Below, piece by piece: positions 1 to 64,000 of a stretch of DNA of 64,000 bases. Below the pieces are notes generated by a model. That model saw only the letters and a list, made by a program, of their open reading frames with translations, made no database searches and had not been told where the DNA came from. The DNA comes from Burkholderiales bacterium (GTDB lineage Bacteria > Pseudomonadota > Gammaproteobacteria > Burkholderiales > SG8-41): assembly GCA_030683105.1 (NCBI GenBank), contig JAUXMZ010000027.1:12316-76315 (forward strand), read 5' to 3'. Both the position numbers and the translations under genes were made by a program. Position 1 is the stretch's first letter; every line of letters starts with the position of its first letter.

Positions 1-820
1 CTGCGGCAAAACCACCGTCGGGCGCACGCTGCTCAGGCTGGAGAACGCGACAGCCGGCAAGATCATGTTTGACGGCAAGGATGTTACCGCCATATCCGGC
101 GATACGCTCAAGAGTTACCGGCGGCAGATCCAGGTGATCTTCCAGGACCCCTACAGCTCGCTGAACCCGCGCATGACCATCGGCCAGATCATCGCCGAAC
201 CGATGCTGGTGTACAAACTGCAGCCCAATCGCGCCGCAGCCAAGGCCAAGGCCGCGGAACTGCTGACGCAAGTCGGGCTGTTTGAATACATGATCGAGCG
301 CTATCCGCATGAGCTGTCGGGCGGACAGCGCCAGCGCGTCGGCATCGCGCGCGCGCTGGCGATGAAGCCTTCGTTCATCGTGTGCGACGAGCCGGTATCC
401 GCGCTCGACGTTTCGATACAGGCCCAAATCATCAATCTGCTCGAAGACCTGCAGCAAAAATTCGGGCTGACCTATTTATTCATTGCCCACGATCTTGCGG
501 TCGTGCGCCATATCTCGGACCGCGTGGTCGTCATGTATCTGGGCAAGGTGATGGAAATTGCAGACCGCGACGCGCTCTACGCCGATCCCTTGCATCCTTA
601 CACCCAGGCTCTGCTTGATGCGGTGCCGGTGCCAGATCCGGCGCTGGAAGTGAGCCGCAGGTACAAAGTGCTCAGCGGCGAGGTTCCCAGTCCGCTCAAT
701 CCGCCGCGCGGCTGTGTGTTTCACACGCGGTGTCCGCTCGCGGATGATGAGTGTAAGATGAATATTCCCGAATTGCGGGAAGTGCGTCCCAGGCACTACG
801 CCGCATGCATCAAGCTTTGA
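1..820 (+). CDS. Oligopeptide/dipeptide-type ABC transporter ATP-binding protein (OppF/DppF-like); 5' end lies outside the window
   Basis: Frame of the 65..820 ORF stays open back to nt 2 (CGKTTVGRTLL = end of Walker A). LSGGQRQRV signature, IVCDEPVSALD Walker B, Cys-containing C-terminal tail typical of Opp/Dpp ATPases. Confidence 0.85.
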   Translation, partial: CGKTTVGRTLLRLENATAGKIMFDGKDVTAISGDTLKSYRRQIQVIFQDPYSSLNPRMTIGQIIAEPMLVYKLQPNRAAAKAKAAELLTQVGLFEYMIERYPHELSGGQRQRVGIARALAMKPSFIVCDEPVSALDVSIQAQIINLLEDLQQKFGLTYLFIAHDLAVVRHISDRVVVMYLGKVMEIADRDALYADPLHPYTQALLDAVPVPDPALEVSRRYKVLSGEVPSPLNPPRGCVFHTRCPLADDECKMNIPELREVRPRHYAACIKL

Positions 821-846
821 ATAAACCAATTATAGGAGGAGACAAG

Positions 847-2430
847 ATGAAGATATCTGCTTTATTGCTGAGCCTGGCCGCGATGCTCGCGGCTGCGGGG
901 GGTAGCCTGGCGGCGGATTCGCCCAAAACCGGCGGACTGCTCAAATTCGCCGTAAGCGCCGAGCCACCCAATTATGATTGTCATGCCAACTCGTCGTTCG
1001 CTTTCATCCATCCCGTGCGGCCGCATTATTCGACGCTGCTCAAGTTCGACGCCGCAAAATATCCGGCGATCAAAGGCGACTTGGCCGACTCATGGACCGT
1101 GTCGAAGGATGGCCTGACCTACACGTTCAAGCTGCGCAAGGGCGTCAAATTCCATGACGGCTCGGCTTTTACCTCGGCTGACATCAAGGCCACCTATGAC
1201 CGGCTGCGCAACCCGCCGGCAGGTGTGAAATCACTGCGCGAAGGGACCTATGTCGACATCTCCTCGATCGACACCCCCGATCCGCTGACGGTGGTGTTCA
1301 AGTTGAAGAAGACCAATGCCTCCATGTTGGCTAATTTCGCATCGCCCTGGGATTGCGTGTACAGCGCGGCCAAGCTCAAGCAGGATCCGCGCTTCCCCGA
1401 GCGCAACATCATGGGCACCGGCCCCTTCACCTTCGTCGAACACGTGGCCGGCTCGCACTGGACCGGACGCAAGTTCGACGGGTATTTCGAGAAAGGCAAA
1501 CCCTATCTTAACGGCTACATGGCGATATTCATCAGCGGTGCGCCGATGGTGAATGCCCTGGCTGCCGGCGAGGTGCTGGCTGAATTTCGCGGCCATTCGC
1601 CGGCCGACCGTGACCGCCTGGTCAAGACGCTGGGCGACAAGGCGGTAGTGCAGGACAGCCCCTGGGTATGCAGCCTGGTGGTGACGTTCAATACCAAGAA
1701 AAAACCGTTCGACGATGCGCGGGTGAGGCGTGCGCTGTCCCTGTCCATCGATCGCTGGGGCGGCGCCCAGGCGCTGGCCAAGGTGGCTTTGGTGCGCCAC
1801 GTCGGGGGGGTAATGCGGCCGGGGTACGACCTGGCGGCTTCGGAGAAAGAGCTGGTTCAATATCCGGGCTTCTCCAAGGACATCAACGCTTCGCGCGCGC
1901 AGGCCAAAAAGCTGCTGCAGGAAGCGGGCGTGCCCAACCTCAGCTTCTCCTTCACCAATCGCAACGTTGCCATGCCGTACACGCCAGTCGGCGTGTTCCT
2001 GATCGACCAGTGGCGTCAGATCGGCGTCAATGCCAAGCACGAGCAACTGGAAACCAGGCTCTATCTGGCGGCCATGCAGAAAGACAAGCCGACTTATGAC
2101 GCCGCACTCGACTTCAACTGCGATTTCATGGACGAGCCCAATCTGGCGCTGCAGAAGTACATCTCGGACGACCGCTCGAGCATCAATTATTCCGGCCACA
2201 TCGACCGTGCGCTCGACGAGTTGTATGACAAGCAGTCGGGGGAGCTCGACAAGAAAAAACGCTATGCCCTGCTGCGCGAGTTCGAAAAGCGCACGCTGGA
2301 ACAGGCCTATGTCGTTCCCACCATCTGGTGGCACCGCACCATCGTGACGCATAAACAGCTCAAAGGCTGGCATATCACGCCGAGCCACTATGTGGGACAG
2401 GATCTCGCCGACGTCTGGCTTGATCAGTAA
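847..2430 (+). CDS. Family-5 (peptide/nickel type) ABC transporter substrate-binding protein
   Basis: ATG 847 is preceded by AGGAGGA (834-840) and followed by signal peptide MKISALLLSLAAMLAAAGGSLA. Size and layout fit SBP_bac_5 proteins. The 805 start in the ORF track is probably too early. Confidence 0.85.
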   Translation: MKISALLLSLAAMLAAAGGSLAADSPKTGGLLKFAVSAEPPNYDCHANSSFAFIHPVRPHYSTLLKFDAAKYPAIKGDLADSWTVSKDGLTYTFKLRKGVKFHDGSAFTSADIKATYDRLRNPPAGVKSLREGTYVDISSIDTPDPLTVVFKLKKTNASMLANFASPWDCVYSAAKLKQDPRFPERNIMGTGPFTFVEHVAGSHWTGRKFDGYFEKGKPYLNGYMAIFISGAPMVNALAAGEVLAEFRGHSPADRDRLVKTLGDKAVVQDSPWVCSLVVTFNTKKKPFDDARVRRALSLSIDRWGGAQALAKVALVRHVGGVMRPGYDLAASEKELVQYPGFSKDINASRAQAKKLLQEAGVPNLSFSFTNRNVAMPYTPVGVFLIDQWRQIGVNAKHEQLETRLYLAAMQKDKPTYDAALDFNCDFMDEPNLALQKYISDDRSSINYSGHIDRALDELYDKQSGELDKKKRYALLREFEKRTLEQAYVVPTIWWHRTIVTHKQLKGWHITPSHYVGQDLADVWLDQ

Positions 2431-2449
2431 TGCTGCAATGATGTGAAGG

Positions 2450-2476
2450 GACTGGCGCGGCGCTGCCGCGCCAGTC
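2450..2476 (+). promoter_or_regulatory. Intercistronic GC-rich stem-loop between binding-protein and permease genes (possible attenuator or mRNA stabiliser)
   Basis: GACTGGCGCGGC-gct-GCCGCGCCAGTC, a perfect 12-bp stem with no T-tract after it. Confidence 0.4.
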
Positions 2477-2512
2477 TGCTGAGTGACGTCTCAAATCTGA
2501 AGATTTTCTGAA

Positions 2513-3469
2513 ATGCTGCGCTACACCTTTAACCGCCTGCTGATGATGATCCCGACGCTGCTCGGCGTCGCCATCCTGGTGTTTTTCCTGTTGCGCCTGA
2601 TGCCGGGCGACCCGGTGGCCATGATGTTGATGGGCGACGGCGGGGCCAATGTGCCGCCGCATGTGCTGGTAGAGGAACGTGCCCGCCTGGGGCTCGATAA
2701 GCCCATGTATGTGCAGTTCCTGAAATGGTTCGGCGGGGTGATGCAGGGCGACTTCGGGTATTCGATGTGGACGGGTAAATCGGTTATCTACGAAATCGGC
2801 ATCCGGCTGGAATTATCGATGCAGGTCGCGGTGATGGCAACCATCCTGGCGATCCTGCTGGCGCTGCCGCTGGGCACGCTGTCCGCGATTTACAAGGACA
2901 CCTGGATTGACCATTCGATCCGCATGTTCTCCATTGCCGGTCTGGCCGTGCCTTCGTTCTGGCTCGGCATGATCATCATCCTGCTGTTGCTCAGTAATTT
3001 TGCGTGGATTCCGCCGCTCACGTTCACGCCGTTTTTTGAGGATCCATGGCTGAATCTGTCGCAGCTCATCTGGCCGGCGATCGCGGTAGGCTATCGCTAT
3101 TCGTCGGTCGCCACGCGCATGATGCGTTCGTCGATACTCGAGGTGATGCAGGAGGACTACATCCGCACCGCCCGGGCCAAAGGCGTTTATGAAAGACTGG
3201 TCATCGCGCGGCATGCGATGCGTAACGCGATGCTGCCGGTGGTCACCGTGATCGGCCTGGAGTTCGCGTTCCTGATCGGCGGCCTGGTCGTGACCGAGCA
3301 GGTGTTCAACCTGAACGGCATCGGCAAGCTGTTCGTGCAGGCCGTGGCGCGCGGGGATTACACCCTGATCCAGGGGCTGGTGCTGCTGGTCGCCGTATTT
3401 TTCGTGCTGATCAACTTTTTCATAGACCTGCTGTACGGGTTGCTAGACCCGCGCATACGCTACCGCTGA
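2513..3469 (+). CDS. ABC transporter permease (DppB/OppB-like)
   Basis: 318-aa polytopic ORF after the binding-protein gene. N-terminus MLRYTFNRLLMMIPTLLGV and the YIRTARAKG loop are typical of Dpp/Opp permeases. Confidence 0.85.
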   Translation: MLRYTFNRLLMMIPTLLGVAILVFFLLRLMPGDPVAMMLMGDGGANVPPHVLVEERARLGLDKPMYVQFLKWFGGVMQGDFGYSMWTGKSVIYEIGIRLELSMQVAVMATILAILLALPLGTLSAIYKDTWIDHSIRMFSIAGLAVPSFWLGMIIILLLLSNFAWIPPLTFTPFFEDPWLNLSQLIWPAIAVGYRYSSVATRMMRSSILEVMQEDYIRTARAKGVYERLVIARHAMRNAMLPVVTVIGLEFAFLIGGLVVTEQVFNLNGIGKLFVQAVARGDYTLIQGLVLLVAVFFVLINFFIDLLYGLLDPRIRYR

Positions 3470-4362
3470 TGAATACCGCCGCCGTCACCATTACCTACAA
3501 AGTCCCCGTGCGCCGCCATCCGGTGCGGCTGTTCATCACGCAACAGCCGCTGGGTGCCGCCGGTCTGATTATCATCGTCCTGATGGCGATTGCCGCAATG
3601 TTCGCGCCGTGGGTCGCGCCCTACGATCCGCTGGCCATCAACTACAACGCGATGCTGGCCCGGCCCTCGGCGGAACACTGGCTCGGCACCGATTCCTTCG
3701 GTCGCGATGTATTGTCGCGCATCATCTACGGCGCGCGTACCGCGCTGGCGGTCGGGTTTCTTGCCTCTTTCATCGGCTCGACCATAGGCGCCATCGTGGG
3801 CGTGGTATCCGCCTACTTCGGCGGCAAGACCGATATGGTCATCCAGCGCATCATGGATGTAATACTGTCATTTCCGATCATCGTGCTCGCCATTACCGTG
3901 GTGGCCGTGCTGGGCAAGAATATCGTGTTCGGGCTCGACATCAATCTGGTCATTGCCATCGGACTGCCGATGGTGCCCAAAGTGGCGCGCGTGGTGCGCT
4001 CATCCGCCCTGGCGATCCGCGAACTGCCTTATATCGATGCCGCGCGCACCGCGGGGTTTTCCCACCTGCGGATTATTTTCCGCCATATCCTGCCCAACGT
4101 GGTCGCGCCTTACCTGATCATGTTGACCGCGTTCGTGGCGCAGGCGATTCTGGCCGAGGCCTCGCTGTCGTTCCTCGGATTGGGTGTGACGGAACCCACG
4201 CCGTCATGGGGCCTGATGCTGTCGGGTGCGGCCGCGGACTTTTATGAACAGGCACCGTGGATGATCGTATTTCCCGGGCTGGCCATCAGCCTGGCGGTAT
4301 TCGCCTTCAATCTGTTCGGCGACTCGCTGCGTGATTGGCTGGATCCGAAGATCAAGCTCTAG
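3469..4362 (+). CDS. ABC transporter permease (DppC/OppC-like)
   Basis: ATG overlaps the preceding stop (TGATG). 297 aa with the HWLGTDSFGRDVLSR motif of DppC/OppC. Confidence 0.85.
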   Translation: MNTAAVTITYKVPVRRHPVRLFITQQPLGAAGLIIIVLMAIAAMFAPWVAPYDPLAINYNAMLARPSAEHWLGTDSFGRDVLSRIIYGARTALAVGFLASFIGSTIGAIVGVVSAYFGGKTDMVIQRIMDVILSFPIIVLAITVVAVLGKNIVFGLDINLVIAIGLPMVPKVARVVRSSALAIRELPYIDAARTAGFSHLRIIFRHILPNVVAPYLIMLTAFVAQAILAEASLSFLGLGVTEPTPSWGLMLSGAAADFYEQAPWMIVFPGLAISLAVFAFNLFGDSLRDWLDPKIKL

Positions 4363-4418
4363 GAGTTTGCCGGACTGAGCCCCGACAAACTCCTAAAATA
4401 AAAAACTTAAGAACGGTG

Positions 4419-5531
4419 CTAAGTCCGACAGACTGCTAGCGCGTAACGTCGCACCTTCGCCTCGTCGACTTCTATTCCCAGACCGGGTCCGGCAGGCACC
4501 TCGAAGTGTCCGGCGGCAAAGGGTATCGGTTCCTTCAGCACGTCGTCGGCAAGATATTGATTCGATATGCTCACGCCCCAATCCAGCGAAGGGACGGCCG
4601 CCGCCAGATGCAGCATGGCTGCGGCAGCAATGCCGGACTCGGCGATCTTGCAGGCAAGATTGACTTTCATGCCGAGCTGTTCGCACAGCAGCGCGGCATC
4701 ATAAACCGGTTTCATGCCGCCGAGCTTGATGGTCTTCAGGCTGCAACCGTGCGCGGCACCCGCATCGTGGTGCCGCCTCAGATCCTCCAGGCCGTGCAAC
4801 CCTTCATCAAAGCCGATCTTGATGCGGCTGGCCTTAGCCACCCTGGCCATGCCCTCGATATCGTCCCCGGCTACCGGTTGTTCGAAAAATTCCAGCGTGG
4901 TATCCGCCACGGCCTGCACATAGGTTATGGCTTGCGCCACCGACCAACCCTGATTGGCGTCGGCACAGATCAGTACGTTCCCGCCCAGGACATCGCACAC
5001 CTTGCGCGTGCGCTCCGCGTCCACCAGCGGTTCCGCAACAGCAACCTTGATCTTGTAGGCGACATAGCCTTCGGCTTTTCTGCGCACCGCCTCATCCACG
5101 TCGGTGCCGGTGCTGCCACCGCCTATCATGCGCAGCGCCGGGATGCGATCACGCCGCTTGCCGCCCAGCAACTCGTAAACAGGCTTCCCGGTGGCGCGGC
5201 CGAGCGCGTCGTGCAGCGCCATTTCGATGATTGATTTGGCGGACCGGTTGCCGTAGAGGTAACGGTCGGCGCGACCCATCACCGCAGCTATGTCATCGGC
5301 CGGCAGCCCCTCGAGGAAAGGCGCAAGATAGCGCACGGCCGCCACCATGCTTGCCACGGTTTCCCCGGTCATGGTGGGCGCCGAGGCGGCTTCTCCCCAG
5401 CCGACTACGCCACCATCGGTTTCAATCCGCACGAGCGCGTTGTTGGCGCGGCTGACCTCTTCCAGGGACATTTTGACGGGCTTCACCATCGGCAGGCTGA
5501 CAGCGATGGGTTCAACGTGTTTGATTTTCAT
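4419..5531 (-). CDS. Mandelate racemase/muconate lactonising enzyme family protein (enolase superfamily)
   Basis: 370 aa. N-terminal capping domain (VVGWGEA) and a barrel with the metal-ligand pattern (ICADANQGW, FEQP, FDEG). Confidence 0.8.
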   Translation of the reverse strand: MKIKHVEPIAVSLPMVKPVKMSLEEVSRANNALVRIETDGGVVGWGEAASAPTMTGETVASMVAAVRYLAPFLEGLPADDIAAVMGRADRYLYGNRSAKSIIEMALHDALGRATGKPVYELLGGKRRDRIPALRMIGGGSTGTDVDEAVRRKAEGYVAYKIKVAVAEPLVDAERTRKVCDVLGGNVLICADANQGWSVAQAITYVQAVADTTLEFFEQPVAGDDIEGMARVAKASRIKIGFDEGLHGLEDLRRHHDAGAAHGCSLKTIKLGGMKPVYDAALLCEQLGMKVNLACKIAESGIAAAAMLHLAAAVPSLDWGVSISNQYLADDVLKEPIPFAAGHFEVPAGPGLGIEVDEAKVRRYALAVCRT

Positions 5532-5663
5532 GAAGAGGATGAGAGCAAAGTAAGTTCTGATTCACGGTCCTAATGCGAACCCCGGTCAGGTCCGGGATTG
5601 CGAACGGATCCGCGCTGCAAACACCGCGCGGACCCGTGCAGATTGAAGCAGTCGGTCTTCTGG

Positions 5664-6620
5664 TTAGATCTTGCCCATCTTCTTGATGACGGCCGCCATG
5701 CGTATGTAGTCGGCGTCAAAGAATTTCTTGAAGTCCGGCGCATCGCGATAATCCGGCACGATATGCGATTTTTCCAGCGACTGCACGAACAACGGGTCGG
5801 CTGCCGCCTTGCGGATCGTATCGCGAACCTTGGTCATGACTGCATCCGGTGCCCCGGCAGTGGTAAATACCCCCACCCACAGGTACGCCTCGACGTCAAA
5901 ACCGAGATCCTTTAGGGGCTTGACGCCCGGAAGGGCGGGGTGCGGCTTTACGCCCCAGTGAGCGAGCGCGCGCAGCTTGCCGGCTTTGACATGCGGATAG
6001 ACGGCAGCCGGTCCGCTCGCGGTGACTTGTGCGTGACCGCCCAGTACCTGCGTGATCGCCGGTCCGCCGCCGGTGGTCGGCAGATGGCGCATTTTGAGTT
6101 TCGCGGCGTCCATGAACATAGCCATCGGCGTGTGGGTGATGCCGTACGGGCCGGAAGACGAGAAAATCATTTCATTCGGACGGGATTTAGACAGGGCAAC
6201 GAGCTCCTTCACGTTCTTGGCCGGCAATGAAGGCGTCACGACCATGGTCAGAGGGTCGGCGCTCAACAGGGCGACCGGGGCGATCTGATCCAGCGAGAAG
6301 GGGGATTTAATCCCGTACAGCTTGTCTTTTTCGATCACCAGATACAAATTCGGGGTGGTGATGAGCAGGTTGTAGCCGTCGGGCGTCTGATTGGCCACGT
6401 AGGCGGTACCGATTGCCGCCGTGCCGCCGGGTCGGTTGATGACCGGCGCTGGTTGGCTGGTAAGCTTCTCCAGCACAGTGGACAGCGGCAGCGCGTGGAT
6501 TTGATTCATCCCGCCCGGCGGGTTCGGCACGGTGATGCTGACGGCGCGTGAGGGGTAATCTTGCGCATAGCCGCAAACAGATATAAATCCCAGGATTACA
6601 GCGGGTAACAGGCGTTTCAT
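5664..6620 (-). CDS. Bug-family (TctC-like) tripartite tricarboxylate transporter substrate-binding protein
   Basis: 318 aa with a signal peptide and the N-terminal YPSRAVSITVPNPPGG motif characteristic of Bug proteins. No tctAB genes are adjacent. Confidence 0.8.
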   Translation of the reverse strand: MKRLLPAVILGFISVCGYAQDYPSRAVSITVPNPPGGMNQIHALPLSTVLEKLTSQPAPVINRPGGTAAIGTAYVANQTPDGYNLLITTPNLYLVIEKDKLYGIKSPFSLDQIAPVALLSADPLTMVVTPSLPAKNVKELVALSKSRPNEMIFSSSGPYGITHTPMAMFMDAAKLKMRHLPTTGGGPAITQVLGGHAQVTASGPAAVYPHVKAGKLRALAHWGVKPHPALPGVKPLKDLGFDVEAYLWVGVFTTAGAPDAVMTKVRDTIRKAAADPLFVQSLEKSHIVPDYRDAPDFKKFFDADYIRMAAVIKKMGKI

Positions 6621-6812
6621 GTTTCCTCCGTTGATGTTAAAAACTGAAGTGCGCGCCAGAGGCGGTAAATCGGCGCGACTCCATGTTTCTATTGAGAGAA
6701 CCTACATCACCAAGGTAACGCCCGAGCCCACTGCTGTCAACCGCCATGTCCAGATGGTACGGTGGCGCTGAAGCCGGGTAAACTAGCGCTGCGCCCGCAG
6801 CAGGGGCATTGA

Positions 6813-7850
6813 ATGAGTTCTTATTCAGGGGATATTAAATTGATCGACGCGGCGATCGTAGGTCTGGGCTGGTGGGGGAAAAACATAGTCAATGCGGTGC
6901 AGGGCAAGAGCACGCGCCTGCGTTTCATCCGCGGCGTGAGCAAGGAACCCGATTCGGTGCGCGACTTTGCCGCGCAGCATAAATTCGAGCTGTCTACCGA
7001 GCTTGCAGATGTGCTTGCCGATCAGCGCGTGCAGGCCGTCGTACTGGCAACTCCGCATACGCTGCATACCGCGCAGGTGATCGAGGTTGCCAAGTCGGGC
7101 AAAGCGGTGTTCTGTGAAAAACCGCTGGCGATGAAGAAAGCCGATGCCCTGCGCGCGGTTCAGGCCTGCGAGCAGGCCGGCATCGTGCTCGGACTGGGAA
7201 CCAACAAACGCTTTTGGCCGTCGATGCGTGAATTGCGGCAGGTGGTGGCAAGCGGCGTGCTGGGGGAACTCCTGCATATCGAGGCGCATTACTCGAATCT
7301 GAATTCAAACAAAAACTTTGCGACGTGGCGCGATTCGCCTGCGGAATCTCCCGGCGGGGGCATGACCGGATCCGGCATACATGTGCTGGACGCCGTGGTC
7401 ACCCTTGGCGGGCCGGTGCGTCGCGTGCATGCACAGCTGATTTCACGCAAACCGCAGCCCGACCCGCTCGACACGGTGTCAGTATTGTTCGAATTCGAAA
7501 ATCGTATCAGCGGCACACTCGCTGCAGTCCGGGCGACACCGTTTTACTGGCGCGTGCATGTGTTCGGCGACAAGGGGTCGGCCGAAGCGCTGGGCGAAAA
7601 TGACCTCGTGCTGCACCGGGCCGGCGAGAAACCCCGGACTGCTCATTTCGAGCCTGTAGATTCTTTGAGCGCTGAATTCGATGCGTTTGCTGATGCTGTA
7701 ACTGGCACGACGCCTTATCCGATCCCGACCTCGCACATGGTCAATACCGTCGCCGCATTCGAGGCCGTGATCAAGTCGATTGCAACGCAGGCGACCGTGA
7801 CCCTTGGTGAGGCGAGCGCCCAGGAGTTTATCTTCCCGCCAAACTCCTAA
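6813..7850 (+). CDS. Gfo/Idh/MocA family oxidoreductase
   Basis: N-terminal Rossmann motif AIVGLGWWGKN and EKP motif (FCEKPLA). 345 aa. Confidence 0.8.
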   Translation: MSSYSGDIKLIDAAIVGLGWWGKNIVNAVQGKSTRLRFIRGVSKEPDSVRDFAAQHKFELSTELADVLADQRVQAVVLATPHTLHTAQVIEVAKSGKAVFCEKPLAMKKADALRAVQACEQAGIVLGLGTNKRFWPSMRELRQVVASGVLGELLHIEAHYSNLNSNKNFATWRDSPAESPGGGMTGSGIHVLDAVVTLGGPVRRVHAQLISRKPQPDPLDTVSVLFEFENRISGTLAAVRATPFYWRVHVFGDKGSAEALGENDLVLHRAGEKPRTAHFEPVDSLSAEFDAFADAVTGTTPYPIPTSHMVNTVAAFEAVIKSIATQATVTLGEASAQEFIFPPNS

Positions 7851-7926
7851 AATGAAAAAACTAAAGGACGAGGCGAAAAGACCGCCATGCAAGTAGCGGT
7901 TGTTCAGCCCGCGTGACCCGATCAGG

Positions 7927-8649
7927 ATGTTCTTGACACATAGCCCCGATGGCACAGCCTGTCTTGCCGGCGTCCGCGATGCCGCCGGCGTGCCGGCCGC
8001 GGTGCTTGCAGCCGGCATGATAGGGTTCGGTGCGTTCGCACTCGAGTACGGATTCAATGTGTGGCTTGCGTTGTTATGCACCGCGGGCATCTGGGCGCTG
8101 CCGGGGCAGATTGTTCTGCTGGAAATGGTCAGTAACGGCGCTCCGGGGTATTTGTCAGTGATCGCAGTCATGCTGACCGGGGCCCGGTTTCTGCCGATGA
8201 CCATGTCGCTGATGCCCGTGATTCGTCATCCACGCCACTCGCAGCCTGTTGTTTATCTGACTGCGCATCTGATTTCGATGACCAGCTGGGCATGGGCGAT
8301 GCAGCGTTGCGCGGGGATGCCCCAGGAAAGACGCCTGCCGTATTTCATGGGATTTGCCGCGGCCTGCTGGGCGGTCAGTATTGCCGCGACTGCGGTGGGT
8401 TATTTTCTTGCGGGCTGGTTTCCTGCGCCATTGCGGCTGGGCTTCGTCTTCCTCACGCCGGTATATTTTCTCGTGATTCTCATCGGTGACGTGCGCACAG
8501 TACTTGCGGCATGGGCGCTGACCTGCGGTGCTGTCGCCGGCCCGCTATTTCACCTGTTGAGCCCGCAATGGAGTGTGCTTCTTGCGGGATTGGTCGGCGG
8601 GACGCTGGCGTTTTACATTCAAAGGCTGCATGGACAGTCACACCACTGA
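7927..8649 (+). CDS. azlC: AzlC-family branched-chain amino acid exporter subunit
   Basis: Polytopic ~240-aa ORF followed by an overlapping small hydrophobic AzlD-like ORF. The start is uncertain (TTG 7900 or ATG 7927). Confidence 0.65.
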   Translation: MFLTHSPDGTACLAGVRDAAGVPAAVLAAGMIGFGAFALEYGFNVWLALLCTAGIWALPGQIVLLEMVSNGAPGYLSVIAVMLTGARFLPMTMSLMPVIRHPRHSQPVVYLTAHLISMTSWAWAMQRCAGMPQERRLPYFMGFAAACWAVSIAATAVGYFLAGWFPAPLRLGFVFLTPVYFLVILIGDVRTVLAAWALTCGAVAGPLFHLLSPQWSVLLAGLVGGTLAFYIQRLHGQSHH

Positions 8650-8968
8650 GCTTCTGATACTCGTGCTTTCCAGCGCCGCGGCGACTTACGTCTGGCGCGG
8701 TCTGGGCGTGCTGTTTTCCGGGCGCATACGGACCGACAGCGAGCTTTTCCAATGGGTCGCGTGCGTCGCCTACGCCATGGTCGCGGGGCTCATCATGCGG
8801 ATCATCGTGATGCCGACCGGCATGCTGGCCACCAGCATGCTCGCCGACCGGCTGATCGCCTGCGCGCTGGCGCTGCTCGGGTTTTATATCAGCCGGAAAA
8901 ACCTGTTTGTGGGCGTCATCACCGGTGTTGCGGTAGTTGTCGCTGCGGGTTATGTGCGGGGAATATAA
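8630..8968 (+). CDS. azlD: AzlD-family small membrane protein
   Basis: ATG 8630 overlaps the azlC end by 20 nt. ~112 aa with 3-4 TM segments (LLILVLSSAAATYVWRGLGVLF), the usual azlCD pairing. Confidence 0.65.
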   Translation: MDSHTTELLILVLSSAAATYVWRGLGVLFSGRIRTDSELFQWVACVAYAMVAGLIMRIIVMPTGMLATSMLADRLIACALALLGFYISRKNLFVGVITGVAVVVAAGYVRGI

Positions 8969-9020
8969 GAGCTCTATACTTGAGATCGTATAAAATGACG
9001 GTCTTTGGTTTGAGGCAGTT

Positions 9021-9806
9021 ATGAACGGAAGCGTCCATGTAAAGCACGATGGCGCCGTAGCCACGGTAAGCCTGAGCAATCCCGATAAGCTCAATGCACT
9101 CACTGTGTCCATGTGGCGCGACCTGGCGCGCGTCATGGACGAGCTGTCGGCGCTCGATGATTTGCGGTGCGTGGTGCTGCGTGGCGCCGGCAGGGACGCT
9201 TTCGCCGCCGGCGCCGACATCGCCGAATTTGCGCAGCAGCGCGACAATGTCGAGCAGGGCAAGGTTTACCACCGGGAGTACGTCTTTGGCGCGCTGAAGG
9301 CCGTGGGCGATTGCCTGCATCCGACGGTGGCCATGATACATGGGGCATGCGTTGGCGGCGGCCTCGAGATCGCGTGCCAGTGCGATATCAGGGTCGCCGG
9401 AGCCTCCGCGCGCTTCGGCGTGCCGATCAACCGGCTGGGCTTTGCCATCGCGTACGATGAACTGTCCGCGCTGCTGCCCCTGGTGGGGCGGGCGGTTGTG
9501 CTGGAAATCCTGGTCGAGGGTCGGGTATGGGAGGCGCAGGAAGCCTGGGACAAGGGGTTGGTTGCACGCGTCGTGCCCGACGACGGGCTGGAACAAGATG
9601 TTTATGCGACCGCGCGCCGTATTGCGGACGGCGCGCCGCTGGTGGCGCGCTGGCACAAGCAATTCGTGCGGCGGTTGACGCCGCAAACAGAGCCCCTGAC
9701 TGCTGCCGAAATCGAGGAAAACTTTGCTTATTTCAACACCGAGGATTACCGCATCGGCTACGATGCGTTCATCAACAAGAAAAAGCCGAAATTCGTAGGC
9801 CGCTGA
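9021..9806 (+). CDS. Enoyl-CoA hydratase/isomerase (crotonase) family protein
   Basis: 261 aa with oxyanion-hole motifs (AFAAGADI, GACVGGGLEIA). Confidence 0.85.
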   Translation: MNGSVHVKHDGAVATVSLSNPDKLNALTVSMWRDLARVMDELSALDDLRCVVLRGAGRDAFAAGADIAEFAQQRDNVEQGKVYHREYVFGALKAVGDCLHPTVAMIHGACVGGGLEIACQCDIRVAGASARFGVPINRLGFAIAYDELSALLPLVGRAVVLEILVEGRVWEAQEAWDKGLVARVVPDDGLEQDVYATARRIADGAPLVARWHKQFVRRLTPQTEPLTAAEIEENFAYFNTEDYRIGYDAFINKKKPKFVGR

Positions 9807-9812
9807 ACTACG

Positions 9813-9953
9813 GTGATTAAGTAATTAAGTAATTAAGTGATTAAGTGATTGGCCAATCTAACGTCGCGCTCTGAGCGAATTAATCACTGAATCACTGAAT
9901 CACTGAATCACTCAATCACTCAATCACTCAATCACCGTATCACCGGGTCACTC
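9813..9953. repeat. Inverted short-period array, 8-nt units (5 x GTGATTAA-type, 29-nt core, 9 x AATCACTG-type)
   Basis: Read directly. Left arm 9813-9852, core 9853-9881, right arm 9882-9953. The arms are reverse complements. Confidence 0.9.
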
Positions 9954-9974
9954 GACCCTCCAGGAGTTAAAAAA

Positions 9975-11198
9975 ATGGCAGGACCACTATCCCATATCCG
10001 CGTTCTTGATCTGTCACGAGTGCTGGCTGCGCCATGGGCCGGCCAGAACCTCGCCGACCTCGGCGCCGAGGTCATTAAGGTCGAGCGTCCCAAGCACGGT
10101 GATGATTCGCGCGCTTTCGGCCCGCCCTGGCTTAAGAGCCCGGACGGGAAGGACACCGGGGAATCCGCATATTTTGCCGCCGCCAACCGCGGCAAAAAAT
10201 CGATCACGGTCAATATGTCCAAACCGGAAGGGCAGAAAATCATTCTCGATCTTGCCCGGCAGTGCGACGTATTACTCGAGAATTACAAGTTCGGCGATCT
10301 TGCGCGCTACGGCCTGGGCTACGAAGACATCAAAAAAATTAATCCGCGCCTGATCTATTGCTCGGTCACCGGCTTTGGCCAGACCGGACCTTACCGTGAG
10401 CGCCCCGGTTACGATTTCATGATCCAGGGCATGGGCGGGTTGATGAGCATCACCGGAGAGCGTGACGATCTGCCCGGGGGCGGGCCGCAGCGCGTGGGCG
10501 TGCCCATAGTCGATATCATGACCGGCATGTATGCCAGCATCGCGGTGTGTGCGGCGATCGCGCATCGCGCCGAAAGCGGCGTCGGCCAGCATCTCGATCT
10601 TGCGCTGCTGGACACCCAGGTGGCGTTTCTGGCCAACCAGGCGATGAACTATCTTGCCACCGGCGATGTGCCAGGACGGCTGGGCAACGCTCACCCCAAC
10701 ATCGTGCCGTATCAGACATTCAAGACCAGCGATGGCGATATCATCCTCGCCTGCGGCAACGATAATCTGTTTAACAAGTTCTGCGGGCTGGCCGGATGTC
10801 AGGATCTGGCGCAGGACCCGCGCTTCGCGACCAATGGCAATCGCGTCGAGAATCGCGTGGCGCTGACGCCGCTGCTCGAGGCGGTGTTCAGGACACGAAC
10901 CACGCGCGAGTGGGTGGATGCGCTCGAGGCGGCTGGCGTGCCCAACGGCCCGATCAACGACCTCAAGCAGGTATTCGAAGAACCGCAGGTCATTGCGCGC
11001 GGTATGAAAATCGAACTCGATCACCCAACGGCGGGCAAAGTGCCGCTGGTGGCAAGCCCGATGCGATTTTCCGCAACGCCGGTCGATTACCTGAATCCGC
11101 CGCCCACCCTGGGCCAGCATACCGAGGAAACGCTGCGCACCATGCTCAACATGAGCCCGGCCGACATCGAGCGCTTGCGCGAAGGCGGCATCGTCTAG
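9975..11198 (+). CDS. CaiB/BaiF family (class III) CoA-transferase
   Basis: 407 aa. N-terminal RVLDLSRVLAAPWAGQNLADLGAEVIKVE is the family hallmark. Confidence 0.85.
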   Translation: MAGPLSHIRVLDLSRVLAAPWAGQNLADLGAEVIKVERPKHGDDSRAFGPPWLKSPDGKDTGESAYFAAANRGKKSITVNMSKPEGQKIILDLARQCDVLLENYKFGDLARYGLGYEDIKKINPRLIYCSVTGFGQTGPYRERPGYDFMIQGMGGLMSITGERDDLPGGGPQRVGVPIVDIMTGMYASIAVCAAIAHRAESGVGQHLDLALLDTQVAFLANQAMNYLATGDVPGRLGNAHPNIVPYQTFKTSDGDIILACGNDNLFNKFCGLAGCQDLAQDPRFATNGNRVENRVALTPLLEAVFRTRTTREWVDALEAAGVPNGPINDLKQVFEEPQVIARGMKIELDHPTAGKVPLVASPMRFSATPVDYLNPPPTLGQHTEETLRTMLNMSPADIERLREGGIV

Positions 11199-11992
11199 AA
11201 AAACCGCAGCAACATGCTGGTGGCCAGCACAAAAAGAATAACGGCGAATATCCTTTTCAACATTCGTCCCGGCGTGCGGTGGGCGATGCGCGCCCCGATT
11301 GGCGCCATGATGATGCTCGAGAGCACGATAACGGCCAGCGCGGGCAGGTAAACATAGCCGATGCTGTAGTCCGGCAGATGTTCCACCCTAAGACCTGACA
11401 GCACGTAGCCGGCGCCGCCGGCCACGGCCAGAGGCCAGCCTACGGCCGCTGCGGTGCCTATGGCCTCATGTATGCGTATGCCGCGCTTGATGAGAAAGGC
11501 GACGACCAGCGCCGCGCCGCCGGTGGCGGTCAGGCTGGAAATCAGGCCGATGCCCGCCGCGACCAGCGACACGATGCTTGTGCCGGGAAACTCGAGGATG
11601 GGCCCCGGCTTGCGTTCCTTCAGCATCTGCGCGCTCAGGTAGTAGATCAGCACGGTGAATATCACGCTGAGCAGGCGCAGGTCCATAAATCCGGCAAGTA
11701 GTGCCCCGCCAAACGTGCCGATGAATATTCCAGGCGCCACCCTCAGGACGATGCGCCAGTTCACCGCCTGGTGGCGATGGTGACTCAACACGCTCGCCAT
11801 GGAGGTGAAGACGATAGTGGTGATGGCGGTGCCCAGCGCGAGGTGCACCACATGGTCGGGGGCAAACTGCTTGGCGGCGAAAATGAAGGCCAGCACCGGC
11901 ACCATGGCTGCGCCGCCGCCTATGCCCAGCAACCCGGAGAAAAACCCGACGAATCCGCCCAGCAGCAGGTACGCCCACCACCATTCAATCAC
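11195..11992 (-). CDS. TauE/SafE (TSUP) family sulfite/anion exporter
   Basis: 265 aa, ~8 TM segments, duplicated GGG-rich helices (GLLGIGGGAAMVP). Confidence 0.8.
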   Translation of the reverse strand: MIEWWWAYLLLGGFVGFFSGLLGIGGGAAMVPVLAFIFAAKQFAPDHVVHLALGTAITTIVFTSMASVLSHHRHQAVNWRIVLRVAPGIFIGTFGGALLAGFMDLRLLSVIFTVLIYYLSAQMLKERKPGPILEFPGTSIVSLVAAGIGLISSLTATGGAALVVAFLIKRGIRIHEAIGTAAAVGWPLAVAGGAGYVLSGLRVEHLPDYSIGYVYLPALAVIVLSSIIMAPIGARIAHRTPGRMLKRIFAVILFVLATSMLLRFF

Positions 11993-12327
11993 CCTGCGCC
12001 GCCTTCCTGTTTGTTGCGCAGTGCCTCGTCGTTATAGGCACCGTCGATGGCATGCACCCAGCGCTCCACCAGCCGGAAATCTTCGACGGGCGCATCATCT
12101 TTCATGCATACGAGGCGTATGGGCCCCAGCGCGGTGATGGCCTGGGAGCGGGAGATCGCTGCCTCCGTGCCGGGCAGTCCGGCGCCCAGGGCGGCGATGA
12201 TGTTGCCCGCCAGCCCATGAGGATGCGTCCCGCCGCGTGCCTTGTCCAGTGTGACGGCGGCATCGCCATCCAGGACCAGCCCGGGCATCTGCTGTTCAAG
12301 CGCGCGCAATAAATCAGCAAGCGTCAT
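11989..12327 (-). CDS. Hypothetical protein (~112 aa)
   Basis: Start taken at MTLADLLRALEQQ. Its stop overlaps the TauE ATG (ATGA), suggesting co-translation. No family recognised. Confidence 0.4.
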   Translation of the reverse strand: MTLADLLRALEQQMPGLVLDGDAAVTLDKARGGTHPHGLAGNIIAALGAGLPGTEAAISRSQAITALGPIRLVCMKDDAPVEDFRLVERWVHAIDGAYNDEALRNKQEGGAG

Positions 12328-12358
12328 GATGACCGGGCCGGACTGCGGCAACCATTGC

Positions 12359-12808
12359 TCAAAATAAGCCCGCGATGAATTCCCACTCCGCAGGATCCAC
12401 CGGGGTGATGGAAAGACGGTTGCCGCGCGCGAGGATGCGCATGCTCTTGAGGGGCTTGTGGCGGCGCAATTCGGCAAGGCTGACGAGGCGCGTTTTCTTG
12501 ACGAATTTCACATCAACATTGAGCCAGCGTGGATTGTCTGCGCTGGATTTGGGGTCGAAGTACTTGCTCTTATTGTCAAACTGCGTGGCGTCAGGATAGG
12601 CGCGCTTGCACACTTCGGCCATGCCGACTATGCCCGGATCGTCGCAGTTGGAGTGATAGTAGAACACGCGGTCGCCAATGCTCATCTGATCACGCATGAA
12701 GTTGCGGGCCTGGTAATTGCGCACGCCGGTCCAGGCGGTAGCCCGATCCTTTGCCAGATTGTCGATGCTGTAGGCATCGGGTTCCGATTTGATTAACCAG
12801 TAGCGCAT
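12359..12808 (-). CDS. EVE (PUA-like) domain protein
   Basis: MRYWLIKSEPDAYSIDNL...VRNYQARNFMRD...FYHS is the canonical EVE/DUF55 pattern. Confidence 0.8.
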   Translation of the reverse strand: MRYWLIKSEPDAYSIDNLAKDRATAWTGVRNYQARNFMRDQMSIGDRVFYYHSNCDDPGIVGMAEVCKRAYPDATQFDNKSKYFDPKSSADNPRWLNVDVKFVKKTRLVSLAELRRHKPLKSMRILARGNRLSITPVDPAEWEFIAGLF

Positions 12809-12814
12809 AAATCG

Positions 12815-12842
12815 GTGAAGGGTAAATCGTAAATGGTGAACA
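12815..12842. repeat. Single-arm heptamer array (GTGAAGG GTAAATC GTAAATG GTGAACA)
   Basis: Read directly. Nearly identical to part of the array at 46816-46839. Confidence 0.7.
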
Positions 12843-12849
12843 CTGACGC

Positions 12850-12877
12850 AAAAAAAATGCGGCTTGGCCGCATTTTT
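12850..12877 (-). terminator. Rho-independent terminator downstream of 6S RNA (bidirectional shape)
   Basis: ATGCGGC-ttg-GCCGCAT stem flanked by A8 on one side and T5 on the other. On the minus strand the hairpin is followed by U8. Confidence 0.65.
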
Positions 12878-12879
12878 GA

Positions 12880-13057
12880 ATTGATCCCCCGCCTGTGCCG
12901 TCAGACTCGTATCTTGAACCTAGGGTTCAAGGTGGTCACCTTTCGAGCCCATCAGGCGCTTCCCTAGGGACGCGCACACCGGCGCTTACTGAATCGGCAA
13001 CCAGACAGATACTATTGGTTCAAAGAGTTTAAAGCCTTAACAAACACCGCAGGGGAA
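12880..13057 (-). ncRNA. ssrS: 6S RNA
   Basis: Lies immediately downstream of zapA, as in E. coli. The minus strand contains CACCUUGAACCCUAGGUUCAAGAUAC (compare E. coli CACCUUGAACCAAGGGUUCAAGGGUUAC). The 5' UCCCCUGCGG and 3' GGCGGGGGA ends can close the rod. Ends are approximate. Confidence 0.75.
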
Positions 13058-13059
13058 AC

Positions 13060-13371
13060 TTAGAACAGTTCGCTCTGATCGGATATGGCCTGATCGAGCA
13101 CTGTCTCCATGGAATTGATTCTACGCTTTATCTCTGCGATGTCAAAACCGCCGCCGACTTTTGTCGATAGAAATTCGTGCGCAATGTTCAGCGCTGCCAT
13201 GATGGCAATGCGTTCGAGCCCGATCAGTTTTCCGTGATCCTTGATCTCATGCATTTTTTGGTTCAGATAATCTACTGCATCGAGCAGGCCCTTCTGTTCA
13301 GGCTCCGGGCAGGCGACGCGAAATTCGCGCCCCATGATATTGATCTGCAAGCCTTTGGGATCAGCGCTCAT
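13060..13371 (-). CDS. zapA: Cell division protein ZapA
   Basis: 103 aa. INIMGREFRVACPEPEQKGLLDAVDYLNQKM...ERIAIMAALNIAHEF is typical ZapA. Confidence 0.85.
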   Translation of the reverse strand: MSADPKGLQINIMGREFRVACPEPEQKGLLDAVDYLNQKMHEIKDHGKLIGLERIAIMAALNIAHEFLSTKVGGGFDIAEIKRRINSMETVLDQAISDQSELF

Positions 13372-13568
13372 GCGTTTTCTTCGGGAATCTGATGCAGCAG
13401 GTTTTCCAGGCGGGTGGTTGCATTGTTGATTTTTTCTTCGAGCAGCCTGTTTTCGTTGAGCGCGGAAGCGAGCTTCTGGCGCAGTTGCTGATTATCGCTG
13501 CGCAGGCGCTGGGACAATTCCACGAACTGATTTACTTTTTCTTCGAGCGATTTGAGTTCGGCTTCCAT
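13368..13568 (-). CDS. Small coiled-coil protein (ZapB-like / TIGR02449-type) upstream of zapA
   Basis: 66 aa, heptad-rich (LEEKVNQFVELSQRLRSDNQQLRQKL). Its stop overlaps the zapA start. Confidence 0.6.
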   Translation of the reverse strand: MEAELKSLEEKVNQFVELSQRLRSDNQQLRQKLASALNENRLLEEKINNATTRLENLLHQIPEENA

Positions 13569-13987
13569 GCGCGCACTATAGTTGGAAAAATCCTGTTAAG
13601 TCAACTGCTAACGAGAATTCTTGAATGTGATTTGATAGATTTGAGCGGTCAGTCATATGGCATATCAGTCAAGCCGGTAACACGCCCTCCGGGCTTCAAA
13701 TTATGGTCAAGTTGTAGTGATGCGGGAAATGCCGGGCAACCCCAATCCAGCTCAATGTCTGCGCTGCCAGCGGTGAGCACATAATTAAAATCATTTATAT
13801 TCAATAGAATAGCCATCTCTGGCTTGGCCTAATACGATGGACTGCCGGTGTGGGCCGCATTTGTCCGAAAACGGACAGGATCTGGTGTTTCGGGGCGAAG
13901 ATTCGGGTATTGGGCGCGCGTCAGGTAGAATTCACGATGTTTCAGCGCGTCCTTGAGTCCGAAGTGGGCGCTAACTGAAATGCGGTT

Positions 13988-14175
13988 TCAGGTGCCCGCG
14001 CCAAGTTCTATTGGCCGGGGTAAACGGGAAACAGGTAAGACAGCAGGATTCAGGATTCAGGATTCAGGAATCGGGAATTCCGCAGCTAAGCCTGTGCTGC
14101 CCCCGCAACGGTAAGCGAGCGTGGGCGCGCCATCAAGCCACTGGGTGTTTTCACCCGGGAAGGCGGCGCGTCATG
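13988..14175 (+). promoter_or_regulatory. Cobalamin (B12) riboswitch
   Basis: Conserved blocks GGTGCC...AAACGGGAAACAGGT...GCTGCCCCCGCAACGGTAA...B12 box AGCCACTGG...GGGAAGGC. Candidate P1 is CGCGCC (13996-14001) with GGCGCG (14164-14169). It lies upstream of a TonB-dependent receptor. Confidence 0.8.
14044..14079. repeat. Tandem heptamers (CAGGATT x3, CAGGAAT, CGGGAATT) inside the riboswitch variable region
   Basis: Read directly. The complement AATCCTG is one base short of the AATCACTG unit seen elsewhere. Confidence 0.85.
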
Positions 14176-14334
14176 TTCTCGCGAGCCCGTATACCGGCCT
14201 GAACCGAAAAGTGGTGGAAATGCTGCGGGGAGGCGGCGGTCCCGGTTTCGGTCGGTTCTCGTTCTTCCTTCCTTGGTGTTTCCTCGTTCGATTAATGCAC
14301 ATGCGGTGGGCATGTCTGACCAAAGGAAAACATC

Positions 14335-16290
14335 TTGAAACTCAGGAAGGAAATAATTGCCGTGCTGTCGGCCGCGGCGTGCACTGTATTTGCCGATGAC
14401 AAACCAATTCCCCAAACCGAACCAGTCATTGTTACAGCGACACGCTTCGAGCAGAAGCGTGATGAGTTTCCGATCGGCATCAGCGTGATTCCGCGCGAAG
14501 CCATTGATCGTAGCACCGCCACGAACGTAATCGAAATACTTTCTCATCAGGCCGGTATTCAGGTTCGCGACAGCACTGGCGGTCCGGACTGGCAGATCGA
14601 TATGCGCGGCTTCGGTCAGACCGGCGACCTTAACACGACAGTGCTGATAGACGGCCAGCGATTCAACGATATCGATACCAGCACCATCAAATGGTCCTCG
14701 ATCCCGCTCTCGGCGGTAGAGCGCATCGAGATCCTGCCGGGCAGCGGTGCGGTACTTTATGGAAGTGGAGCAACCGGCGGCGTGATTAACATCATCACCC
14801 GACGACCGCGTGCCGGGGAAAGGACCGCTGAAGTATTCATCGGTGCCGGGGGCTATCAGACCACTGATTTGCAAGGCGCGCTGACGCTTGCCAGCGAGAC
14901 AGTCGGCATGAGGGTGAATGCTGCGGAGTACCGTTCGGACAATTATCGGGATAACAATCGCCTCAAGCAGCGCAATCTGCTCGCGGATTTTCGGACGCTA
15001 TCTCAGGAGGGAAACGTCTATGCAAAGATCGGTATCGATCAGCAGAACCTGCGCAATCCGGGGCAGCGGACCCTCGAGGAGGTCGCGATTGATCGGCGCG
15101 GCACAGCTACTCCCCTAGACTTCAGCTCGCGCGATGGCGCGCGCATCGATGTGGGAGGAAGTGCCAAAATAGGGACGGTCGATCTCGCCGCGAATCTGGC
15201 CTATCGCACCCAAGAAACGAAAGCTTTTTTCAGCGCCTTTTCCTCCGAAATCAATAACGATACCAATAATGTTGCGTTTTCGCCCCGGATCAAGCTCCCC
15301 CATCAGTTGGGTGAACTGAAGCACATTCTGGTTGGTGGCATCGACATCGAAGAGGGCAACCTGGATCGCAACGTTACCGGCACATTCTTCGCCGGGCGCA
15401 GCAAGGCGCGACAGCAAAAGCAGGGAATATATCTGCAGAACAACGCCACATTGAACGATCGTCTTCTCCTGACTCTGGGTGCTCGTGTACAACGCGCGGA
15501 AACGGTCCTCAATGATCCGGCTACTTCGCCTGCGCCCCTTGAAAAGAAGCATGCCGTGAACGCCTCGGAGGCCGTGCTGCGCTATCGCGTTACTCCGGCG
15601 TTGGCTGCATACGGGAAGGTTGGCCGCAGTTTCCGGTTTCCAAGCGTGGAGGAACTCAATTTCACCGGGCCGGCGATTCTTGAGCCTCAGACATCACGTG
15701 ACCAGGAAATCGGCGTCGAGTATCAAGCGGTGGCTGCGCGCGTGCGCGCTTCACTGTACCGCATGGACTTGGAGAACGAGATCGCATTCAATCCTATTCT
15801 GTTCGACAATATCAACCTTGCGCCGACGCGCCGCGAGGGCCTGGAGATTGAGTCCCATCTGCGCGTGGGCGAAAGGGCGGAGTTGTTTGCAAATTATGCG
15901 CACGTCAGGGCGCGTTTCCGCAGTGGCGTCTACTCCGCTGTCGATGTGTCAGGAAACGATGTGCCTTTGGTGCCGCGCAATACCCTTACCGTTGGCGGAT
16001 CATGGCAGGCGGGAATTAAAGCCCGGATTGCGGCAACCCTCCATTATGTCGGCGAGCAGAGAATGCTGAACGATGAAGCCAATACACTTGCAGTAAAAAT
16101 TCCCGCTTATGCCGTATTTGATCTCAAATATGCTCGCGAGATTGGCGGCTGGAAATTGGCGGCTGGGGTAAAAAACCTGCTGGATAAAAAGTATTACACT
16201 CAGGGGGGTGTTAACTTTCTGGGTGTAGTTAGGGTATTTCCTGCGCCGGAGCGAACGGTGTTTGTTTCAGCCCAATACACATTCAGATAG
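14335..16290 (+). CDS. btuB: TonB-dependent outer-membrane receptor, probably for cobalamin/corrinoid
   Basis: TTG start after AAGGAAA, signal peptide, TonB box EPVIVTATR, plug plus 22-strand barrel length, aromatic C-terminus. B12 riboswitch upstream. Confidence 0.8.
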   Translation: MKLRKEIIAVLSAAACTVFADDKPIPQTEPVIVTATRFEQKRDEFPIGISVIPREAIDRSTATNVIEILSHQAGIQVRDSTGGPDWQIDMRGFGQTGDLNTTVLIDGQRFNDIDTSTIKWSSIPLSAVERIEILPGSGAVLYGSGATGGVINIITRRPRAGERTAEVFIGAGGYQTTDLQGALTLASETVGMRVNAAEYRSDNYRDNNRLKQRNLLADFRTLSQEGNVYAKIGIDQQNLRNPGQRTLEEVAIDRRGTATPLDFSSRDGARIDVGGSAKIGTVDLAANLAYRTQETKAFFSAFSSEINNDTNNVAFSPRIKLPHQLGELKHILVGGIDIEEGNLDRNVTGTFFAGRSKARQQKQGIYLQNNATLNDRLLLTLGARVQRAETVLNDPATSPAPLEKKHAVNASEAVLRYRVTPALAAYGKVGRSFRFPSVEELNFTGPAILEPQTSRDQEIGVEYQAVAARVRASLYRMDLENEIAFNPILFDNINLAPTRREGLEIESHLRVGERAELFANYAHVRARFRSGVYSAVDVSGNDVPLVPRNTLTVGGSWQAGIKARIAATLHYVGEQRMLNDEANTLAVKIPAYAVFDLKYAREIGGWKLAAGVKNLLDKKYYTQGGVNFLGVVRVFPAPERTVFVSAQYTFR

Positions 16291-16343
16291 GGAGTAGTAC
16301 ACCCCGTGGATTACAGAGCAATAAAGAGCGTATCGTGAAGATT

Positions 16344-16372
16344 AAAAGCCGCGCTGATAGCGCGGCTTTTTT
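16344..16372 (+). terminator. Rho-independent terminator of the receptor gene
   Basis: AAAAGCCGCGC-tgata-GCGCGGCTTTT followed by further T residues. Confidence 0.7.
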
Positions 16373-16411
16373 CATTTTTATCAAAAGTTTGCTATTGTTC
16401 TCCTCTTGATT

Positions 16412-16680
16412 GGAACCTATCTTAACCATATCCACGTGTGCGACGGAGGCGATTTGGGTGCAGTTCTAGAAGCAGGGCCCGCAGCAATATCGCGAATATT
16501 GCAAGGGCTCGCGACGACGAAATGCGCCCAAATCGTCCCGTCCCTTCGGGTTGCGACCAAAACAGGCGTCTGCGTTGTTGCCCGGCTTGACCATATTCGC
16601 GATATGGCCTGCGCCGTGCGCCTAGCAGCCATCCCGTTTTGGCCGCAACGCATCACGTGGATATGGTTAAGATAGGTTCC
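16412..16680. mobile_element. 269-bp palindromic, MITE-like element with perfect 27-bp terminal inverted repeats
   Basis: GGAACCTATCTTAACCATATCCACGTG at 16412-16438 and its exact reverse complement at 16654-16680. Inner 13-bp inverted repeat ATATCGCGAATAT (16487-16499) / ATATTCGCGATAT (16583-16595). No obvious target-site duplication. Confidence 0.5.
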
Positions 16681-16683
16681 CGC

Positions 16684-18444
16684 ATGACCAGTACCGAGCT
16701 TTATCTGCGCCTGCTGAAATACGTCGCGCCCTACCGGCGGGTATTCGCGCTGGCGCTCGCCGCCATGATGGTCGTGGCCGCGACCGAACCCGCGTTGCCG
16801 GCGATCTTCAAACCCCTGATCGACGGTACTTTCGTCGACAAAGACGTGACCATCATGCGCTGGATGCCGTTCGCCATCATCGGGCTGTTTGTCGTGCGCG
16901 GGCTGGCGGAGTATGTGGCCAATTACTCGATCACGTGGGTGGGGAACAAAGTGGTGATGGATTTGCGCAACGCCATGTTCGACAAGTTGCTGCAACTGCC
17001 CACCCGGTATTTCGACAATCACCCGACCGGCAATCTGATCTCCAAGCTGACATTCGACGTCGCGCAGGTGACGGCCGCCGCTACCAGCGTGCTCACGGTG
17101 ATATTCAAGGACACGCTGTCCATCATCGGCCTGCTGGCATGGATGCTGTGGCTCAACTGGAAGCTGACGCTGCTGGCGCTGGTGATGGCGCCGATCATCG
17201 TCGGCGTGGTGCGTCTGATCAGCGTCAGGCTGCGGCGCACCAGCCGCGACACGCAGCAGGCCATGGGTGACATTACCCAGGTGCTGGGAGAAGCGATCGA
17301 CGGTCACAAGGTGGTCAAGCTGTTTGGGGGGCAGCAGTACGAGGCTGGCCGTTTCGACGCACAGGTCAATCGCATGCGCCGCTTCATGATGAAGCAGACG
17401 GCCGCCTCCGCCGCGAGTGTTCCCATCGTGCAGTTCGTGGCCGCGCTGGCGCTTGCCGGCATCATTTATTTCGCCACGCAGCAGTCGCACGCCGATGAAA
17501 TCACCATAGGCGGGTTCATTTCATTTGTCACCGCGATGCTGATGCTGACCGCGCCGCTCAAGCGCATCACCAGCGTCAATGAGCCGCTGCAAAGAGGCCT
17601 GGCTGCCGCAGAAAGCGTGTTCGGGTTGATTGACCAGCCGGGCGAGCCGGATCCGGGAACCGTCATGCTCACCCGGGCGCGCGGCGAGATTCGTTTCGAT
17701 AATGTGAGTTTTTTCTATGCCGATGCGGAACGAACGGCACTTGACCAGATCAATCTTGTCATCGCGCCGGGCGAGACCGTGGCGCTGGTCGGTGCATCGG
17801 GCAGCGGCAAAACCACGCTAGCCAACATGGTGCCGCGCTTTTATCACCCGACACTCGGGCGCATCACGCTCGATGGACACGATCTCGCCAGCCTGAAGCT
17901 TGCAAGCCTGCGCGCCAACATTGCGCTGGTCAGCCAGGATGTGGTGCTGTTCAACGATACCGTGGCGGCCAACATCGCGTATGGCGCGATGAAAGACACG
18001 GCCGAGGCCGAGATTGCGGCGGCGGCAGAGGCGGCACATGCCATGGAGTTCATCCGCCTGCTGCCGCAGGGATTGCAGACGCTGGTAGGCGAAAACGGCG
18101 CTAAGCTTTCCGGCGGCCAGCGCCAGCGGCTTGCCATCGCGCGCGCGCTGCTCAAAAATGCGCCGGTGCTGATCCTCGATGAAGCGACCTCGGCGCTGGA
18201 TTCCGAGTCGGAGCGCCATGTGCAGGCCGCGCTCGAAGTGCTGATGCAGGGGCGCACCACCCTGGTGATCGCCCACCGGTTGTCGACCATTGAAAAAGCC
18301 AGCCGCATCGCCGTGCTCGACAAAGGCCGCATCGCGGAAATCGGCAGCCACCGCGAGTTGCTCGAACGCAGCGGCATCTACGCCAGGCTCTATCGCATCC
18401 AGTTTGAATCCAGTGCGCAGCCTGTCGCGTCTAGCCCGTCCTAA
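16684..18444 (+). CDS. msbA: Lipid A export ATP-binding/permease protein MsbA
   Basis: ATG 16684. Six-TM domain plus an NBD with GASGSGKTT, LSGGQRQRLAIARAL and ILILDEATSALD. Sits at the edge of an LPS cluster. Confidence 0.9.
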   Translation: MTSTELYLRLLKYVAPYRRVFALALAAMMVVAATEPALPAIFKPLIDGTFVDKDVTIMRWMPFAIIGLFVVRGLAEYVANYSITWVGNKVVMDLRNAMFDKLLQLPTRYFDNHPTGNLISKLTFDVAQVTAAATSVLTVIFKDTLSIIGLLAWMLWLNWKLTLLALVMAPIIVGVVRLISVRLRRTSRDTQQAMGDITQVLGEAIDGHKVVKLFGGQQYEAGRFDAQVNRMRRFMMKQTAASAASVPIVQFVAALALAGIIYFATQQSHADEITIGGFISFVTAMLMLTAPLKRITSVNEPLQRGLAAAESVFGLIDQPGEPDPGTVMLTRARGEIRFDNVSFFYADAERTALDQINLVIAPGETVALVGASGSGKTTLANMVPRFYHPTLGRITLDGHDLASLKLASLRANIALVSQDVVLFNDTVAANIAYGAMKDTAEAEIAAAAEAAHAMEFIRLLPQGLQTLVGENGAKLSGGQRQRLAIARALLKNAPVLILDEATSALDSESERHVQAALEVLMQGRTTLVIAHRLSTIEKASRIAVLDKGRIAEIGSHRELLERSGIYARLYRIQFESSAQPVASSPS

Positions 18445-19418
18445 CGCCCGGTCTTTCCGTCCTCCGCCGCGGCCAGTTCTGCGGCTTCCCTCAGGCTTTT
18501 TGCCGTATAGCCGCTGGTCAGCCACAGCAGGGCGCCGGGCAAACTGGCGGCCGCAATGACCAGACCGAACAGCACCGAAACTGCAAATGCTGCACCCGGG
18601 GGAACGTTGATAAATCCAAATGCGACAACCATCGCGCCTTCACGCACGCCCCAGCCTGCAATCGAAACCGGGATCACGCTGATCAGAAGCACGGGCGGCA
18701 CCAGCAGCAGGCAGTCGGAAAAACCTACCTCCAGGTGCAGTGCGGCAGCAAGCCAGTAGACGATAAAAACGAAAATGACGAATCCGGCGACGGCGAGAGC
18801 CAGTATCGGCATCACGTAGCGCGGCGAGAAAGTCAGCCGGCGTGCGAGTATGGCCAGCTCAACCAGCGCGCGCGTGATGCGCCATCTGGACATAAACGGC
18901 GGAAGCTGCGGCAACGATACGAATATCAGAAAACCACAGATGCCGACCGCGATGACTGCAACGATCGCAAAGCGCGCTGCCTGGTCGGTAACGATATCGA
19001 ATAACCACGGTAGTCCCGCGCCGGCCAGCAGCAGCAGCCCGACCAGTGAAATTGCACGATCCATGATCACGGTGCGGGCGGCATCGCCCGCGCCCAGCCC
19101 CGCGCGATAAGCACACCATATCCGTACTGCGTCCCCGCCGACGGAAGAGGGCAGCGCCTGGTTGAAAAAGTGGCCGATCAGCACGATGCGCAGCGCCGTG
19201 CCGAACGGCATATGGCTGCCGCTCGCCTCGACGGCGATCATCCAGCGCAGCGCATGCAGGGGCACGACACATAATGCGCAGATGACGGCCACCGCGATTA
19301 CCCCTGAATCGATCTGGCGCAGGTACTGATAAACGCCTTTCACATCGAAAGCGTTAAGCACGACCCAGATCATGGCCAGAGATATCGCAATTTTCACCAG
19401 GGTTTTTAACAGTTTCAT
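18441..19418 (-). CDS. UPF0104 / lysylphosphatidylglycerol-synthase-TM-region family membrane protein (flippase-like)
   Basis: 325 aa, ~8 TM segments, with LRWMIAV...FFNQALPSSVGGDAVRIW characteristic of the family. Confidence 0.7.
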   Translation of the reverse strand: MKLLKTLVKIAISLAMIWVVLNAFDVKGVYQYLRQIDSGVIAVAVICALCVVPLHALRWMIAVEASGSHMPFGTALRIVLIGHFFNQALPSSVGGDAVRIWCAYRAGLGAGDAARTVIMDRAISLVGLLLLAGAGLPWLFDIVTDQAARFAIVAVIAVGICGFLIFVSLPQLPPFMSRWRITRALVELAILARRLTFSPRYVMPILALAVAGFVIFVFIVYWLAAALHLEVGFSDCLLLVPPVLLISVIPVSIAGWGVREGAMVVAFGFINVPPGAAFAVSVLFGLVIAAASLPGALLWLTSGYTAKSLREAAELAAAEDGKTGR

Positions 19419-19450
19419 CGCAGGACTGGATTGTTAATATGGCCTGCCGC

Positions 19451-20554
19451 TTACAACTGGTCTTTAAGTATGCGCACGATGCGAGCGGCCGCATGCCCGT
19501 CGCCGTAGGGAGAGCCGCCCTGTGCCATGGTTTTATAGTGATCGCCGTCGGTAAGCAGGCGACGGGACTCGGTGACTATCGCGTCCAGGTCGGATCCGAT
19601 CAGCTTGGCAACCCCCATGTCCACCGCCTCCGGACGTTCGGTAACCGAGCGCAGCACCAGCACGGGTTTGCCCAGCGCCGGCGCTTCTTCCTGAATGCCG
19701 CCGGAGTCGGTGAGGATGAAGCGGGCATCCTGCATCGCGCGCACCAGTTCCGGATAGCTCAATGGTTCGGTCAGCGTGATCTGCGGGTGATTGCCGAGAA
19801 GGGCATGGGCAGGTTTGTGGACGTTGGGATTGGGATGCACCGGGTAGAGCACGGACAGCTCGGGAAATTCGTCGCACAATTGCCTCACGGCACGAAACAC
19901 ATTTTCCAGGGGAGCGCCGAAATTTTCTCGGCGGTGAGCTGTTAGCAGTATCTCATGTGCGCGGCCAGACGGCGGGTCGCGCTCCAGCGCCGCCGTGGTG
20001 AAATGGAGCGCGTCGATGACGGTATTGCCTGTGACGTGAACAGATGCCGGTGGCGCGCCTTCGGCCAGCACATGCTGCGCTGCGCCCTGGGTCGGACAGA
20101 AATGAAAGCGTGCCAGCCGGCCGGCGACGACCCTGTTGAGTTCTTCGGGAAACGGATTATCCAGGTCGAATGAGCGCAGGCCCGCCTCGACATGAGCAAA
20201 TGGAATTCGCTGGTAGAAACTGGTGAGCGCAGCGCACATCACCGTGGTGGTGTCGCCCTGGGCCATCACCAGATCGGGTCGCGCCGCAGAAAAATGGCGC
20301 TCGAACGAGACCATCAGGCGCGAGCTCAGCATGGCAAGCGACTGGTCTTCAGTCATCACGGCCAGGTCGTCATCCACGGTGATGTCGAACCACTTGAGCA
20401 GCGGAGCCAGCAGGTCACGGTGCTGGCCGGAACACAGCACGGTCAGCCGAAATCGTCCGTCATCGCGCAGCGCGCGGATGACCGGCGCCATTTTGATAAC
20501 TTCGGGGCGGGTGCCGATGATGCAGATGACGTGCTTGCGGGATGGCGTAGTCAT
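19451..20554 (-). CDS. wecB: UDP-N-acetylglucosamine 2-epimerase (non-hydrolysing)
   Basis: Start taken at MTTPSRKHVICIIGTRPEVIKMAP, with HVEAGLRS and DSGGIQEEAP motifs. Confidence 0.85.
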   Translation of the reverse strand: MTTPSRKHVICIIGTRPEVIKMAPVIRALRDDGRFRLTVLCSGQHRDLLAPLLKWFDITVDDDLAVMTEDQSLAMLSSRLMVSFERHFSAARPDLVMAQGDTTTVMCAALTSFYQRIPFAHVEAGLRSFDLDNPFPEELNRVVAGRLARFHFCPTQGAAQHVLAEGAPPASVHVTGNTVIDALHFTTAALERDPPSGRAHEILLTAHRRENFGAPLENVFRAVRQLCDEFPELSVLYPVHPNPNVHKPAHALLGNHPQITLTEPLSYPELVRAMQDARFILTDSGGIQEEAPALGKPVLVLRSVTERPEAVDMGVAKLIGSDLDAIVTESRRLLTDGDHYKTMAQGGSPYGDGHAAARIVRILKDQL

Positions 20555-20614
20555 TTTTGTATTATGGAGGCGTTCCGTTGCGCACTCACCAAGCACCCGG
20601 GAACGAAATTAACG

Positions 20615-21391
20615 CTATTCTAGGCCGTGGATGCGCCAGGAGACCAGTTTTCTCAGCAGGCGCAGCGTGTTGCCGCCGACATCCATCTTGCTCGCGCTCT
20701 GCTTGAGATCGTAACGCAGGGCGAGCGGCACTTCGCACATGCGCGCGCCCGCCCGATTAAGCTTGAGCAGCAGTTCCACCATGCAGGCAAAGCCGGGTTC
20801 CCGCACCAGATGGCTGCTATAGCGGTTTAGCGCTTTCTGCAGCAAGCCTACGCGGTAGCCGCGATAGCCGCAGGTGTAATCCAGCACGCCGCGGCAGGGG
20901 TGCAGAACTTTGAAGAGCACTGCCGCGCCCAGGCTCAGAATGCGGCGGTGCAGGGCGACGCCGGCGATGGTTGCGCCGGCACGATAACGCGAGGCAATGA
21001 CGATGTCGTGCCCGGTTTCCAGTGCGGCGAACATCTGTGGTATCTGGCGGGGGTGATGCGTGTCGTCGCAATCCATGATGAACAGCACATCCTCCGGCTT
21101 GCCGTGCTGCGCCGCATGCGCGACCAGCGACCGCAGTCCCTGGCCCAGTCCCATGTTGCGTTCCAGTCCGATCACTTCGACGTTCAGCCGTTGCTGCCAG
21201 GCCATAACGGCTGCAACGGTGTCGTCTGTGCAACCATCATTGTAGAGCACGATGCGATACGGTAACGACTTGGAGGGAAATAATTCCAGGAACCGCGGAA
21301 ACAGCGCAGGAATGGTCGCAGCCTCGTTATAGGCAGGCAGGCCGATCCAGATGCAGCGTTCGTCAGGAGGGAAAGGTTGGGTCATATGCAA
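20615..21391 (-). CDS. GT2 polyprenol-phosphate glycosyltransferase (Dpm1/Ppm1/ArnC-like catalytic domain)
   Basis: 258 aa. IGLPAYNEA...VLYNDGCTDDT...IMDCDDTHHP. No C-terminal TM helices. Confidence 0.75.
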   Translation of the reverse strand: MHMTQPFPPDERCIWIGLPAYNEAATIPALFPRFLELFPSKSLPYRIVLYNDGCTDDTVAAVMAWQQRLNVEVIGLERNMGLGQGLRSLVAHAAQHGKPEDVLFIMDCDDTHHPRQIPQMFAALETGHDIVIASRYRAGATIAGVALHRRILSLGAAVLFKVLHPCRGVLDYTCGYRGYRVGLLQKALNRYSSHLVREPGFACMVELLLKLNRAGARMCEVPLALRYDLKQSASKMDVGGNTLRLLRKLVSWRIHGLE

Positions 21392-21495
21392 TACGCATGA
21401 TTGTACCCCAGCTTATGGCGCCAGCAGTGTCGCCGCCAGGGATCGTCTACAATATGCGCCATCGCCTGGCACGCTAAACCAATATTCAGGGCTCA

Positions 21496-22929
21496 ATGAT
21501 TTCTATTCTTTCATCCCCATCCGCTAAAACCTTGTGGTGGCTTTACGCGCTGGCTGCAGCAAGCCTGCTTGCAACCCTGCCTTTGCCTTATGTCGGGGAA
21601 GAAGCGGTATACACCATTACCACGCTCGAGATGTGGGCGAACCGCGAGTATTTCCTGACGACGCTTTACGGCACGCTTTATCCCCGGCCGCCGTTCCTCA
21701 ACTGGCTGGTCATTCCGGTGGCGAATCTCATCGGCTGGGAGCACGTGCTGCAGGCATCGCGCCTGATCACGGCCGCATCAACCGCGGCAACCGGGTTGGT
21801 GCTGGCATGGCTGACTGCGAACCTTACCGGAAATCGCATCTGGGCGGCGTTTGCCGCGCTGGTCTATCTGTCGGGCGACGTGCTGTTCTACCGGGGCTGG
21901 CTCGCCTATGCCGACTCGCTGTTCACCTTGTGCGTGTTCGCTGCGATTGCCTGCACCTGGGTTGCGGCACAGACCGGCAGGACGTGGCTGATCTGGATCG
22001 GCATGGCCGCGCTGACCTGCGGTTTTCTCGCCAAGGTGCAGACGGCCTACCTCTTCTATGGTGTTGCGTTGATTGCGCTTCTGACCCGCGGTGATTATCG
22101 CCGCGCGCTGTTGCGGCCGAGTCCGATTCTGGCGCATGTCGCCGGCGCGGCTGTTTTTATTTTATGGCATGTTTATTTTACGCGTGGCACCCAGAGTTCA
22201 GGCACGGTCGTGGACATCGTGCTCAAAATACAAACTGCGGGCCTTGCCAATTACCTCAACCAGTTGTGGACGTTCCCGCTGGAAACTTTTCTGCGATTCC
22301 TGCCGGTCAGTGTCATTGCCGCCTGGTGCTGGTATCGCGGCCGCTCGCCCGGGCAGCAACATCCCGTCGCCGCATCAGCCGCTTTCCCTGTGGTGGTACT
22401 GGTAGGAATGACGGCCATCAATTTCCTGCCCTACTGGCTCGGACCACAAAGCCATATCCGCTACATCATGCCGCTGTATCCGCTGATTGCGCTGATCATC
22501 GCCTGGATGATATGGCAGGCTGGCGCGTTGCGCATGCGGACTGCAGTGCATTGGCTGGCCGCGGCCATTGTCCTGAAGTATGTGCTCGCGCTGTGGGTGT
22601 TCCCGCTTTATCAGGAGAAATACCGCGGCAATTACGCGGCGACGGCACGGGACATCCTGGAAAAGACCCGGGGATTTCCGCTCTACGTCACGGACGTGTC
22701 CGCATCGGGCCTGAGCGTAGCAGCCAATATCGACACACTGCGCTTTCCCGACAAGCCGATCCTGTGGCCGCCTGCAAAATGGGACAACGGCTACGTGCTT
22801 TCCTATACCGCCAACCCGGAGCTGGGGCAGGCCAGCCATCGTTACGCGCTCGGCGGCAACGATCTGTATCTGCTCTGTCGTGGCGCAGCGTGCGGCGCCG
22901 CTCAGGCCGCGGACGGCTTGCGCAAATAA
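21496..22929 (+). CDS. GT-C fold membrane glycosyltransferase (ArnT/PMT-like, lipid-carrier dependent)
   Basis: 477 aa, ~11-12 TM segments. An acidic motif sits in the first loop (YVGEEAVYT). Divergent from the Dpm1-like GT2 gene. Confidence 0.65.
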   Translation: MISILSSPSAKTLWWLYALAAASLLATLPLPYVGEEAVYTITTLEMWANREYFLTTLYGTLYPRPPFLNWLVIPVANLIGWEHVLQASRLITAASTAATGLVLAWLTANLTGNRIWAAFAALVYLSGDVLFYRGWLAYADSLFTLCVFAAIACTWVAAQTGRTWLIWIGMAALTCGFLAKVQTAYLFYGVALIALLTRGDYRRALLRPSPILAHVAGAAVFILWHVYFTRGTQSSGTVVDIVLKIQTAGLANYLNQLWTFPLETFLRFLPVSVIAAWCWYRGRSPGQQHPVAASAAFPVVVLVGMTAINFLPYWLGPQSHIRYIMPLYPLIALIIAWMIWQAGALRMRTAVHWLAAAIVLKYVLALWVFPLYQEKYRGNYAATARDILEKTRGFPLYVTDVSASGLSVAANIDTLRFPDKPILWPPAKWDNGYVLSYTANPELGQASHRYALGGNDLYLLCRGAACGAAQAADGLRK

Positions 22930-23570
22930 GCCAGCATGTCGTGGCCGCGGCCGGCGGCGCGCGCCGGCAGGTTGAGCGCCTCCGCCGCCAGTTTGCCCAG
23001 CACATAACGCCAGTGTGGCGTGTGCTCCTTGTCGTGGAATTTTACCCTGCTGGTGTCCACGTGCTCGATCTCAAATCCGGCGTTTGCGGCGAGCAAGGCC
23101 ATGGAGCGCGGATTGAAAAAGCTGACATGGCCGCCGTCGCGCGCCATGTCGAAGTAATCCCAGCGCGCGCCCATGACCGCCGCGGTCCAGCTTGCCGCGT
23201 TGCCCGTGCTGAGCAGCAGGATGCCGCCGGGTTTGAGAACGCGCCGGCATTCGGCCAGCAGCGGCAGCGGTGCGCGCAGGTGCTCGACGACTTCGAACAG
23301 CGTCAAGGCGTCGAATGTGCCATCGGCATAATGCTGCTCCTCGAGCAGGTCGGTGCGCACGGGCAGTCCGCCGGCGCGCGCGGCTTCCGCGATGTGCGGC
23401 GCCGGTTCGACGCCTTCGGCGTTATAACCGGCACCAATCGCGGCGGCGATGAACTGACCGCGCGAGCACCCCACATCAAGAACGCGGATGTCGCGCGGTG
23501 CCTTGCCGAGCAGCGCGGCCGTGCATCCCACCGGGCAGGTGGTGATATAGGGCAAACCGTCATATTCCAT
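22902..23570 (-). CDS. Class I SAM-dependent methyltransferase
   Basis: VLDVGCSRGQF (motif I) and PGGILLLST (post-II). Overlaps the neighbouring genes at both ends. Confidence 0.8.
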   Translation of the reverse strand: MEYDGLPYITTCPVGCTAALLGKAPRDIRVLDVGCSRGQFIAAAIGAGYNAEGVEPAPHIAEAARAGGLPVRTDLLEEQHYADGTFDALTLFEVVEHLRAPLPLLAECRRVLKPGGILLLSTGNAASWTAAVMGARWDYFDMARDGGHVSFFNPRSMALLAANAGFEIEHVDTSRVKFHDKEHTPHWRYVLGKLAAEALNLPARAAGRGHDMLAYLRKPSAA

Positions 23571-24639
23571 AACTATATGATTTTATTCGTTTAATTACAA
23601 TGTCTGCAGCGAGGGCCTGCAGACAGTCGCTGGCGCTCGCGATATGCCGGTCGCAGCCTTCATGGCCGCAGGGCGCGCATGCGGCACGGCCCTGGATGAT
23701 CTGCACATTGCCCGCGCGCTGATCACCGAGCCGGCGCCACGGATTGGCGTTGGCCGGATGCCCCTTCGGCCACGGTCCCCATTTCACCGGATCGGTGGGG
23801 CCGAACAGCGCGAGGGTGGGCACACCCGCCGCCGCCGCCATGTGCGTGATCGCGGTGTCGGGGCCGATGTAGAACTGCGCCCGTGCGAGCAGCGCTGCAG
23901 TGCCGCCGAGCGTCAGCCGTCCGGCGGCGTTGATCACCGTATCCGGCAACTGCCGGGCGATCGTGTCGACGTAGGCGCGCTCCCCCGCATCGGGACTGCC
24001 GGTCAGCGCGACGCGAAAGCCGTTATCGAGCAGCCAGCGCGCAACGTCGATCCAGCCCTGCTCGTGCCACATCTTGTAGCGAAACTTCGGGTACGGATGC
24101 AGCACCGCCAGAGCACCACAGGATTTGCCAAGCAGCGCATCAACCGCAGCGGCATCTTCGCTGCGCCAGGCGACGACAACGTCTGAGCAGGCAGGAATGT
24201 CCAGCGTCTTGGTCAGCGCAAGATGTGAGCGCACGATGTGCGTATTGACGGCATCTAGCGCCACCCAGTGGTCGAGCAAATGCTGTTTCCAGCGTTGACC
24301 CGGCGCATCGAGCAGAAGGCCGATGCGGCGCTTGCCCGCGAGCCAGGCATAAAGCGTAGGGCGGTCGCCGGGCACCAGCGACAGTGCAAGATCGTAGCGT
24401 TTGAACAACCGTGCGATCAATGCGAGATGTTGGGTGAGGGTGGGGCGCTCCGGCACCGCATGCACGGACCGCAGGTCGGGGTTGGCGGAAAGCACGCCCT
24501 GGGTGCCGTCGAATACCAGCGCATCGATCTGCGCGCCCGGCCAGGCCTGTTTGATTGAACGAATCAGCGGCGTGGCCAGCAGTACGTCACCGATGCGGCG
24601 TGTGACGACCACCAGCACGCTGCGATGCGACACCTTCAT
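23560..24639 (-). CDS. Glycosyltransferase family 9 (LPS heptosyltransferase-like)
   Basis: 359 aa with RRIGDVLLATPLIRSIK at the N-terminus and GPDTAITHMAAAAGVPTLALFGPT near the C-terminus. Confidence 0.8.
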   Translation of the reverse strand: MKVSHRSVLVVVTRRIGDVLLATPLIRSIKQAWPGAQIDALVFDGTQGVLSANPDLRSVHAVPERPTLTQHLALIARLFKRYDLALSLVPGDRPTLYAWLAGKRRIGLLLDAPGQRWKQHLLDHWVALDAVNTHIVRSHLALTKTLDIPACSDVVVAWRSEDAAAVDALLGKSCGALAVLHPYPKFRYKMWHEQGWIDVARWLLDNGFRVALTGSPDAGERAYVDTIARQLPDTVINAAGRLTLGGTAALLARAQFYIGPDTAITHMAAAAGVPTLALFGPTDPVKWGPWPKGHPANANPWRRLGDQRAGNVQIIQGRAACAPCGHEGCDRHIASASDCLQALAADIVIKRIKSYSYGI

Positions 24640-25448
24640 AGATATTGATCGACGCCCAGTTTTGCGTAGGTGCGGCGTGACGCGATCAGATCATCCAGCA
24701 GGCGCTGGTTTTCCGCGAATCCGCTGCGGTCGGCCTCTTTGTGCCAGAGATGGAATACCGGGGCCGCAAAGCGCGCACTTTTGTATTTGATGCCCGCGAG
24801 CAGCAGGCGTATCGCCAGATCAGAATCTTCCAGCCCCCATATGCCGGCATAGGATTCGTCGAAGCCGTTTACGGCAATCAAATCCTTGCGCCACGCAGAA
24901 AGGTTGCAGGTCTTGACCCCCTTCCAGCGGTCGGGTTCGCGCCGGCGCCAGGCGCCATCAGGCAATCTGAGCAAAGGCAGCCAGCGGTTGATATCGCGGC
25001 TCATCCATGCACCCAGCCAGCGCGGCAGGCCCCAGTCATAGAGTGGCAGATGCTGTCGCAACACCCTGGCAGTGAACCGCTCGCTCAACAGGGTTCGGTT
25101 GCCCGACAAAAAGTAGCCGGGTTCGGCCAGACGCCGGTGCTGGCGTACGAAGTCGCGCGGCGGCACACAATCGGCGTCGGTGTAAATTACGTAATCGGCG
25201 CGGGTCGCCGCAAGTCCGCGGTTGCGCATGACCGTAGCCCTAAACCCGCGATCCTCATGCCAGAGATGGGTGAGCGGGAACGGGGTGTGGCGCGCATAGG
25301 ATTCGACCAGCTGCCGTACTTCGGCGGTCGAACCATCGTCGGCAATGATGACCTCGAAATCGGGATCGTCCTGGTTTTTGTAACCGTTCAGCAGCGCGGC
25401 GAGCGCATCGGGACGGTTGTAGGTGGCGACGATGACGGCTATGCGCAT
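24636..25448 (-). CDS. Glycosyltransferase family 2
   Basis: MRIAVIVATYNRPDAL...EVIIADDGS...TDADCV. Confidence 0.8.
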   Translation of the reverse strand: MRIAVIVATYNRPDALAALLNGYKNQDDPDFEVIIADDGSTAEVRQLVESYARHTPFPLTHLWHEDRGFRATVMRNRGLAATRADYVIYTDADCVPPRDFVRQHRRLAEPGYFLSGNRTLLSERFTARVLRQHLPLYDWGLPRWLGAWMSRDINRWLPLLRLPDGAWRRREPDRWKGVKTCNLSAWRKDLIAVNGFDESYAGIWGLEDSDLAIRLLLAGIKYKSARFAAPVFHLWHKEADRSGFAENQRLLDDLIASRRTYAKLGVDQYL

Positions 25449-25455
25449 TTTTCTG

Positions 25456-25570
25456 GTGATTCAGTAATTCAGTGATTAAGTGATTAAGTGATTAAGTGAT
25501 TGAGTGATTGAGTAAATCGTGAGGCATCTGCCAGCAGAAATCACTTGGTTACTTAATAACTCAATCACTA
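25456..25570. repeat. Inverted short-period array, 8-nt units (8 left, 19-nt core, 4 right)
   Basis: Left arm GTGATTCA GTAATTCA GTGATTAA x3 GTGATTGA x2 GTAAATCG. Right arm AATCACTT GGTTACTT AATAACTC AATCACTA. The last units overlap the stop of the 25561 gene. Confidence 0.9.
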
Positions 25571-26316
25571 TGTTTTTCCGAGAGCAGCATCAGCTTCAGA
25601 TAGCGGTAGTAGGACCCCTCGGCATTGGCCACCGCCAGCATGAAACCTTCGCGGCCATCAAGAAAGCCCAGGCGCAGAAAATAAGTGCGCACGAACGTCC
25701 ACCCGCCATGAAGCAGCGCGGTGAAGATCGAAGCGCGGCGGCCGCGCTCGTGCAGCATGCGCGCCGTATTGGTCGAATAGGTGTTCATCTTGGCGAGCAT
25801 CTGATCCAGGTCATCTATGGCCTGGTGCATCAGCGGCTGTTTTAGCTTGCCAGTGGCGCCTTTGACGATCAGCCGTTCATGCGTGTTGTCGTCCGAAAAC
25901 CGGGCGGCATCGCGGCGGAACAAGCGCACGACATAGTCCGGCCACCAGCCGGAATGCCGCATGTAGCGGCCGCAGAAGCTCGAGCGGCGCGGCAGGGCAA
26001 ATGCCACTTTGTCGCCGGGGGCTGCGCTCAGGCGTTCGATCTCCGCACGCAGATCGGGGGTTACCCATTCATCCGCATCGATGGAGAACACCCACTCGCC
26101 CGTGGCAAGGTCCAGCGCGCGATTTTTCTGCGGCCCGAAGCCCGGCCAGTCGGAGCTTTGGTGCAGCGCTGCGCCCAGTTCCCGACAGATGGCGGCGGTG
26201 TCGTCACTGCTGTTCGAATCAACGACGATGGTTTCATCGGCCCACGCCACCGATTCCAGGCAGCGGCGGAGCGTTCGACCGGCGTTCTTGGTGATGATGA
26301 TGGCGGAGAAGCGCAT
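25561..26316 (-). CDS. Glycosyltransferase family 2 (LPS core type)
   Basis: Start taken at MRFSAIIITKNAGRTLRRCLESV...VVDSNSSDDT...SIDADE. Confidence 0.8.
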   Translation of the reverse strand: MRFSAIIITKNAGRTLRRCLESVAWADETIVVDSNSSDDTAAICRELGAALHQSSDWPGFGPQKNRALDLATGEWVFSIDADEWVTPDLRAEIERLSAAPGDKVAFALPRRSSFCGRYMRHSGWWPDYVVRLFRRDAARFSDDNTHERLIVKGATGKLKQPLMHQAIDDLDQMLAKMNTYSTNTARMLHERGRRASIFTALLHGGWTFVRTYFLRLGFLDGREGFMLAVANAEGSYYRYLKLMLLSEKHSD

Positions 26317-26320
26317 AGCT

Positions 26321-26346
26321 GGTGAATGGTAAATGGGGAATGGTAA
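26321..26346. repeat. Heptamer array (GTGAATG GTAAATG GGGAATG GTAA)
   Basis: Read directly in the spacer downstream of the ligase gene. Inverted relative to the array at 27721-27752. Confidence 0.7.
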
Positions 26347-26371
26347 AAACAGCGCTTTGCACACTCCTTCC

Positions 26372-27592
26372 CTATTGCCTATTTCCTATTTCCTCAGATT
26401 TTACGTCACTATAAAGCAGGCCTGTGAGCCACGCGTACAGCAATCCCTCGGTGTGATCGAGCAACAGGGAATTGAACATGCAACCAATCACCATGGTCAG
26501 CACCAGGCCGCGTGCAAGTTGACATTCGAGCGGTGAGCTGAGCCGCGCTGCAAGACGCCATTGCAGCCAGAACAGCCATAACAGCACGGCAAGACCGGCG
26601 ATGCCCACCTGCGCCGCGATGTGCAGAAACTCGTTATGCGGGTTGCGCGTTTCAGTCTTGCCGGTGCCGCGCACCTTCTCGGCATAGCCCTGGGGAAAGC
26701 CGCCGGTGCCGACGCCGATGAGGGGATGATCGGCGATGATGCCCAGAGTGTTACGGTAGAACTCAAGACGGAATTCCGCCGAGTTTTGCGCCGGGCGGTC
26801 CGGTTTCCAGCCCTGTGTTTCCTTGATGATGGAGTTTGTCCGCTCCTGAAAGGGGCCGGGGACGATGGCGAGCACAGCCGCAAGCGCCGCAATTCCGGCG
26901 GCAGCCACGGCCAGCCCGCGCCAGCGACCGCGGTCGTAGCCCAGCAGCAGGGCCAGGCCGAGAAAAATGAAATAGCCTGTCGCGCCGTGCACCATCATGG
27001 TGAGGTTGATCACGGCGAGCAGCGCGAGCAGGGTCCACACCGCTTTGATTTTCAGCGACTTTGCTGTCAGCGCCAGCCAGGCGTAGAGGAAGGCGCCAAA
27101 GGCCATAAGGATGTTGTGCGTCAGATGCAGCTTGAATACGACGGGGTAATTCGCGTCGCTCACTATCAGCGGATTTTTCGGCACGATCCCGGCCTTGATC
27201 AGATACGACAGCGCCAGTACGAGCGCCAGCGATGCGGCAAATGCATGCAGCGCGTTGCGGCGCGTGGCGGCATCGCGGAACAGGAATAGGAAGATCGGGA
27301 TAAACAACAAGTCAGTGTATTTTCCCAGATAATGTGCAGCGTCACCGGCTGCGCTCACCCCATGCAATGTCCCGATAAGCAACAGCGCAAACAAGGCGAG
27401 GGCTGTCAGCGCCACGGGATTATTTAATGGTATCTGCAGTTTGAGGCTATACATGCCGCTGGCGAGCCAGCCCGCCAGGATTAGCACGAGCAATACATTG
27501 TCAAGTGCCACCGAAATGGGAATCGAGAAGCCCAGCGCGATGACCGACCAGCGCGCGACGTGATCGGCGTAACGGGCCAGGGCCCCTGGCAC
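26372..27592 (-). CDS. O-antigen ligase family (Wzy_C domain) membrane protein
   Basis: ~406 aa, ~11 TM segments with a large periplasmic loop (NPHNEFLHIAAQVG). GTG 27592 has a GGAAGAGG Shine-Dalgarno. The longer ATG 27715 start would translate two REP-like hairpins. Confidence 0.7.
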   Translation of the reverse strand: MPGALARYADHVARWSVIALGFSIPISVALDNVLLVLILAGWLASGMYSLKLQIPLNNPVALTALALFALLLIGTLHGVSAAGDAAHYLGKYTDLLFIPIFLFLFRDAATRRNALHAFAASLALVLALSYLIKAGIVPKNPLIVSDANYPVVFKLHLTHNILMAFGAFLYAWLALTAKSLKIKAVWTLLALLAVINLTMMVHGATGYFIFLGLALLLGYDRGRWRGLAVAAAGIAALAAVLAIVPGPFQERTNSIIKETQGWKPDRPAQNSAEFRLEFYRNTLGIIADHPLIGVGTGGFPQGYAEKVRGTGKTETRNPHNEFLHIAAQVGIAGLAVLLWLFWLQWRLAARLSSPLECQLARGLVLTMVIGCMFNSLLLDHTEGLLYAWLTGLLYSDVKSEEIGNRQ

Positions 27593-27598
27593 GGCAAC

Positions 27599-27704
27599 CT
27601 CTTCCCTTTCGGGGGAAAGGGTAGGGTGGGGATTCGCATCGTAACCCTTGCCGTCCTTGGCACATTTCTCACCTTCCCCTTCAAGGGGAAGGCCGGGATG
27701 GGGA
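27599..27704. repeat. Two copies of a REP-like hairpin element
   Basis: CTTCCCTTTC-GGG-GGAAAGGGTAGGGTGGGGA (27599-27632) and CCTTCCCCTT-CAA-GGGGAAGGCCGGGATGGGGA (27668-27704). Confidence 0.7.
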
Positions 27705-27720
27705 TGGGTACTCATCTAGG

Positions 27721-27752
27721 AATCACACATTACGATTCACCGTTCACTCGTT
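27721..27752. repeat. Heptamer array (minus strand GTGAACG GTGAATC GTAATGT GTGATT) overlapping the 3' end of the wbpM-like gene
   Basis: Read directly. GGTGAATCGTAA is identical to a segment of the 46767-46839 array. Confidence 0.7.
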
Positions 27753-29568
27753 TGTACTCAGGCACCCAGTGCGCGAGATCGGCTTTTACCGCCCCATCTC
27801 CGGGCAGGTCGCCGCGGTCGAGCCAGCGGTCCAGATGCGCCAGCCATTCCCCGTTTTCCTGCCGCGCCCGGGCGATGCGCAGCTTGGGGTGGGGTGTGGG
27901 CAGCGTATTTTCGTCCGCTGCGAGCAGTTCTTCGTATAGTTTCTCACCGGGACGCAAGCCGGTATAGGCTATCCTGATCTCGTTTTCGCTGAAGCCCGAC
28001 AGCCGGATCAGTTCGCGCGCGAGATCGGCGATCCTGACCGGCTCGCCCATGTCGAGCACGAATATCTCTCCGCCCCGGCCCATCAGCCCCGCCTGCAGCA
28101 CCAGTTGGACTGCCTCCGGGATCGACATGAAATAGCGCGTGATCTCGGGATGGGTGACCGTGACCGGGCCGCCGCGGGCGATCTGCTCGCGAAACTTCGG
28201 GATAACGCTGCCAGTCGAGCCCAGTACATTGCCAAAGCGCACCATGAGAAAGCGCGTGCCTTCAGGACGCTGCAGCGCCTGACACACCATCTCGGCCAGC
28301 CGTTTGCTTGCGCCCATGACGTTGGCCGGATTGACCGCCTTGTCGGTCGAGACGAACACGAATTTTTCCACGCCATGGGTAATCGCGGCCTGAGCCATGA
28401 CCCGGGTGCCAACGACGTTGTTGAGAACGGCCTGCCACACGTTCTCGTTTTCCATCAGCGGCACGTGCTTGTAGGCCGCGGCATGAAAAACAATCGAGGG
28501 ACGGTAGCTTGCCAAGAGTTGATTAACGCGCGCCGCGTCCTTGACGTCACCGATGGCGCACACCACTTTCAGCCCGGGAAAGCGCTCGGCGAACTCCTGC
28601 TCTATGGCATAGAGCGCGAATTCGTTCAATTCGAAGAGGACAAGCTGCCGCGGCGCAAAGCGCGCGAGCTGCCGGCACAACTCTGAGCCGATCGAGCCGC
28701 CGGCGCCGCTGACCAGCACGACCCGGCCGCTGATCCAGCTGTTGAGCCCCGCCGTATCGAGGACCACCGGATCGCGCCCGAGCAGATCGTCGAGTTCGAC
28801 ATGCCGGATCTGCGAGACGGTGACGCGCCCGCTCATCAGATCGTCGAAAGAAGGCACGGTCAGCACGTCGAGACCGGCATTGCGGCACAACTCGACAGCG
28901 TGTCGTCTTGTGCTATGCGTGGCCTCGGGCATGGCAATAATGGCGTGCTGGATGCCCAGCTTTTGTTTCCATTGCGAAAGCTTGTCGAGACCACCGAGCA
29001 CGTTCGCGCCATGCAGTTGACGGCCATGCTTGGTGCTGTCGTTGTCGAATACCCCGACCACTTTCCACTGCGGGCTGCGCACGAGTTCACGAATGAGATT
29101 GACCGCGGATTCCTCGGCGCCGAGCACGAACACCGGTTCACGCTTTTCCGGGATCAGGCTGTTCAGGCTGTGCTCTTTCCAGGCGCGATAAGCGAGACGG
29201 CTGCCGCCCATGACCATGATCAGCAATACCGGATTCATGATCAGCACCGAGCGCGGCACCGAGGGCACCGTGATCTGGAGCATGAGCAGGGCCGTTGGAA
29301 TGACGATGGCGGCGATTGCCACCGCGGCAACGATCCGTTTGATGTCAGGAAGGCTGGCAAAGCGCCAGATGCTGCGGTATAGACCGAAGCTGATGAACAG
29401 CGCGGCGTGCACCGGCACGACCAAAAGCAACGACTTGAGCGCAATCTCGTCAAAAGGCGGTTCCGGCAATTCGAGATTGAAGCGCAGGCCGAATGAAAGC
29501 AGCCAGACCAGGGCGCAGGCGACGAGATCGTGAGCAAAGGCCAGGAAAACGCGCCAGTTAAAGTTCAT
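27730..29568 (-). CDS. Membrane-anchored nucleotide-sugar 4,6-dehydratase/epimerase (WbpM/PglF/CapD family)
   Basis: Start taken at MNFNWRVFLAF. Four N-terminal TM segments, then SDR domains (VLVSGAGGSIGSEL, YKHV). Confidence 0.85.
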   Translation of the reverse strand: MNFNWRVFLAFAHDLVACALVWLLSFGLRFNLELPEPPFDEIALKSLLLVVPVHAALFISFGLYRSIWRFASLPDIKRIVAAVAIAAIVIPTALLMLQITVPSVPRSVLIMNPVLLIMVMGGSRLAYRAWKEHSLNSLIPEKREPVFVLGAEESAVNLIRELVRSPQWKVVGVFDNDSTKHGRQLHGANVLGGLDKLSQWKQKLGIQHAIIAMPEATHSTRRHAVELCRNAGLDVLTVPSFDDLMSGRVTVSQIRHVELDDLLGRDPVVLDTAGLNSWISGRVVLVSGAGGSIGSELCRQLARFAPRQLVLFELNEFALYAIEQEFAERFPGLKVVCAIGDVKDAARVNQLLASYRPSIVFHAAAYKHVPLMENENVWQAVLNNVVGTRVMAQAAITHGVEKFVFVSTDKAVNPANVMGASKRLAEMVCQALQRPEGTRFLMVRFGNVLGSTGSVIPKFREQIARGGPVTVTHPEITRYFMSIPEAVQLVLQAGLMGRGGEIFVLDMGEPVRIADLARELIRLSGFSENEIRIAYTGLRPGEKLYEELLAADENTLPTPHPKLRIARARQENGEWLAHLDRWLDRGDLPGDGAVKADLAHWVPEYKRVNGES

Positions 29569-30550
29569 TGACCAGTCCTGTTTTCCAGGTCCGCCAGGCG
29601 CGCTCGATGGCGGTGGCCAGCACGATATAGGCGACGGCAAAAGCCAGCAGCACGGTAATCTGCCCGGCAAGCGGCAGGCTGAGCGCGGCAAGCGCTGCGA
29701 TGCCGCAGAGGAACATCAGCAGGTACTCAGCCAGCGCGGTGCGGCGGTGCCCCCAGCCCAGTTGAACCAGGCGCTGATAATAATGGTCGCGGTGCGCTTC
29801 CCACACCCGTTCGCGCCGGAGCAGGCGGCGTGCGAGCGTCACGCTGGCATCGATGATAAACGGCGAGAACACAAGTAGCGGGAACCACCAGGTCCAGTCA
29901 TGCTGTTGCCAGCCGATAATTCCGAATGCCGCAGCCAGGAACCCAAGCGGAACGGAGCCGACGTCGCCCATGAAGATGCGGGCAGGGTGGAAATTAAATA
30001 CCAGAAAAGCCGCCGCGGCTGCGGCCACGCTGAAGTTGAGCAGGGCGAATGCGGAACTGCCGGAGAGCCAGGCAGCAATGCCATAGAAAGCGAAGCCGAA
30101 CGCGGCCATGCCGCCCGCCAGTCCATCTGATCCGTCCATGAAATTATAGAGATTGGCCATCCACGCCATGGCGAATGCGGCGAGGATCACACCGATGATC
30201 CCATAATCCGTGAGCATGAGGCTTGTGGCAAAAGCACCGGCAACCAGCAAGTGTGCAGCGAGGCGGCCTAACGCGGGCACGCCGCGCAAGTCATCCAGAA
30301 AAGAGACCGCAAGCAGCACCGCCAGCGCAAGCCACAGCGAAAGCGGCAGATTGGGCTTTGCCACGGCCCATGCGAACAGAATCCCCGCATGTATCCCGAT
30401 GCCGCCGGCGCGCGGCACCGCTGTTTGATGCAAAGAGCGCTGATTGGGGTGATCGAGCGCGAGCGTCGAAAACCGACTGCGCACGAGCCACCACACGGTG
30501 ACTAGCGTGGCGGCGAAAGCCGTCAGCGGAACCCAGGCAGCCTGTGGCAC
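29558..30550 (-). CDS. Undecaprenyl-phosphate HexNAc-1-phosphate transferase (WecA/WbpL, MraY superfamily)
   Basis: 330 aa, ~10 TM segments, with FLDDLRG, NFMDGSDGLAGG and VFNFHPARIFMGDVGS motifs. Confidence 0.85.
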   Translation of the reverse strand: MPQAAWVPLTAFAATLVTVWWLVRSRFSTLALDHPNQRSLHQTAVPRAGGIGIHAGILFAWAVAKPNLPLSLWLALAVLLAVSFLDDLRGVPALGRLAAHLLVAGAFATSLMLTDYGIIGVILAAFAMAWMANLYNFMDGSDGLAGGMAAFGFAFYGIAAWLSGSSAFALLNFSVAAAAAAFLVFNFHPARIFMGDVGSVPLGFLAAAFGIIGWQQHDWTWWFPLLVFSPFIIDASVTLARRLLRRERVWEAHRDHYYQRLVQLGWGHRRTALAEYLLMFLCGIAALAALSLPLAGQITVLLAFAVAYIVLATAIERAWRTWKTGLVNEL

Positions 30551-30643
30551 GATGGAGTTATGTGTTTGACTTTTCAGAGAATTGTGAATAATACCATCAA
30601 GCGCCGGCTTTCACCGCGTTCGTTCAGACTCCCATGCATCGTT

Positions 30644-31600
30644 TTATTGTTTTCCCTGCAAGGTATTCAGGTACCAACGCGCCGTCTGTTCAAGCCCGCT
30701 GGCCAGTGACAAACGGGGCCGCCAACCCAGTTCGCGCCTGATTTTGGAACTGTCGATTTGCAGCGAACCGGTAAGGCGCGCGATTTCGCCACTTTTGCCG
30801 AACAGCGCGCCGCCGAACCTGAGTAATCCCGTGGGGCAGGGCAGCAGCCGGGCGGGCACGTCGAGCGCCGCTGCGAGCAAGCGCAGCAACTCTGGCGTGG
30901 ACACATCATCACCATCGCTGACGAGGTAGGTATTTCCCGGTGCCGCCGGCGACTCGATGCAGGTGAGGATGGCATCGGCCAGGTTGCCGACGTAGATCAG
31001 GCTGCGGCGGTTGCGAACAGATGCCAGCGGCAGCGGCAGGCCGCGGCGGATTGCTTTCATCAAGGCCAGAAAATTTCCCTTCACGCCGGGGCCATAGACG
31101 AGGGGCGGGCGCAGTACGACCACTTCCATGCCGGTATCCGCTGCAATTTGCCACAGGGCCTGCTCGGCTTCCCATTTGGTCAACCCATAGGCATCCTCGG
31201 GGTGTGGGGTGTCTGTTTCAGCGAATGGGCGATCAACTGTGTGCTCGCCGTTGACCTTGATCGAACTCAGGTACATGAAGCGACGGATGCCAAATCTTGA
31301 GGCTTGTTCCGCCAGTTGGCGCGTTCCTTCAACATTGGTTTTGCGGTAGGCCTCGTGCGCGTCTTTACCCTTTTCGAGAATGAAATGAGTCCGCGCAGCG
31401 AGGTGCATGACAGTATCGACCCCTCGCAACGCGGCGTCCCAGGTTGTGGTTGCGTCGATATCGCAGACTATCACATTGTCTGCGGCACCATCAGGCGGTC
31501 GCACTCCGCGCAGCACGCGCCGAACATGTTGGCCACGTTGCGCCAGCAAGGCGCACAGCGCCTGTCCGACAAAACCGCTTGCTCCAGTGATCAGTATCAA
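30644..31600 (-). CDS. NAD-dependent nucleotide-sugar epimerase/dehydratase (SDR)
   Basis: MILITGASGFVGQAL Rossmann motif and YGLTK catalytic YxxxK. Confidence 0.8.
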   Translation of the reverse strand: MILITGASGFVGQALCALLAQRGQHVRRVLRGVRPPDGAADNVIVCDIDATTTWDAALRGVDTVMHLAARTHFILEKGKDAHEAYRKTNVEGTRQLAEQASRFGIRRFMYLSSIKVNGEHTVDRPFAETDTPHPEDAYGLTKWEAEQALWQIAADTGMEVVVLRPPLVYGPGVKGNFLALMKAIRRGLPLPLASVRNRRSLIYVGNLADAILTCIESPAAPGNTYLVSDGDDVSTPELLRLLAAALDVPARLLPCPTGLLRFGGALFGKSGEIARLTGSLQIDSSKIRRELGWRPRLSLASGLEQTARWYLNTLQGKQ

Positions 31601-31753
31601 GCTCGGATACTCCTAAACATATCAGTATGGGTATGACGGACTCTTTTCCAGAGTGTAATGCTGACACGCCACGCCGCGCCGGTAAACAAGCAAGTGAGGT
31701 CGTGCGCAAACGGAACATGATAATTGTTGCGCCTAGCGTTACACTGTCATGCC

Positions 31754-32518
31754 ATGCACCGTAAAATCCGAGTTAGCATTTCCATAGTCAGCCATGGTCA
31801 AGGCGAGTTGGTAGGGCATCTGCTTAGAGACTTGCAGCGGCATTGCACCATACCCTTGGAGGTGATCCTTACCCTAAACATCCCGGAAGACCTGCCGTTT
31901 CGCCCCGAGGATATTCGTATACCGATGCGTATGATCAGGAATGCTGGGGTTCGGGGTTTTGGTGCCAACCACAACGCGGCATTCAGGCATGCCCACGGTG
32001 ATTATTTCTGCGTACTCAACCCGGATATCCGGCTGGGGCAGGATCCCTTTCCCGTGCTTTTCGAACAACTGACTGATCCAAAAGTCGGCGTGGCTGGCCC
32101 ACTCATCCTCAATCCAGCCGGGAGCATCGAGGACAGCGCACGCTACTTTCCCACGCTTTTCACCTTATTTAAGAAGGCACTCCTGCGTCGTAACAAGCAG
32201 GAACTCGAGATAACGGGTGCGCCGCTTTTCCCGGACTGGATTGCCGGCATGTTCATGATCTTCCGGGTCGGGGTATTCAGGGCATTGGGCGGTTTTGACG
32301 AGCGTTATTTTCTTTACTACGAGGACGTCGATCTGTGCATGCGTCTGCGGCATGCCGGTTATGAGGTGGTATTGCTGCCGCAGGTTTCGGCGATCCACGA
32401 CGCCCGCAGGCGTAGTCACCGCAATTTGCGGTATCTCCGCATACACGCCACCAGCCTGTTGCGCTACCTGTATAGGCGACAATTTTACAAGTATGTCCGT
32501 GACGTGACCCCCAGGTAA
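31754..32518 (+). CDS. Glycosyltransferase family 2 (rhamnosyltransferase-like)
   Basis: Start taken at MHRKIRVSISIVSHGQ, with NPDIRL and YYEDVDLCMRLRHAGY motifs. Confidence 0.75.
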   Translation: MHRKIRVSISIVSHGQGELVGHLLRDLQRHCTIPLEVILTLNIPEDLPFRPEDIRIPMRMIRNAGVRGFGANHNAAFRHAHGDYFCVLNPDIRLGQDPFPVLFEQLTDPKVGVAGPLILNPAGSIEDSARYFPTLFTLFKKALLRRNKQELEITGAPLFPDWIAGMFMIFRVGVFRALGGFDERYFLYYEDVDLCMRLRHAGYEVVLLPQVSAIHDARRRSHRNLRYLRIHATSLLRYLYRRQFYKYVRDVTPR

Positions 32519-32876
32519 ACAATTTGCTCTGTGTTATTGGAGAAAATTGCGATCGGTCGCAATTACCCCAAGAAAACTATCGGACTGGGGCATTACGAAG
32601 AGGTTCGGTGCGAAATTGATGCGCCCCCTTGGAGGGCGCATCAATTATAGTCTGACTGGAGTTGGCGCAGTCTTAAACAACGTTCAATTACATAGTCAAC
32701 TACCAGGGAAAGGTTTGGACAGGTGAATGGTGAGCGTTTGTATAACTGATCTGGATGTCGGATGACATGCAAGATCGTCTCTACGAGTTGTCCCAACAGT
32801 TGGGATAGTAGAGTTTGCAAAAAAATTCAATTGCCGAGAAACTGAGTAAGCAATATGGACGCAAGGGGAGCAAGCG

Positions 32877-34916
32877 GTGAAACGGAAAGCTGAAATAATG
32901 ACAAACGTTTCGGAAAGAAGCCTGCGCACCGTGACAGCGATTTTTTCCATCACCTTTGCGATAGGATTATTCCTTTTGCGTTTTTTTAAGTTTCCGTTGG
33001 ACCCGTCATTACTCGACACGCAAGTACGCTTGCTTAATTTGGAGTCGACCCGGGCACAGTCTATTTATTATGTGACACTGCTTGGGCTATTTGCCGCAAT
33101 CTGTGCGGCTATACTCCTGCGGCCCAACGCAAAAATCATTCCCAGTATGGATCGGGCAGAGCAAGTGCTTGTGGTTGCAGTTGTTATCGCCGCAATTTTT
33201 CTTGGGTCCTGGTCGTGGCAATTCTTTTTCGGGTTCTTTTTTGTCGCAGCGCTTATAATCTTTTCGCGTACACGCGGGTCCGCTCCAATTTCGATTATTT
33301 GGACGCGATCGAGTTTTGTACAGAAGCTGCCATGGGCTGGTATTTTATTTTGGTTGCTGATTGGCCTCGTGTTTATTTACATCGCTGTTTTTCTGATAGC
33401 GCCAATGACAACTCCGTTATTGGTCCAGAGGGCAGTTGAGTTGCCAAGAATAGAGGGGCATTACGCAGTTTCTGTGCTTCCGGGCTTCGATTTTATCTGT
33501 TGCTCCGAGGTTGGGAAGATAGAACGCGCAAATTATGGGCTGGGGATTCCCCTTTTTACTGCGTGGGCTCTTGGTGTATTTTCATTTCTTGGGTTGCCCG
33601 ATACGGCTCTGGTGCAAAGTGTTAAGTTGAATCAACTAATTGCCGTATTGTTGATTTGCATCCTGAGCTTTCTCGCGAATAGAAAATACTTTCCTTACGT
33701 CATGGCGTTAGCGCTTGGTATGACGGCGTTCACATTAAGTAATGTCGGTATTGCGGTAAGTTACCCGAACCAGTCTGGAATCCGATATATCCCTATTCTT
33801 GTTTCTTTGGTGGTGTTGGTGCTGGAATTGCGCAGGACACAGTTGCGCATATGGCTACTTGCACCCGCTTCAGCGATTTTCGTCATCATGAATCCAGAGA
33901 CGGGCTTGGCTACGACAGCGGGATATATGGTTGCCGCAGTGCTTAAAAAGTATAACCCTAAGAGCCCCATCACCAGTGTCGCCGAAACCGTTGTGCAGTA
34001 CGGGGCTTTTTTTGCCGTCACAATGCTTGTCGGATCAGCGCTTATCGTCGAGTCGATCTTAAAAAATTCATCAGATGGGCTGTTCCAGTTTATGGTTTTA
34101 TTTACCACATCCAGCTACGGCGGCTTGGTTGACAAGCCAAGCTTGATGGCGACCCTTCTATTTTTAATAGCCACTACTTCGGTTCTGCGCGCGGTCTGTC
34201 GTGCGCGTTGCGGCGTTTTATTATCGGTTGATGCTTACGAAGCAGCAGTCGGAACTATCATGCTGGTTTGGCTAATGTACTACGTGAACCGGATGGCCGA
34301 ATGGAACTTGTGGTTCCAGCCGGTGTTACTTATGGCAATGATTGCGCCGCGCATTGCTCTAAACCGTTGGCAACAGCTGTTCAGGAAGCCTTTAAGGCTC
34401 GGGGTAACGTTCTCGATGATTGTCGCTTGCTTGATTGGTGGCCAGGTAACGTCCTCTTCGTCCCAGTTTGCATACCAAGCGGCCGAGTGGCTTAGATGGC
34501 AGCATCTGGGTTGTGGCGAGGGTGTTGTTCTTGACGGGAAGTGCCTGCCGTGGTTTCGCGGCTCCAAATTCGAGTTGCAAATGAATGCCTTGACTGAGGG
34601 GAACTATCCTGCTGAAACCATAGTTTTGTCCGGCATGTCGACCTATGCTCGTTTGCGCGGTTTCAATGACGGGTTTCCTTGGTACGACCCGATGGAGGTT
34701 GTTCGCCAGCAGGAAGTCGAGGGAATTGTTAATTGGATCGAAACGCGAGGCCCAAAATACATCCTTGCAGACGATCCAAGCTATGACATAGCGCGGGCTG
34801 TGCCTGAACACAGCCGGCAAATCCAATATTATCTTTCACTCTTGGTCTCATACCGCGAAGTGCGTAGGTCCGCTGGATGGGTAATTATGGAGCGTATCGC
34901 GAACTCACGGTTTTGA
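32877..34916 (+). CDS. Large polytopic membrane protein of unknown family (~15 TM segments plus ~150-aa C-terminal soluble domain)
   Basis: The only long ORF in the AT-richer 32.5-35.2 kb segment. GTG 32877 has GGGGAG upstream; ATG 32898 is an alternative start. No recognisable motif. Confidence 0.6.
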   Translation: MKRKAEIMTNVSERSLRTVTAIFSITFAIGLFLLRFFKFPLDPSLLDTQVRLLNLESTRAQSIYYVTLLGLFAAICAAILLRPNAKIIPSMDRAEQVLVVAVVIAAIFLGSWSWQFFFGFFFVAALIIFSRTRGSAPISIIWTRSSFVQKLPWAGILFWLLIGLVFIYIAVFLIAPMTTPLLVQRAVELPRIEGHYAVSVLPGFDFICCSEVGKIERANYGLGIPLFTAWALGVFSFLGLPDTALVQSVKLNQLIAVLLICILSFLANRKYFPYVMALALGMTAFTLSNVGIAVSYPNQSGIRYIPILVSLVVLVLELRRTQLRIWLLAPASAIFVIMNPETGLATTAGYMVAAVLKKYNPKSPITSVAETVVQYGAFFAVTMLVGSALIVESILKNSSDGLFQFMVLFTTSSYGGLVDKPSLMATLLFLIATTSVLRAVCRARCGVLLSVDAYEAAVGTIMLVWLMYYVNRMAEWNLWFQPVLLMAMIAPRIALNRWQQLFRKPLRLGVTFSMIVACLIGGQVTSSSSQFAYQAAEWLRWQHLGCGEGVVLDGKCLPWFRGSKFELQMNALTEGNYPAETIVLSGMSTYARLRGFNDGFPWYDPMEVVRQQEVEGIVNWIETRGPKYILADDPSYDIARAVPEHSRQIQYYLSLLVSYREVRRSAGWVIMERIANSRF

Positions 34917-35253
34917 GTATCGTGAACAGGGTTGGTGGCTTCAAGGGGGAGCGCAACCATTGAAAATTCTGTGGGGTAAACGCTTGGCTGGTAGTCTATG
35001 CGCCCGAAGGCGCGCAAAACACGGTGAGAGACCGCGTAAGATTAGTAACTGAAGGTAATCGTGCTTCTGCGAAGCGGAGTTGAGAACTACCAGAAGTAAA
35101 CTGGCAGTCCGGCAGGACAAGGAACCCGAGTTAACGGGTAGTCTCAGCGAGCTAGCGGCTTCATTGCCAAGCCTGTCAGGCTGCGATAATTGTCGGGAAT
35201 GAGCGATTTCTGCGAGAATATACGTAATTATTTATCGAGAATCGGACTGCTGC

Positions 35254-36021
35254 ATGAAATGCGTGATATTAGCAGGAGGGTTGGGTACCCGCATTAGCGA
35301 GGAGTCGTATCTAAAGCCCAAGCCCATGATCGAGATTGGCGGCAAGCCGATCATCTGGCACATTATGAAAATCTATTCGGCGCACGGTATTAACGATTTC
35401 GTCGTATGCCTCGGCTACAAAGGCTACGTGGTCAAGGAGTATTTCGCCAATTACTTCCTGCATATGTCTGACGTGACGATAGACATGTCCGATAACAGCA
35501 TGCAGGTACACCAAAAAAGCGCCGAGCCGTGGCGGGTAACTCTCGTCGAGACCGGCGAGGCAACCCAGACTGGCGGGCGCCTCAAGCGGGTGGCACATTA
35601 CCTAGGCGAGGAAGATTTTTGCTTTACCTATGGCGATGGTGTGGCGGATGTTAATGTCCGCGAATTGGTTGCGTTTCACAAGTCAAAAAAAGCCAAGGCC
35701 ACCCTTACCGCTGTGCAGCCGCCGGGACGTTTCGGTGCCTTGGTTTTGGAGGACGCATACATCACCAGCTTTCAGGAAAAACCCAAGGGAGACGGCGGTT
35801 GGATTAATGGCGGATTCTTCGTGCTTTCCCCTGACGTGATTGAATATATCGGCGGTGACGACACTGTCTGGGAGCGCGAACCGCTGGAGCACCTTGCGCG
35901 TGACCGCCAGCTTGCCGCTTATTTTCACAGCGGTTTTTGGCAGCCCATGGATACGCTGCGCGACAAAAATCATCTTGAGGATCTCTGGGCCCGTGGTAAT
36001 GCGCCTTGGAAAATATGGTGA
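35254..36021 (+). CDS. rfbF: Glucose-1-phosphate cytidylyltransferase
   Basis: [41 protein letters not shown] is near-canonical RfbF. Confidence 0.9.
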
Positions 36022-37088
36022 TCAGGCGTGACTTCTGGGCCGGCAAGCGGGTTCTTGTCACGGGCCATACCGGATTCAAAGGCAGCTGGCTTACCCTCTG
36101 GCTGAGGGCGCTGGGGGCTAAGGTGTCCGGCTACGCCCTTGAGCCGCCGACCGATCCCTCGTTGTGGCGGCAGCTCGGCCTGGAGGGCGAGATTGGCAGT
36201 CACGTTGCCGATATCCGGGATTTTCCCGCGCTGGCGCAGGTGTTTGCGCAGATACGGCCTGATGTCGTGTTTCACCTCGCCGCACAGTCTTTAGTTCGCC
36301 CCTCTTACCAGGATCCGGTGGCCACTTACGCAACCAATGTCATGGGCACCGTCCATTTACTGGAGGCTGTACGCAAAACACCGGGCGTGCGCGTGGCGTT
36401 GAACGTCACCAGCGACAAGTGCTACGAGAACCATGAGTGGACCCGCGGCTACCGGGAAGACGACCCGATGGGCGGCCGGGACCCGTATAGCAGCAGCAAG
36501 GGCTGTGCAGAACTGGTTACGGCAGCTTATCGCAGTTCATTTTTTTCCAAGGATGCAGACAGCACCGCGCTGGCCTCGGTGCGCGCTGGCAACGTCATTG
36601 GGGGCGGCGACTGGGCCGCGGACCGGTTGGTGCCGGATTTTGTGCGCGCAACGCGGCGTGGCCTGCAGGTCCGGATTCGCAACCCCAAGGCTACCCGCCC
36701 ATGGCAGCATGTGCTGGAACCGCTGTATGGCTACCTGTCGCTCGCGGAAATGCTGTGGGACGAGGGGCCCGCGCATGCGGGCGGCTGGAATTTCGGCCCC
36801 GCGGATGAGGACGCTGTGCCTGTCGAGAAAGTGGTATCGACGCTGGTATCGCTGTGGGGCGCGCCGGCGGGCTGGGCTGCAGATCCTGGCCCGCACCCGC
36901 ATGAAGCCCATTATCTCAAGCTGGACAGTTCCAAATCGCGGAGCCAGTTGCGCTGGCAGCCGCGCCTTGATCTGCAGACCGCGCTGGCCTGGACTGTAGA
37001 GTGGTACAAGGGCGTGACGGATGATGCGGACGCGCGGACTTTGTGTCTGAAACAGATTGAGTCCTACGAGGAGCTTGCCCGCCAATGA
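36015..37088 (+). CDS. rfbG: CDP-glucose 4,6-dehydratase
   Basis: ATGGTGA overlap with the rfbF stop. [14 protein letters not shown] and YSSSKGCAE motifs. Confidence 0.9.
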
Positions 37089-38323
37089 CGCAACACCGTC
37101 AATGCCGCTTTTGCGGTTCGCCGCTGTCGCTGTCGTTCGCCGATTTGGGCATGTCGCCGCTGTCGAACGCCTATCTGAAGCCCGGGCAACTCAGCAAAAT
37201 GGAGCCGTTCTACCCGTTACACGCCTGGGTGTGCGAGTCCTGCTTTCTCGTGCAACTGGAGGAGTTCGAAAGCCCTGAACACATTTTCAGTGACTACGCC
37301 TATTTTTCGTCATTTTCTGATTCCTGGCTCGATCATGCCCGGCGGTTTACTGATCAGGTTGCCAAACGGTTTGCGCTAGACGCATCGAGTTTTGTGGTTG
37401 AAATCGCGAGCAATGACGGATATCTGCTGCAGTATTTTGTCTCGCGAGGCGTGCCTGTTCTCGGCATTGAGCCGGCGGCCAATGTCGCGGCAGAGGCCGA
37501 ACGCAAGGGCGTGCCGACGCTGGTCAAATTTTTCGGCACCCGGACGGCGCTTGACCTCAAGGCAGCCGGCAAGCAGGTTGATCTGCTTATCGGGAACAAT
37601 GTATTAGCCCATGTTCCCGGCCTGAATGACTTTGTCGCGGGGATGGAAATTCTGCTCAAGCCGGGTGGTGTGATCAGTATGGAATTCCCGCATCTGTTGC
37701 GGTTGATGGAAGAGAACCAGTTCGATACCATTTACCATGAACACTTTTCGTACTTCTCGTTCCTGGTGGTTGAGCGGGTGTTTGCGAAACATGGGCTCAC
37801 CATTTTTGATATGGAGGAAATACCTACTCATGGCGGTTCGCTGAGGATTTTCGCAAAGCGTGCCTCAAACAGCGCCTTGCCGGTAGCCGAACGGGTTTCC
37901 GCTTTGCGGCGGCGCGAGCAGGCGGCAGGGTTGGACCACGCCGACACCTACCGCGCATTCGCCGAGAGGGTGAAAGCCACCAAGCGCTTGCTGTTGCGTT
38001 TTTTGATCGATGCGCGCGAGGCCGGAAAGCATGTTGTGGGCTACGGCGCGCCGGCCAAAGGCAACACGCTGCTTAATTATTGCGGGGTTCGCACCGACCT
38101 GCTTGAGTATACGGTTGACCGCAGCCCGCATAAACAGGGGCATTTCCTGCCGGGGACCCACATCCCGGTGTATGCGCCAGAGAAAATTCGCGAGACGCGC
38201 CCTGATTACGTGCTGATCCTGCCATGGAACCTCAAGAATGAAATCGTGGAACAGATGGCCGAGGTGCGCAGCTGGGGCGGGAAATTCGTGGTGCCGATTC
38301 CGCAAGTGAAGGTGCTGGATTGA
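37085..38323 (+). CDS. Nucleotide-sugar C-methyltransferase-like protein (Zn-ribbon + class I SAM MTase + C-methyltransferase C-terminal domain)
   Basis: CRFCGS...CESC zinc ribbon, VVEIASNDGY SAM motif, 412 aa. Architecture resembles TylC3-type enzymes. Confidence 0.75.
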   Translation: MTQHRQCRFCGSPLSLSFADLGMSPLSNAYLKPGQLSKMEPFYPLHAWVCESCFLVQLEEFESPEHIFSDYAYFSSFSDSWLDHARRFTDQVAKRFALDASSFVVEIASNDGYLLQYFVSRGVPVLGIEPAANVAAEAERKGVPTLVKFFGTRTALDLKAAGKQVDLLIGNNVLAHVPGLNDFVAGMEILLKPGGVISMEFPHLLRLMEENQFDTIYHEHFSYFSFLVVERVFAKHGLTIFDMEEIPTHGGSLRIFAKRASNSALPVAERVSALRRREQAAGLDHADTYRAFAERVKATKRLLLRFLIDAREAGKHVVGYGAPAKGNTLLNYCGVRTDLLEYTVDRSPHKQGHFLPGTHIPVYAPEKIRETRPDYVLILPWNLKNEIVEQMAEVRSWGGKFVVPIPQVKVLD

Positions 38324-38859
38324 AGTTTGTTCCCACTTCTTTCGAGGGGGCATTTGTCGTCGAGCCGGAATTGCTCGAGGACGAGCGGGGCTGCTTCGCG
38401 CGATCGTTTTGCCGGGATGAATTTGTGGCGCATGGATTGGACCCGGCCGTTGTCCAATGCAATATCTCATTCAATCACCGCCGCGGCACGCTGCGCGGAT
38501 TGCATTATCAGGTCAAGCCGCACGAAGAAGCAAAGCTTGTGCGCTGCACGCAAGGCGCCATCTGGGATGTGATCGTTGATTTGCGTGAAAATTCGCCAAC
38601 CCGGTACCGCTGGTTCGCGGCCGAACTTACGGCAGAAAACCGCCAGGCGCTGTATATCCCGCGCGGGCTTGCGCACGGTTTTCAGACCCTTACTGACAAT
38701 AGTGAAGTGTTCTATCAGATGTCCGAGTTCTATCACCCCGAATCGGCGCGCGGCGTGCGGTGGGATGATCCGGTGATCGGCATCACCTGGCCCGTCGATA
38801 ACCCGGTGCTTTCGCCGCGTGACAGGTCGTACCCGCTGCTCGAGCGCGGGGCCTCATGA
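38320..38859 (+). CDS. RmlC-like cupin, NDP-4-keto-6-deoxyhexose 3,5-epimerase family
   Basis: LEDERGCFARSF...LRGLHYQ...KLVRCTQGAIWDVIVDLR. Confidence 0.8.
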   Translation: MKFVPTSFEGAFVVEPELLEDERGCFARSFCRDEFVAHGLDPAVVQCNISFNHRRGTLRGLHYQVKPHEEAKLVRCTQGAIWDVIVDLRENSPTRYRWFAAELTAENRQALYIPRGLAHGFQTLTDNSEVFYQMSEFYHPESARGVRWDDPVIGITWPVDNPVLSPRDRSYPLLERGAS

Positions 38860-39725
38860 AGCTCCTGCTGATCGGCGCAACCGGCCAGTTGGGCGGAGAC
38901 CTGCTGCGCAACAATACCGGGCATGAAATCTACGCGCCTGGACGCGATGAGCTCGATCTCGCGCGTCCTGACCAGGCCGCCGCCGTCGTACGGCGGCAAA
39001 AGCCCGATGTGATCCTCAACTGCGCTGCGTTTCATAATGTGCCGTTATGCGAGGAGCAACCGGACCAGGCCTTCCTCACCAATTGTGTTGCCGTTCGCAA
39101 TCTTGCCGCACTTTCCGCGGAGGCCGGGGCCTGGTTTGTAACCTTCAGCAGCGATTATGTGTTTGGCGGCGACGGCAAGCGCACGCCGTATCTCGAGGAA
39201 GATCGTCCCGCGCCCCTGCAAATATACGGCATCACACGGCTGGCCGGTGAGCATGCGGCCCTGGCCGCGGCGCCCCAGCGTGCCGTCGTTATCCGCACCT
39301 GCGGTCTTTACGGCCGCTCGGGCGCCCGGTCCAAGGGCGGCAATTTCGTCGATGGGCGTGTCGCTGATGCCCGTGCCGGACGACGCATCGAGATGGCGTC
39401 CGAGCAGATCGTGGCGCCGACTTCGACGGATGACCTTAGCCGTGCCGTGCTTGAACTGATCGAGCATCCGCGACTGGCGCCAGGCATCTATCACCTGGTC
39501 AACGAGGGTGAGTGCTCTTGGTATGAGCTTACACGTGCGATCGTCGAGACTCTCGGTCTTAACACCGAGGTCGCGCCGGTCGACCGTGGCGGGCTCACCG
39601 GTGGCATGCGACGGCCGATTTATTCCGTGTTGGCCAACACGCATGCACGGAAGCTTGGCATTACACTGCGTCCGTGGCGAGACGCGCTTTCCGACTATCT
39701 GCATGATAAATTTCCAGAAGTTTGA
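38856..39725 (+). CDS. RmlD-like NDP-4-ketohexose reductase (SDR)
   Basis: MKLLLIGATGQLG and YGITRLAGE motifs. Substrate-binding domain is of RmlD length. Confidence 0.8.
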   Translation: MKLLLIGATGQLGGDLLRNNTGHEIYAPGRDELDLARPDQAAAVVRRQKPDVILNCAAFHNVPLCEEQPDQAFLTNCVAVRNLAALSAEAGAWFVTFSSDYVFGGDGKRTPYLEEDRPAPLQIYGITRLAGEHAALAAAPQRAVVIRTCGLYGRSGARSKGGNFVDGRVADARAGRRIEMASEQIVAPTSTDDLSRAVLELIEHPRLAPGIYHLVNEGECSWYELTRAIVETLGLNTEVAPVDRGGLTGGMRRPIYSVLANTHARKLGITLRPWRDALSDYLHDKFPEV

Positions 39726-40663
39726 TGGATATAGCCGGAACTAAGCGGGCGGGCATTCCAGAAATCGGCGTTGTTCACCTGATCCGCCGCCGGAACGGCC
39801 TCGCGCCGTTCGAGCGTTTCCTCGCCTCCTACCTCGAATATCCGGCGGGCATGCCGCATGATTTGGTGCTTATCTTCAAGGGTTTTCCGTTCGGTCTCGG
39901 TACTCAGGATTATGATCGACTGCTTGCCGATATGCCGCACCGCAGGATGTACCTAGCCGATTACGGATTCGATTTGCGGCCATATTTTAAGGCGGTAGAG
40001 CAATTTGACTATCGGTACTTCTGTTTCTTGAACTCTTTCAGCAGAATTCTGGACGCCAATTGGCTGGCGAAACTTTACCGCTGGATAACTGTTGAGGGCG
40101 TTGGGCTTGTTGGGGTTGCCGGGTCTTATGAAAGTTTTTCTGAAAATCGCGCAGAGCGCGCAAACATGCTGGCGAAAGTTGGGTGGGTGGAAAAATTGCG
40201 CTGGAGGTTAGGGCACTTATCCAGCGACCCCAATCCACGAGTCATCACGCGACGTGCATTAGTTTGGCTGGCGGAAAGTATTGGTTTGAAAAATCCTAAG
40301 GAAAACTTTCCATCATTTCCAAATTTCCATATTCGGACCAATGCCTTCATGTCATCGCGCCAGATACTCTCGCAGATTCATGTCGGTTTGACAGTATTCA
40401 AGTGGGCGGCCTATGCCATGGAAAGCGGCCTGAATAGCCTCACCAACCAAGTGACGCATCTTGGATTGAGACCGCTGGTTGTTGCGCGCACCGGCGAATC
40501 GTTTGAGAAGGAACAGTGGCATGTTTCTGATACGTTTCGCCAGTCACGGCAGCAAAATCTCCTGATCGCAGACAACCAGACGGATGCTTACCTCGCGGCG
40601 AACGCGGCAGACCGGGCGATGTTGTCTAAGCGTGCTTGGGGTCGGTTTTCCCGGCCGGCTTGA
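39722..40663 (+). CDS. Hypothetical protein (313 aa) within the O-unit operon
   Basis: Start overlaps the preceding stop. Soluble, with no family recognised. Confidence 0.5.
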   Translation: MMDIAGTKRAGIPEIGVVHLIRRRNGLAPFERFLASYLEYPAGMPHDLVLIFKGFPFGLGTQDYDRLLADMPHRRMYLADYGFDLRPYFKAVEQFDYRYFCFLNSFSRILDANWLAKLYRWITVEGVGLVGVAGSYESFSENRAERANMLAKVGWVEKLRWRLGHLSSDPNPRVITRRALVWLAESIGLKNPKENFPSFPNFHIRTNAFMSSRQILSQIHVGLTVFKWAAYAMESGLNSLTNQVTHLGLRPLVVARTGESFEKEQWHVSDTFRQSRQQNLLIADNQTDAYLAANAADRAMLSKRAWGRFSRPA

Positions 40664-40683
40664 TGAATAAAGGGAAAAATACA

Positions 40684-41610
40684 ATGCAGGCCAGCTTGCC
40701 GGAAGCCGAAATGCTTCCTGTCTCCTGCGGGGCCTGCGGGAATCGCATGGCACTATTTTTCCGCGCGCGTGATTACAACCGTGGTGTATCACAACGGGAA
40801 TTTTGCTACGGCCGTTGTTTGGGCTGCGGGCTCATTTCACTAGTCAATATTCCGGATGACTTGGAGAGATACTACTCGCCGGGCTACTATCTTCTTCCCG
40901 CCTCAGAAAGAGTGATAGAGCAAAGTTTGCGTCACGAGCAATACAAGATCGAGTTGGTGCGGCGCTTTGCAAAGACGGGGCGCCTGCTGGAAATTGGACC
41001 CTCGTGGGGAGCATTCTGCTTGCTTGCCAAAAGGGCGGGTTTTTCCGTCGAGGCAATCGAAATGGACCGTGAATGTTGCGGTTTTCTCACTTCAAAGCTT
41101 GGAATCAAAGCGATACATAGCGCGGACGAAGTTGCCTCGCTGGCTGAAGTGTCTCCGCCGGATGTGATCGCCATGTGGCATGTGATCGAACATCTGCGAG
41201 ACCCGTGGCCGTTGCTCGAGCGGGCCACCGAACGTCTCGTTCCTGGTGGCATCATGGTGGTAGCTACTCCCAATCCCGCGGCCTTTCAGTTCGGGATTAT
41301 CGGTCGCTTTTGGACCCATGTGGACGCCCCACGGCATGTTCATCTTATTCCTATTGAATTGATGCGTGCAAAACTCAGGGCGCTTGGACTCGAGGAATTG
41401 CTGCTTACCACCCGGGATGCTGGGAGCCTGGGATGGAATGCCTTTGGATGGGCCTTTTCCCTTGCAAATCTCACCGAGATCCGTATGTTGAAGCGAGTGT
41501 TGCGGCTTATTGGCCGCGTTACTGCGCTGCTGTTTTCCCCGATTGAACGTCGGGAGGGCGCAGGTAGCGCGTATACGGCTATTTTCCGCAAGCCCGTTGC
41601 GAGCCGATGA
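40684..41610 (+). CDS. Class I SAM-dependent methyltransferase with an N-terminal Cys4 cluster
   Basis: ATG 40684 after AAGGGA. CGACGN...CLGCG cluster, LLEIGPSWGAF motif I, PGGIMVVATP. Confidence 0.75.
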   Translation: MQASLPEAEMLPVSCGACGNRMALFFRARDYNRGVSQREFCYGRCLGCGLISLVNIPDDLERYYSPGYYLLPASERVIEQSLRHEQYKIELVRRFAKTGRLLEIGPSWGAFCLLAKRAGFSVEAIEMDRECCGFLTSKLGIKAIHSADEVASLAEVSPPDVIAMWHVIEHLRDPWPLLERATERLVPGGIMVVATPNPAAFQFGIIGRFWTHVDAPRHVHLIPIELMRAKLRALGLEELLLTTRDAGSLGWNAFGWAFSLANLTEIRMLKRVLRLIGRVTALLFSPIERREGAGSAYTAIFRKPVASR

Positions 41611-42764
41611 AGTTCTCGATACTGCTGCCCACCCGCAATCGGCTCGATCTACTTCGGTATGCGGTGGAATCGGTTCGACTCCAAGACTATCATGACTGGG
41701 AAATCATTATATCGGACAATGCATCAACCGAGGATGTTGCCAGGTTTGCCGCCTCCTGCGAAGACGATAGAATTCGCTATTTCCGCACGGAGTGCCTGTT
41801 GCCTGTTACGGAAAACTGGAATGCGGCCCTTGAACGTAGCAGCGGTGATTATCTGATCATGCTGGGCGACGATGATGGCTTGATGCGGGGTTGCCTCACG
41901 GCTGTCCGCAAGATGATTGACGACTGGGAGTGTCCTGATGCCATATACACTCAAGCTCTGCAGTTTGCCTACCCAGGTGTGATTCCAGGCCAACAAAAAG
42001 GGTTTATCCAAACTGCTTACAACGCCTTCCTGAGGGGAGCGCAGCAGCCTTTCCTGCTTCCCCGTGAGACCGCACAGGAAATGGTGCAAAGTGCATTGAG
42101 CTTCCGTCTCTGGTATGGCTTTAACATGCAACACTTTATCATTAGCCGGAGACTGGTAAAGACACTCGGTAACATAGGTCCTTTTTTCCAGTCGCCCTAT
42201 CCTGACTACTATGCCGCGAACGCGATTCTACTGGCAGCGAAATCAGTAGTGGCTAACCCCAGACCATTGATCATGATCGGCATCAGTCCGAAGTCGTTTG
42301 GCTATTTCTACTTTAATCAGCGGGAAAATGAAGGAGTGGATTTTCTGCAAAACACCGCAACCGGAGAATTACCAGAACGGCGTCGAGTCGTCCTTGTACC
42401 GGGCACCAACATGAATGATTCCTGGCTTTGTGCCATGGAGACTCTTGTTCGAAATTTTCCCGATCGGCGGGGGTTGCGGGTTAATTATCGGCGATACCGT
42501 CTGCTGCAGTATTATGCGATATTGAGGACGAAGTCTTGGCGTGGCATTCCTATCATGTTGCGGCATATGCGTCTGTGGGAAATGGCTATTTACGCCCCTA
42601 TTGCGATTCTCTATGCTGTGGCCTATTTATTCCCGCCCAGATTACGGCGAAAGGCGCAAAGCGCATTACATTTTGTGTTTAGTGCCACACCCCGATTCGA
42701 TATTCAGAGGACTACAGTGGCATACCGCAATATGCTTGAGGCGGTACGAGGATACAACATTTAG
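41607..42764 (+). CDS. Glycosyltransferase family 2
   Basis: MKFSILLPTRNRLDLL...IIISDNAST...MLGDDD. Confidence 0.8.
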   Translation: MKFSILLPTRNRLDLLRYAVESVRLQDYHDWEIIISDNASTEDVARFAASCEDDRIRYFRTECLLPVTENWNAALERSSGDYLIMLGDDDGLMRGCLTAVRKMIDDWECPDAIYTQALQFAYPGVIPGQQKGFIQTAYNAFLRGAQQPFLLPRETAQEMVQSALSFRLWYGFNMQHFIISRRLVKTLGNIGPFFQSPYPDYYAANAILLAAKSVVANPRPLIMIGISPKSFGYFYFNQRENEGVDFLQNTATGELPERRRVVLVPGTNMNDSWLCAMETLVRNFPDRRGLRVNYRRYRLLQYYAILRTKSWRGIPIMLRHMRLWEMAIYAPIAILYAVAYLFPPRLRRKAQSALHFVFSATPRFDIQRTTVAYRNMLEAVRGYNI

Positions 42765-42765
42765 T

Positions 42766-43722
42766 ATGCATCCCAGCCCACTTGTTAGCATCTGCATTCC
42801 AACGTTTAACTATGGGCGATTCCTCCCTGAGGTGATTCGATCAGTTCTGTCCCAGTCGCTTTCCGATTTTGAGTTGATTGTGGTCGACAATGCTTCGACC
42901 GATGCGACAGTGGAACTCATGGAAACCTTTGTGCGTTCCGATCCGCGGATCAGTTTTTATCGGAACGCCGAGAATGTCGGCATCGTTCAGAACTTCAATC
43001 GCGCACTCGGATACGCTGCCGCGGATTACGTCAAAATCCTGTGCGCCGATGACCTGCTTGCTCCGTCCGCCTTGGAGAGATCGCTTGCACTTATCCAATC
43101 CAACCCCGCAGTGAGTCTGGTTACCACGGGTCGCCTGCTGGTGAATTATCGGCTCCGGCCGGTTGGCTACATAAGCTATTGCTCGAAGCAGGGGAGCGTA
43201 GACGGAACCAAGGTGATCGACCGCTGCCTTTTTGGAACCAATTACGTGGGCGAGCCCTCGGCAGTGATGTTCAGGCGCCAGCAGGCGGCAGCGGGATTTG
43301 ATGAGAACTACCCGCACTTGCTCGATATGGCAATGTGGTTTCATTTGCTGGAACAGGGAAGGCTGGCCTGCATCCCCGAGCCACTGACGTATATCCGTCA
43401 GCATAAAAACCAGATAACACAGGACAACCGGCGCACCGGGCAATTGATGGAGGACAAGAAAAGAATTTTCTCTGCATATATCGCCAAGCCGTACGTGCGA
43501 AAGACCGCGCTGCGGGTGTTTCTGTGGCAGCTGCGTACCGCCTACAACGCCTGGAAAGGCGCAGCCGGAGATACGCCGGGCCAGAGAATATCCGGGTTTT
43601 TGCCGCCGGTGTGGTTCTATGCGCTGCTGCCGGCGGTGGTTGCCGCCGACTTGCTCGAGCGTGCCGTGAGCCGTGTCCGGTCAATCAAGTATGTTTGCCA
43701 AGCTCTTGGCGGGAACAGATGA
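42766..43722 (+). CDS. Glycosyltransferase family 2
   Basis: ATG 42766 lies 1 nt after the preceding stop. VSICIPTFNYGRFL...LIVVDNASTD...LCADD. Confidence 0.8.
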   Translation: MHPSPLVSICIPTFNYGRFLPEVIRSVLSQSLSDFELIVVDNASTDATVELMETFVRSDPRISFYRNAENVGIVQNFNRALGYAAADYVKILCADDLLAPSALERSLALIQSNPAVSLVTTGRLLVNYRLRPVGYISYCSKQGSVDGTKVIDRCLFGTNYVGEPSAVMFRRQQAAAGFDENYPHLLDMAMWFHLLEQGRLACIPEPLTYIRQHKNQITQDNRRTGQLMEDKKRIFSAYIAKPYVRKTALRVFLWQLRTAYNAWKGAAGDTPGQRISGFLPPVWFYALLPAVVAADLLERAVSRVRSIKYVCQALGGNR

Positions 43723-43733
43723 ACTTATAGTCG

Positions 43734-45254
43734 TCAATCCGCCGTGTCTGTTCTGCCGAGCCATTTGAGCGCGCTGGCTTTGATGGTGTTACGCAATTCG
43801 GGCGCTGCGAGACCAGCTGCGGCAACAGCCAGGCCGAGAATCACGGCCAGCGCGGCAAGAAGTCCGATCGGATGCAGCCCTTCCGGCAGGAGTATGCGTC
43901 CGGCACCCAATACGAAAATGGCTGCTACTGCGGGCGCCATGATGTCGCGCAGATACCATCTGAGTTGCTCGCCTCGCCTCATGTCGGAATGAACCAGGGG
44001 TATCTCAATTATTAAATAAGCGGCATTTAGCGTTATCCATGCGATGGCCGAGCTAATCGCGCCGATCCGAGGCGCAAGATACCATATGGCCGGACCGAGT
44101 ACGGCGATTGCTGCCAGATTGAAAATAAGGAATATTCTCGTCCTGCCGCGTGCCAGCTCCCGGGCATAGGGGACGTTCATGAGGCCATTGAGGGCTGTGC
44201 CGATCGCGAACAGGCTCAATATGGGACCCGCGTGGCTCGCGACATTTTCGTTGCGCGTCCATAACAGCAACACTTCGTGCGAATAGAACGACAGGAACAG
44301 TGCTGCCGGCACCACTGTAGCTGCTACGACTTGGGTGGAAATGTGATAAACCTGCTCGAGGACTGCATGCTTGCCCTCGGCAATCAGCACGGAGAATCTA
44401 GGGTAGACGGCGCTAAAGACCGGTGTTGCGAAAAGATTGAGAGCGCCGGCTACGGTAACCGCGAGGCTAAAATAGCCAAAGGCCTCAAGAGTCAGGAAAT
44501 TAATCAGTATCCACTTGTCGAGTTGAGTAAGCACCAATCCGGAAATGGTAAGGCCGCTCACCCCCGCAGCGAAGCGCCAGACGCGAGAGAGAAGTTCCGG
44601 GCGGAACCTTGGATGCCCACTCGCGGCCGGCAGGCCTGTGCGCAAGGCGGCAACCATTACAATCAGGGCCAGCAATCCTGCCATGATCTGCCAGCTGAAA
44701 AACGCCAGGATGGTGGGCGAAACTAGCCACAACACGAGCAGGGCGCCCAAGCCGTTCGCTGTGGAAAGAAGAATCCTGAGCTTGTTCACGAGTACCTGCT
44801 TTTGCAGTCCCATCAGGCCGCTGAAATACAGGTTGGCCGGCCAGTTCAGCATGATCACAATGACCATCATGTACAGCACTTGACGCAGCGAATCCGGGTC
44901 AATCTGATTCGGGTTCAAGACATGGCGGGCGATCAGGTGCATAAGCAAAGCAAGCACCGCACACACTGCAATGACCACGCCCCAGTAGACGACTTCCATG
45001 GTGCGCACGAGATCGCGCATCTCGGATGCGCCTTGCGGGTCTATGGAAAGGCGGGCCATCTCCCGGTTCAGTGTCTGGGCCAGCCCCAGATCGAAGATCT
45101 GAACACTCGTGATCAGCATTACGTAGAAGCCGATGAGCGCATACGATTCAACGCCGAGAAAATGCAGATAAAACGGGACGAGCGCAATCTGGAGCAGCGC
45201 CGTCCAGCCTTGCCCGATCAGATTGGCGATGACGTTGGTTTTGACGCGGACCAC
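43734..45254 (-). CDS. wzx: O-unit flippase (Wzx, polysaccharide biosynthesis/MOP family)
   Basis: ~506 aa, 12-14 TM segments. GTG 45254 lies 2 nt after the rfbD stop; the ORF-track start at 45332 would overlap rfbD. Confidence 0.75.
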   Translation of the reverse strand: MVRVKTNVIANLIGQGWTALLQIALVPFYLHFLGVESYALIGFYVMLITSVQIFDLGLAQTLNREMARLSIDPQGASEMRDLVRTMEVVYWGVVIAVCAVLALLMHLIARHVLNPNQIDPDSLRQVLYMMVIVIMLNWPANLYFSGLMGLQKQVLVNKLRILLSTANGLGALLVLWLVSPTILAFFSWQIMAGLLALIVMVAALRTGLPAASGHPRFRPELLSRVWRFAAGVSGLTISGLVLTQLDKWILINFLTLEAFGYFSLAVTVAGALNLFATPVFSAVYPRFSVLIAEGKHAVLEQVYHISTQVVAATVVPAALFLSFYSHEVLLLWTRNENVASHAGPILSLFAIGTALNGLMNVPYARELARGRTRIFLIFNLAAIAVLGPAIWYLAPRIGAISSAIAWITLNAAYLIIEIPLVHSDMRRGEQLRWYLRDIMAPAVAAIFVLGAGRILLPEGLHPIGLLAALAVILGLAVAAAGLAAPELRNTIKASALKWLGRTDTAD

Positions 45255-45256
45255 GT

Positions 45257-46168
45257 TTAAATTGCCGCACGCCGAGAGTTTGACTGGACGGCCGCCGATT
45301 CGTGAAGATATGAATACAGTTGTTCCGTCCACACCGGCATTTCGATACCGAAAACCCGCTTTATCTTCTCCTTGCTGGTTGCGGCGTTCAGCGGTCTTTT
45401 CGCGGGCAGCGGATACTCTGCATTTTTTATCGGGCGCACTGTGGCCCAGCCTTCTTTTTCGCCGGAAAGTTCTCGTGCGATCTCGACGATTTTCTTCGCG
45501 AAGTCGTAGCGCGAGGTATAGCCCGAGGCTGACAAGTGATAGATGCCCGTTTCTTCTTTGGTGCGCCGGACCTTGCCGAGCAGTTCCGCGCTGGTTTGGG
45601 CAAGCGCTCGCGCCCAGGATGGGGAACCGATCTGATCGTCGACCACGGCAAGCTCTTCCCGCTCTCGGGCGAGCTTAAGCACGGTCAGCACGAAGTTCGT
45701 GCCGCGACTGCTGTAAATCCAGCTCGCCCTCAGAATCAGGTGAGCGCAGCCGGTTGCAGCGATCGCCCACTCGCCCTCCAGCTTGGATTCTCCATAGGCA
45801 TTGAGCGGATTCGGCGCGTCGGCTTCGACATAGGGTGTGCCCTTGGTACCGTCAAAAACGTAGTCCGTGGAATAGTGGACGAGAAGCGCATTCAGGCGTT
45901 TCGCTTCCTCCGCCATCACTTCGGGCGCGACTGCGTTGATCTGCATGGCGAGATCGGGTTCTGATTCCGCCTTGTCTACCGCGGTATAGCCTGCGGCATT
46001 GACGATGATGTCGGGCGCAGCATCACGAATGGCCTGTCTGATTGAATCGGCATTGGTCAAATCCGTTTGCGTTCGATCGGGCGCGATAACGCGTCCGAGC
46101 GGCACAAGGCTGCGTTGTAGCTCCCAGCCGACCTGGCCGGTTTTGCCGAAGAGGAGAATGCGGGGCAT
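45257..46168 (-). CDS. rfbD: dTDP-4-dehydrorhamnose reductase
   Basis: ILLFGKTGQVGWEL, YGESKLEGE and STDYVFDG motifs. Confidence 0.9.
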   Translation of the reverse strand: MPRILLFGKTGQVGWELQRSLVPLGRVIAPDRTQTDLTNADSIRQAIRDAAPDIIVNAAGYTAVDKAESEPDLAMQINAVAPEVMAEEAKRLNALLVHYSTDYVFDGTKGTPYVEADAPNPLNAYGESKLEGEWAIAATGCAHLILRASWIYSSRGTNFVLTVLKLAREREELAVVDDQIGSPSWARALAQTSAELLGKVRRTKEETGIYHLSASGYTSRYDFAKKIVEIARELSGEKEGWATVRPIKNAEYPLPAKRPLNAATSKEKIKRVFGIEMPVWTEQLYSYLHESAAVQSNSRRAAI

Positions 46169-46172
46169 TTAA

Positions 46173-46207
46173 GTGATGAGTAACGAATAATGGGTAAGTT
46201 ATGTGTC
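46173..46207. repeat. Degenerate heptamer array (GTGATGA GTAACGA ATAATGG GTAAGTT ATGTGTC) in the rfbD|rfbC spacer
   Basis: Read directly. Confidence 0.55.
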
Positions 46208-46213
46208 AGGCGT

Positions 46214-46759
46214 TCACGGGAAGACTTCGGAAGTCTTGAACGGCAGTCCGTTTCTATCCTTGTTGGACAGAGCTGGTTCGCCCTGGAGCGGCCAGGGGAT
46301 GGCCAGCTCCGGATCGTTCCAGGCGATGCAACGCTCGAACGCAGGCGCCCAGTAATCTGTTGTTTTGTATATGAATTCAGCGTAATCGCTGGTGACGAGA
46401 AAGCCGTGCGCAAAGCCGGGCGGGACCCATAACATGCGCTTGTTTTGATCCGACAGAACGGTGGCGGTCCACTTTCCGAAGGTGGGCGAGCTTCGGCGTA
46501 TGTCAACGGCCACGTCGTATACCTCTCCAACGGTCACGCGCACGAGCTTGCCCTGGGGTTGCTGGATCTGATAATGCAGGCCGCGCAGCACGTTTTTTGC
46601 CGAGCGCGAATGATTGTCCTGCACGAAACGAACATTGACTCCGGTATATTTGCTGAACTCGCGCTCGTTGTAGCTCTCGTAAAAAAAACCGCGTTCGTCG
46701 CCAAAGACTTTGGGTTCGAGGATCAGTGCCTCGGGGATGCTGGTCTGGATGACGTTCAT
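46214..46759 (-). CDS. rfbC: dTDP-4-dehydrorhamnose 3,5-epimerase
   Basis: FGDERGFFYESY...LRGLHYQ...GKLVRVTVGEVYDVAVDIR. Confidence 0.9.
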   Translation of the reverse strand: MNVIQTSIPEALILEPKVFGDERGFFYESYNEREFSKYTGVNVRFVQDNHSRSAKNVLRGLHYQIQQPQGKLVRVTVGEVYDVAVDIRRSSPTFGKWTATVLSDQNKRMLWVPPGFAHGFLVTSDYAEFIYKTTDYWAPAFERCIAWNDPELAIPWPLQGEPALSNKDRNGLPFKTSEVFP

Positions 46760-46766
46760 TGGAAGC

Positions 46767-46839
46767 CGTTGATCGTGAATCGTGAATCGTTAACCGGGAA
46801 CCTCGTGAGCCGTAAATCGTGAATGGTGAATCGTAAGTC
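46767..46839. repeat. Heptamer array (GTGAATC-type units), one arm flanking four-helix-bundle gene 1
   Basis: GATC GTGAATC GTGAATC GTTAACC ... GTGAGCC GTAAATC GTGAATG GTGAATC GTAAGTC. Confidence 0.85.
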
Positions 46840-46844
46840 ATTTC

Positions 46845-47195
46845 TCATATCTTGACGTTTCTATGCAGCCCGGAGAGTAATTGTCCTACGCGATCAAGGT
46901 GGGTGAATATCTCGTGCTCCAGCGACATATATTCTAACTCTGCTGCGATAAGCATCTGCGTTTCCAATTCGCTGAGAGAGCCCTTGGAGATGCTAATGAA
47001 CTGAGCAAATTCTTTCTTCGACGATCGTGCAGCGCCTTCCGCGAGGGTGCTCGGCATCGATATTGCGGCACGCCGCATCTGGGCCGTCAGTCCATATAGC
47101 GCCTCTTTGGAAAACGCTTGTGTGACTAGGCAGGTCATCTTCACAAGGCGCATGGCTTGCTGCCATGCATCTAGATTTTGATGTGGCCTTGCCAT
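46845..47195 (-). CDS. Four-helix-bundle protein (23S rRNA intervening-sequence protein family), copy 1
   Basis: Start taken at MARPHQNLDAWQQAM. LAEGAAR...KGSLSELETQ...LLSGLHRNV are family hallmarks. 116 aa. Confidence 0.85.
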   Translation of the reverse strand: MARPHQNLDAWQQAMRLVKMTCLVTQAFSKEALYGLTAQMRRAAISMPSTLAEGAARSSKKEFAQFISISKGSLSELETQMLIAAELEYMSLEHEIFTHLDRVGQLLSGLHRNVKI

Positions 47196-47229
47196 TAACG
47201 ATTCACGAATTACGATTAACGAATCACGG
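47196..47229. repeat. Heptamer array, inverted partner of 46767-46839
   Basis: The plus strand TAACGATTCACGAATTACGATTAACGAATCACGG is the complement of GTGATTC GTTAATC GTAATTC GTGAATC GTTA. It abuts the copy-1 ATG and contains the rfbA stop. Confidence 0.85.
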
Positions 47230-48096
47230 TTCTTGAAGAATATTGCGCAGGTAATGCGCATAGGGATTGTTGTTGCTCATCGAGGCGGCGATTGTTTCCA
47301 GCTCGCCGGCGGTGATATATCCCATGCGGTAGGCGATTTCCTCGGGGCAGGCGATTTTCAGGCCCTGGCGTTTTTCGATGGTCTCGATGAATAGCGATGC
47401 TTCGAGCAAGGAGGCATGAGTGCCAGTATCGAGCCAGGCGACGCCGCGGCCCAGCAGGACGACATTCAGCTCGCCGCGGCGCAGATACTCATTGCTGATG
47501 TCGGTGATCTCGAGTTCGCCGCGCGCGGAAGGTTTCAGGGCGCGGGCGATGTCGATGACTTTGTTGTCATAGACGAAGAATCCAGTGACCGCAAATTTTG
47601 ATTTGGGGTGCTTGGGTTTCTCCTCGATCGAGATCACTTTCCGGTTCTTGTCGAACTCGACGACGCCGGAGCGCTCCGGGTCCTGCACCTGATAGGCGAA
47701 GATCGTCGCACCTGTCGTCTTTTCGGTTGCGGCCTGCATGTCGGTGGTCAGGTCATGGCCGTAAAAGATGTTGTCGCCAAGGATCAGTGTGCACGGCCCA
47801 TCTCCGATAAAATCGGCGCCGATTGTAAAGGCTTGTGGCAAGCCTTTGGGCTCCTGCTGCACCGCGTAGGACAGATTAAGGCCCCAGCGGCGCCCGTCGC
47901 CGAGAAGTTGTTCGAAGCGCGGCGTATCCTGCGGCGTCGAGATCAGCAGGATATCGCGGATGCCAGCGAGCATCAAAGTCGACAGCGGATAGTAAATCAT
48001 CGGCTTGTCGTAGACTGGCAGCAGCTGCTTGGAGACGACCTGGGTCGCGGGGTAGAGGCGGGTGCCGGAGCCGCCGGCGAGGATGATGCCTTTCAT
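47224..48096 (-). CDS. rfbA: Glucose-1-phosphate thymidylyltransferase
   Basis: [18 protein letters not shown]...[16 protein letters not shown]. Confidence 0.92.
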
Positions 48097-48104
48097 GGTT
48101 TTGG

Positions 48105-48141
48105 GTGATTAAGTGATTGGGTGATGGAGTGATGGGGTGGT
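48105..48141. repeat. 8-nt array (GTGATTAA GTGATTGG GTGATGGA GTGATGGG GTGGT), one arm flanking four-helix-bundle gene 2
   Basis: Read directly. Confidence 0.85.
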
Positions 48142-48492
48142 TTACTGGGTTACGTTTCTGTGAAGGCCGGAAAGCAATCGCGATACCTCCTCCACTAACT
48201 GGAAAACCCCGTGCTTCTGGTCAAGATAACCCAGTTCCACTGAAATCAATAGTTGTGTTTCCAATTCGCTTAATGAACCTTTGGCGATACTCAGGAATTG
48301 TGCGAACTTTTTCCGTCCCGTTCTGGCCGCGCCTTCAGCGAGGTTGCTGGGAATGGAAATCGCCGCGCGTTGCATCTGAGCGGTGAGGCCGTATATTTCT
48401 TCACGAGGAAACGTTCGTGTGGTTTCATAAATGCTTTTGACCAATACCATCGCAGCCTTCCACGCTTCAAGATTGTAATGTGGTCTGGTCAC
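48142..48492 (-). CDS. Four-helix-bundle protein (23S rRNA intervening-sequence protein family), copy 2
   Basis: GTG start. 71/116 residues identical to copy 1 by hand alignment, with the same hallmarks. Confidence 0.85.
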   Translation of the reverse strand: MTRPHYNLEAWKAAMVLVKSIYETTRTFPREEIYGLTAQMQRAAISIPSNLAEGAARTGRKKFAQFLSIAKGSLSELETQLLISVELGYLDQKHGVFQLVEEVSRLLSGLHRNVTQ

Positions 48493-48504
48493 GCGGCGTT
48501 TTCC

Positions 48505-48530
48505 TAATCACTCAATCACTTAATTACTTT
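48505..48530. repeat. 8-nt array (AATCACTC AATCACTT AATTACTT), inverted partner of 48105-48141
   Basis: Read directly. Confidence 0.85.
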
Positions 48531-48535
48531 ATGAC

Positions 48536-49594
48536 CTATTGCCTGGCCGAATAATGCGTTTCGATCCATTTCCGGTAATCTCCCGTTTGAACAGACGCCA
48601 CCCAGTCCATGTGATCGAAGTACCATTGCACGGTTTTGCGCAGCCCGGTATCGAAGGCCTCGCGCGGTTTCCAGCCGAGTTCTGACTCAATTTTCGCCGT
48701 GTCGATCGCGTAGCGCCGATCGTGGCCCGGACGGTCCTTCACGTAAGAGATCAGTTTGGAATGCGGCGCCGAGTTTGCCCGCTGTCCGTCGATTATGGTG
48801 CAGATCGTCCTGACCACATCAAGATTGGTCTTCTCGCTGTTGCCGCCGATATTGTATGTTTCCCCCAGGCGGCCCTGTTGCAGCACCAGCCGGATCGCCG
48901 TGCAGTGATCGCCGACATAAAGCCAGTCGCGCACATTGAGGCCGTCGCCATAGACCGGCAATGGCTTGCCGTGGACGGCGTTCAGGATGACCAGCGGGAT
49001 CAGCTTTTCGGGAAACTGCAGCGGACCGTAGTTGTTGGAGCAATTGGTGGTGATGGTCGGCAGACCGTACGTGTGGTGATAAGCACGCACCAGGTGGTCG
49101 GATCCCGCCTTGGATGCTGCATAAGGGCTGTTGGGCGCGTAAGGGGTGGTTTCCACGAAGGCCGGATCGTCACGCCCGAGCGAGCCATAGACTTCGTCGG
49201 TCGAGACGTGCAGGAAGCGGAAGCGGCTTTTTGCCGGTTCCGCAAGCTGCGACCAGTAGGCGCGGGCTTCTTCCAGCAGGCTGAAGGTGCCGACGACGTT
49301 GGTCTGCACAAATTCAGCGGGTCCGTGGATCGAGCGGTCAACATGGCTTTCCGCCGCGAAATGGACGATAGCTTCAGGCTGGTGATGCTCGAGCAACCGG
49401 GCGACGAGCGCACGGTCGCAGATGTCGCCTTTTACGAAAATGTGCCGCGCATCGTCCTTCAGGCTTGCCAGATTGCCGGGGTTGCCGGCATAGGTGAGCT
49501 TGTCGAGAGTCACGACCGGCGAGGCTTCGGCTGCGATCCAGTCCAGGACAAAATTCGAACCAATGAATCCCGCTCCGCCGGTAACCAGAATCAC
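48536..49594 (-). CDS. rfbB: dTDP-glucose 4,6-dehydratase
   Basis: [23 protein letters not shown] and [11 protein letters not shown] motifs. Confidence 0.92.
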
Positions 49595-49785
49595 GTGCTG
49601 TCGCTCCCTTTCGATGATAATCGCCCGCCCTGGCTGCGGTGGCCTGGGGCCTCGACGCTGCCATGGCAGACACGCCTATGCCGCATCCCGATTCGGGCGG
49701 GAGAAATACCCCGTATTCTATGCGCAAGTGCAGTTTGCGTGTAGGCTAATGCCGGCGGCGCGTCACGGTAAAATATGCTGACGAA

Positions 49786-50739
49786 ATGAAAAAAATCCTG
49801 CTCGTCAAAACGTCGTCCATGGGGGATGTGGTCCACAATCTGCCTGTTGCCAGCGATATTCGATTCTCGATCCCGGACGCGCGCATAGACTGGGTCGTGG
49901 AGGAGCCGTTTGCGGCCATCCCGCGTCTGCATGCCGCCGTCGAGCGGGTGATCCCGGTGGCGGTGCGGCGCTGGCGCAAGAGCCTGTGGCGCCGGCAGAC
50001 CAGGGACGAAATCCGGGAGTTTCTGCGGCAGTTGCGCGAGCAGGCCTATGACGCCGTAATCGATACCCAGGGACTGCTGAAAAGCGCGTTGGTTGCCCGT
50101 GCGGCCAGGGGCAGGCGTTTTGGCCTGGATTGGGCGAGCGCACGTGAACCGCTCGCGTGGTTTTATGACCAGAACTTCAACGTGCCCTGGACCCTGCATG
50201 CCGTGGAGCGCAATCGCGCGCTTGCCGCGCAGGCGCTGGGCTATGCACTTCCGGCGCAGGTCAATTATGGCGCGCGCGCCATGCCGGGGAAATTTTCCTG
50301 GATGACGGCGGATCGCTATGCCGTGCTGCTGCACGCCACCAGTGCCGACCGCAAGTTGTGGCAGGAGGCGAACTGGATCGATCTGGGCCGCTATTTCATG
50401 AACCGGGGCATTACCTGCGTATTGCCGTGGGGCAATAGTGCCGAGCGCGCGCGCGGCCTCAGGCTCGTGTCGCAGATTTCCGGGGCAATCGTGCCCCCGG
50501 CCCTGGAGTTGGGTGATTTGGCGGTATTGTTGGCTGGCGCGAATGCTGCAGCCGGTGTCGACACCGGGCTGCTGCACCTCGCCGCAGCCCTGGGCGTGCC
50601 TACGATAGGCATCTATTGCGCGACGGATCCCGGGGCCACCGGCATCTATGCCTGTCAGCGAGGACTCAATCTGGGGGGCGCCGGGAAGCCGCCTGCGGCT
50701 AATGAGGTCATCGCGGCGTTGGAGCATATCCTCGCATGA
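49786..50739 (+). CDS. waaC: LPS heptosyltransferase I
   Basis: MKKILLVKTSSMGDVVHNLPVASDI and GVDTGLLHLAAALGVPT motifs. Directly upstream of waaA. Confidence 0.85.
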   Translation: MKKILLVKTSSMGDVVHNLPVASDIRFSIPDARIDWVVEEPFAAIPRLHAAVERVIPVAVRRWRKSLWRRQTRDEIREFLRQLREQAYDAVIDTQGLLKSALVARAARGRRFGLDWASAREPLAWFYDQNFNVPWTLHAVERNRALAAQALGYALPAQVNYGARAMPGKFSWMTADRYAVLLHATSADRKLWQEANWIDLGRYFMNRGITCVLPWGNSAERARGLRLVSQISGAIVPPALELGDLAVLLAGANAAAGVDTGLLHLAAALGVPTIGIYCATDPGATGIYACQRGLNLGGAGKPPAANEVIAALEHILA

Positions 50740-51986
50740 TCAGATCGCGTTTCGGATATACGCTGCTGCTGTACGCTCTGCTGCCGCTAGTATTGCTACG
50801 CCTGGTGTGGCGCGCGCGGCGCCAGCCTGCTTACCTCAGGTACATCCCCGAACGCTTTGGTTTTTACCGGCAACAGGCGACGCGGCCGCTGGTCTGGCTG
50901 CATGCGGTGTCGGTCGGGGAGACCCGGGCGGTGGCGCCGCTGATCACGGCGCTGCAGGATCGATATCCCGGGCACCAGATTTTGCTGACCCACATGACCC
51001 CGACGGGTCGCGAGACGGGAGAGGCGATATTCGGCACCGATGTCTTGCGGTGTTATTTGCCGTACGACTATCCGGGGGCGGTTGCGCGCTTTCTTGAATA
51101 CTTTAAACCCAAGGCCGGGGTGCTGATGGAAACCGAGATCTGGGCCAACCTGATCCACGGTTGCAGCCAGCGGCAGATCCCGCTGTATCTCGTCAATGCC
51201 CGTTTATCGGAGAAGTCGTTCGCCCGCTACCGGCGGTTCGCCGTGCTGGCACGCAAGAGCCTGGGGGAACTGAGTGCGGTTGCAGCCCAAACTCGCGATG
51301 ATGCCGGGCGCTTGTCGGAGTTGGGTGCCGCGAACGTGACCGTTGCCGGCAACATCAAATTCGACATCGTGCCGCCAGCCGCGCAACTGGAACTGGGCCG
51401 CGTCTGGCGCACAGGCTACGGCGAGGGCCGGCCGGTATTGCTCGCCGCCAGCACGCGTGATGGGGAGGAGGACATGCTGCTGGACGCGCTGGAACAGCTT
51501 GCCGTACCGTCACTGCTGACCGTGGTCGTGCCCCGTCATCCGCAGCGCTTCGATCAGGTCGCGGCATTGATGGCGCGTCGCGGCATCTGTTTTCAGCGCC
51601 GCAGCAGCGAAGCGGCCATTGCGGCGGAAACCCGGGTCCTGCTGGGCGACAGCATGGGCGAGATGTTCGCCTACTATGCGGCGTGCGATGTCGCTTTCAT
51701 CGGTGGCAGCCTGCTGCCATACGGCGGACAGAATCTGATCGAAGCGTGCGCGGCGGGCAAGCCGGTGCTGGTCGGGCCGCACACCTATAATTTTTCGGAA
51801 GCAACCGAGCTGGCGATCGCGGCGGGTGCCGCAATTCGCGTCAGGGACATCGGTGAACTCACGCAAGTTGTGCGGCGCTTGCTGATGGACCGGGCTGAGG
51901 TGACGCGCATGGCGGGTGCCGCGCTCGCGTTCAGCAGGGCACATCAGGGGGCCACACAGCGCGTATTGGAATTGCTGCGGTTCTAA
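50736..51986 (+). CDS. waaA: 3-deoxy-D-manno-octulosonic acid (Kdo) transferase
   Basis: 416 aa with WLHAVSVGE and GGSLLPYGGQNLIEA motifs. Confidence 0.9.
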   Translation: MIRSRFGYTLLLYALLPLVLLRLVWRARRQPAYLRYIPERFGFYRQQATRPLVWLHAVSVGETRAVAPLITALQDRYPGHQILLTHMTPTGRETGEAIFGTDVLRCYLPYDYPGAVARFLEYFKPKAGVLMETEIWANLIHGCSQRQIPLYLVNARLSEKSFARYRRFAVLARKSLGELSAVAAQTRDDAGRLSELGAANVTVAGNIKFDIVPPAAQLELGRVWRTGYGEGRPVLLAASTRDGEEDMLLDALEQLAVPSLLTVVVPRHPQRFDQVAALMARRGICFQRRSSEAAIAAETRVLLGDSMGEMFAYYAACDVAFIGGSLLPYGGQNLIEACAAGKPVLVGPHTYNFSEATELAIAAGAAIRVRDIGELTQVVRRLLMDRAEVTRMAGAALAFSRAHQGATQRVLELLRF

Positions 51987-51997
51987 CGAGTAGATCG

Positions 51998-52100
51998 GTG
52001 ATTGAGTAATTAAGTAATTGAGTGATTGAGTGATTTTGGCAGTCACAACAGCAGCCTAGGCTGCTGTTAATCACCCAGTCACCCAATCACTTAATCACTG
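51998..52100. repeat. Inverted short-period array, 8-nt units (5 left, 31-nt core, 4 right) between convergent waaA and tolC
   Basis: GTGATTGA GTAATTAA GTAATTGA GTGATTGA GTGATTTT ... AATCACCC AGTCACCC AATCACTT AATCACTG. The core holds a perfect 22-nt palindrome, AACAGCAGCCTAGGCTGCTGTT (52047-52068). Confidence 0.9.
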
Positions 52101-52109
52101 CTTTACGCC

Positions 52110-53450
52110 TTACTTGACCGCCAGCCACGCATTGACCTGGGTGAGGTCATCTTCCGCGAGTCGTCCCACAGCGGCCTTGAGTTTCAGCATGGACAGGATG
52201 TAGTTGTAGGTCGCCTGCGCCAGATCACGCCGGGTCGAGAACAGCTGCTGTTGCGCATTGAGCACGTCGACCTGGGTTCTGACGCCGACTTCCAGCCCCA
52301 GGCGGGTGGAGGCGAGACTGCTTTGGCTGGACACCAGCGCTGCTTGCAGCGCTTTGATCTGCGCGGCACCATTCGCCACGCCCAAAAATGCCTGGCGTGT
52401 GCCGAGTTCGGCCGTGCGCCGGGCATTATCCAGATCCTGGCGCGCCTTGTCCTCGTTGGCCAGCGCCTCGCGCACACGGGAACTGGTCAAGCCACCCTGG
52501 TAAATCGGCACGGACAGTTGCAGTCCGATCACGCGGGACGTGGTGTCCGTGCCGGCACCCCCCTGCAAACCGGAGCCGGAACCTGACTCGCTGTACGAGG
52601 CCACGGCATCGAGCGTGGGCAGATGACCGCCGCGATTGCGTTTGACCTCCTGGGTTGCGAAGGTCAATCCAAACTGGCTGAGTTGCACCTGCAGATTGGC
52701 GCGGGCCGCATCCTGCACCCAGTCATCCATGCGGTTGGGCTCGGGCAGCATCAGCGAAAACTGCTTGCCCAGAAGTGAGAGCACCGGCGCCGGTTTGCCT
52801 ATGAGTTGCTCCAGGGCGCGGTACTTGATTTCCAGATCGTTGTTTGCGGCAATTTCCTGCGATACCGTCAGATCGTAGCGCGCCTGGGCATCGTGCTGAT
52901 CGGTGATGGTGGCGGTGCCCACCTCGAAGTTGCGCTTGGCCTGGGCCAGTTGTTCGGCTATGGCTGTTTTTTGTGCGCCGGCGAAGGCCACGTTGTCCTG
53001 CGCCAGCAGTATGTCGAAGTAAGCCTGCGCTGCCCGGACGATCAAATCCTGGGCTACCAGCGCAAGCTGCACGTCGGTCTGCGCCACCTGGGTTTTAGCC
53101 TGCTCGTACTGCGTATAGTTTTGTGCCCGAAACAGCGGCTGGGTCAATGACAGCGTTACGGCGTTGGAGTTGAACTGGCCCACCGAACCGGGTATAGCCG
53201 GGTTTCGAAAATTGATTTCGCGGTCGTTATGCTGGGTAGACGCCGATAGGTTGAGTTGGGGCAATAGTCCGGCGCGCCCCTGAGGCAGTTTTTCCTGACC
53301 TGCGGTCCATGCCGCACGCGCTGAGGCATACACTGCGTCCGAGCTTCGCGCTTCTTTGTAAATATCAATTAAATCAGCGGCATAGGAATTTACCGCGGGT
53401 GTCACGGCAAGCGCCAACGCAAGCGTAAGGGGGGTGAGGATGCGCATCAT
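52110..53450 (-). CDS. tolC: TolC-family outer-membrane efflux protein
   Basis: Start taken at MMRILTPLTLALALAVTPAVNSYA (signal peptide), followed by a two-repeat OEP architecture. The longer ORF-track start would translate the upstream repeat array. Confidence 0.85.
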   Translation of the reverse strand: MMRILTPLTLALALAVTPAVNSYAADLIDIYKEARSSDAVYASARAAWTAGQEKLPQGRAGLLPQLNLSASTQHNDREINFRNPAIPGSVGQFNSNAVTLSLTQPLFRAQNYTQYEQAKTQVAQTDVQLALVAQDLIVRAAQAYFDILLAQDNVAFAGAQKTAIAEQLAQAKRNFEVGTATITDQHDAQARYDLTVSQEIAANNDLEIKYRALEQLIGKPAPVLSLLGKQFSLMLPEPNRMDDWVQDAARANLQVQLSQFGLTFATQEVKRNRGGHLPTLDAVASYSESGSGSGLQGGAGTDTTSRVIGLQLSVPIYQGGLTSSRVREALANEDKARQDLDNARRTAELGTRQAFLGVANGAAQIKALQAALVSSQSSLASTRLGLEVGVRTQVDVLNAQQQLFSTRRDLAQATYNYILSMLKLKAAVGRLAEDDLTQVNAWLAVK

Positions 53451-53455
53451 GCTCA

Positions 53456-53538
53456 AGTGATGGAGTGATGGAGTGATTGAGTGATCAGGCATTAGATGGG
53501 TCTCGCTAAGCATTATTTACTAAATCACTAAATCACTA
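53456..53538. repeat. Inverted short-period array, 8-nt units (4 left, 28-nt core, ~3 right)
   Basis: AGTGATGG x2 AGTGATTG AGTGAT ... TATTTACT A AATCACTA AATCACTA. The last unit contains the pcm stop codon. Confidence 0.85.
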
Positions 53539-54204
53539 GAATACAAACCGTTCCGGCTGCGGCGCGTTTTTGAGCGACGTAATGCAGGTCTCAAACAGGA
53601 CGACCGAATTATAGACCCCGGCCGAGACACAGGTGATCAACCGCGCTTCCATGACCGGCGACTCTCCAACCACCGCGAGCAGCCGCCCGCCTGGCTTGAG
53701 GTTTTTCTGAAACGCTTCCGGCAACACCGGCACCGATCCGGTCAGCACGATCACATCATAGGGCCCGTGTTTGTCCCAGCCACGGGCCGCGTCGCCGGTT
53801 TCGAGCGTGACGTTGATAATGCCGTGTGCCGCGAGCTTGGCGGCAGCCGACTGAGTGAACTCGGAAATGATGTCTACACTGTAAACGTGGTTTCCCAGGC
53901 TGGCGAGCAGCGCCGTCATATAGCCGCTGCCGGTGCCGACTTCGAGTATGCGGTCGGAACTCTCGAGGCCAAGTTCCTGCAGCATGCGCGCTTCGATCTT
54001 GGGCGGGAGCATCTTTTCGCCATGGCCCAGCGGAATTTCCATGTCGGAGAAAGCCAGCGCGCGGTACTGCTCGGGCACGTAATCTTCGCGATGTACGCGG
54101 AGCAGCAGGTCCAGCACCTGCTGGTCGAGAACATCCCATGGCCTGATTTGCTGTTCGACCATATTGAAGCGTGCGCGCTCAAAGTCCAATTGGGGGGTGG
54201 TCAT
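53536..54204 (-). CDS. pcm: Protein-L-isoaspartate O-methyltransferase family protein
   Basis: ILEVGTGSGYMTALLA motif I. 222 aa with PCMT-like spacing. Confidence 0.75.
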   Translation of the reverse strand: MTTPQLDFERARFNMVEQQIRPWDVLDQQVLDLLLRVHREDYVPEQYRALAFSDMEIPLGHGEKMLPPKIEARMLQELGLESSDRILEVGTGSGYMTALLASLGNHVYSVDIISEFTQSAAAKLAAHGIINVTLETGDAARGWDKHGPYDVIVLTGSVPVLPEAFQKNLKPGGRLLAVVGESPVMEARLITCVSAGVYNSVVLFETCITSLKNAPQPERFVF

Positions 54205-54329
54205 ATGAGTCGGTTCCGGAAAGTAATAATTGGGTTAAGCGGCCGGGGGTGAGGGAGGTGCGGATATCTACTCCGGGCCTCGGCGCGTTACTGCTTGCAA
54301 TTATCCCACAATTGGATTAGTTTTTGCGT

Positions 54330-56381
<2,052 letters not shown>

Positions 56382-56499
56382 TCTATCGTGGGGGTTTCGA
56401 TGCGGGGGGCTCGGTTACGTCTTCTTACAAACCGCGTACCCCGCTTTACACGGCGCCCTGTAGAATGCCTGCTTTACATGGCATTTTCCTAATTCTGAT

Positions 56500-58041
56500 A
56501 TGACCCGACGTCGTTACTATGTTGCCGGCCTCTTGCTTCTGCTTGCCGCGGGGGGTGCCGCGGGCTATGCGTTCTGGGGGTCGGCCAAACCGGAAGCTGC
56601 CTATCGTTTTGCCAAGATCGAAAGCGGCGGCATCACGGCGGCGGTATCCGCAACCGGAACCCTCAATCCCGTAGTGTCGGTGCAAGTCGGCTCCCAGGTC
56701 TCGGGGCAGTTGAAAGAAATACTCGTCGACTACAACTCACAGGTCAAAAAAGGCCAGCTCATCGCGCGCATCGACCCGGAGTCGTTTGCATTGCGCGTGA
56801 GTCAGGCGATGGCGGATGTGGAGGCGGCTCGCGCTACCGTCCTCACACAGCGGGCCAATATCGCCGCGCTTCAGGCTGAAGTTTCGCGCACCAAAGCGGG
56901 TCTGGCGGACGCCGAGCGTGAATACGAGCGCAACAAAATGTTGTATGAGAAGAACTTCGTGTCCGCCGCGGCGCGCGACAAATCGCAGACCGCGTTCGAA
57001 ATTGCGCGAGAACAGGTCAATACCTCCCGGGCGCAGGTGGGCGTGGGCGAGGCACAGATACGCAACGGCGAAGCGCTGGTAAAACAGCGCGAATCCCAGT
57101 TGGCCCAGGCAAAAGTAGATCTTGACCGCACCCTGATACGCGCGCCGGTGAACGGCATCGTGGTCAAGAAATCGGTAGAGCCGGGACAGACCGTTGCAGC
57201 GAGCTTGCAGTCACCCGAACTTTTCGTGATCGCGCAGGACTTGCGCGAAATGCAAGTCGAGGCCTCGATCGACGAGGCTGAGATCGGCCGCGTGCAAGTC
57301 GGCCAAAGCGCAAGCTTTACTGTTGATTCCTTCCCCGGGCGCACTTTCCGCGGCACGGTGTCGCAGGTACGCAAGGCGGCCCAGGTGGTGCAGAATGTCG
57401 TTACCTACATTGCCGTTATTGGCGCCTCCAATGCCGATCTCAGCCTGTTTCCGGGAATGACCGCCAATGTGCGCATCGTGGTCGACACCCGCGAAAACGT
57501 GCTTAAAATTCCCAATGCCGCGCTGCGTTACCGCCCGCCGGGCGTGGCGGACACGCGCCAGGCGGCCGAGCCGCCGGCCAAGGGTGGGGGCGGTCAGCAG
57601 GCGGGGCAGGCGCGCGAGCGGTTGACCAAGGAGCTTAACCTCAGCGCTGAACAGCAGGCGAAAGTAGAGACGATATTTAACGAGACGCGAGACAAGATCC
57701 GGGCCATCGCCACCGAGGACCAGAACGAGCGCCGCCGCCTGTCCGAGAAGCTGCGTGCCGATTCGCGTACGCGCATCGCCGAGGTCCTCGATCCCGAGCA
57801 GCGCTCACGCTACGCGGAAATGAACGCTTCGCGCGCAGCGGGGGGCGTGTCCGGCGGCAGGGTATGGATCCAGGACCAGGACAAGCCAAAAATGGTCGCC
57901 GTGCGCACAGGGCTGACCGACGGCTCTTACACCGAGCTGGTTTCAGGCGGGCTGGCCGCGGGTGCGCAGGTGATTATCGGCAGCGCCGACAGCGGCAAGA
58001 AGCAAGGTCAACCGGCTCCCGGCCCGCGCTTTGGATTCTAA
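56500..58041 (+). CDS. Periplasmic adaptor (HlyD/MacA family) with a ~108-aa insertion
   Basis: Lipoyl, hairpin and beta-barrel order typical of MacA (LIARIDP...IRAPVNGIVV). The extra segment (residues ~346-453) is rich in LxxEQ repeats. Confidence 0.8.
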   Translation: MTRRRYYVAGLLLLLAAGGAAGYAFWGSAKPEAAYRFAKIESGGITAAVSATGTLNPVVSVQVGSQVSGQLKEILVDYNSQVKKGQLIARIDPESFALRVSQAMADVEAARATVLTQRANIAALQAEVSRTKAGLADAEREYERNKMLYEKNFVSAAARDKSQTAFEIAREQVNTSRAQVGVGEAQIRNGEALVKQRESQLAQAKVDLDRTLIRAPVNGIVVKKSVEPGQTVAASLQSPELFVIAQDLREMQVEASIDEAEIGRVQVGQSASFTVDSFPGRTFRGTVSQVRKAAQVVQNVVTYIAVIGASNADLSLFPGMTANVRIVVDTRENVLKIPNAALRYRPPGVADTRQAAEPPAKGGGGQQAGQARERLTKELNLSAEQQAKVETIFNETRDKIRAIATEDQNERRRLSEKLRADSRTRIAEVLDPEQRSRYAEMNASRAAGGVSGGRVWIQDQDKPKMVAVRTGLTDGSYTELVSGGLAAGAQVIIGSADSGKKQGQPAPGPRFGF

Positions 58042-58046
58042 GGGCG

Positions 58047-58241
58047 GTGATTAGGTGATTGAGTGATTGAGTGATTAAAACGCATCTTGAAATCCGCTTT
58101 CACCAACACCCTCCACGCCGTCACGGAGCGAGGGTGTATGTTTGAGACGCGCTCTAAGCAATTCGCAAGAAACTACTGGCTTGGCAGTTGCCTAATCACT
58201 GAATCACTGAATCACTGAATCACTGAATCACTGAATCACTC
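58047..58241. repeat. Inverted short-period array, 8-nt units (4 left, 115-nt core, 6 right)
   Basis: GTGATTAG GTGATTGA x2 GTGATTAA ... AATCACTG x5 AATCACTC, ending 4 nt before the ATG of the ATPase gene. Confidence 0.9.
58083..58124 (-). pseudogene. Possible decayed 5' fragment of a four-helix-bundle gene
   Basis: The minus strand CGCTCC GTG ACG GCG TGG AGG GTG TTG GTG AAA aligns to copy 2, CGCCGC GTG ACC [21 nt] GCG TGG AAG [9 nt] GTA TTG GTC AAA. 23 of 27 aligned coding nt are identical after two in-frame gaps. Confidence 0.35.
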
Positions 58242-58245
58242 AAAC

Positions 58246-58995
58246 ATGGCCGAACCCCTGATCGTCACCCGCAGCCTCGCCAAGGTGTACCGCATGGAAA
58301 GTTACACCGTGACAGCGCTGCAGGGAGTGTCGGTCGAAATCGGGGCGGGAGAATTCGTGGCGGTGATGGGTCCGTCCGGTTCAGGCAAATCAACCTTCAT
58401 GAATCTGCTGGGCTGCCTCGATACGCCTTCGAGCGGCGAATATTGTCTGGCCGGCGAGAAAGCTTCCGAGCTTTCGGGCGACGCGCTCGCGGCTGTACGC
58501 AATCGCAGAATCGGCTTCGTGTTCCAGAATTTCAATCTGCTGCCCCGCACGTCAGCGCTGGAGAACGTCGAACTGCCGCTGCTCTACGCGCACATCTCGG
58601 CTCAGGAGCGGCGCAGCCGGGCGCTTGCCAAGCTTGCCGATGTCGGACTGGCTGAGCGCGCAGACCACCACCCCGCACAACTCTCCGGCGGGCAGCAACA
58701 GCGGGTGGCGATTGCGCGCGCGCTGGTCAACAATCCGGTGTTGATCCTGGCCGACGAGCCGACCGGCGCACTTGATTCCCGGACCAGTTGCGAAGTCATG
58801 GGCCTGCTGCAGCAATTGAACCGTCAGGGCATGACCGTGGTGCTGGTGACTCACGAACACGACATCGCGGCATTTGCCTCGCGCGTGGTGAACTTCCGAG
58901 ATGGCCGCGTGGTGGATGATCAGCTGGTCGCCGATCCGGTCGATGCGCAGCGGATGCTGCGCGAGCTGGATGAGAGCGCGGAGGTGGCAGTATGA
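58246..58995 (+). CDS. MacB/LolD-type ABC transporter ATP-binding protein
   Basis: [24 protein letters not shown] and [11 protein letters not shown] motifs. Confidence 0.88.
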
Positions 58996-59017
58996 GCTAT
59001 CCGGCGAGGGGACGAGC

Positions 59018-59221
59018 GGAGCGCGGAGCAGGGGCCCCATTCATGGGGATGCGACCGTGCAGCGAGTCAAGGGCGCGCTCAATTTCGTCCCCATGCGCGC
59101 CTGCGGGGTCAGATCCCAGAGGGTCCCTCTTCCGCCCTCCGGCGCGCCCCTTTAGGGGATCGACGGCAAAGGCGCGCTGGAGCGTGGAGCAGGGGCCCGC
59201 TTGCGGGATGCGACCGCGCAG
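59018..59221. repeat. Two direct copies of a ~44-nt element in the ATPase|permease spacer
   Basis: GGAGCGCGGAGCAGGGGCCCCATTCATGGGGATGCGACCGTGCAG (59018-59062) versus GGAGCGTGGAGCAGGGGCCCGCTTGCGGGATGCGACCGCGCAG (59179-59221). Confidence 0.8.
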
Positions 59222-59383
59222 GCGTGCACAGGCCCGTGGATTTGTATCAGCGCGCCTTGGCTCGCTCCCGGGTCGCACCTACCGGGCAAGCCGGCAGGCA
59301 CTGCTCCGCCGTCCGCGGGCCATTGCTGCCTGCCGCCGACACCAAAGTGCACGATATACCAGCGGCCGATCGGAGGCGGCGGC

Positions 59384-60616
59384 ATGACCTGGCTCGCCAG
59401 CATGCGCATCGCCTTGCGGGCGCTGCGTGTGAACAAGCTGCGCAGCATGCTGACCATGCTCGGCATCATCATCGGTGTGGGCGCCGTGATCACCATGATC
59501 GCCGTGGGCGCCGGCGCGCAGGCCCAGATCGAAGAGCAGATCAAGAGCCTGGGGTCCAACCTCATCATCGTGCTCCCGGGTTCGGTCACCTCGGGCGGCG
59601 TGCGCATGGGCGCGGGCTCGCGTGCTTCTCTGACGGAAGACGACGGTTACGCCTTGCAGCGCGAGATTGCGGAGGTGCAGGCAGCGGCGCCCAACCTGCG
59701 CGGCACCGGTCAGGTGGTGGCCGGGAGTGCCAACTGGTCCACCGTGTTTTACGGCGTGACACCGGAGTACTTCGAGGCACGCAATTGGGTGATCGCCAGC
59801 GGCAAGGGATTCGATGCTGCTGATTTAAGCGGATCGGGAAAGGTGGTGCTGCTCGGCGAGACCGTGGCCCGCAATCTGTTCGGCGACACCGATCCCGTAG
59901 GACAGACCGTGCGCGTGCGCAAGGTGCCGATGCAGGTCATTGGCACGCTCGAGCGCAAAGGGCAGAGCATGATGGGCCAGGACCAGGATGACGTCATCCT
60001 GATGCCCATCTCCACCGCCCGCAACCGCGTGCTGGGCGGCAACACCGCGAAACAGCGCGCAGTGGGCTCAATTTCGGTCAAGATACGCGAGGGCGCCAAC
60101 ATGGCCGAAACGGAGAGTGAGATCAGGCAACTGCTGCGTCAGCGCCACCGGCTGCAGTTTGGCCAGGAGGATGACTTCAGCCTGCGCAACTTGTCGGAGA
60201 TTCTGGGCGCGCGCGAGGAGTCGAGCCGCATCATGACGCTGCTGCTGGCTGCGGTGGCTTCAGTCTCGCTGCTGGTGGGCGGCATCGGCATCATGAACAT
60301 CATGCTGGTTTCAGTTACCGAGCGCACGCGCGAGATCGGCCTCAGGATGGCGGTGGGCGCGCGCGGGCGGGACATCCTTTCCCAGTTCCTGGTGGAAGCG
60401 GTGACGCTGGCGCTCATCGGCGGCCTGTGCGGCATCCTGCTGGGTGTAGCGGGCTCGTATGCGATCGGACACTTTGCCGGTTGGCGCATCCTGATCAATA
60501 TCCATGCCGTCGTGCTTGCGGTCGGCTTTGCTGCCGTCATCGGCGTCTTCTTCGGTTTTTATCCGGCACGCAAGGCTTCGCGCCTGCTGCCGATAGAAGC
60601 GTTGCGTTATGAGTGA
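59384..60616 (+). CDS. MacB-type ABC transporter permease (FtsX fold with periplasmic domain)
   Basis: Start taken at MTWLASMRIALRALRVNKLRSMLTMLGIIIGV. The C-terminal FtsX region contains ERTREIGLRMAVGA. Confidence 0.88.
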   Translation: MTWLASMRIALRALRVNKLRSMLTMLGIIIGVGAVITMIAVGAGAQAQIEEQIKSLGSNLIIVLPGSVTSGGVRMGAGSRASLTEDDGYALQREIAEVQAAAPNLRGTGQVVAGSANWSTVFYGVTPEYFEARNWVIASGKGFDAADLSGSGKVVLLGETVARNLFGDTDPVGQTVRVRKVPMQVIGTLERKGQSMMGQDQDDVILMPISTARNRVLGGNTAKQRAVGSISVKIREGANMAETESEIRQLLRQRHRLQFGQEDDFSLRNLSEILGAREESSRIMTLLLAAVASVSLLVGGIGIMNIMLVSVTERTREIGLRMAVGARGRDILSQFLVEAVTLALIGGLCGILLGVAGSYAIGHFAGWRILINIHAVVLAVGFAAVIGVFFGFYPARKASRLLPIEALRYE

Positions 60617-60710
60617 TTCGGTGATTAAGTAATTAAGTGATTGAGTGAACCACCGCCCGCGGCGCGAGGGTTTGGGTCAATCACCCAATCACTGAATCAC
60701 TAAATCACTG
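60613..60710. repeat. Inverted short-period array, 8-nt units (5 left, 26-nt core, 4 right)
   Basis: GTGATTCG GTGATTAA GTAATTAA GTGATTGA GTGAACCA ... AATCACCC AATCACTG AATCACTA AATCACTG. The first unit contains the permease stop codon. Confidence 0.9.
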
Positions 60711-60739
60711 TCTTTTACGCGTAGAATACCGCCTTCCCC

Positions 60740-61570
60740 ATGGACATAGCCCTCTATCTCAAAGCCCTGATCCTCGGCATCGTCGAAGGTCTGACCGAAT
60801 TCCTGCCGGTTTCCAGTACCGGACATCTGATCGTCGTCGGCGACCTGCTCGATTTCAATGACGACAAGGGCAAGGTGTTCGAGATCGTCATCCAGTTGGC
60901 CGCGATACTGGCGGTGTGCTGGGAGTACCGGGCGCGCTTTGCCGGGGTGATCCGCGGCTACGCCACCCAGGAGCCGGCGCGGCGCTTCGTCTCCAACCTG
61001 GCGATTGCATTCATGCCCGCCGCGATCCTTGGCTTCCTGTTCCACGGCGCGATCAAGAAAGTGCTGTTTTATCCGGTGCCGGTGGCGCTGGCGCTGATCG
61101 TCGGCGGCATCCTGATTCTGTGGGTCGAGCGCAGGCAGCATACGGTGACGATACAGGAGGTCGATGACATGCGCTGGCGCGATGCGCTCAAAGTCGGTTG
61201 TGCCCAGGCGCTGGCGCTGATCCCCGGCACTTCGCGCGCGGGTGCGACCATCATCGGCGGACTGTATTTCGGCATGTCGCGCAAGGCCGCGACCGAGTTT
61301 TCGTTTTTTCTCGCCGTGCCGACGATGTTTGCCGCAGTGTTCTATGATGTTTACAAAAACCATGCTTTGCTGAGCATGGACGATGCCGGGGTGTTTGCCG
61401 TCGGTTCCGTGGCGGCTTTTGTAAGCGCGTTTCTTGCGGTGCGCGGGCTGCTGCGCTACATCAGCCACCATGACTTCAGCGTGTTCGCCTGGTACCGTAT
61501 CATTTTCGGGGTGATCATACTGGCCACTGGCTATACGGGCGTGGTCAGCTGGTCGCAAGGATTTGGGTAA
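60740..61570 (+). CDS. uppP: Undecaprenyl-diphosphate phosphatase
   Basis: [18 protein letters not shown] and [10 protein letters not shown] motifs. Confidence 0.92.
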
Positions 61571-61612
61571 AGAGTACTGAGATAAACTCTTGTCCCGTCA
61601 CCCATCACCAGT

Positions 61613-62062
61613 TCAGCTTTGCACCCAAGGCAGGCCTGCCGCGCGCCAGCCGCCTTTGCTGTTGCGGTGGCCGGCAGCGTCCTTGTCGCCCTCGAAACCT
61701 TCGAGCACGTTGAAGCTTTTGGCGTAGCCGGCCTGGGTTGCCAGTGTCGCAGTATTATGCGAGCGGCCGCCGCTGCGGCAAATGAACATCACCAGCGCAT
61801 CCTTGCTGACCATCTGCTCGAGCTCGGAGAGAAAAGCCGCATTCAACTGATTGCCGGGATAGGTGAGGAATTCGATTTCCACTGCACCGGGTATGCGGCC
61901 GACCCAGTACCATTCGGCGTGCGTGCGCACATCGACCAGCGCGGCGTTAGGCGCCTCTTTCCAGATCTGATACGCCTCGCCGGGCAACAGCGCCCCTTCG
62001 TACGGCAGTCCCATTTGCCGCGCCCGGTCGCGGGCGGTTTTCAAAATGTCATCGATGGTCAA
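61613..62062 (-). CDS. Rhodanese-like domain protein
   Basis: 149 aa with the active-site loop CRSGGRS. Confidence 0.8.
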   Translation of the reverse strand: MTIDDILKTARDRARQMGLPYEGALLPGEAYQIWKEAPNAALVDVRTHAEWYWVGRIPGAVEIEFLTYPGNQLNAAFLSELEQMVSKDALVMFICRSGGRSHNTATLATQAGYAKSFNVLEGFEGDKDAAGHRNSKGGWRAAGLPWVQS

Positions 62063-62200
62063 ATTGGCTCCTTTAGGTCGAGCAGGGTGCGGGTATCATG
62101 ACGGGCGCCAAAACGGTTCCGGCATCAAAACAAGGCGTTATTTTACCTGAGCCCAACCAGAGCGGTTGGAGCGCTATAATGGTGCAAGCCGAGGCCGGAT

Positions 62201-62217
62201 TGCACCATTACAGTGCC
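62201..62217. promoter_or_regulatory. Candidate NtrC binding site upstream of glnA
   Basis: TGCACCATTACAGTGCC versus consensus TGCACCA-N3-TGGTGCA (first half perfect, second half 4/7). TGGTGCAA (62180-62187) and TTGCACCA (62200-62207) also form an inverted repeat. Confidence 0.35.
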
Positions 62218-62278
62218 GATGATTTTTAGTGCTTAGCTCAAATCCCTTATGGCACAATGCCTTCCTTACAAAAATTGC

Positions 62279-62294
62279 TGGCACATTTTGTGCT
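62279..62294 (+). promoter_or_regulatory. Sigma54 (-24/-12) promoter of glnA
   Basis: TGGCACATTTTGTGCT has GG and GC with the canonical 10-nt spacing and lies ~60 nt upstream of the ATG. Confidence 0.6.
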
Positions 62295-62352
62295 AAATCT
62301 AGTTTTTTGCATTTCATTTTTATCGTTATTACTCACTGTTTAGGAGAATTTG

Positions 62353-63765
62353 ATGGTATCCGCCGCTGATGTAATGAAAATGGTTAAAGACAACGAAGTC
62401 AGGTTCGTTGATTTTCGCTTCACCGATACCCGTGGCAAGGAGCAGCACGTATCGGTGCCGGCCAAAGCGTTTACTGATGATAAATTCACGGATGGTCATG
62501 CTTTCGATGGTTCTTCGATCGCCGGCTGGAAGGGCATACAGGCCTCCGACATGCTGTTGATGCCGGACCCGGATTCAGTGCGCATGGACCCTTTTACCGA
62601 CGAGCCGACGCTGATTCTGACTTGTGACGTGGTCGAGCCGACCGATGGCAAGGGCTATGACCGCGACCCGCGTTCCATTGCCAAGCGTGCCGAGGCGTAC
62701 CTCAAATCAACCGGCATCGGCGACACGGCTTACTTCGGCCCCGAGCCCGAGTTCTTCGTTTTCGACTCGGTGACCTGGAACATTGATATGTCCGGCTCGT
62801 TTGTGAAAATCAAATCAGAAGAAGCGGCCTGGGCGTCGAGCGAGGACTTTGAAGGCGGCAACATGGGACATCGCCCGATAGTGAAGGGCGGCTATTTCCC
62901 GGTGGCGCCGGTCGACTCGCTGCAGGATATCCGCTCTGCGATGTGCATGGCGCTTGAAGAGCAGGGCGTCGAAGTGGAGGTTCACCACCATGAGGTGGCG
63001 ACCGCTGGCCAGTGCGAAATCGGCACCAAGTTCGAAAGGCTCGTGAAACGCGCGGACTGGAATCAGATCCTCAAGTACACCGTGCATAACGTTGCGCACT
63101 CTTACGGCAAGACGGCGACTTTCATGCCCAAGCCCATCGTCGGTGATAACGGTTCGGGCATGCACGTGCACCAGTCGGTCTGGAAGGGTGACAAGAACCT
63201 GTTCAGCGGCAACGGTTATGCCGGGCTGTCCGAACTTGCGCTTTACTACATCGGCGGCGTCATCAAGCATGCCAAGGCGCTCAACGCCATCACCAATCCT
63301 GGAACCAACTCTTACAAGCGACTGGTTCCCGGCTTTGAGGCGCCGATCAATCTTGCCTACTCGGCCCGCAACCGCTCGGCTTCAATACGCATTCCCCACG
63401 TCATGAGCCCGAAAGCACGGCGCATTGAAGTGCGCTTTCCGGATCCGACCGCCAATCCCTATCTCGCATTCACCGCGATGTTGATGGCGGGACTCGACGG
63501 CATCCAGAACAAGATCCATCCCGGCGATCCCATCGACAAGAACCTTTATGATCTGCCGCCCGAAGAAGCGAAGAAAGTGCCCAATGTGTGCTCCTCGCTC
63601 GACATGGCGCTCGAACACTTGGACAAGGATCGCGAGTTCCTGACCCGCGGCGGGGTGTTCTCCAACGATATGATCGATGCGTATATTGAGCTTAAGATGG
63701 AAGAGGTCACCGCATTCCGCATGACCACCCATCCGCTCGAGTTTCAGCTGTACTACAGCCTGTAG
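62353..63765 (+). CDS. glnA: Glutamine synthetase type I
   Basis: ATG 62353 after AGGAGA. 470 aa with a canonical GSI sequence, including the adenylylation-site region NLYDLPPEE. Confidence 0.95.
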
Positions 63766-63771
63766 GAATTC

Positions 63772-63789
63772 GCCGGACTTGGGTCCGGC
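63772..63789 (+). terminator. Stem-loop after glnA (weak terminator or REP-like hairpin)
   Basis: GCCGGAC-ttgg-GTCCGGC with a poor T-tract. Related to the hairpin after the permease gene at 4362-4393. Confidence 0.4.
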
Positions 63790-63937
63790 AAATTACTTAT
63801 CAACGGCGATCCATTAACACTACCCCCGTCCTGCTGGGGGCTGCGGCAAGAAACCCTTGCGTAGTGTTCTTTTCACCCTATTCTTTGGTGCTTATCATTT
63901 AAGGAATTTGTCAGGCTACTATCTGACAAATTCCTGG

Positions 63938-63954
63938 CGCACCATATGGGTGCA
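63938..63954. promoter_or_regulatory. NtrC-like palindrome downstream of glnA
   Basis: CGCACCATATGGGTGCA versus TGCACCA-N3-TGGTGCA (12 of 14 specified positions match). Confidence 0.45.
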
Positions 63955-64000
63955 TTGCTAATTCTTTTTTCCTGACATAGACTTAGGCACATAAATTCAC

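Follow-up and report, generated by a model that had tools for sequence, protein, structure and literature searches.

Repeat systems related to the arrays

Arrays of 5–11-nt units make up the LSSR class (long simple sequence repeats), whose over-representation of heptamers has been ascribed to slippage of the polymerase (Mrazek 2007, as cited in PMC4679880). The closest relatives of the arrays described here are the inverted GGGAATC heptamer arrays of Xanthomonas and the STRR arrays of cyanobacteria. In Xanthomonas, the arrays converge in pairs, each member usually having about 4 units, and lie 21–67 nt apart with the G-rich array first; they are under-represented between divergent genes, and their copy number varies (Rehm et al. 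2015, PMC4692102). The pairs are located 3–30 nt from genes, within the co-directional pairs groESL, atpAG, atpDC and gltBD and at holC-pepA, and most are transcribed (PMC4692102). One array lies at the start of the four-helix-bundle (4HB) gene XCC0516, a link not remarked on by the authors of that paper. The arrays of the window, the whole stretch of 64,000 nucleotides analysed here, resemble the Xanthomonas pairs in layout, position, variable copy number and association with a 4HB gene. However, the Xanthomonas unit is 7 nt long and contains G-tracts, for which a G-quadruplex (G4) has been proposed, whereas the window unit is 8 nt long without G-tracts, and Xanthomonas belongs to Gammaproteobacteria whereas the window comes from a Burkholderiales-like betaproteobacterium. 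Because the window unit has no G-tracts, a hairpin or the polarity, and not a G4, must be the common denominator of the two systems. Thus, the architecture, which a previous sequence-only reading did not recognise, has a published counterpart in these inverted 7-nt pairs in intercistronic spacers.

Cyanobacterial STRR (short tandemly repeated repetitive sequences) likewise consist of short units in tandem at scattered intergenic sites; some of them form hairpins between co-transcribed genes, and cyanobacterial 4HB genes are enclosed by such arrays. The analogy with STRR drawn in the sequence-only reading is a fair one. STRR units (CCCCAGT and others) differ, however, in being 7 nt long and of other sequence, described STRR are mostly single arrays, and only cyanobacterial repeats bear the name. 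For the STRR hairpins that separate hupS from hupL, a part in the stability of the transcript or in coupling of translation has been suggested (PMC2670836).

The intervening sequences (IVS) of 23S rRNA in Coxiella and Leptospira are about 430 nt long, with complementary termini that form a stem and an S23p/4HB reading frame in the loop; that of Coxiella is 428 nt long, and its 28-bp stem is cut by RNase III (PMC4990558). The window element at 48105–48529 has the same layout in 425 nt. However, IVS are located in helix 25 or 45 of 23S rRNA and not in an mRNA spacer, and it is for IVS that excision by RNase III has been shown. In Haemophilus influenzae, a transcribed heptamer repeat of variable unit number, (ATCTTTC)n, forms one arm of a long, RNase III-cut hairpin in the 5'-UTR of hmw1A (PMC12721329). 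Unlike the arrays, it is a single locus that serves phase variation of one adhesin, and in place of an inverted array its right arm consists of unique, G-rich sequence. REP/BIME elements, which lie in transcribed spacers and stabilise mRNA 3' ends, are, like the arrays, dispersed, extragenic, hairpin-forming and located between co-directional or convergent genes. A REP is, however, a unique imperfect palindrome of 20–40 nt mobilised by RAYT transposases and contains no tandem array of 7–8-nt units. TAACTGA heptamers of Beggiatoaceae, Cyanobacteria and Bacteroidetes form intergenic arrays a few nt upstream of start codons, but nearly all are direct, with indirect repeats in 1 of 170 sets (PMC4679880).

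Array loci in the window

Seven loci in the window consist of (GTGATTNN)n, a core and (NNAATCAC)m; six are solo, that is, array pairs without a 4HB gene, and one surrounds a 4HB gene of the 23S-IVS family. The flanking genes were verified with Pfam. The loci, together with a second, heptamer-built element, are as follows.

9813–9953, no strand: solo inverted array of 5 GTGATTNN units, a 29-nt core and 8–9 NNAATCAC units, between genes for enoyl-CoA hydratase (stop codon 9806) and CoA-transferase (start codon 9975), both +
25456–25570, no strand: solo inverted array with arms of 7–8 units and 4 degenerate ones around a core, flanked by two GT2 glycosyltransferase genes, both −; the last unit contains the upstream stop codon, with 7 nt to the next start codon
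46772–47232, − strand: second cargo-carrying element, built of heptamers, with arms (CGTGAAT)n at 46772–46834 and (ATTCACG)m at 47196–47232 enclosing the 4HB gene hb1, between rfbA and rfbC
46845–47195, − strand: hb1, 61% identical to hb2
48105–48529, − strand: cargo-carrying element with 5 GTGATTNN-type units at 48105–48144 and 3 AATCAC-type units at 48506–48529 enclosing the 4HB gene hb2, between rfbB (stop codon 48536) and rfbA (start codon 48096)
48142–48492, − strand: hb2, 116 aa, TIGR02436 (114 bits) and PF05635
51998–52100, no strand: solo inverted array of 5/4 units with a G+C-rich hairpin in the core, between the convergent genes waaA (+, stop codon 51986) and a TolC-like OEP gene (−, stop codon 52110)
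53457–53538, no strand: solo inverted array of 4/3 units, GTGATGGA variants, between genes for a PCMT methyltransferase (stop codon 53536) and OEP (start codon about 53447), both −
58047–58241, no strand: solo inverted array of 4/6 units with a 115-nt core, between genes for a membrane-fusion protein (stop codon 58041) and an ABC ATPase (start codon 58246; no Shine-Dalgarno (SD) sequence), both +
60613–60710, no strand: solo inverted array of 4–5/4 units, between a MacB-type permease gene, with its stop codon in overlap with the first unit, and uppP/bacA (start codon 60740), both +

The arrays are a new octamer family within the known LSSR class. GTRATTRA occurs 37 times in the window, compared with 4.4 ± 2.2 (maximum 11) in dinucleotide shuffles, and Tandem Repeats Finder reports each arm as a period-8 array. 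An 8-nt chain scan gives 5/8(+1), 7(+1)/4, 5/3, 5/4, 4/3, 4/6 and 4(+1)/4 units per arm pair at the seven loci, in agreement with the counts of the sequence-only reading, and the six solo loci and the arms around the 4HB gene lie where that reading had placed them. Its view of a single family of common design also stands. The polarity is identical at 7 of 7 loci, with the GTGATT arm preceding the AATCAC arm, and the arms of the 48105–48529 element, with 5/3 units, are of the same GTGATT/AATCAC family. As it had described, the loci are intergenic, six between co-directional genes and one (51998–52100) between convergent genes. The arrays occupy the spacer from a stop codon to the next start codon or, where the next gene is convergent, to its stop codon; measured from the upstream stop codon, the arms begin at −4 to 11 nt, and they end 4–29 nt ahead of the next start codon. 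Arrays of 5–11-nt units reach a density of 0.31 per kb in the window, whereas a 50-kb stretch of E. coli K-12 has 0.04 per kb.

The arrays are not REP/BIME, ERIC or CRISPR, as had been supposed, and an Rfam search returned no family for them even at E ≤ 1. Nor are they an assembly artefact: an independent Logan assembly, SRR13727541, contains the left arm, the core and the right-arm ends of the 58047 locus in identical form, and its contigs end within the right array. Common descent had been proposed from a motif in three cores. The cores at 9813 and 58047 do have CGCGCTCTRAGC(G)AATT in common (15 of 17 positions, p about 0.002, uncorrected for 30 comparisons), but the match of the third core is not significant and cores at orthologous loci are unrelated in sequence, so that the case for common descent is weak.

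Predicted folding of the arrays

Long RNA hairpins are predicted, as anticipated, at five of the six solo loci (z-scores of −4.3 at 9813, −5.65 at 25456, −6.4 at 51998, −5.9 at 58047 and −5.6 at 60613), and the fold of the 53457 locus is weaker (z −2.1). Minimum free energies are −37.6 kcal/mol for the 9813 locus and −72.9 kcal/mol for the 58047 locus. The arms around the 350-nt 4HB reading frames also pair in whole-element folds (48105 and 46772). Another array pair in the window, at 26320–26394, has arms that are not complementary (z −0.9), and many arrays in other genomes have no detectable partner arm.

The antisense RNA folds better than the sense RNA for 7 of 7 window elements, and no sense-strand folding advantage was found for solo GTGATT pairs (5 versus 7). 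At 4HB loci, arm pairing is stabler on the sense strand (43 versus 22, p = 0.019). Complementarity within a locus at the variable unit positions 7–8 does not exceed that between unrelated loci (30 of 68, with 31.4 expected; p = 0.72). Because positions 7–8 do not co-vary, pairing depends on the conserved 6-nt core alone, and it could be a need for that particular sequence, and not for the stem, that preserves the core. The register-flexible hairpin of the sequence-only reading is a capacity of the sequence and not a demonstrated target of selection. Support for a role of the arrays at the RNA level is mixed.

Four-helix-bundle genes enclosed by inverted arrays

The main lead is that such arms are a regular packaging of 4HB genes, which the sequence-only reading saw and left undeveloped. 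Among 72 metagenome loci with PF05635/TIGR02436 (23S-IVS 4HB) genes, an array adjoins one flank or both in 68, and both in 49; in 38 the units are demonstrably complementary. The enclosing arms are inverted arrays of 7–8-nt units, and array density is 2.35 per kb close to a 4HB gene compared with 0.41 per kb elsewhere. Finished cyanobacterial plasmids and two viral contigs likewise carry 4HB genes enclosed by arrays, and XCC0516 (PDB 2GSC) has its GGGAATC array on one side. The 4HB genes lie without promoters in sense orientation within operons, co-directional with the upstream neighbour in 53 of 67 cases and with the downstream neighbour in 52 of 60, as counted with a crude ORF caller.

Sequence comparison indicates that the arms and the 4HB gene behave and transfer as one discrete module. 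Between L155 and L166, an identity of 90% covers the arms and gene only, and the host genes, which lie on opposite sides, are 75.5% identical; homology within L125/L128 and within L135/L137/L139 is confined to the cassette. In L205 and L222, rfbA adjoins rfbC with no hb1 element between them.

Orthologous sites, unit-number variation and polarity

At orthologous spacers in related Burkholderiales MAGs, the arms are kept while cores and unit counts differ. The arms are alike at the sites orthologous to 9813 (L069; different core and unit counts), to 60613 (L050; different core) and to 48105 (L202, L203, L205 and L212; different unit counts), and L089 has at the hb2 site in rfb a gene-less hairpin built from the same unit. 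The GTGATT core is retained in both arms at such sites, where flanking genes are just 69–80% identical. L222, L223 and L224, which are 2–7 substitutions apart in 4.4 kb, have 4, 7 and 3 AATCACCC units, respectively, and differ at a second array in steps of 2 heptamers. The strain comparison suggested earlier thus reveals variation in unit number among near-identical strains, which points to slippage.

The first arm contains more G than C on either strand (49 versus 6, 41 versus 4 and 13 versus 4 loci in three data sets), and the GTGATT unit and its polarity recur in at least seven phyla. Partner arms are always of one unit family, even where genomes have several, and variants are homogenised within an arm. 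In other genomes, 26 GTGATT pairs comprise 13 in co-directional, 11 in convergent and 2 in divergent spacers against a background of 58, 19 and 23%, respectively, by the same crude ORF caller.

Models for the role of the arrays

The reading we favour, at roughly even chances, sees the loci, inverted arrays with an 8-nt unit prone to slippage, as transcribed intercistronic hairpins. By analogy, the mechanism would most likely resemble that of rRNA IVS stems and RNase III sites. A distinctly less probable reading treats the solo arrays as empty sites, or landing sites, for a mobile cassette (SSR arm, 4HB gene, SSR arm) that has no transposase. The arms would provide portable homology, and recombination between same-family arms would turn alleles with the gene into alleles without it, and the reverse. 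The rfb site, filled in the window, L202, L203, L205 and L212 and empty in L089, is consistent with it, as are the discreteness of the module, a disrupted, decaying hb1 copy in L202 that retains its arms and the unit common to the hb2 arms and the solo family. However, none of 120 loci picked by the GTGATT array pattern has a 4HB gene, and 28 solo cores contain no 4HB protein remnant (best 1.1 bits, with up to 3.6 in shuffles). The match of 14 of 16 positions between the 9813 core and the GSLSELE-coding part of hb1 is lost after multiple-testing correction. Furthermore, hb2 relatives down to 71% identity are all at one rfb site, which indicates that movement is rare, and no recombination event was seen.

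Also unlikely is a purely passive origin, in which replication slippage, perhaps together with inverted duplication, left arrays that have no function and are just tolerated in non-coding spacers. Strain variation in unit number, homogenisation within arms without co-variation between them, the absence of a sense-strand bias at solo loci and the slippage invoked for heptamer LSSR by Mrazek (as cited in PMC4679880) agree with such an origin. However, core retention at diverged orthologous sites, recurrence across phyla, same-family partners, the strong polarity rule and the depletion of divergent spacers are not explained by slippage alone. Still less probable is that the arrays are candidate sites for a sequence-specific binder, with an incidental stem; candidates are a ribbon-helix-helix (RHH) protein, the pentameric 4HB protein, and a ribosomal protein or the 16S 3' tail on RNA. 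The 6-nt core is conserved while positions 7–8 vary freely, upstream 4HB arms have GTGA in 30 of 65 cases and TCAC in 4, and GGUGAU complements the 3' tail of 16S rRNA. An SD sequence is missing from rfbA in every case in which the AATCAC arm adjoins the start codon of that gene, whereas GAGG is present in L105, which lacks the arm, and MacGregor proposed a post-transcriptional regulator that binds TAACTGA repeats. Among RHH models, MetJ recognises 8-bp boxes, and omega of pSM19035 recognises WATCACW heptads whose core is AATCAC (PMC9499535). However, omega arrays have period 7 and not 8, and single genomes contain many unit families unrelated to one another, each of which would require its own binder. 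In addition, the arrays lie in spacers read as transcribed and not at promoters, and most array loci have no 4HB gene nearby. The least credible reading takes the arrays as intrinsic terminators or as G4 or i-motif elements, the structures suggested for the heptamers of Xanthomonas and Nostoc. Xanthomonas arrays of like architecture do form G4 in vitro (PMC4692102) and one locus lies between convergent genes, but the sequence itself contradicts this reading: GTGATTNN has no G-tracts, which makes a G4 impossible, no T-run follows the stem at any locus, 51998 included, a terminator scan gave no calls at the four loci between 51 and 61 kb, and 6 of 7 loci lie within co-directional gene pairs.

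If the arrays act as intercistronic hairpins, they would be co-transcribed with the operon, and the two arms would form a 30–70-bp stem with one or two mismatches per 8 nt. Such a stem may serve in processing or protect 3' ends, much as an rRNA IVS stem, an intercistronic RNase III site of T7 or a REP element does. At its base, the stop codon of the upstream gene would come to lie next to the start codon of the downstream gene, and this is proposed to allow an insertion of 80–430 nt, with a 4HB gene or nothing in the loop, to be tolerated within a tightly coupled operon. Replication slippage would make the unit number drift. The G-first polarity may be kept because a C-rich, G-poor first arm, or GUG and SD-like motifs just ahead of the start codon, would be harmful.

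Octamer arrays in the window

Seven loci in the window consist of an array of GTGATT-type 8-nt units, a core and an array of AATCAC-type units. The sequence-only reading had described this design, with coordinates, for six loci and also for the arms around hb2, one of two genes of the 23S-IVS four-helix-bundle (4HB) protein family PF05635/TIGR02436, and re-reading of the sequence bears both out. Its unit counts are reproduced by a scan for GTGATT and AATCAC with at most one mismatch and exact 8-nt spacing, which returns the seven loci, and Pfam assignment of the neighboring genes places every locus in intergenic DNA, as had been claimed.

Octamer-array loci in the window, with neighboring genes assigned by Pfam
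9813-9953: between enoyl-CoA hydratase and CoA-transferase genes, co-directional
25456-25570: between two GT2 genes, co-directional
48105-48529: hb2 element (arms plus 4HB gene) between rfbB and rfbA, co-directional
51998-52100: between waaA and a TolC-like OEP gene, convergent
53457-53538: between PCMT and TolC-like OEP genes, co-directional
58047-58241: between membrane-fusion-protein and ABC ATPase genes, co-directional
60613-60710: between a MacB permease gene and uppP, co-directional

The GTGATT-type array precedes the AATCAC-type array at all seven loci in a chain scan, so that two arrays of the same unit lie in convergent orientation tens of nucleotides apart at 7 of 7. TRF detects every arm as a period-8 array, with 3-8 copies. 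The motif GTRATTRA occurs 37 times in the window compared with 4.4 ± 2.2 times in dinucleotide-preserving shuffles, and arrays with 5-11-nt units have a density of 0.31 per kb, whereas 50 kb of E. coli K-12 give 0.04 per kb. The finding is confirmed and goes beyond chance. Six spacers are co-directional, five of them holding solo pairs (arms without a gene between them) and one the hb2 element, and one is convergent. The arms occupy whole spacers: the distance between the preceding stop codon and the first arm is -4 to 11 nt, and 4-29 nt separate the second arm from the following start codon.

At the 58047 locus, an independent Logan assembly of another run is identical in left arm, core and array ends, and therefore the arrays are no assembly artefact, a possibility that had been raised from the sequence alone. 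Both short Logan contigs (SRR13727541; L001 and L210, L-numbers denoting fetched loci in other genomes, metagenomes, plasmids or Logan contigs) stop within the right array of this locus; such breaks inside repeat arrays are expected for short-read graphs. Contigs with 4HB genes are mostly 0.5-2.5 kb long, and short-read contigs end inside arrays. In practical terms, arrays of 7-8-nt units fragment short-read metagenome assemblies.

Relation to known repeat classes

The architecture had been noted as unrecognized, but its class is already in the literature, as long simple sequence repeats (LSSR) and as the GGGAATC arrays of Xanthomonas. The window arrays are a new octamer family of a known, functionally unexplained repeat class and no categorically new element. 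Mrazek and colleagues, as cited in a later paper, described LSSR as repeats of 5-11-nt units, heptamers being commonest, that are plentiful in Burkholderia, cyanobacteria and Xanthomonas (PMC4679880). The window arrays are likewise head-to-tail repeats of 5-11-nt units longer than chance, and unit number varies among close genomes (L222/L223/L224 and orthologues).

Rehm et al. have described heptamer arrays of GGGAATC in Xanthomonas, with about 70 cases of two close convergent arrays; these arrays prefer spacers between aligned ORFs, are depleted between divergent ORFs and are mostly transcribed (PMC4692102). In table S2A of that work, a plus-strand array of about four units is followed by a minus-strand array after 21-67 nt, and pairs lie 3-30 nt from the genes in groES-groEL, atpA-atpG, atpD-atpC, gltB-gltD and holC-pepA (PMC4692102). 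These pairs share the design of the window loci: a first array, a gap and an inverted array of the same unit tens of nucleotides away, inside gene pairs. The window-type pairs also lie in aligned or convergent spacers near gene ends and rarely in divergent ones, the assignment elsewhere resting on crude ORF calls. G-quadruplex formation is the sole mechanism put forward for the Xanthomonas-type architecture (PMC4692102). However, the window unit GTGATTNN is 8 nt long and has no GGG run, differing from a G-tract heptamer. Because GTGATTNN lacks G-tracts and is unable to form a G-quadruplex, this explanation cannot be general, and attention shifts to the hairpin and its polarity. The main value of the present analysis lies in removing the G-quadruplex as a general explanation of the architecture and in exposing an association between SSR arms and 4HB genes.

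STRR heptamers have been known since 1990. In cyanobacteria, they can form hairpins between co-transcribed genes, and their function is unexplained (PMC2670836). The window unit differs from them in being 8 nt long rather than a heptanucleotide, and the window has its nearest relatives in Burkholderiales or betaproteobacterial MAGs, not in cyanobacteria.

Other repeat families do not account for the arrays. REP/BIME elements are unique imperfect palindromes of 20-40 nt associated with a RAYT transposase; here, an 8-mer is repeated around cores that have nothing in common with one another. CRISPR arrays have repeats of 23-50 nt with unique spacers of similar length, and the contiguous 8-mers have no spacers. 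MITE copies are nearly identical and of fixed length, and they have terminal inverted repeats and target-site duplications; here lengths range from 83 to 195 nt, the cores are unrelated except for one 17-nt motif, and no target-site duplications are seen at six loci. An intrinsic terminator, with a G+C-rich stem and a T-run behind it, is unlikely because none of the four loci at 51-61 kb coincides with a terminator-like site, and the arms run into start codons, not T-runs. The omega/RHH operator heptads (WATCACW) are 7-bp repeats in promoter regions of inc18 plasmids, whereas the window arrays have a period of 8 in chromosomal intercistronic spacers; the hexamer AATCAC alone is common to both. 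Rfam at the gathering level matches only a cobalamin riboswitch, 6S RNA and a TPP riboswitch in the whole window, and a search of 51900-60800 at E <= 1 gives the TPP riboswitch alone, leaving the arrays unmatched.

hb1, hb2 and the rfb operon

Two 4HB genes lie in sense orientation within the rfbB-rfbA-rfbC operon.

4HB genes and elements of the rfb operon
48142-48492, minus strand: hb2, PF05635/TIGR02436 (TIGR02436 114 bits), within arms 48105-48529
46845-47195, minus strand: hb1, PF05635/TIGR02436 (TIGR02436 96 bits), 61% identical to hb2
46772-47232: hb1 element between rfbA and rfbC, with (CGTGAAT)n and (ATTCACG)m as inverted heptamer arms

Within one operon, hb1 and hb2 thus have arms of different unit families. 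A tblastn search of the window finds hb1 and hb2 as the only intact 4HB genes. A weak 4HB-like tblastn match (E 0.14) is seen at 35043-35189.

Relatives of hb2 with 71-88% identity are all at the rfbB-rfbA site, and their GTGATT arms have 3, 5, 3 or 4 units upstream and 4-8 downstream. In more distant genomes, this site holds a gene-less, near-perfect hairpin of the GTGATT unit (L089) or a single arm (L105). At L202 4285-4710, an orthologue of hb1 is split by a G+C-rich palindromic insert with the heptamer arms retained, and in L205 and L222 rfbA adjoins rfbC with no hb1 element between them. The rfb spacer gathers small inserts. At L203 2240-3005, the hb2 orthologue is directly preceded by a HicAB pair and by an N-terminal fragment of a 4HB gene, the fragment having a heptamer array of its own.

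Both elements resemble the intervening sequences (IVS) of 23S rRNA in having complementary termini, predicted to pair into a long stem, around a PF05635 ORF (48105-48529 and 46772-47232). However, they lie in spacers of the rfb operon and not in helix 25 or 45 of 23S rRNA. The Rfam search finds no rRNA in the window, and a conserved 23S motif is absent from 209 of 209 fetched loci.

Inverted arrays around 4HB genes in other genomes

The 4HB "IVS proteins" have thousands of homologues and one crystal structure. Like bacterial SSR arrays of 5-11-nt units, STRR included, they are functionally unexplained, and array-wrapped 4HB genes join both puzzles to each other and to rRNA intervening sequences. 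Among 80 metagenome loci encoding relatives 46-70% identical to hb2, 72 have both flanks present. In 68 of these 72, one flank or both have an array of a 5-11-nt unit no more than 220 nt from the gene; both flanks have one in 49, and the units are demonstrably complementary in 38 of 72. Inverted-repeat z-scores of the 4HB loci are mostly 5-40, and array density is 2.35 per kb beside the 4HB gene compared with 0.41 per kb over the rest of these contigs. The arm units vary from locus to locus; the upstream arm has GTGA in 30 of 65 and TCAC in 4, and the downstream arm is the mirror image. The first arm has more G than C at 49 4HB loci compared with 6 of the opposite kind, and in solo pairs of other families the counts are 13 and 4. 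The 4HB gene is co-directional with its upstream neighbor in 53 of 67 cases and with its downstream neighbor in 52 of 60, and the median gaps to these neighbors, 58 and 45 nt, consist of little more than the arms.

On finished plasmids of cultured cyanobacteria, arrayed 4HB genes occupy the cas6-cas4 gap, the cas10-cmr3 gap or sites in other operons, the cas-operon insertions being L208 (Anabaena sp. 90 pANA02) and L209 (Picosynechococcus PCC 7003 plasmid). Anabaena sp. 90 and Picosynechococcus have clearly complementary arms; the downstream arm is down to about two units in Nostoc punctiforme, and the two flanking arrays are non-complementary on the Nostoc PCC 7120 plasmid. 4HB genes have been reported as associates of cas loci (PMC3936711). 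The 4HB (23S_rRNA_IVP) genes in cas operons may be insertions rather than carriers of a cas-associated function. The array-enclosed arrangement is also present in both of the two 4HB relatives found on viral contigs.

In Xanthomonas campestris ATCC 33913, a (GGGAATC)4 array at 622956-622983 overlaps the annotated start of XCC0516, 6 nt after bccP (XCC0517), and has no partner array in table S2A (PMC4692102). XCC0516 is the crystallized 4HB protein (PDB 2GSC), with an array on one side. Taken together, inverted SSR arms and 4HB genes show a strong cross-phylum association: in metagenomes, cultured cyanobacteria and viral contigs, nearly every 4HB gene has inverted arrays of 7-8-nt units around it. 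No description of this association, and no link of 4HB/S23p genes to heptamer or SSR arms, was found in the open-access literature, of which coverage is incomplete.

Distribution, orthologous sites and slippage

A species scan for three consecutive GTGATTN units, with one genome per species, gives at least 120 stretches. The matches listed come from Bacteroidota, Planctomycetota, Acidobacteriota, Betaproteobacteria, Thermodesulfobacteriota, Nitrospirales, Chloroflexota, CPR, Cyanobium and others. Among them are at least 28 further GTGATT/AATCAC pairs in other genomes with the polarity of the window, and no pair of reversed polarity except between neighboring elements. Numerous further families with 7- and 8-nt units are present on the contigs of these matches, frequently as complementary pairs (e.g., GTCGTTG/AACGACT, GCAGTAA/CTGCTTA, CAAGTTA/CTTGTAA and GGATGAG/TCATCCT), and the partner arms belong to the same unit family in all cases. 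The listed GTGATT pairs lie in 13 co-directional, 11 convergent and 2 divergent spacers against a background of 58/19/23%, as given by a crude ORF caller.

Syntenic sites retain the arrays and not the cores. L069, syntenic with the 9813 site, has 5/10 units, L050, syntenic with the 60613 site, has 4/4 units, and both have unrelated cores; in L055, an array pair occupies a spacer whose counterpart in the window has none. The GTGATT core is kept in both arms at syntenic sites even though the flanking genes are just 69-80% identical. The strain comparison proposed with the sequence-only reading reveals variation in unit number: one arm of a solo hairpin has 4, 7 and 3 AATCACCC units in L222, L223 and L224, which differ by 2-7 substitutions in 4.4 kb. 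A second array in these strains changes in steps of two heptamers. Such differences between near-identical strains show slippage-type hypermutability.

Predicted folding and possible roles of the arms

The long hairpins anticipated by the sequence-only reading are recovered in predicted RNA folds for five of the six short loci (z -4.3 to -6.4), and the 53457 locus is weak (z -2.1). The predicted stems of the short loci are blocks of 6-7 bp interrupted by 1-nt mismatches. At 48105-48529 and 46772-47232, the MFE fold pairs the arms, closing a stem around the 350-nt ORF. Antisense RNA is predicted to fold more stably than sense RNA at 7 of 7 window elements (at 9813, -61.3 compared with -37.6 kcal/mol) because sense-strand A.C mismatches turn into antisense G.U pairs. 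This is opposite to the trend over 67 metagenome cassettes, in which sense pairs better than antisense in 43 compared with 22 (p=0.019). The sense-strand advantage is absent in solo GTGATT pairs (5 versus 7). This absence and the antisense preference of the window elements both count against a role as RNA structure.

An explanation of the arrays as RNA hairpins has about an even chance, beside three rival explanations. The arms would pair within the operon transcript, and the stem base would bring together the stop codon on one side and the start codon on the other, keeping translational neighbors coupled across the insertion. The G-first polarity may come from selection against a C-rich, G-poor RNA arm that is exposed until its partner is made and would look like a Rho-loading site, and from selection against GUG or SD-like motifs right ahead of the start codon. 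Where its start codon adjoins the AATCAC arm (window 48096, L202, L203, L205, L212 and L089), rfbA lacks an SD, and GAGG is present in L105, where the AATCAC arm is missing, a pattern in line with coupling across the stem. The closest mechanistic precedents are two RNase III substrates. The IVS of Coxiella is 428 nt long, with an S23p ORF in the loop and a 28-bp stem cut by RNase III (PMC4990558), and the 425-nt hb2 element shares this layout. In H. influenzae, the heptamer SSR of hmw1A forms a 5'-UTR hairpin cut by RNase III, and both hairpin and RNase III are required for changes in unit number (PMC12721329).

Also counting against a role as RNA structure, arm-to-arm co-variation was not found at unit positions 7-8, where complementarity within a locus is no greater than that between unrelated loci (p=0.72), and hence arm complementarity is carried by the conserved hexamer only. 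The arrays may thus have a purely DNA-level origin, or GUGAU/AUCAC may be recognized in a sequence-specific way by a protein or by the 16S 3' tail.

Behavior of the 4HB cassette

L155 and L166 are 90% identical over exactly the arms and gene; their host genes, which are 75.5% identical, are found on one side of the cassette in one locus and on the other side in the other. In L125/L128 and L135/L137/L139, homology is confined to the cassette. The 4HB cassette has no associated transposase. It is a discrete module, occasionally mobile and often old. A 4HB gene does not accompany every GTGATT array: no tblastn match is found in 120 loci listed by array pattern, and so solo hairpins greatly outnumber gene-carrying ones. 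Nor do the solo cores look like decayed 4HB genes, since six-frame hmmsearch --max of 28 cores gives nothing above shuffles; their DNA likeness to the 4HB gene amounts to one 16-nt match. The core motif previously proposed as shared stands for two loci (15/17, p about 0.002 uncorrected) and fails multiple-testing correction, as does its resemblance to the GSLSELE-coding stretch of hb1 (14/16).

A tentative synthesis, which we consider possible though rather unlikely, is an SSR hairpin module that would do without a transposase, carry a promoter-less 4HB gene in its loop, sit in operons or rRNA helices, be removed or insulated at the RNA level in the manner of an rRNA IVS, and spread or swap cargo via its arms, the gene-less arrays being the cargo-free form. 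Predictions open to test include RNase III cleavage, operon insulation and cassette exchange.

Other arrays and features of the window

Adjacent heptamer arrays, (GGTAAAT)4 and (CCTATTT)3, lie at 26320-26394 between co-directional genes; they do not form a hairpin, the arms being non-complementary and the fold z -0.9. The G+C content is 0.49-0.54 at about 32000-36000 and 40000-44000 compared with about 0.60 elsewhere, and these stretches may be acquired regions. The 6S RNA and TPP riboswitch are ordinary and unrelated to the arrays.

Further features of the window
12882-13058, minus strand: 6S RNA, 77 bits
54328-54428, plus strand: TPP riboswitch, 66.6 bits

In the variable part of the cobalamin riboswitch (13973-14216), a (CAGGATT)x4 array running into GGGAATT at 14044-14078 resembles the Xanthomonas GGGAATC unit.

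Follow-up and report, generated by a model that had tools for sequence, protein, structure and literature searches.

The stretch of DNA analysed here, 64,000 nucleotides from a Burkholderiales bacterium (hereafter the window), carries on its minus strand an rfb operon in which two small open reading frames, ORF1 and ORF2, are interposed, in the order rfbB, ORF2, rfbA, ORF1, rfbC and rfbD (Table 1). The two ORFs are co-oriented 116-aa paralogues with 70 identical residues in a gap-free alignment; counting both start codons as methionine raises this to 71, which is the figure given in a preliminary description of this DNA (71/116); identity is 61% for the proteins and 217/351 for the nucleotide sequences. 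Each ORF is bracketed by inverted short-period arrays, which Tandem Repeats Finder (TRF) places where the same description had put them, and which are of two different unit types within the one operon, with a period of 8 around ORF2 and of 7 around ORF1. An ORF together with its two arrays, or arms, is referred to below as a cassette, and 5' and 3' are used in the operon sense.

Table 1. Genes, cassette arms and ORF-less arrays of the window, the operon being listed in its direction of transcription
Feature	Position	Strand	Evidence
rfbB, dTDP-glucose 4,6-dehydratase, operon gene 1	48536..49594	-	TIGR01181, 500.9 bits (cut-off 365); ORF list
Cassette 2 5' arm (operon sense), (GTGATTRR)n, about 3-4 units	48505..48535	-	TRF 48505-48529, period 8; pattern matches 48506-48535
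ORF2, 116-aa four-helix-bundle protein, GTG start	48142..48492	-	PF05635/TIGR02436; PDB 2GSC, E=1.2e-29; purifying selection
Cassette 2 3' arm, (AATCACYY)n on the minus strand	48097..48141	-	TRF 48101-48139, period 8/16; pattern matches; duplex with 5' arm, 0/200 shuffles as good
rfbA, glucose-1-phosphate thymidylyltransferase	47224..48096	-	TIGR01207, 479.5 bits
Cassette 1 5' arm, (GTGAATC)-type heptamers, about 4.7 units	47196..47232	-	TRF 47196-47232, period 7/14; sequence
ORF1, 116-aa four-helix-bundle paralogue, ATG start	46845..47195	-	PF05635/TIGR02436; intact in the window, internally deleted in L001 and L002
Cassette 1 3' arm, (GATTCAC)-type heptamers, degenerate middle	46767..46839	-	TRF 46772-46834, period 7, 8.7 copies; 0/200 shuffles as good
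rfbC, dTDP-4-dehydrorhamnose 3,5-epimerase	46214..46759	-	TIGR01221, 272.9 bits
rfbD, dTDP-4-dehydrorhamnose reductase	45257..46168	-	TIGR01214, 326.9 bits
ORF-less inverted octamer hairpin that takes up an intergenic spacer, (GTRATTAA)n ... (AATCACTS)n	9813..9951	.	TRF, pattern; duplex z -7.4 (plus), -12.2 (minus)
Solo octamer array lacking a proper partner arm, GTGATTRA, 7.2 copies	25456..25517	.	TRF, pattern; no significant duplex
ORF-less inverted octamer hairpin between convergent genes	51998..52106	.	TRF, pattern, duplex test
ORF-less inverted octamer hairpin	53457..53544	.	TRF, pattern, duplex test
ORF-less inverted octamer arrays, 115-nt loop	58047..58247	.	TRF, pattern, duplex test; fill the spacer from stop codon (58041) to next start (58246)
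ORF-less inverted octamer hairpin	60613..60708	.	TRF, pattern, duplex test

In cassette 2, the 5' arm abuts the rfbB stop codon, a Shine-Dalgarno-like AGGA that is kept in the related loci L001 and L002 lies between this arm and the GTG start of the ORF, and the 3' arm ends 0-4 nt from the rfbA ATG. At the other junction, the TGA stop of rfbA falls within the first unit of the cassette 1 array, the ORF1 ATG directly adjoins the 5' arm, and the 3' arm ends 7 nt from the rfbC ATG. The genes downstream of the cassettes start a few nucleotides past the 3' arm, without a Shine-Dalgarno motif, in the window as well as in L001 and L002. No terminator-like site coincides with the arms, the terminator count being below the shuffle mean, and neither promoters nor terminators are in excess over shuffles; the 3' arms moreover run into the next start codon. 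Promoters and intrinsic terminators, the latter being GC-rich hairpins with a trailing U-run, were discarded as explanations. CRISPR arrays were likewise rejected, since the units are 7-8 nt long and arranged head-to-tail without spacers, versus repeats of at least 20 nt with unique spacers of similar length. Rfam detects no rRNA in the window and no known RNA family at the arms, and a PADLOC search returned no match to a defence system, which was accordingly set aside.

The arms had been proposed to be complementary and to loop out each ORF on a long stem of the operon RNA. The example then given, AAGUGAUUGAGUGAU with AUCACCCAAUCACUU, is present in the sequence and pairs at 14 of 15 positions when counted by hand, and none of 200 dinucleotide shuffles reaches the observed arm-arm duplex energy, in either cassette and on either strand (z -4.8 to -6.7). 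The minus-strand MFE fold of each whole cassette does close with an arm-arm stem; the z-scores of these folds are modest (-1.57 and -2.71), most of the fold energy coming from the ORF interior. What found no support is the assignment of the stem to the operon RNA strand specifically. Were the operon mRNA the level at which the stem is selected, the sense strand should be the one favoured by G·U pairs, but over 75 loci the sense strand is better in 38 and the antisense strand in 36 (Wilcoxon p 0.92), and in the window it is the plus strand, antisense to the operon, that pairs better in both cassettes (-42.0 versus -35.9 and -39.2 versus -24.7 kcal/mol). This leaves the DNA, as well as a transcript of either strand, as a level at which the structure could act. 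The duplexfold energies computed for 110-nt flanks proved too noisy for a good separation of real and control pairs, only 28 of 75 loci beating every same-locus control, and for this reason unit-level comparisons were relied on instead.

The encoded protein and its bracket across relatives

The attribution of both ORFs to the four-helix-bundle family first found within 23S rRNA intervening sequences (IVSs) was borne out by HMM searches, in which they score 105.3 and 120.9 bits with PF05635 (cut-off 33.8), the sole Pfam family matched by cassette genes, and 96.2 and 114 bits with TIGR02436 (cut-off 24). At least 7,984 proteins are found at E <= 1e-3 and at least 5,791 at E <= 1e-20. A structure has been solved for this family, and to our knowledge no function is known for it except in diversity-generating retroelements (DGRs). 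The closest solved relative is the four-helix bundle XCC0516 (PDB 2GSC, five chains), to chain A of which query residues 3-92 align (E=1.2e-29), and which has been described as a homopentamer (PMC4990558). No catalytic motif can be recognised in the 116-aa helical bundle. The dN/dS of ORF2 is 0.04-0.17 (0.12-0.17 versus L001 and L002) and, judged by these ratios, the gene is under purifying selection and its protein functional. In cassette 1, L001 has other sequence in place of the middle of the ORF and L002 has lost the C-terminal half, both keeping the arms; this decay with persisting arms means that ORF-less hairpins can arise from cassettes. Array copy numbers also differ among the window, L001 and L002.

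The overall comparison covered about 160 other loci. The bracket itself was followed in a sample of the family, namely the best 80 relatives, closest to ORF2 (52-89% identity), together with one Xanthomonas case. A period-7 or period-8 array lies at most 150 nt upstream of the gene in 59 of the 75 evaluable relatives, downstream of it in 64 and on both sides in 50; on one side, no array can be detected in roughly one quarter to one third of the loci. Brackets were confirmed by eye in L001, L002, L008, L015 and L162. The bracketing arrays are always convergent, and their unit differs by lineage, both arms invariably changing in step and the GTGA core being retained; the 3' array begins a median of 7.5 nt past the ORF stop. 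Both arms share their period in 51 of 52 loci, their copy numbers correlate (rho 0.42, p 0.002), and the median numbers of units per arm are 4.65 and 4.7, i.e., about five. Thirty unit types occur among the relatives' arm pairs, and identity between the 5' unit and the reverse complement of the 3' unit is 0.815 within a locus, versus 0.642 across loci and 0.452 in direct orientation. Switches between periods 7 and 8 amount to 4 changes on the protein tree versus 14.7 expected by permutation; the repeat unit type tracks the protein tree. Such covariation of protein and unit could stem from simple linkage within the cassette, without binding.

GTGA is found in 60% of units, versus 7.9% expected. 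Within 104 arrays, the G at position 1 varies in 1.5-2.4% of units and the A at position 4 in 0.8-3.2%, compared with 19-27% at the last positions; near-invariant G1 and A4 beside free positions point to sequence-specific recognition in addition to pairing. Given that GTGAT resembles extended Shine-Dalgarno pairing with the 16S 3' tail, Shine-Dalgarno or anti-Shine-Dalgarno mimicry was considered and rejected as a general explanation: 52 unit types bind the tail no better than permutations of their own letters (median rank 0.44, Wilcoxon p 0.36), GGTGAT-type units alone standing out.

Beyond the sugar operons, the Xanthomonas XCC0516 gene, whose product is the protein of PDB 2GSC, lies at the accB-accC junction between GGGAATC arrays, and a family member has been reported between cmr3 and cmr2 in Pleurocapsa (PMC3936711). 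The comparison of the about 160 loci as a whole suggests that the array bracket is a regular, and apparently undescribed, feature of this gene family, and connects the family with the unexplained short repeats dispersed in the same genomes; in the literature available as full text, subscription journals being outside this coverage, no paper was found that ties the family to flanking arrays or to rfb or gmd.

Arrays without genes and the history of the cassettes

The arrays had been presented as belonging to the cassettes, and this proved too narrow. The octamer pattern has 46 matches in the window, versus 0.03 expected, and of seven octamer-array sites one contains an ORF and six do not (Table 1). 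The hairpin at 51998..52106 keeps its position in L001 (1108-1234), with different copy numbers. The ORF-less loops of the window were rejected as ORF remnants, since tblastn matches are limited to the two intact copies, and no similarity shared between loops was apparent by eye. Cassette-type arrays are scattered without ORFs through the genomes of carriers and nearly absent from non-carrier loci: the flanks of carriers contain 131 strong arrays in 473 kb, whereas a control set of 80 rfbA loci picked by RfbA similarity contains a single one in 349 kb, which adjoins the only four-helix-bundle gene of the set. ORF-less array pairs are convergent in 19 cases and divergent in one.

The cassettes are not placed at random: deoxyhexose operons host 51 of 79 relatives, mostly directly 3' of the 4,6-dehydratase gene (rfbB-rfbA or gmd-fcl junctions), an enrichment that may partly reflect the choice of loci by ORF2 similarity. 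The neighbours are oriented (+,+) relative to the cassette gene in 37 loci and (-,-) in one. The presence/absence polymorphism anticipated in the preliminary description is found: a cassette occurs in one of the 80 rfbA loci sampled by RfbA similarity, most rfbA-rfbC junctions being overlapping ATGA stop/start codons. Compact junctions are the rule in non-carriers, and the cassettes are insertions relative to this compact form of the operon. Cassette 2 is neither a recent nor a private insertion, however, as a relative is present at the same rfbB-rfbA junction in 26 of the 108 rfbA loci on the RfbA tree. The carrier state changes nine times on this tree, versus 23.5 by permutation. Strict co-inheritance of cassette and operon was rejected because RfbA and four-helix-bundle distances correlate weakly (Pearson 0.46, Spearman 0.13), and the protein-plus-array type is incongruent with RfbA; one unit type is present at both the rfbB-rfbA and the gmd-fcl junctions, and each of these junctions holds many unit types. 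In the course of evolution, cassettes have undergone gain, loss, exchange and degradation, and we infer their mobility from phylogenetic incongruence alone. No transposase, as an insertion sequence would have, and no recent insertion polymorphism between near-identical strains were seen; target-site duplications, as a MITE would show, were not obvious at the junctions inspected, where the repetitive arms make a short one difficult to discern.

Possible nature of the cassettes

On balance, we lean towards the view that each ORF and its arms form a promoterless, IVS-like and evolutionarily mobile cassette, of the same kind as the ORF-bearing 23S rRNA IVSs and hosted by an mRNA operon, whose arms would serve both as a transcript stem and as putative binding sites of the encoded pentamer. 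The family, the pairing of the arms and the likeness to IVSs all speak for the original proposal of an IVS-like, possibly mobile cassette; that arrays also occur without ORFs, that cassette 2 is not private and that neither strand is preferred call for it to be revised. The unit would be a PF05635 gene set between convergent arrays, of which the 5' one reads (GTGAnnn[n])n and the 3' one is the reverse complement, in the spacer of co-transcribed genes. On the operon transcript, the arms are predicted to form a long imperfect stem, with the ORF in its loop and the upstream stop once more next to the downstream start, and this stem could be an RNase III substrate by analogy with the Coxiella rRNA IVS. 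With the ORF looped out, stop and start rejoined and the stem cut, a cassette could occupy an rRNA helix or a translationally coupled junction with little harm. The arrays would probably be the cognate sites of the homopentamer, with one unit per protomer and about five per arm, and the ORF-less hairpins may be non-autonomous derivatives or further targets of the cassette protein, paralleling the REP/RAYT system. More tentatively, and as a possibility that we regard as somewhat doubtful, PF05635 pentamers may be the missing trans-acting partners of bacterial heptamer and octamer arrays at large, the gene-plus-arms cassette being the autonomous form of a new class of hairpin element that settles at co-transcribed junctions and the ORF-less hairpins its derivatives or regulon. 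Each protomer would then read one GTGAnnn unit, and the scheme would also cover the Xanthomonas GGGAATC repeats, the Geobacter sites and perhaps cyanobacterial STRR and IVS stems.

Several other readings bear on the same data. It is unlikely, in our estimate, that the protein is a domesticated regulator rather than part of a mobile element, i.e., a TRAP-like repeat-binding RNA (or DNA) protein that tunes deoxyhexose nucleotide-sugar operons and other array-marked junctions, competing with hairpin formation, autoregulating inside the operon and being inherited with it. The location of 51 of 79 relatives in rfb or gmd/fcl operons, for the most part immediately downstream of the dehydratase gene, would fit such a role, as would the clustering of carriers on the RfbA tree, the purifying selection on ORF2 and the conserved AGGA before its start, the downstream genes that begin just past the 3' arm without a Shine-Dalgarno motif, and the periodic conserved core of the arrays. 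Family members nevertheless reside in unrelated hosts (accB-accC, cas operons, 23S rRNA), copy 1 decays in close relatives, 79 of the 80 rfbA operons sampled by RfbA similarity lack a cassette, the cassette type is incongruent with RfbA, and the sugar-operon enrichment may owe something to sampling by ORF2 similarity. Still less probable is the absence of any functional link, with arrays being independent genome-wide intergenic hairpin repeats of the REP, STRR or Xanthomonas GGGAATC kind, in the loops of which four-helix-bundle genes land or survive; the arrays might then serve to stabilise mRNA or to insulate genes on either side, or might adopt non-B DNA structures. ORF-less arrays do outnumber ORF-containing ones (six of seven octamer sites in the window, and the 131 arrays of the relatives' flanks), and arrays have been described on their own in Xanthomonas (PMC4692102) and Geobacter (PMC2700814). 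Against this, the unit type follows the protein phylogeny and not the host alone, two unit types flanking paralogues in one operon; the arrays abut start and stop codons, with the 3' array a few nucleotides past the stop; 59-64 of the 75 genes have a bracketing array; arrays are almost absent from loci of genomes that lack the gene; and the decay intermediates show that cassettes can yield ORF-less hairpins.

A reading to which we give very little weight is that G-quadruplex or i-motif structures of DNA or RNA, which have been proposed for the Xanthomonas repeats, are the means by which the arrays act, the neighbouring gene being irrelevant. The GGGAATC unit forms G-quadruplexes in vitro (PMC4692102), and GGGAATC/GGGAATG-type units occur in L009, L019, L021 and L024 as well as around the Xanthomonas gene, but a GGG run is present in only 38% of unit types, the GTGATTRR and GTGAATC units of the window cannot form G-quadruplexes, and complementary, convergent arms are left unexplained. 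Hardly credible at all is a function as Avd accessory proteins of a DGR, a role that had already been discounted in the preliminary description. The ORFs show distant homology to such proteins (PHROG 3206, "Avd protein of DGR", 19.9 and 29.1 bits; NF033474, 21.6 and 23.7 bits), with scores far below curated cut-offs (80 for NF033474; 16.2 bits versus 40 for PF22296). Apart from array-to-array matches, positions 36000-58000 contain no direct repeat of at least 40 nt that could represent a TR/VR pair; the ORFs neighbour rfb genes, and the 80 relatives have sugar-nucleotide genes as their neighbours, the frequent neighbour families including no reverse transcriptase.

The cassette reading ties together two orphans by rules that can be checked, namely convergent arrays, a clade-specific unit with a GTGA core, about five units per arm and a site between co-transcribed genes. 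PF05635/TIGR02436, a very large family, recurs as a "guilt-by-association" match in cas loci, DGR neighbourhoods and rRNA. The heptamer and octamer arrays of Xanthomonas, Geobacter and cyanobacteria have been catalogued independently of one another, and the roles suggested for them, such as G-quadruplexes or regulator sites, are speculative. Should the link prove functional, rRNA IVSs gain a wider family, and it becomes understandable that such a gene lives within an rRNA helix or at a junction with translational coupling; if, in addition, the pentamers are the trans-acting partners of the arrays, a function would be obtained at once for an orphan family of thousands and for an orphan class of repeats. 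X. campestris accB-XCC0516-accC offers a tractable system, with genetics and a protein, XCC0516, that has been purified and crystallised. For annotation, array-flanked PF05635 genes in operons should not be taken as functional partners of their neighbours.

Relation to known systems

In the REP/RAYT system, a single-copy gene is flanked by inverted short repeats that are also dispersed intergenically, and each gene clade has its own repeat type. RAYTs are HUH/Y1 (IS200/IS605-like) transposase homologues, and REPs are single palindromes of 20-40 nt. The cassettes resemble REP/REPIN-RAYT in that their gene is flanked by an inverted repeat dispersed in the same genome, with clade-specific types, and differ in that the protein is a 116-aa helical bundle without a nuclease motif, the repeats are tandem 7- or 8-mers, and mobility is here putative. 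TRAP, a ring-shaped homo-oligomer, reads (G/U)AG repeat RNA with one repeat per subunit, in competition with an alternative hairpin; a ring homo-oligomer on tandem short repeats would be alike in function by analogy only, as the folds are unrelated and binding by the four-helix bundle is hypothetical. Avd is a four-helix bundle of similar size, pentameric, that binds nucleic acid and reverse transcriptase. Its homology to the present family has been noted (PMC10053308); unlike at Avd loci, there is no reverse transcriptase or TR/VR pair near the cassettes, and curated Avd models fail.

Short tandem arrays offer a further parallel. Cyanobacterial STRR are heptamer repeats. In Xanthomonas, GGGAATC repeats occupy 186 sites in Xcc and form 70 convergent pairs (PMC4692102), and paired octamers have been described as "global regulator binding sites" in Geobacter metallireducens (PMC2700814). 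As in the window, these are intergenic arrays of about 4-14 tandem 7- or 8-mers, often in convergent pairs at variable distance, with copy numbers that vary between relatives; the Geobacter and STRR repeats are likened by description only. Neither published account links the repeats to PF05635 genes, whereas here the gene of 2GSC is found inside a GGGAATC pair.

The ORF-bearing IVSs of 23S rRNA remain the nearest counterpart. The cassettes differ from them in being hosted by a protein-coding operon, and not by helix 25 or 45. RNase III excision has been demonstrated for rRNA IVSs and is suggested for the cassettes of the window by analogy. The Coxiella ORF is reported to be decaying and probably untranslated, whereas ORF2 is under purifying selection and is preceded by a Shine-Dalgarno-like motif. 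In the helix 45 IVS of Coxiella burnetii, a same-family ORF is carried on a stem whose 5' arm contains tandem GACAGAT heptamers, strain-variable in number, at which RNase III cuts (PMC4990558); this unit lacks the GTGA core of the window. The likeness is nonetheless closer than the preliminary description had it, since the 5' arm of the Coxiella stem too contains tandem heptamers: in Coxiella and Leptospira, as in the cassettes, an ORF of the same family is enclosed by a long stem of terminal inverted repeats, shares the orientation of the host transcript and depends on that transcript, and the stem arm, in Coxiella as in the period-7 and period-8 arms described here, consists of tandem repeats of variable copy number.

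Two four-helix-bundle genes in the rfb operon and their arrays

The minus-strand operon of the window runs rfbB-ORF2-rfbA-ORF1-rfbC-rfbD, and its four rfb genes all match NCBIfam equivalog models far over cut-off. Both interposed ORFs score above the cut-offs of PF05635 (33.8 bits) and TIGR02436 (24 bits), models of the 23S rRNA intervening sequence (IVS) protein family, which bears out the family assignment of the preliminary description; these four-helix-bundle proteins are called 4HB below. They align without gaps with 70 identical residues, or the 71 of 116 counted earlier by hand if both start codons are read as Met, and their nucleotide identity is 217/351. The nearest solved structure is that of XCC0516 from Xanthomonas campestris (2GSC, E=1.2e-29, five chains), and the nearest solved relative is a pentamer (PMC4990558).

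As previously described, each ORF lies between inverted arrays, which Tandem Repeats Finder recovers at four places (see table). Read along the operon, each ORF has (GTGAATC)n or (GTGATTRR)n on its 5' side and the reverse-complement type on its 3' side. The spacers are taken up by the arrays: the opening unit of cassette 1 contains the stop codon of rfbA, the ATG of ORF1 is directly 3' of its 5' array, and 0-7 nt separate the 3' arms from the start codons of rfbA and rfbC. The 14 of 15 paired positions given earlier as an example hold on a hand check, none of 200 dinucleotide shuffles matches the arm-arm duplex energy on either strand (z -4.8 to -6.7), and the arm-arm stem closes both cassettes in whole-cassette MFE folds.

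Coordinates of arrays, ORFs and RNA elements in the window and in loci of other genomes that carry 4HB genes (L handles)
Locus	Position	Strand	Feature	Details
Window	9813-9951		ORF-less paired octamer site	
Window	12882-13058	minus	6S RNA gene	RF00013, 77 bits
Window	13973-14216		Cobalamin riboswitch aptamer match	RF00174, 97.8 bits
Window	14044-14069		Perfect heptamers, (CAGGATT)x3.7	Within the aptamer match
Window	25456-25517		Solo octamer array, GTGATTRA x7.2	Just past start region of a minus-strand gene
Window	26320-26394		Weaker heptamer pair, (TGGTAAA/TGGGGAA)n ... (CCTATTT)n	Spacer of two minus-strand genes
Window	46772-46834		Cassette 1 3' array	Period 7
Window	46845-47195	minus	ORF1	116 aa; PF05635 105.3 bits, TIGR02436 96.2 bits
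Window	47196-47232		Cassette 1 5' array	Period 7
Window	48101-48139		Cassette 2 3' array	Period 8
Window	48142-48492	minus	ORF2	116 aa; PF05635 120.9 bits, TIGR02436 114 bits
Window	48505-48529		Cassette 2 5' array	Period 8
Window	51998-52106		ORF-less paired octamer site	Between waaA and outer-membrane factor gene
Window	53457-53544		ORF-less paired octamer site	
Window	54328-54428	plus	TPP riboswitch	RF00059, 66.6 bits; upstream of ORF 54468-56381
Window	58047-58247		ORF-less paired octamer site	
Window	60613-60708		ORF-less paired octamer site	
L001	1108-1234		Hairpin at the place equivalent to window 51998-52106	Copy numbers differ
L001	7395-7525, 7620-7670		Small GC-rich palindromic element	
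L002	5325-5345		Small GC-rich palindromic element	
L003	3047-3173, 6604-6702, 7347-7406		Arrays/cassettes	
L015 (Sulfuricella)	4395-4415		Beginning of rfbA frame	Just past 3' arm
L059	Whole locus		Heptamer arrays	Near-saturated, up to 16 copies
L072	321-2845		Two 4HB genes	One at gmd|fcl, second at rfbB|rfbA
L162 (X. campestris, GCA_035012225.1)	4929-5372		2GSC-type gene	accB|accC, co-oriented
L162	6858-7327		97-nt tandem repeat, 4.9 copies, 90% identity	Just downstream of accC; unrelated to heptamers
L162	8760-8789		ORF-less GGGAATC x4.3 array	

Recurrence, exchange and decay of the cassettes

One genome per species was scanned, and the best 80 loci (52-89% identity to ORF2) come from Burkholderiales, Sulfuricella, Thiobacillus, Competibacteraceae, Zetaproteobacteria, Geobacteraceae, Desulfobulbales, Nitrospira, Balneolaceae and Methylotuvimicrobium. 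Among 75 evaluable loci, a period-7/8 array lies within 150 nt of the 4HB gene upstream in 59, downstream in 64 and on both sides in 50. The arms were compared in 52 two-array loci, with edges handled slightly differently from the 75-locus count: they comprise 30 unit types, the two arms have equal periods in 51, and the identity between the 5' unit and the reverse-complemented 3' unit is 0.815 within a locus; it falls to 0.642 between different loci and to 0.452 when units are compared in direct orientation. G-rich 5' arms occur in 47/50 loci and C-rich 3' arms in 48/50; copy numbers of the two arms are correlated (rho 0.42, p 0.002), with medians of 4.65 (5') and 4.7 (3') units, and the 3' array starts a median of 7.5 nt after the stop codon. 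The brackets of L008 and L015 were also inspected by eye. A control of 80 rfbA loci (349 kb), for which RfbA similarity was the sole selection criterion, has a single 4HB gene with a single strong array beside it; the flanks of the carriers (473 kb) contain 131 strong arrays besides those at the focal gene, often built of its unit. ORF-less pairs in these flanks are convergent, i.e., with the G-rich array first on both strands, in 19 cases versus 1 divergent. Some rfb/gmd clusters (L003, L072, L059) have multiple cassettes or ORF-less arrays in successive spacers.

Nearly every cassette shares the orientation of one neighbour or of both (of both in 37 loci; both are opposed in 1), and no excess of promoters or terminators was found around those of the window. 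Deoxyhexose operons host 51/79 ORF2 relatives, an enrichment partly conditioned by the choice of loci close to ORF2. The rfbB|rfbA junction accounts for 22 relatives plus 7 partial and gmd|fcl for 12 plus 6 partial, so that in most cases the gene immediately 5' of the cassette encodes an NDP-sugar 4,6-dehydratase; single relatives occur at rfbA|rfbC, at rfbC|rfbD, upstream of gmd, and downstream of rfbC without further match. Most rfb operons lack the cassette, and there the rfbB-rfbA spacer is typically 9-77 nt and rfbA and rfbC overlap by ATGA. The cassettes are thus insertions into compact junctions, which are probably translationally coupled. Of note, rfbA has no Shine-Dalgarno motif 3' of the cassettes in the window, L001 and L002, and the rfbA frame of L015 has no canonical ATG, GTG or TTG directly before the conserved KGIILAGG; where rfbA lies 3' of a cassette, its initiation may rely on the hairpin or on coupling.

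An RfbA tree of 108 loci groups the 26 carriers in clusters but still needs 9 changes, versus 23.5 expected by permutation. RfbA and 4HB distances agree poorly (Pearson 0.46, Spearman 0.13): L003-L006 combine an RfbA identity of 67-68% with a 4HB identity of 72-78% and the window's own octamers, and L021, L031 and L038 combine 74-77% with 60-65% and heptamers. In addition, the unit GTGATTGG is found at both rfbB|rfbA and gmd|fcl, and each junction has many unit types. Protein and arms therefore travel together and are exchanged or re-acquired at the same junctions.

The window shares its operon with L001 (GCA_038903415.1; RfbA 91% identical) and L002 (a Burkholderiales MAG; RfbA 81%). Copy 2, the cassette of ORF2, is intact in both, with 87-91% amino acid identity and a conserved AGGA motif 5' of the start codon; its arrays have 4.9 and 7 units in L001 versus about 3-5 in the window, and their variable positions differ too. 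The dN/dS values, 0.12-0.17 among these three loci and 0.036 for the 4HB genes of another close pair (L004/L005), indicate purifying selection on the protein. Copy 1 is a pseudogene in L001 and L002 through two independent internal deletions, a GC-rich palindromic insert replacing the middle in L001 and the C-terminal half being gone in L002. Its heptamer arms are kept in both, a step by which a cassette with its ORF can turn directly into a hairpin without one. A second kind of repeat, a small GC-rich palindromic element (…ccctcctcttcaaggggaggg… / cacccccttgaggggtg / cccctcaaagggg), is inserted in the decaying copy 1 and in its 3' arm in these two loci; other small repeats seem to be drawn to the arrays or to their loops. 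In Geobacter, IS110/IS481 elements lie at fixed distances from paired octamer sites (Aklujkar et al., PMC2700814).

ORF-less arrays and constraint on the units

The octamer pattern GTGATTNN x3, allowing up to 3 mismatches, has 46 matches in the window versus 0.03 expected; they fall at seven sites, six of which have no ORF. All paired octamer sites of the window are convergent, and its ORF-less hairpins occupy entire intergenic spacers. Octamer arrays are hence not peculiar to 4HB cassettes, and the earlier reading as IVS-like cassettes is supported in part: complementary arms do enclose a family ORF, but most octamer sites do without one.

The solo array is followed ~25 nt downstream by a single AATCAC unit and may be a hairpin minus one arm. 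The weaker heptamer pair is of the GGGAAT type seen around the 4HB genes of L009, L021 and L024; the window has no cognate 4HB gene, and the pairing of its arms is not significant (12/200 shuffles as good, plus strand). The CAGGATT heptamers presumably lie in a variable region of the cobalamin aptamer.

Array unit types form clades on the 4HB protein tree: the heptamers GTGAGGR, GTGAGCG, GTGAGAC, GTGATGG, GTAATGA and GGGAATG; GTGAATC, including ORF1 and L022; the GTGATTRR octamers, including ORF2 and its relatives; and GCGATTKG. Switching between periods 7 and 8 takes 4 changes on this tree versus 14.7 by permutation. GTGA is present in 60% of units, versus 7.9% of random units of equal composition. 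When units were compared with the consensus of their own array (104 arrays), deviations amounted to 1.5-2.4% at G1, 0.8-3.2% at A4, 8-20% at position 3 and 19-27% at the last positions. Such position-dependent variability is not predicted from pairing alone and suggests that the sequence is read by something with a 7-8-nt period.

Candidate mechanism and known systems

Taken together, the 4HB gene and its convergent arrays form a promoterless cassette inserted between co-transcribed genes; its arms co-vary, its protein is under selection, and the genomes that carry it also have ORF-less relatives of it. In the transcript, the arms would pair as a stem, looping out the ORF and bringing the flanking stop and start codons back together; by analogy with IVSs, RNase III might cut this stem. 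The encoded protein, presumably a pentamer, may bind the arrays as putative binding sites, one unit per subunit, a reading that would explain the periodic core, the approximately five units per arm, the covariation of protein and unit, and the dispersed ORF-less copies. In the simplest regulatory version, binding of the protein would compete with folding of the hairpin in a TRAP-like manner. The wobble pairs of the arms show no strand bias, so the arms may act on the DNA or on either of the two transcripts.

Several other roles were considered. A DGR role, previously regarded as unsupported, is rejected: both curated models of Avd, the DGR accessory protein, stay below cut-off on ORF1 and ORF2 (NF033474, 22-24 bits versus 80; PF22296, 16 versus 40). 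The terminator reading of the arms is rejected for lack of a terminator excess in the window. Also rejected were a defence system, a known Rfam family for the arms, G-quadruplex formation as the general role of the arrays, and Shine-Dalgarno or anti-Shine-Dalgarno mimicry. Neither transposase nor target duplication was seen at the cassettes.

The literature search (full text, subscription journals outside its scope) found no work linking the PF05635 family to flanking tandem arrays, to dispersed heptamer/octamer repeats or to rfb/gmd junctions. Neighbourhood statistics have led to PF05635 genes being classed as 'CRISPR-associated' and 'DGR/immune-associated' (PMC3936711, PMC10910872, PMC10053308), and 18 family members within cas loci, e.g., at cmr3|cmr2, were read as a CRISPR association (Zhang and Ye, PMC3936711). 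For the cas-locus cases at least, the cmr3|cmr2 gene among them, the intra-operon habit of the cassettes offers a simpler account.

The 2GSC-type gene of X. campestris is itself flanked by (CGGGAAT)x4.4 and (CCCATTC)x4.3, a convergent GGGAATC-type heptamer pair. By frame reading, residues 1-8 of the crystallised protein (MENRESAK) are array-encoded and the annotated 109-aa call starts too late. These arrays are the GGGAATC repeats of Xanthomonas described as quadruplex-forming and reported at 186 sites in Xcc, with 70 convergent pairs, in a study that does not mention the gene (Rehm et al., PMC4692102). For Geobacter metallireducens, 24 and 21 pairs of inverted sites made of tandem octamers, variably spaced, have been listed as sites of an unknown global regulator (Aklujkar et al., PMC2700814). 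In the Coxiella 23S IVS, a family ORF lies in the stem, whose 5' arm consists of tandem heptamers in strain-variable number, and RNase III cleaves at this heptamer stem (PMC4990558). We rate the 4HB cassette as an element of the IVS type whose hosts are mRNA operons and whose repeat bracket recurs; the genomic pattern of cassettes plus dispersed arrays runs parallel to that of REP/RAYT, and the relation of the cassette to the genome-wide arrays is rated as REP/RAYT-like.
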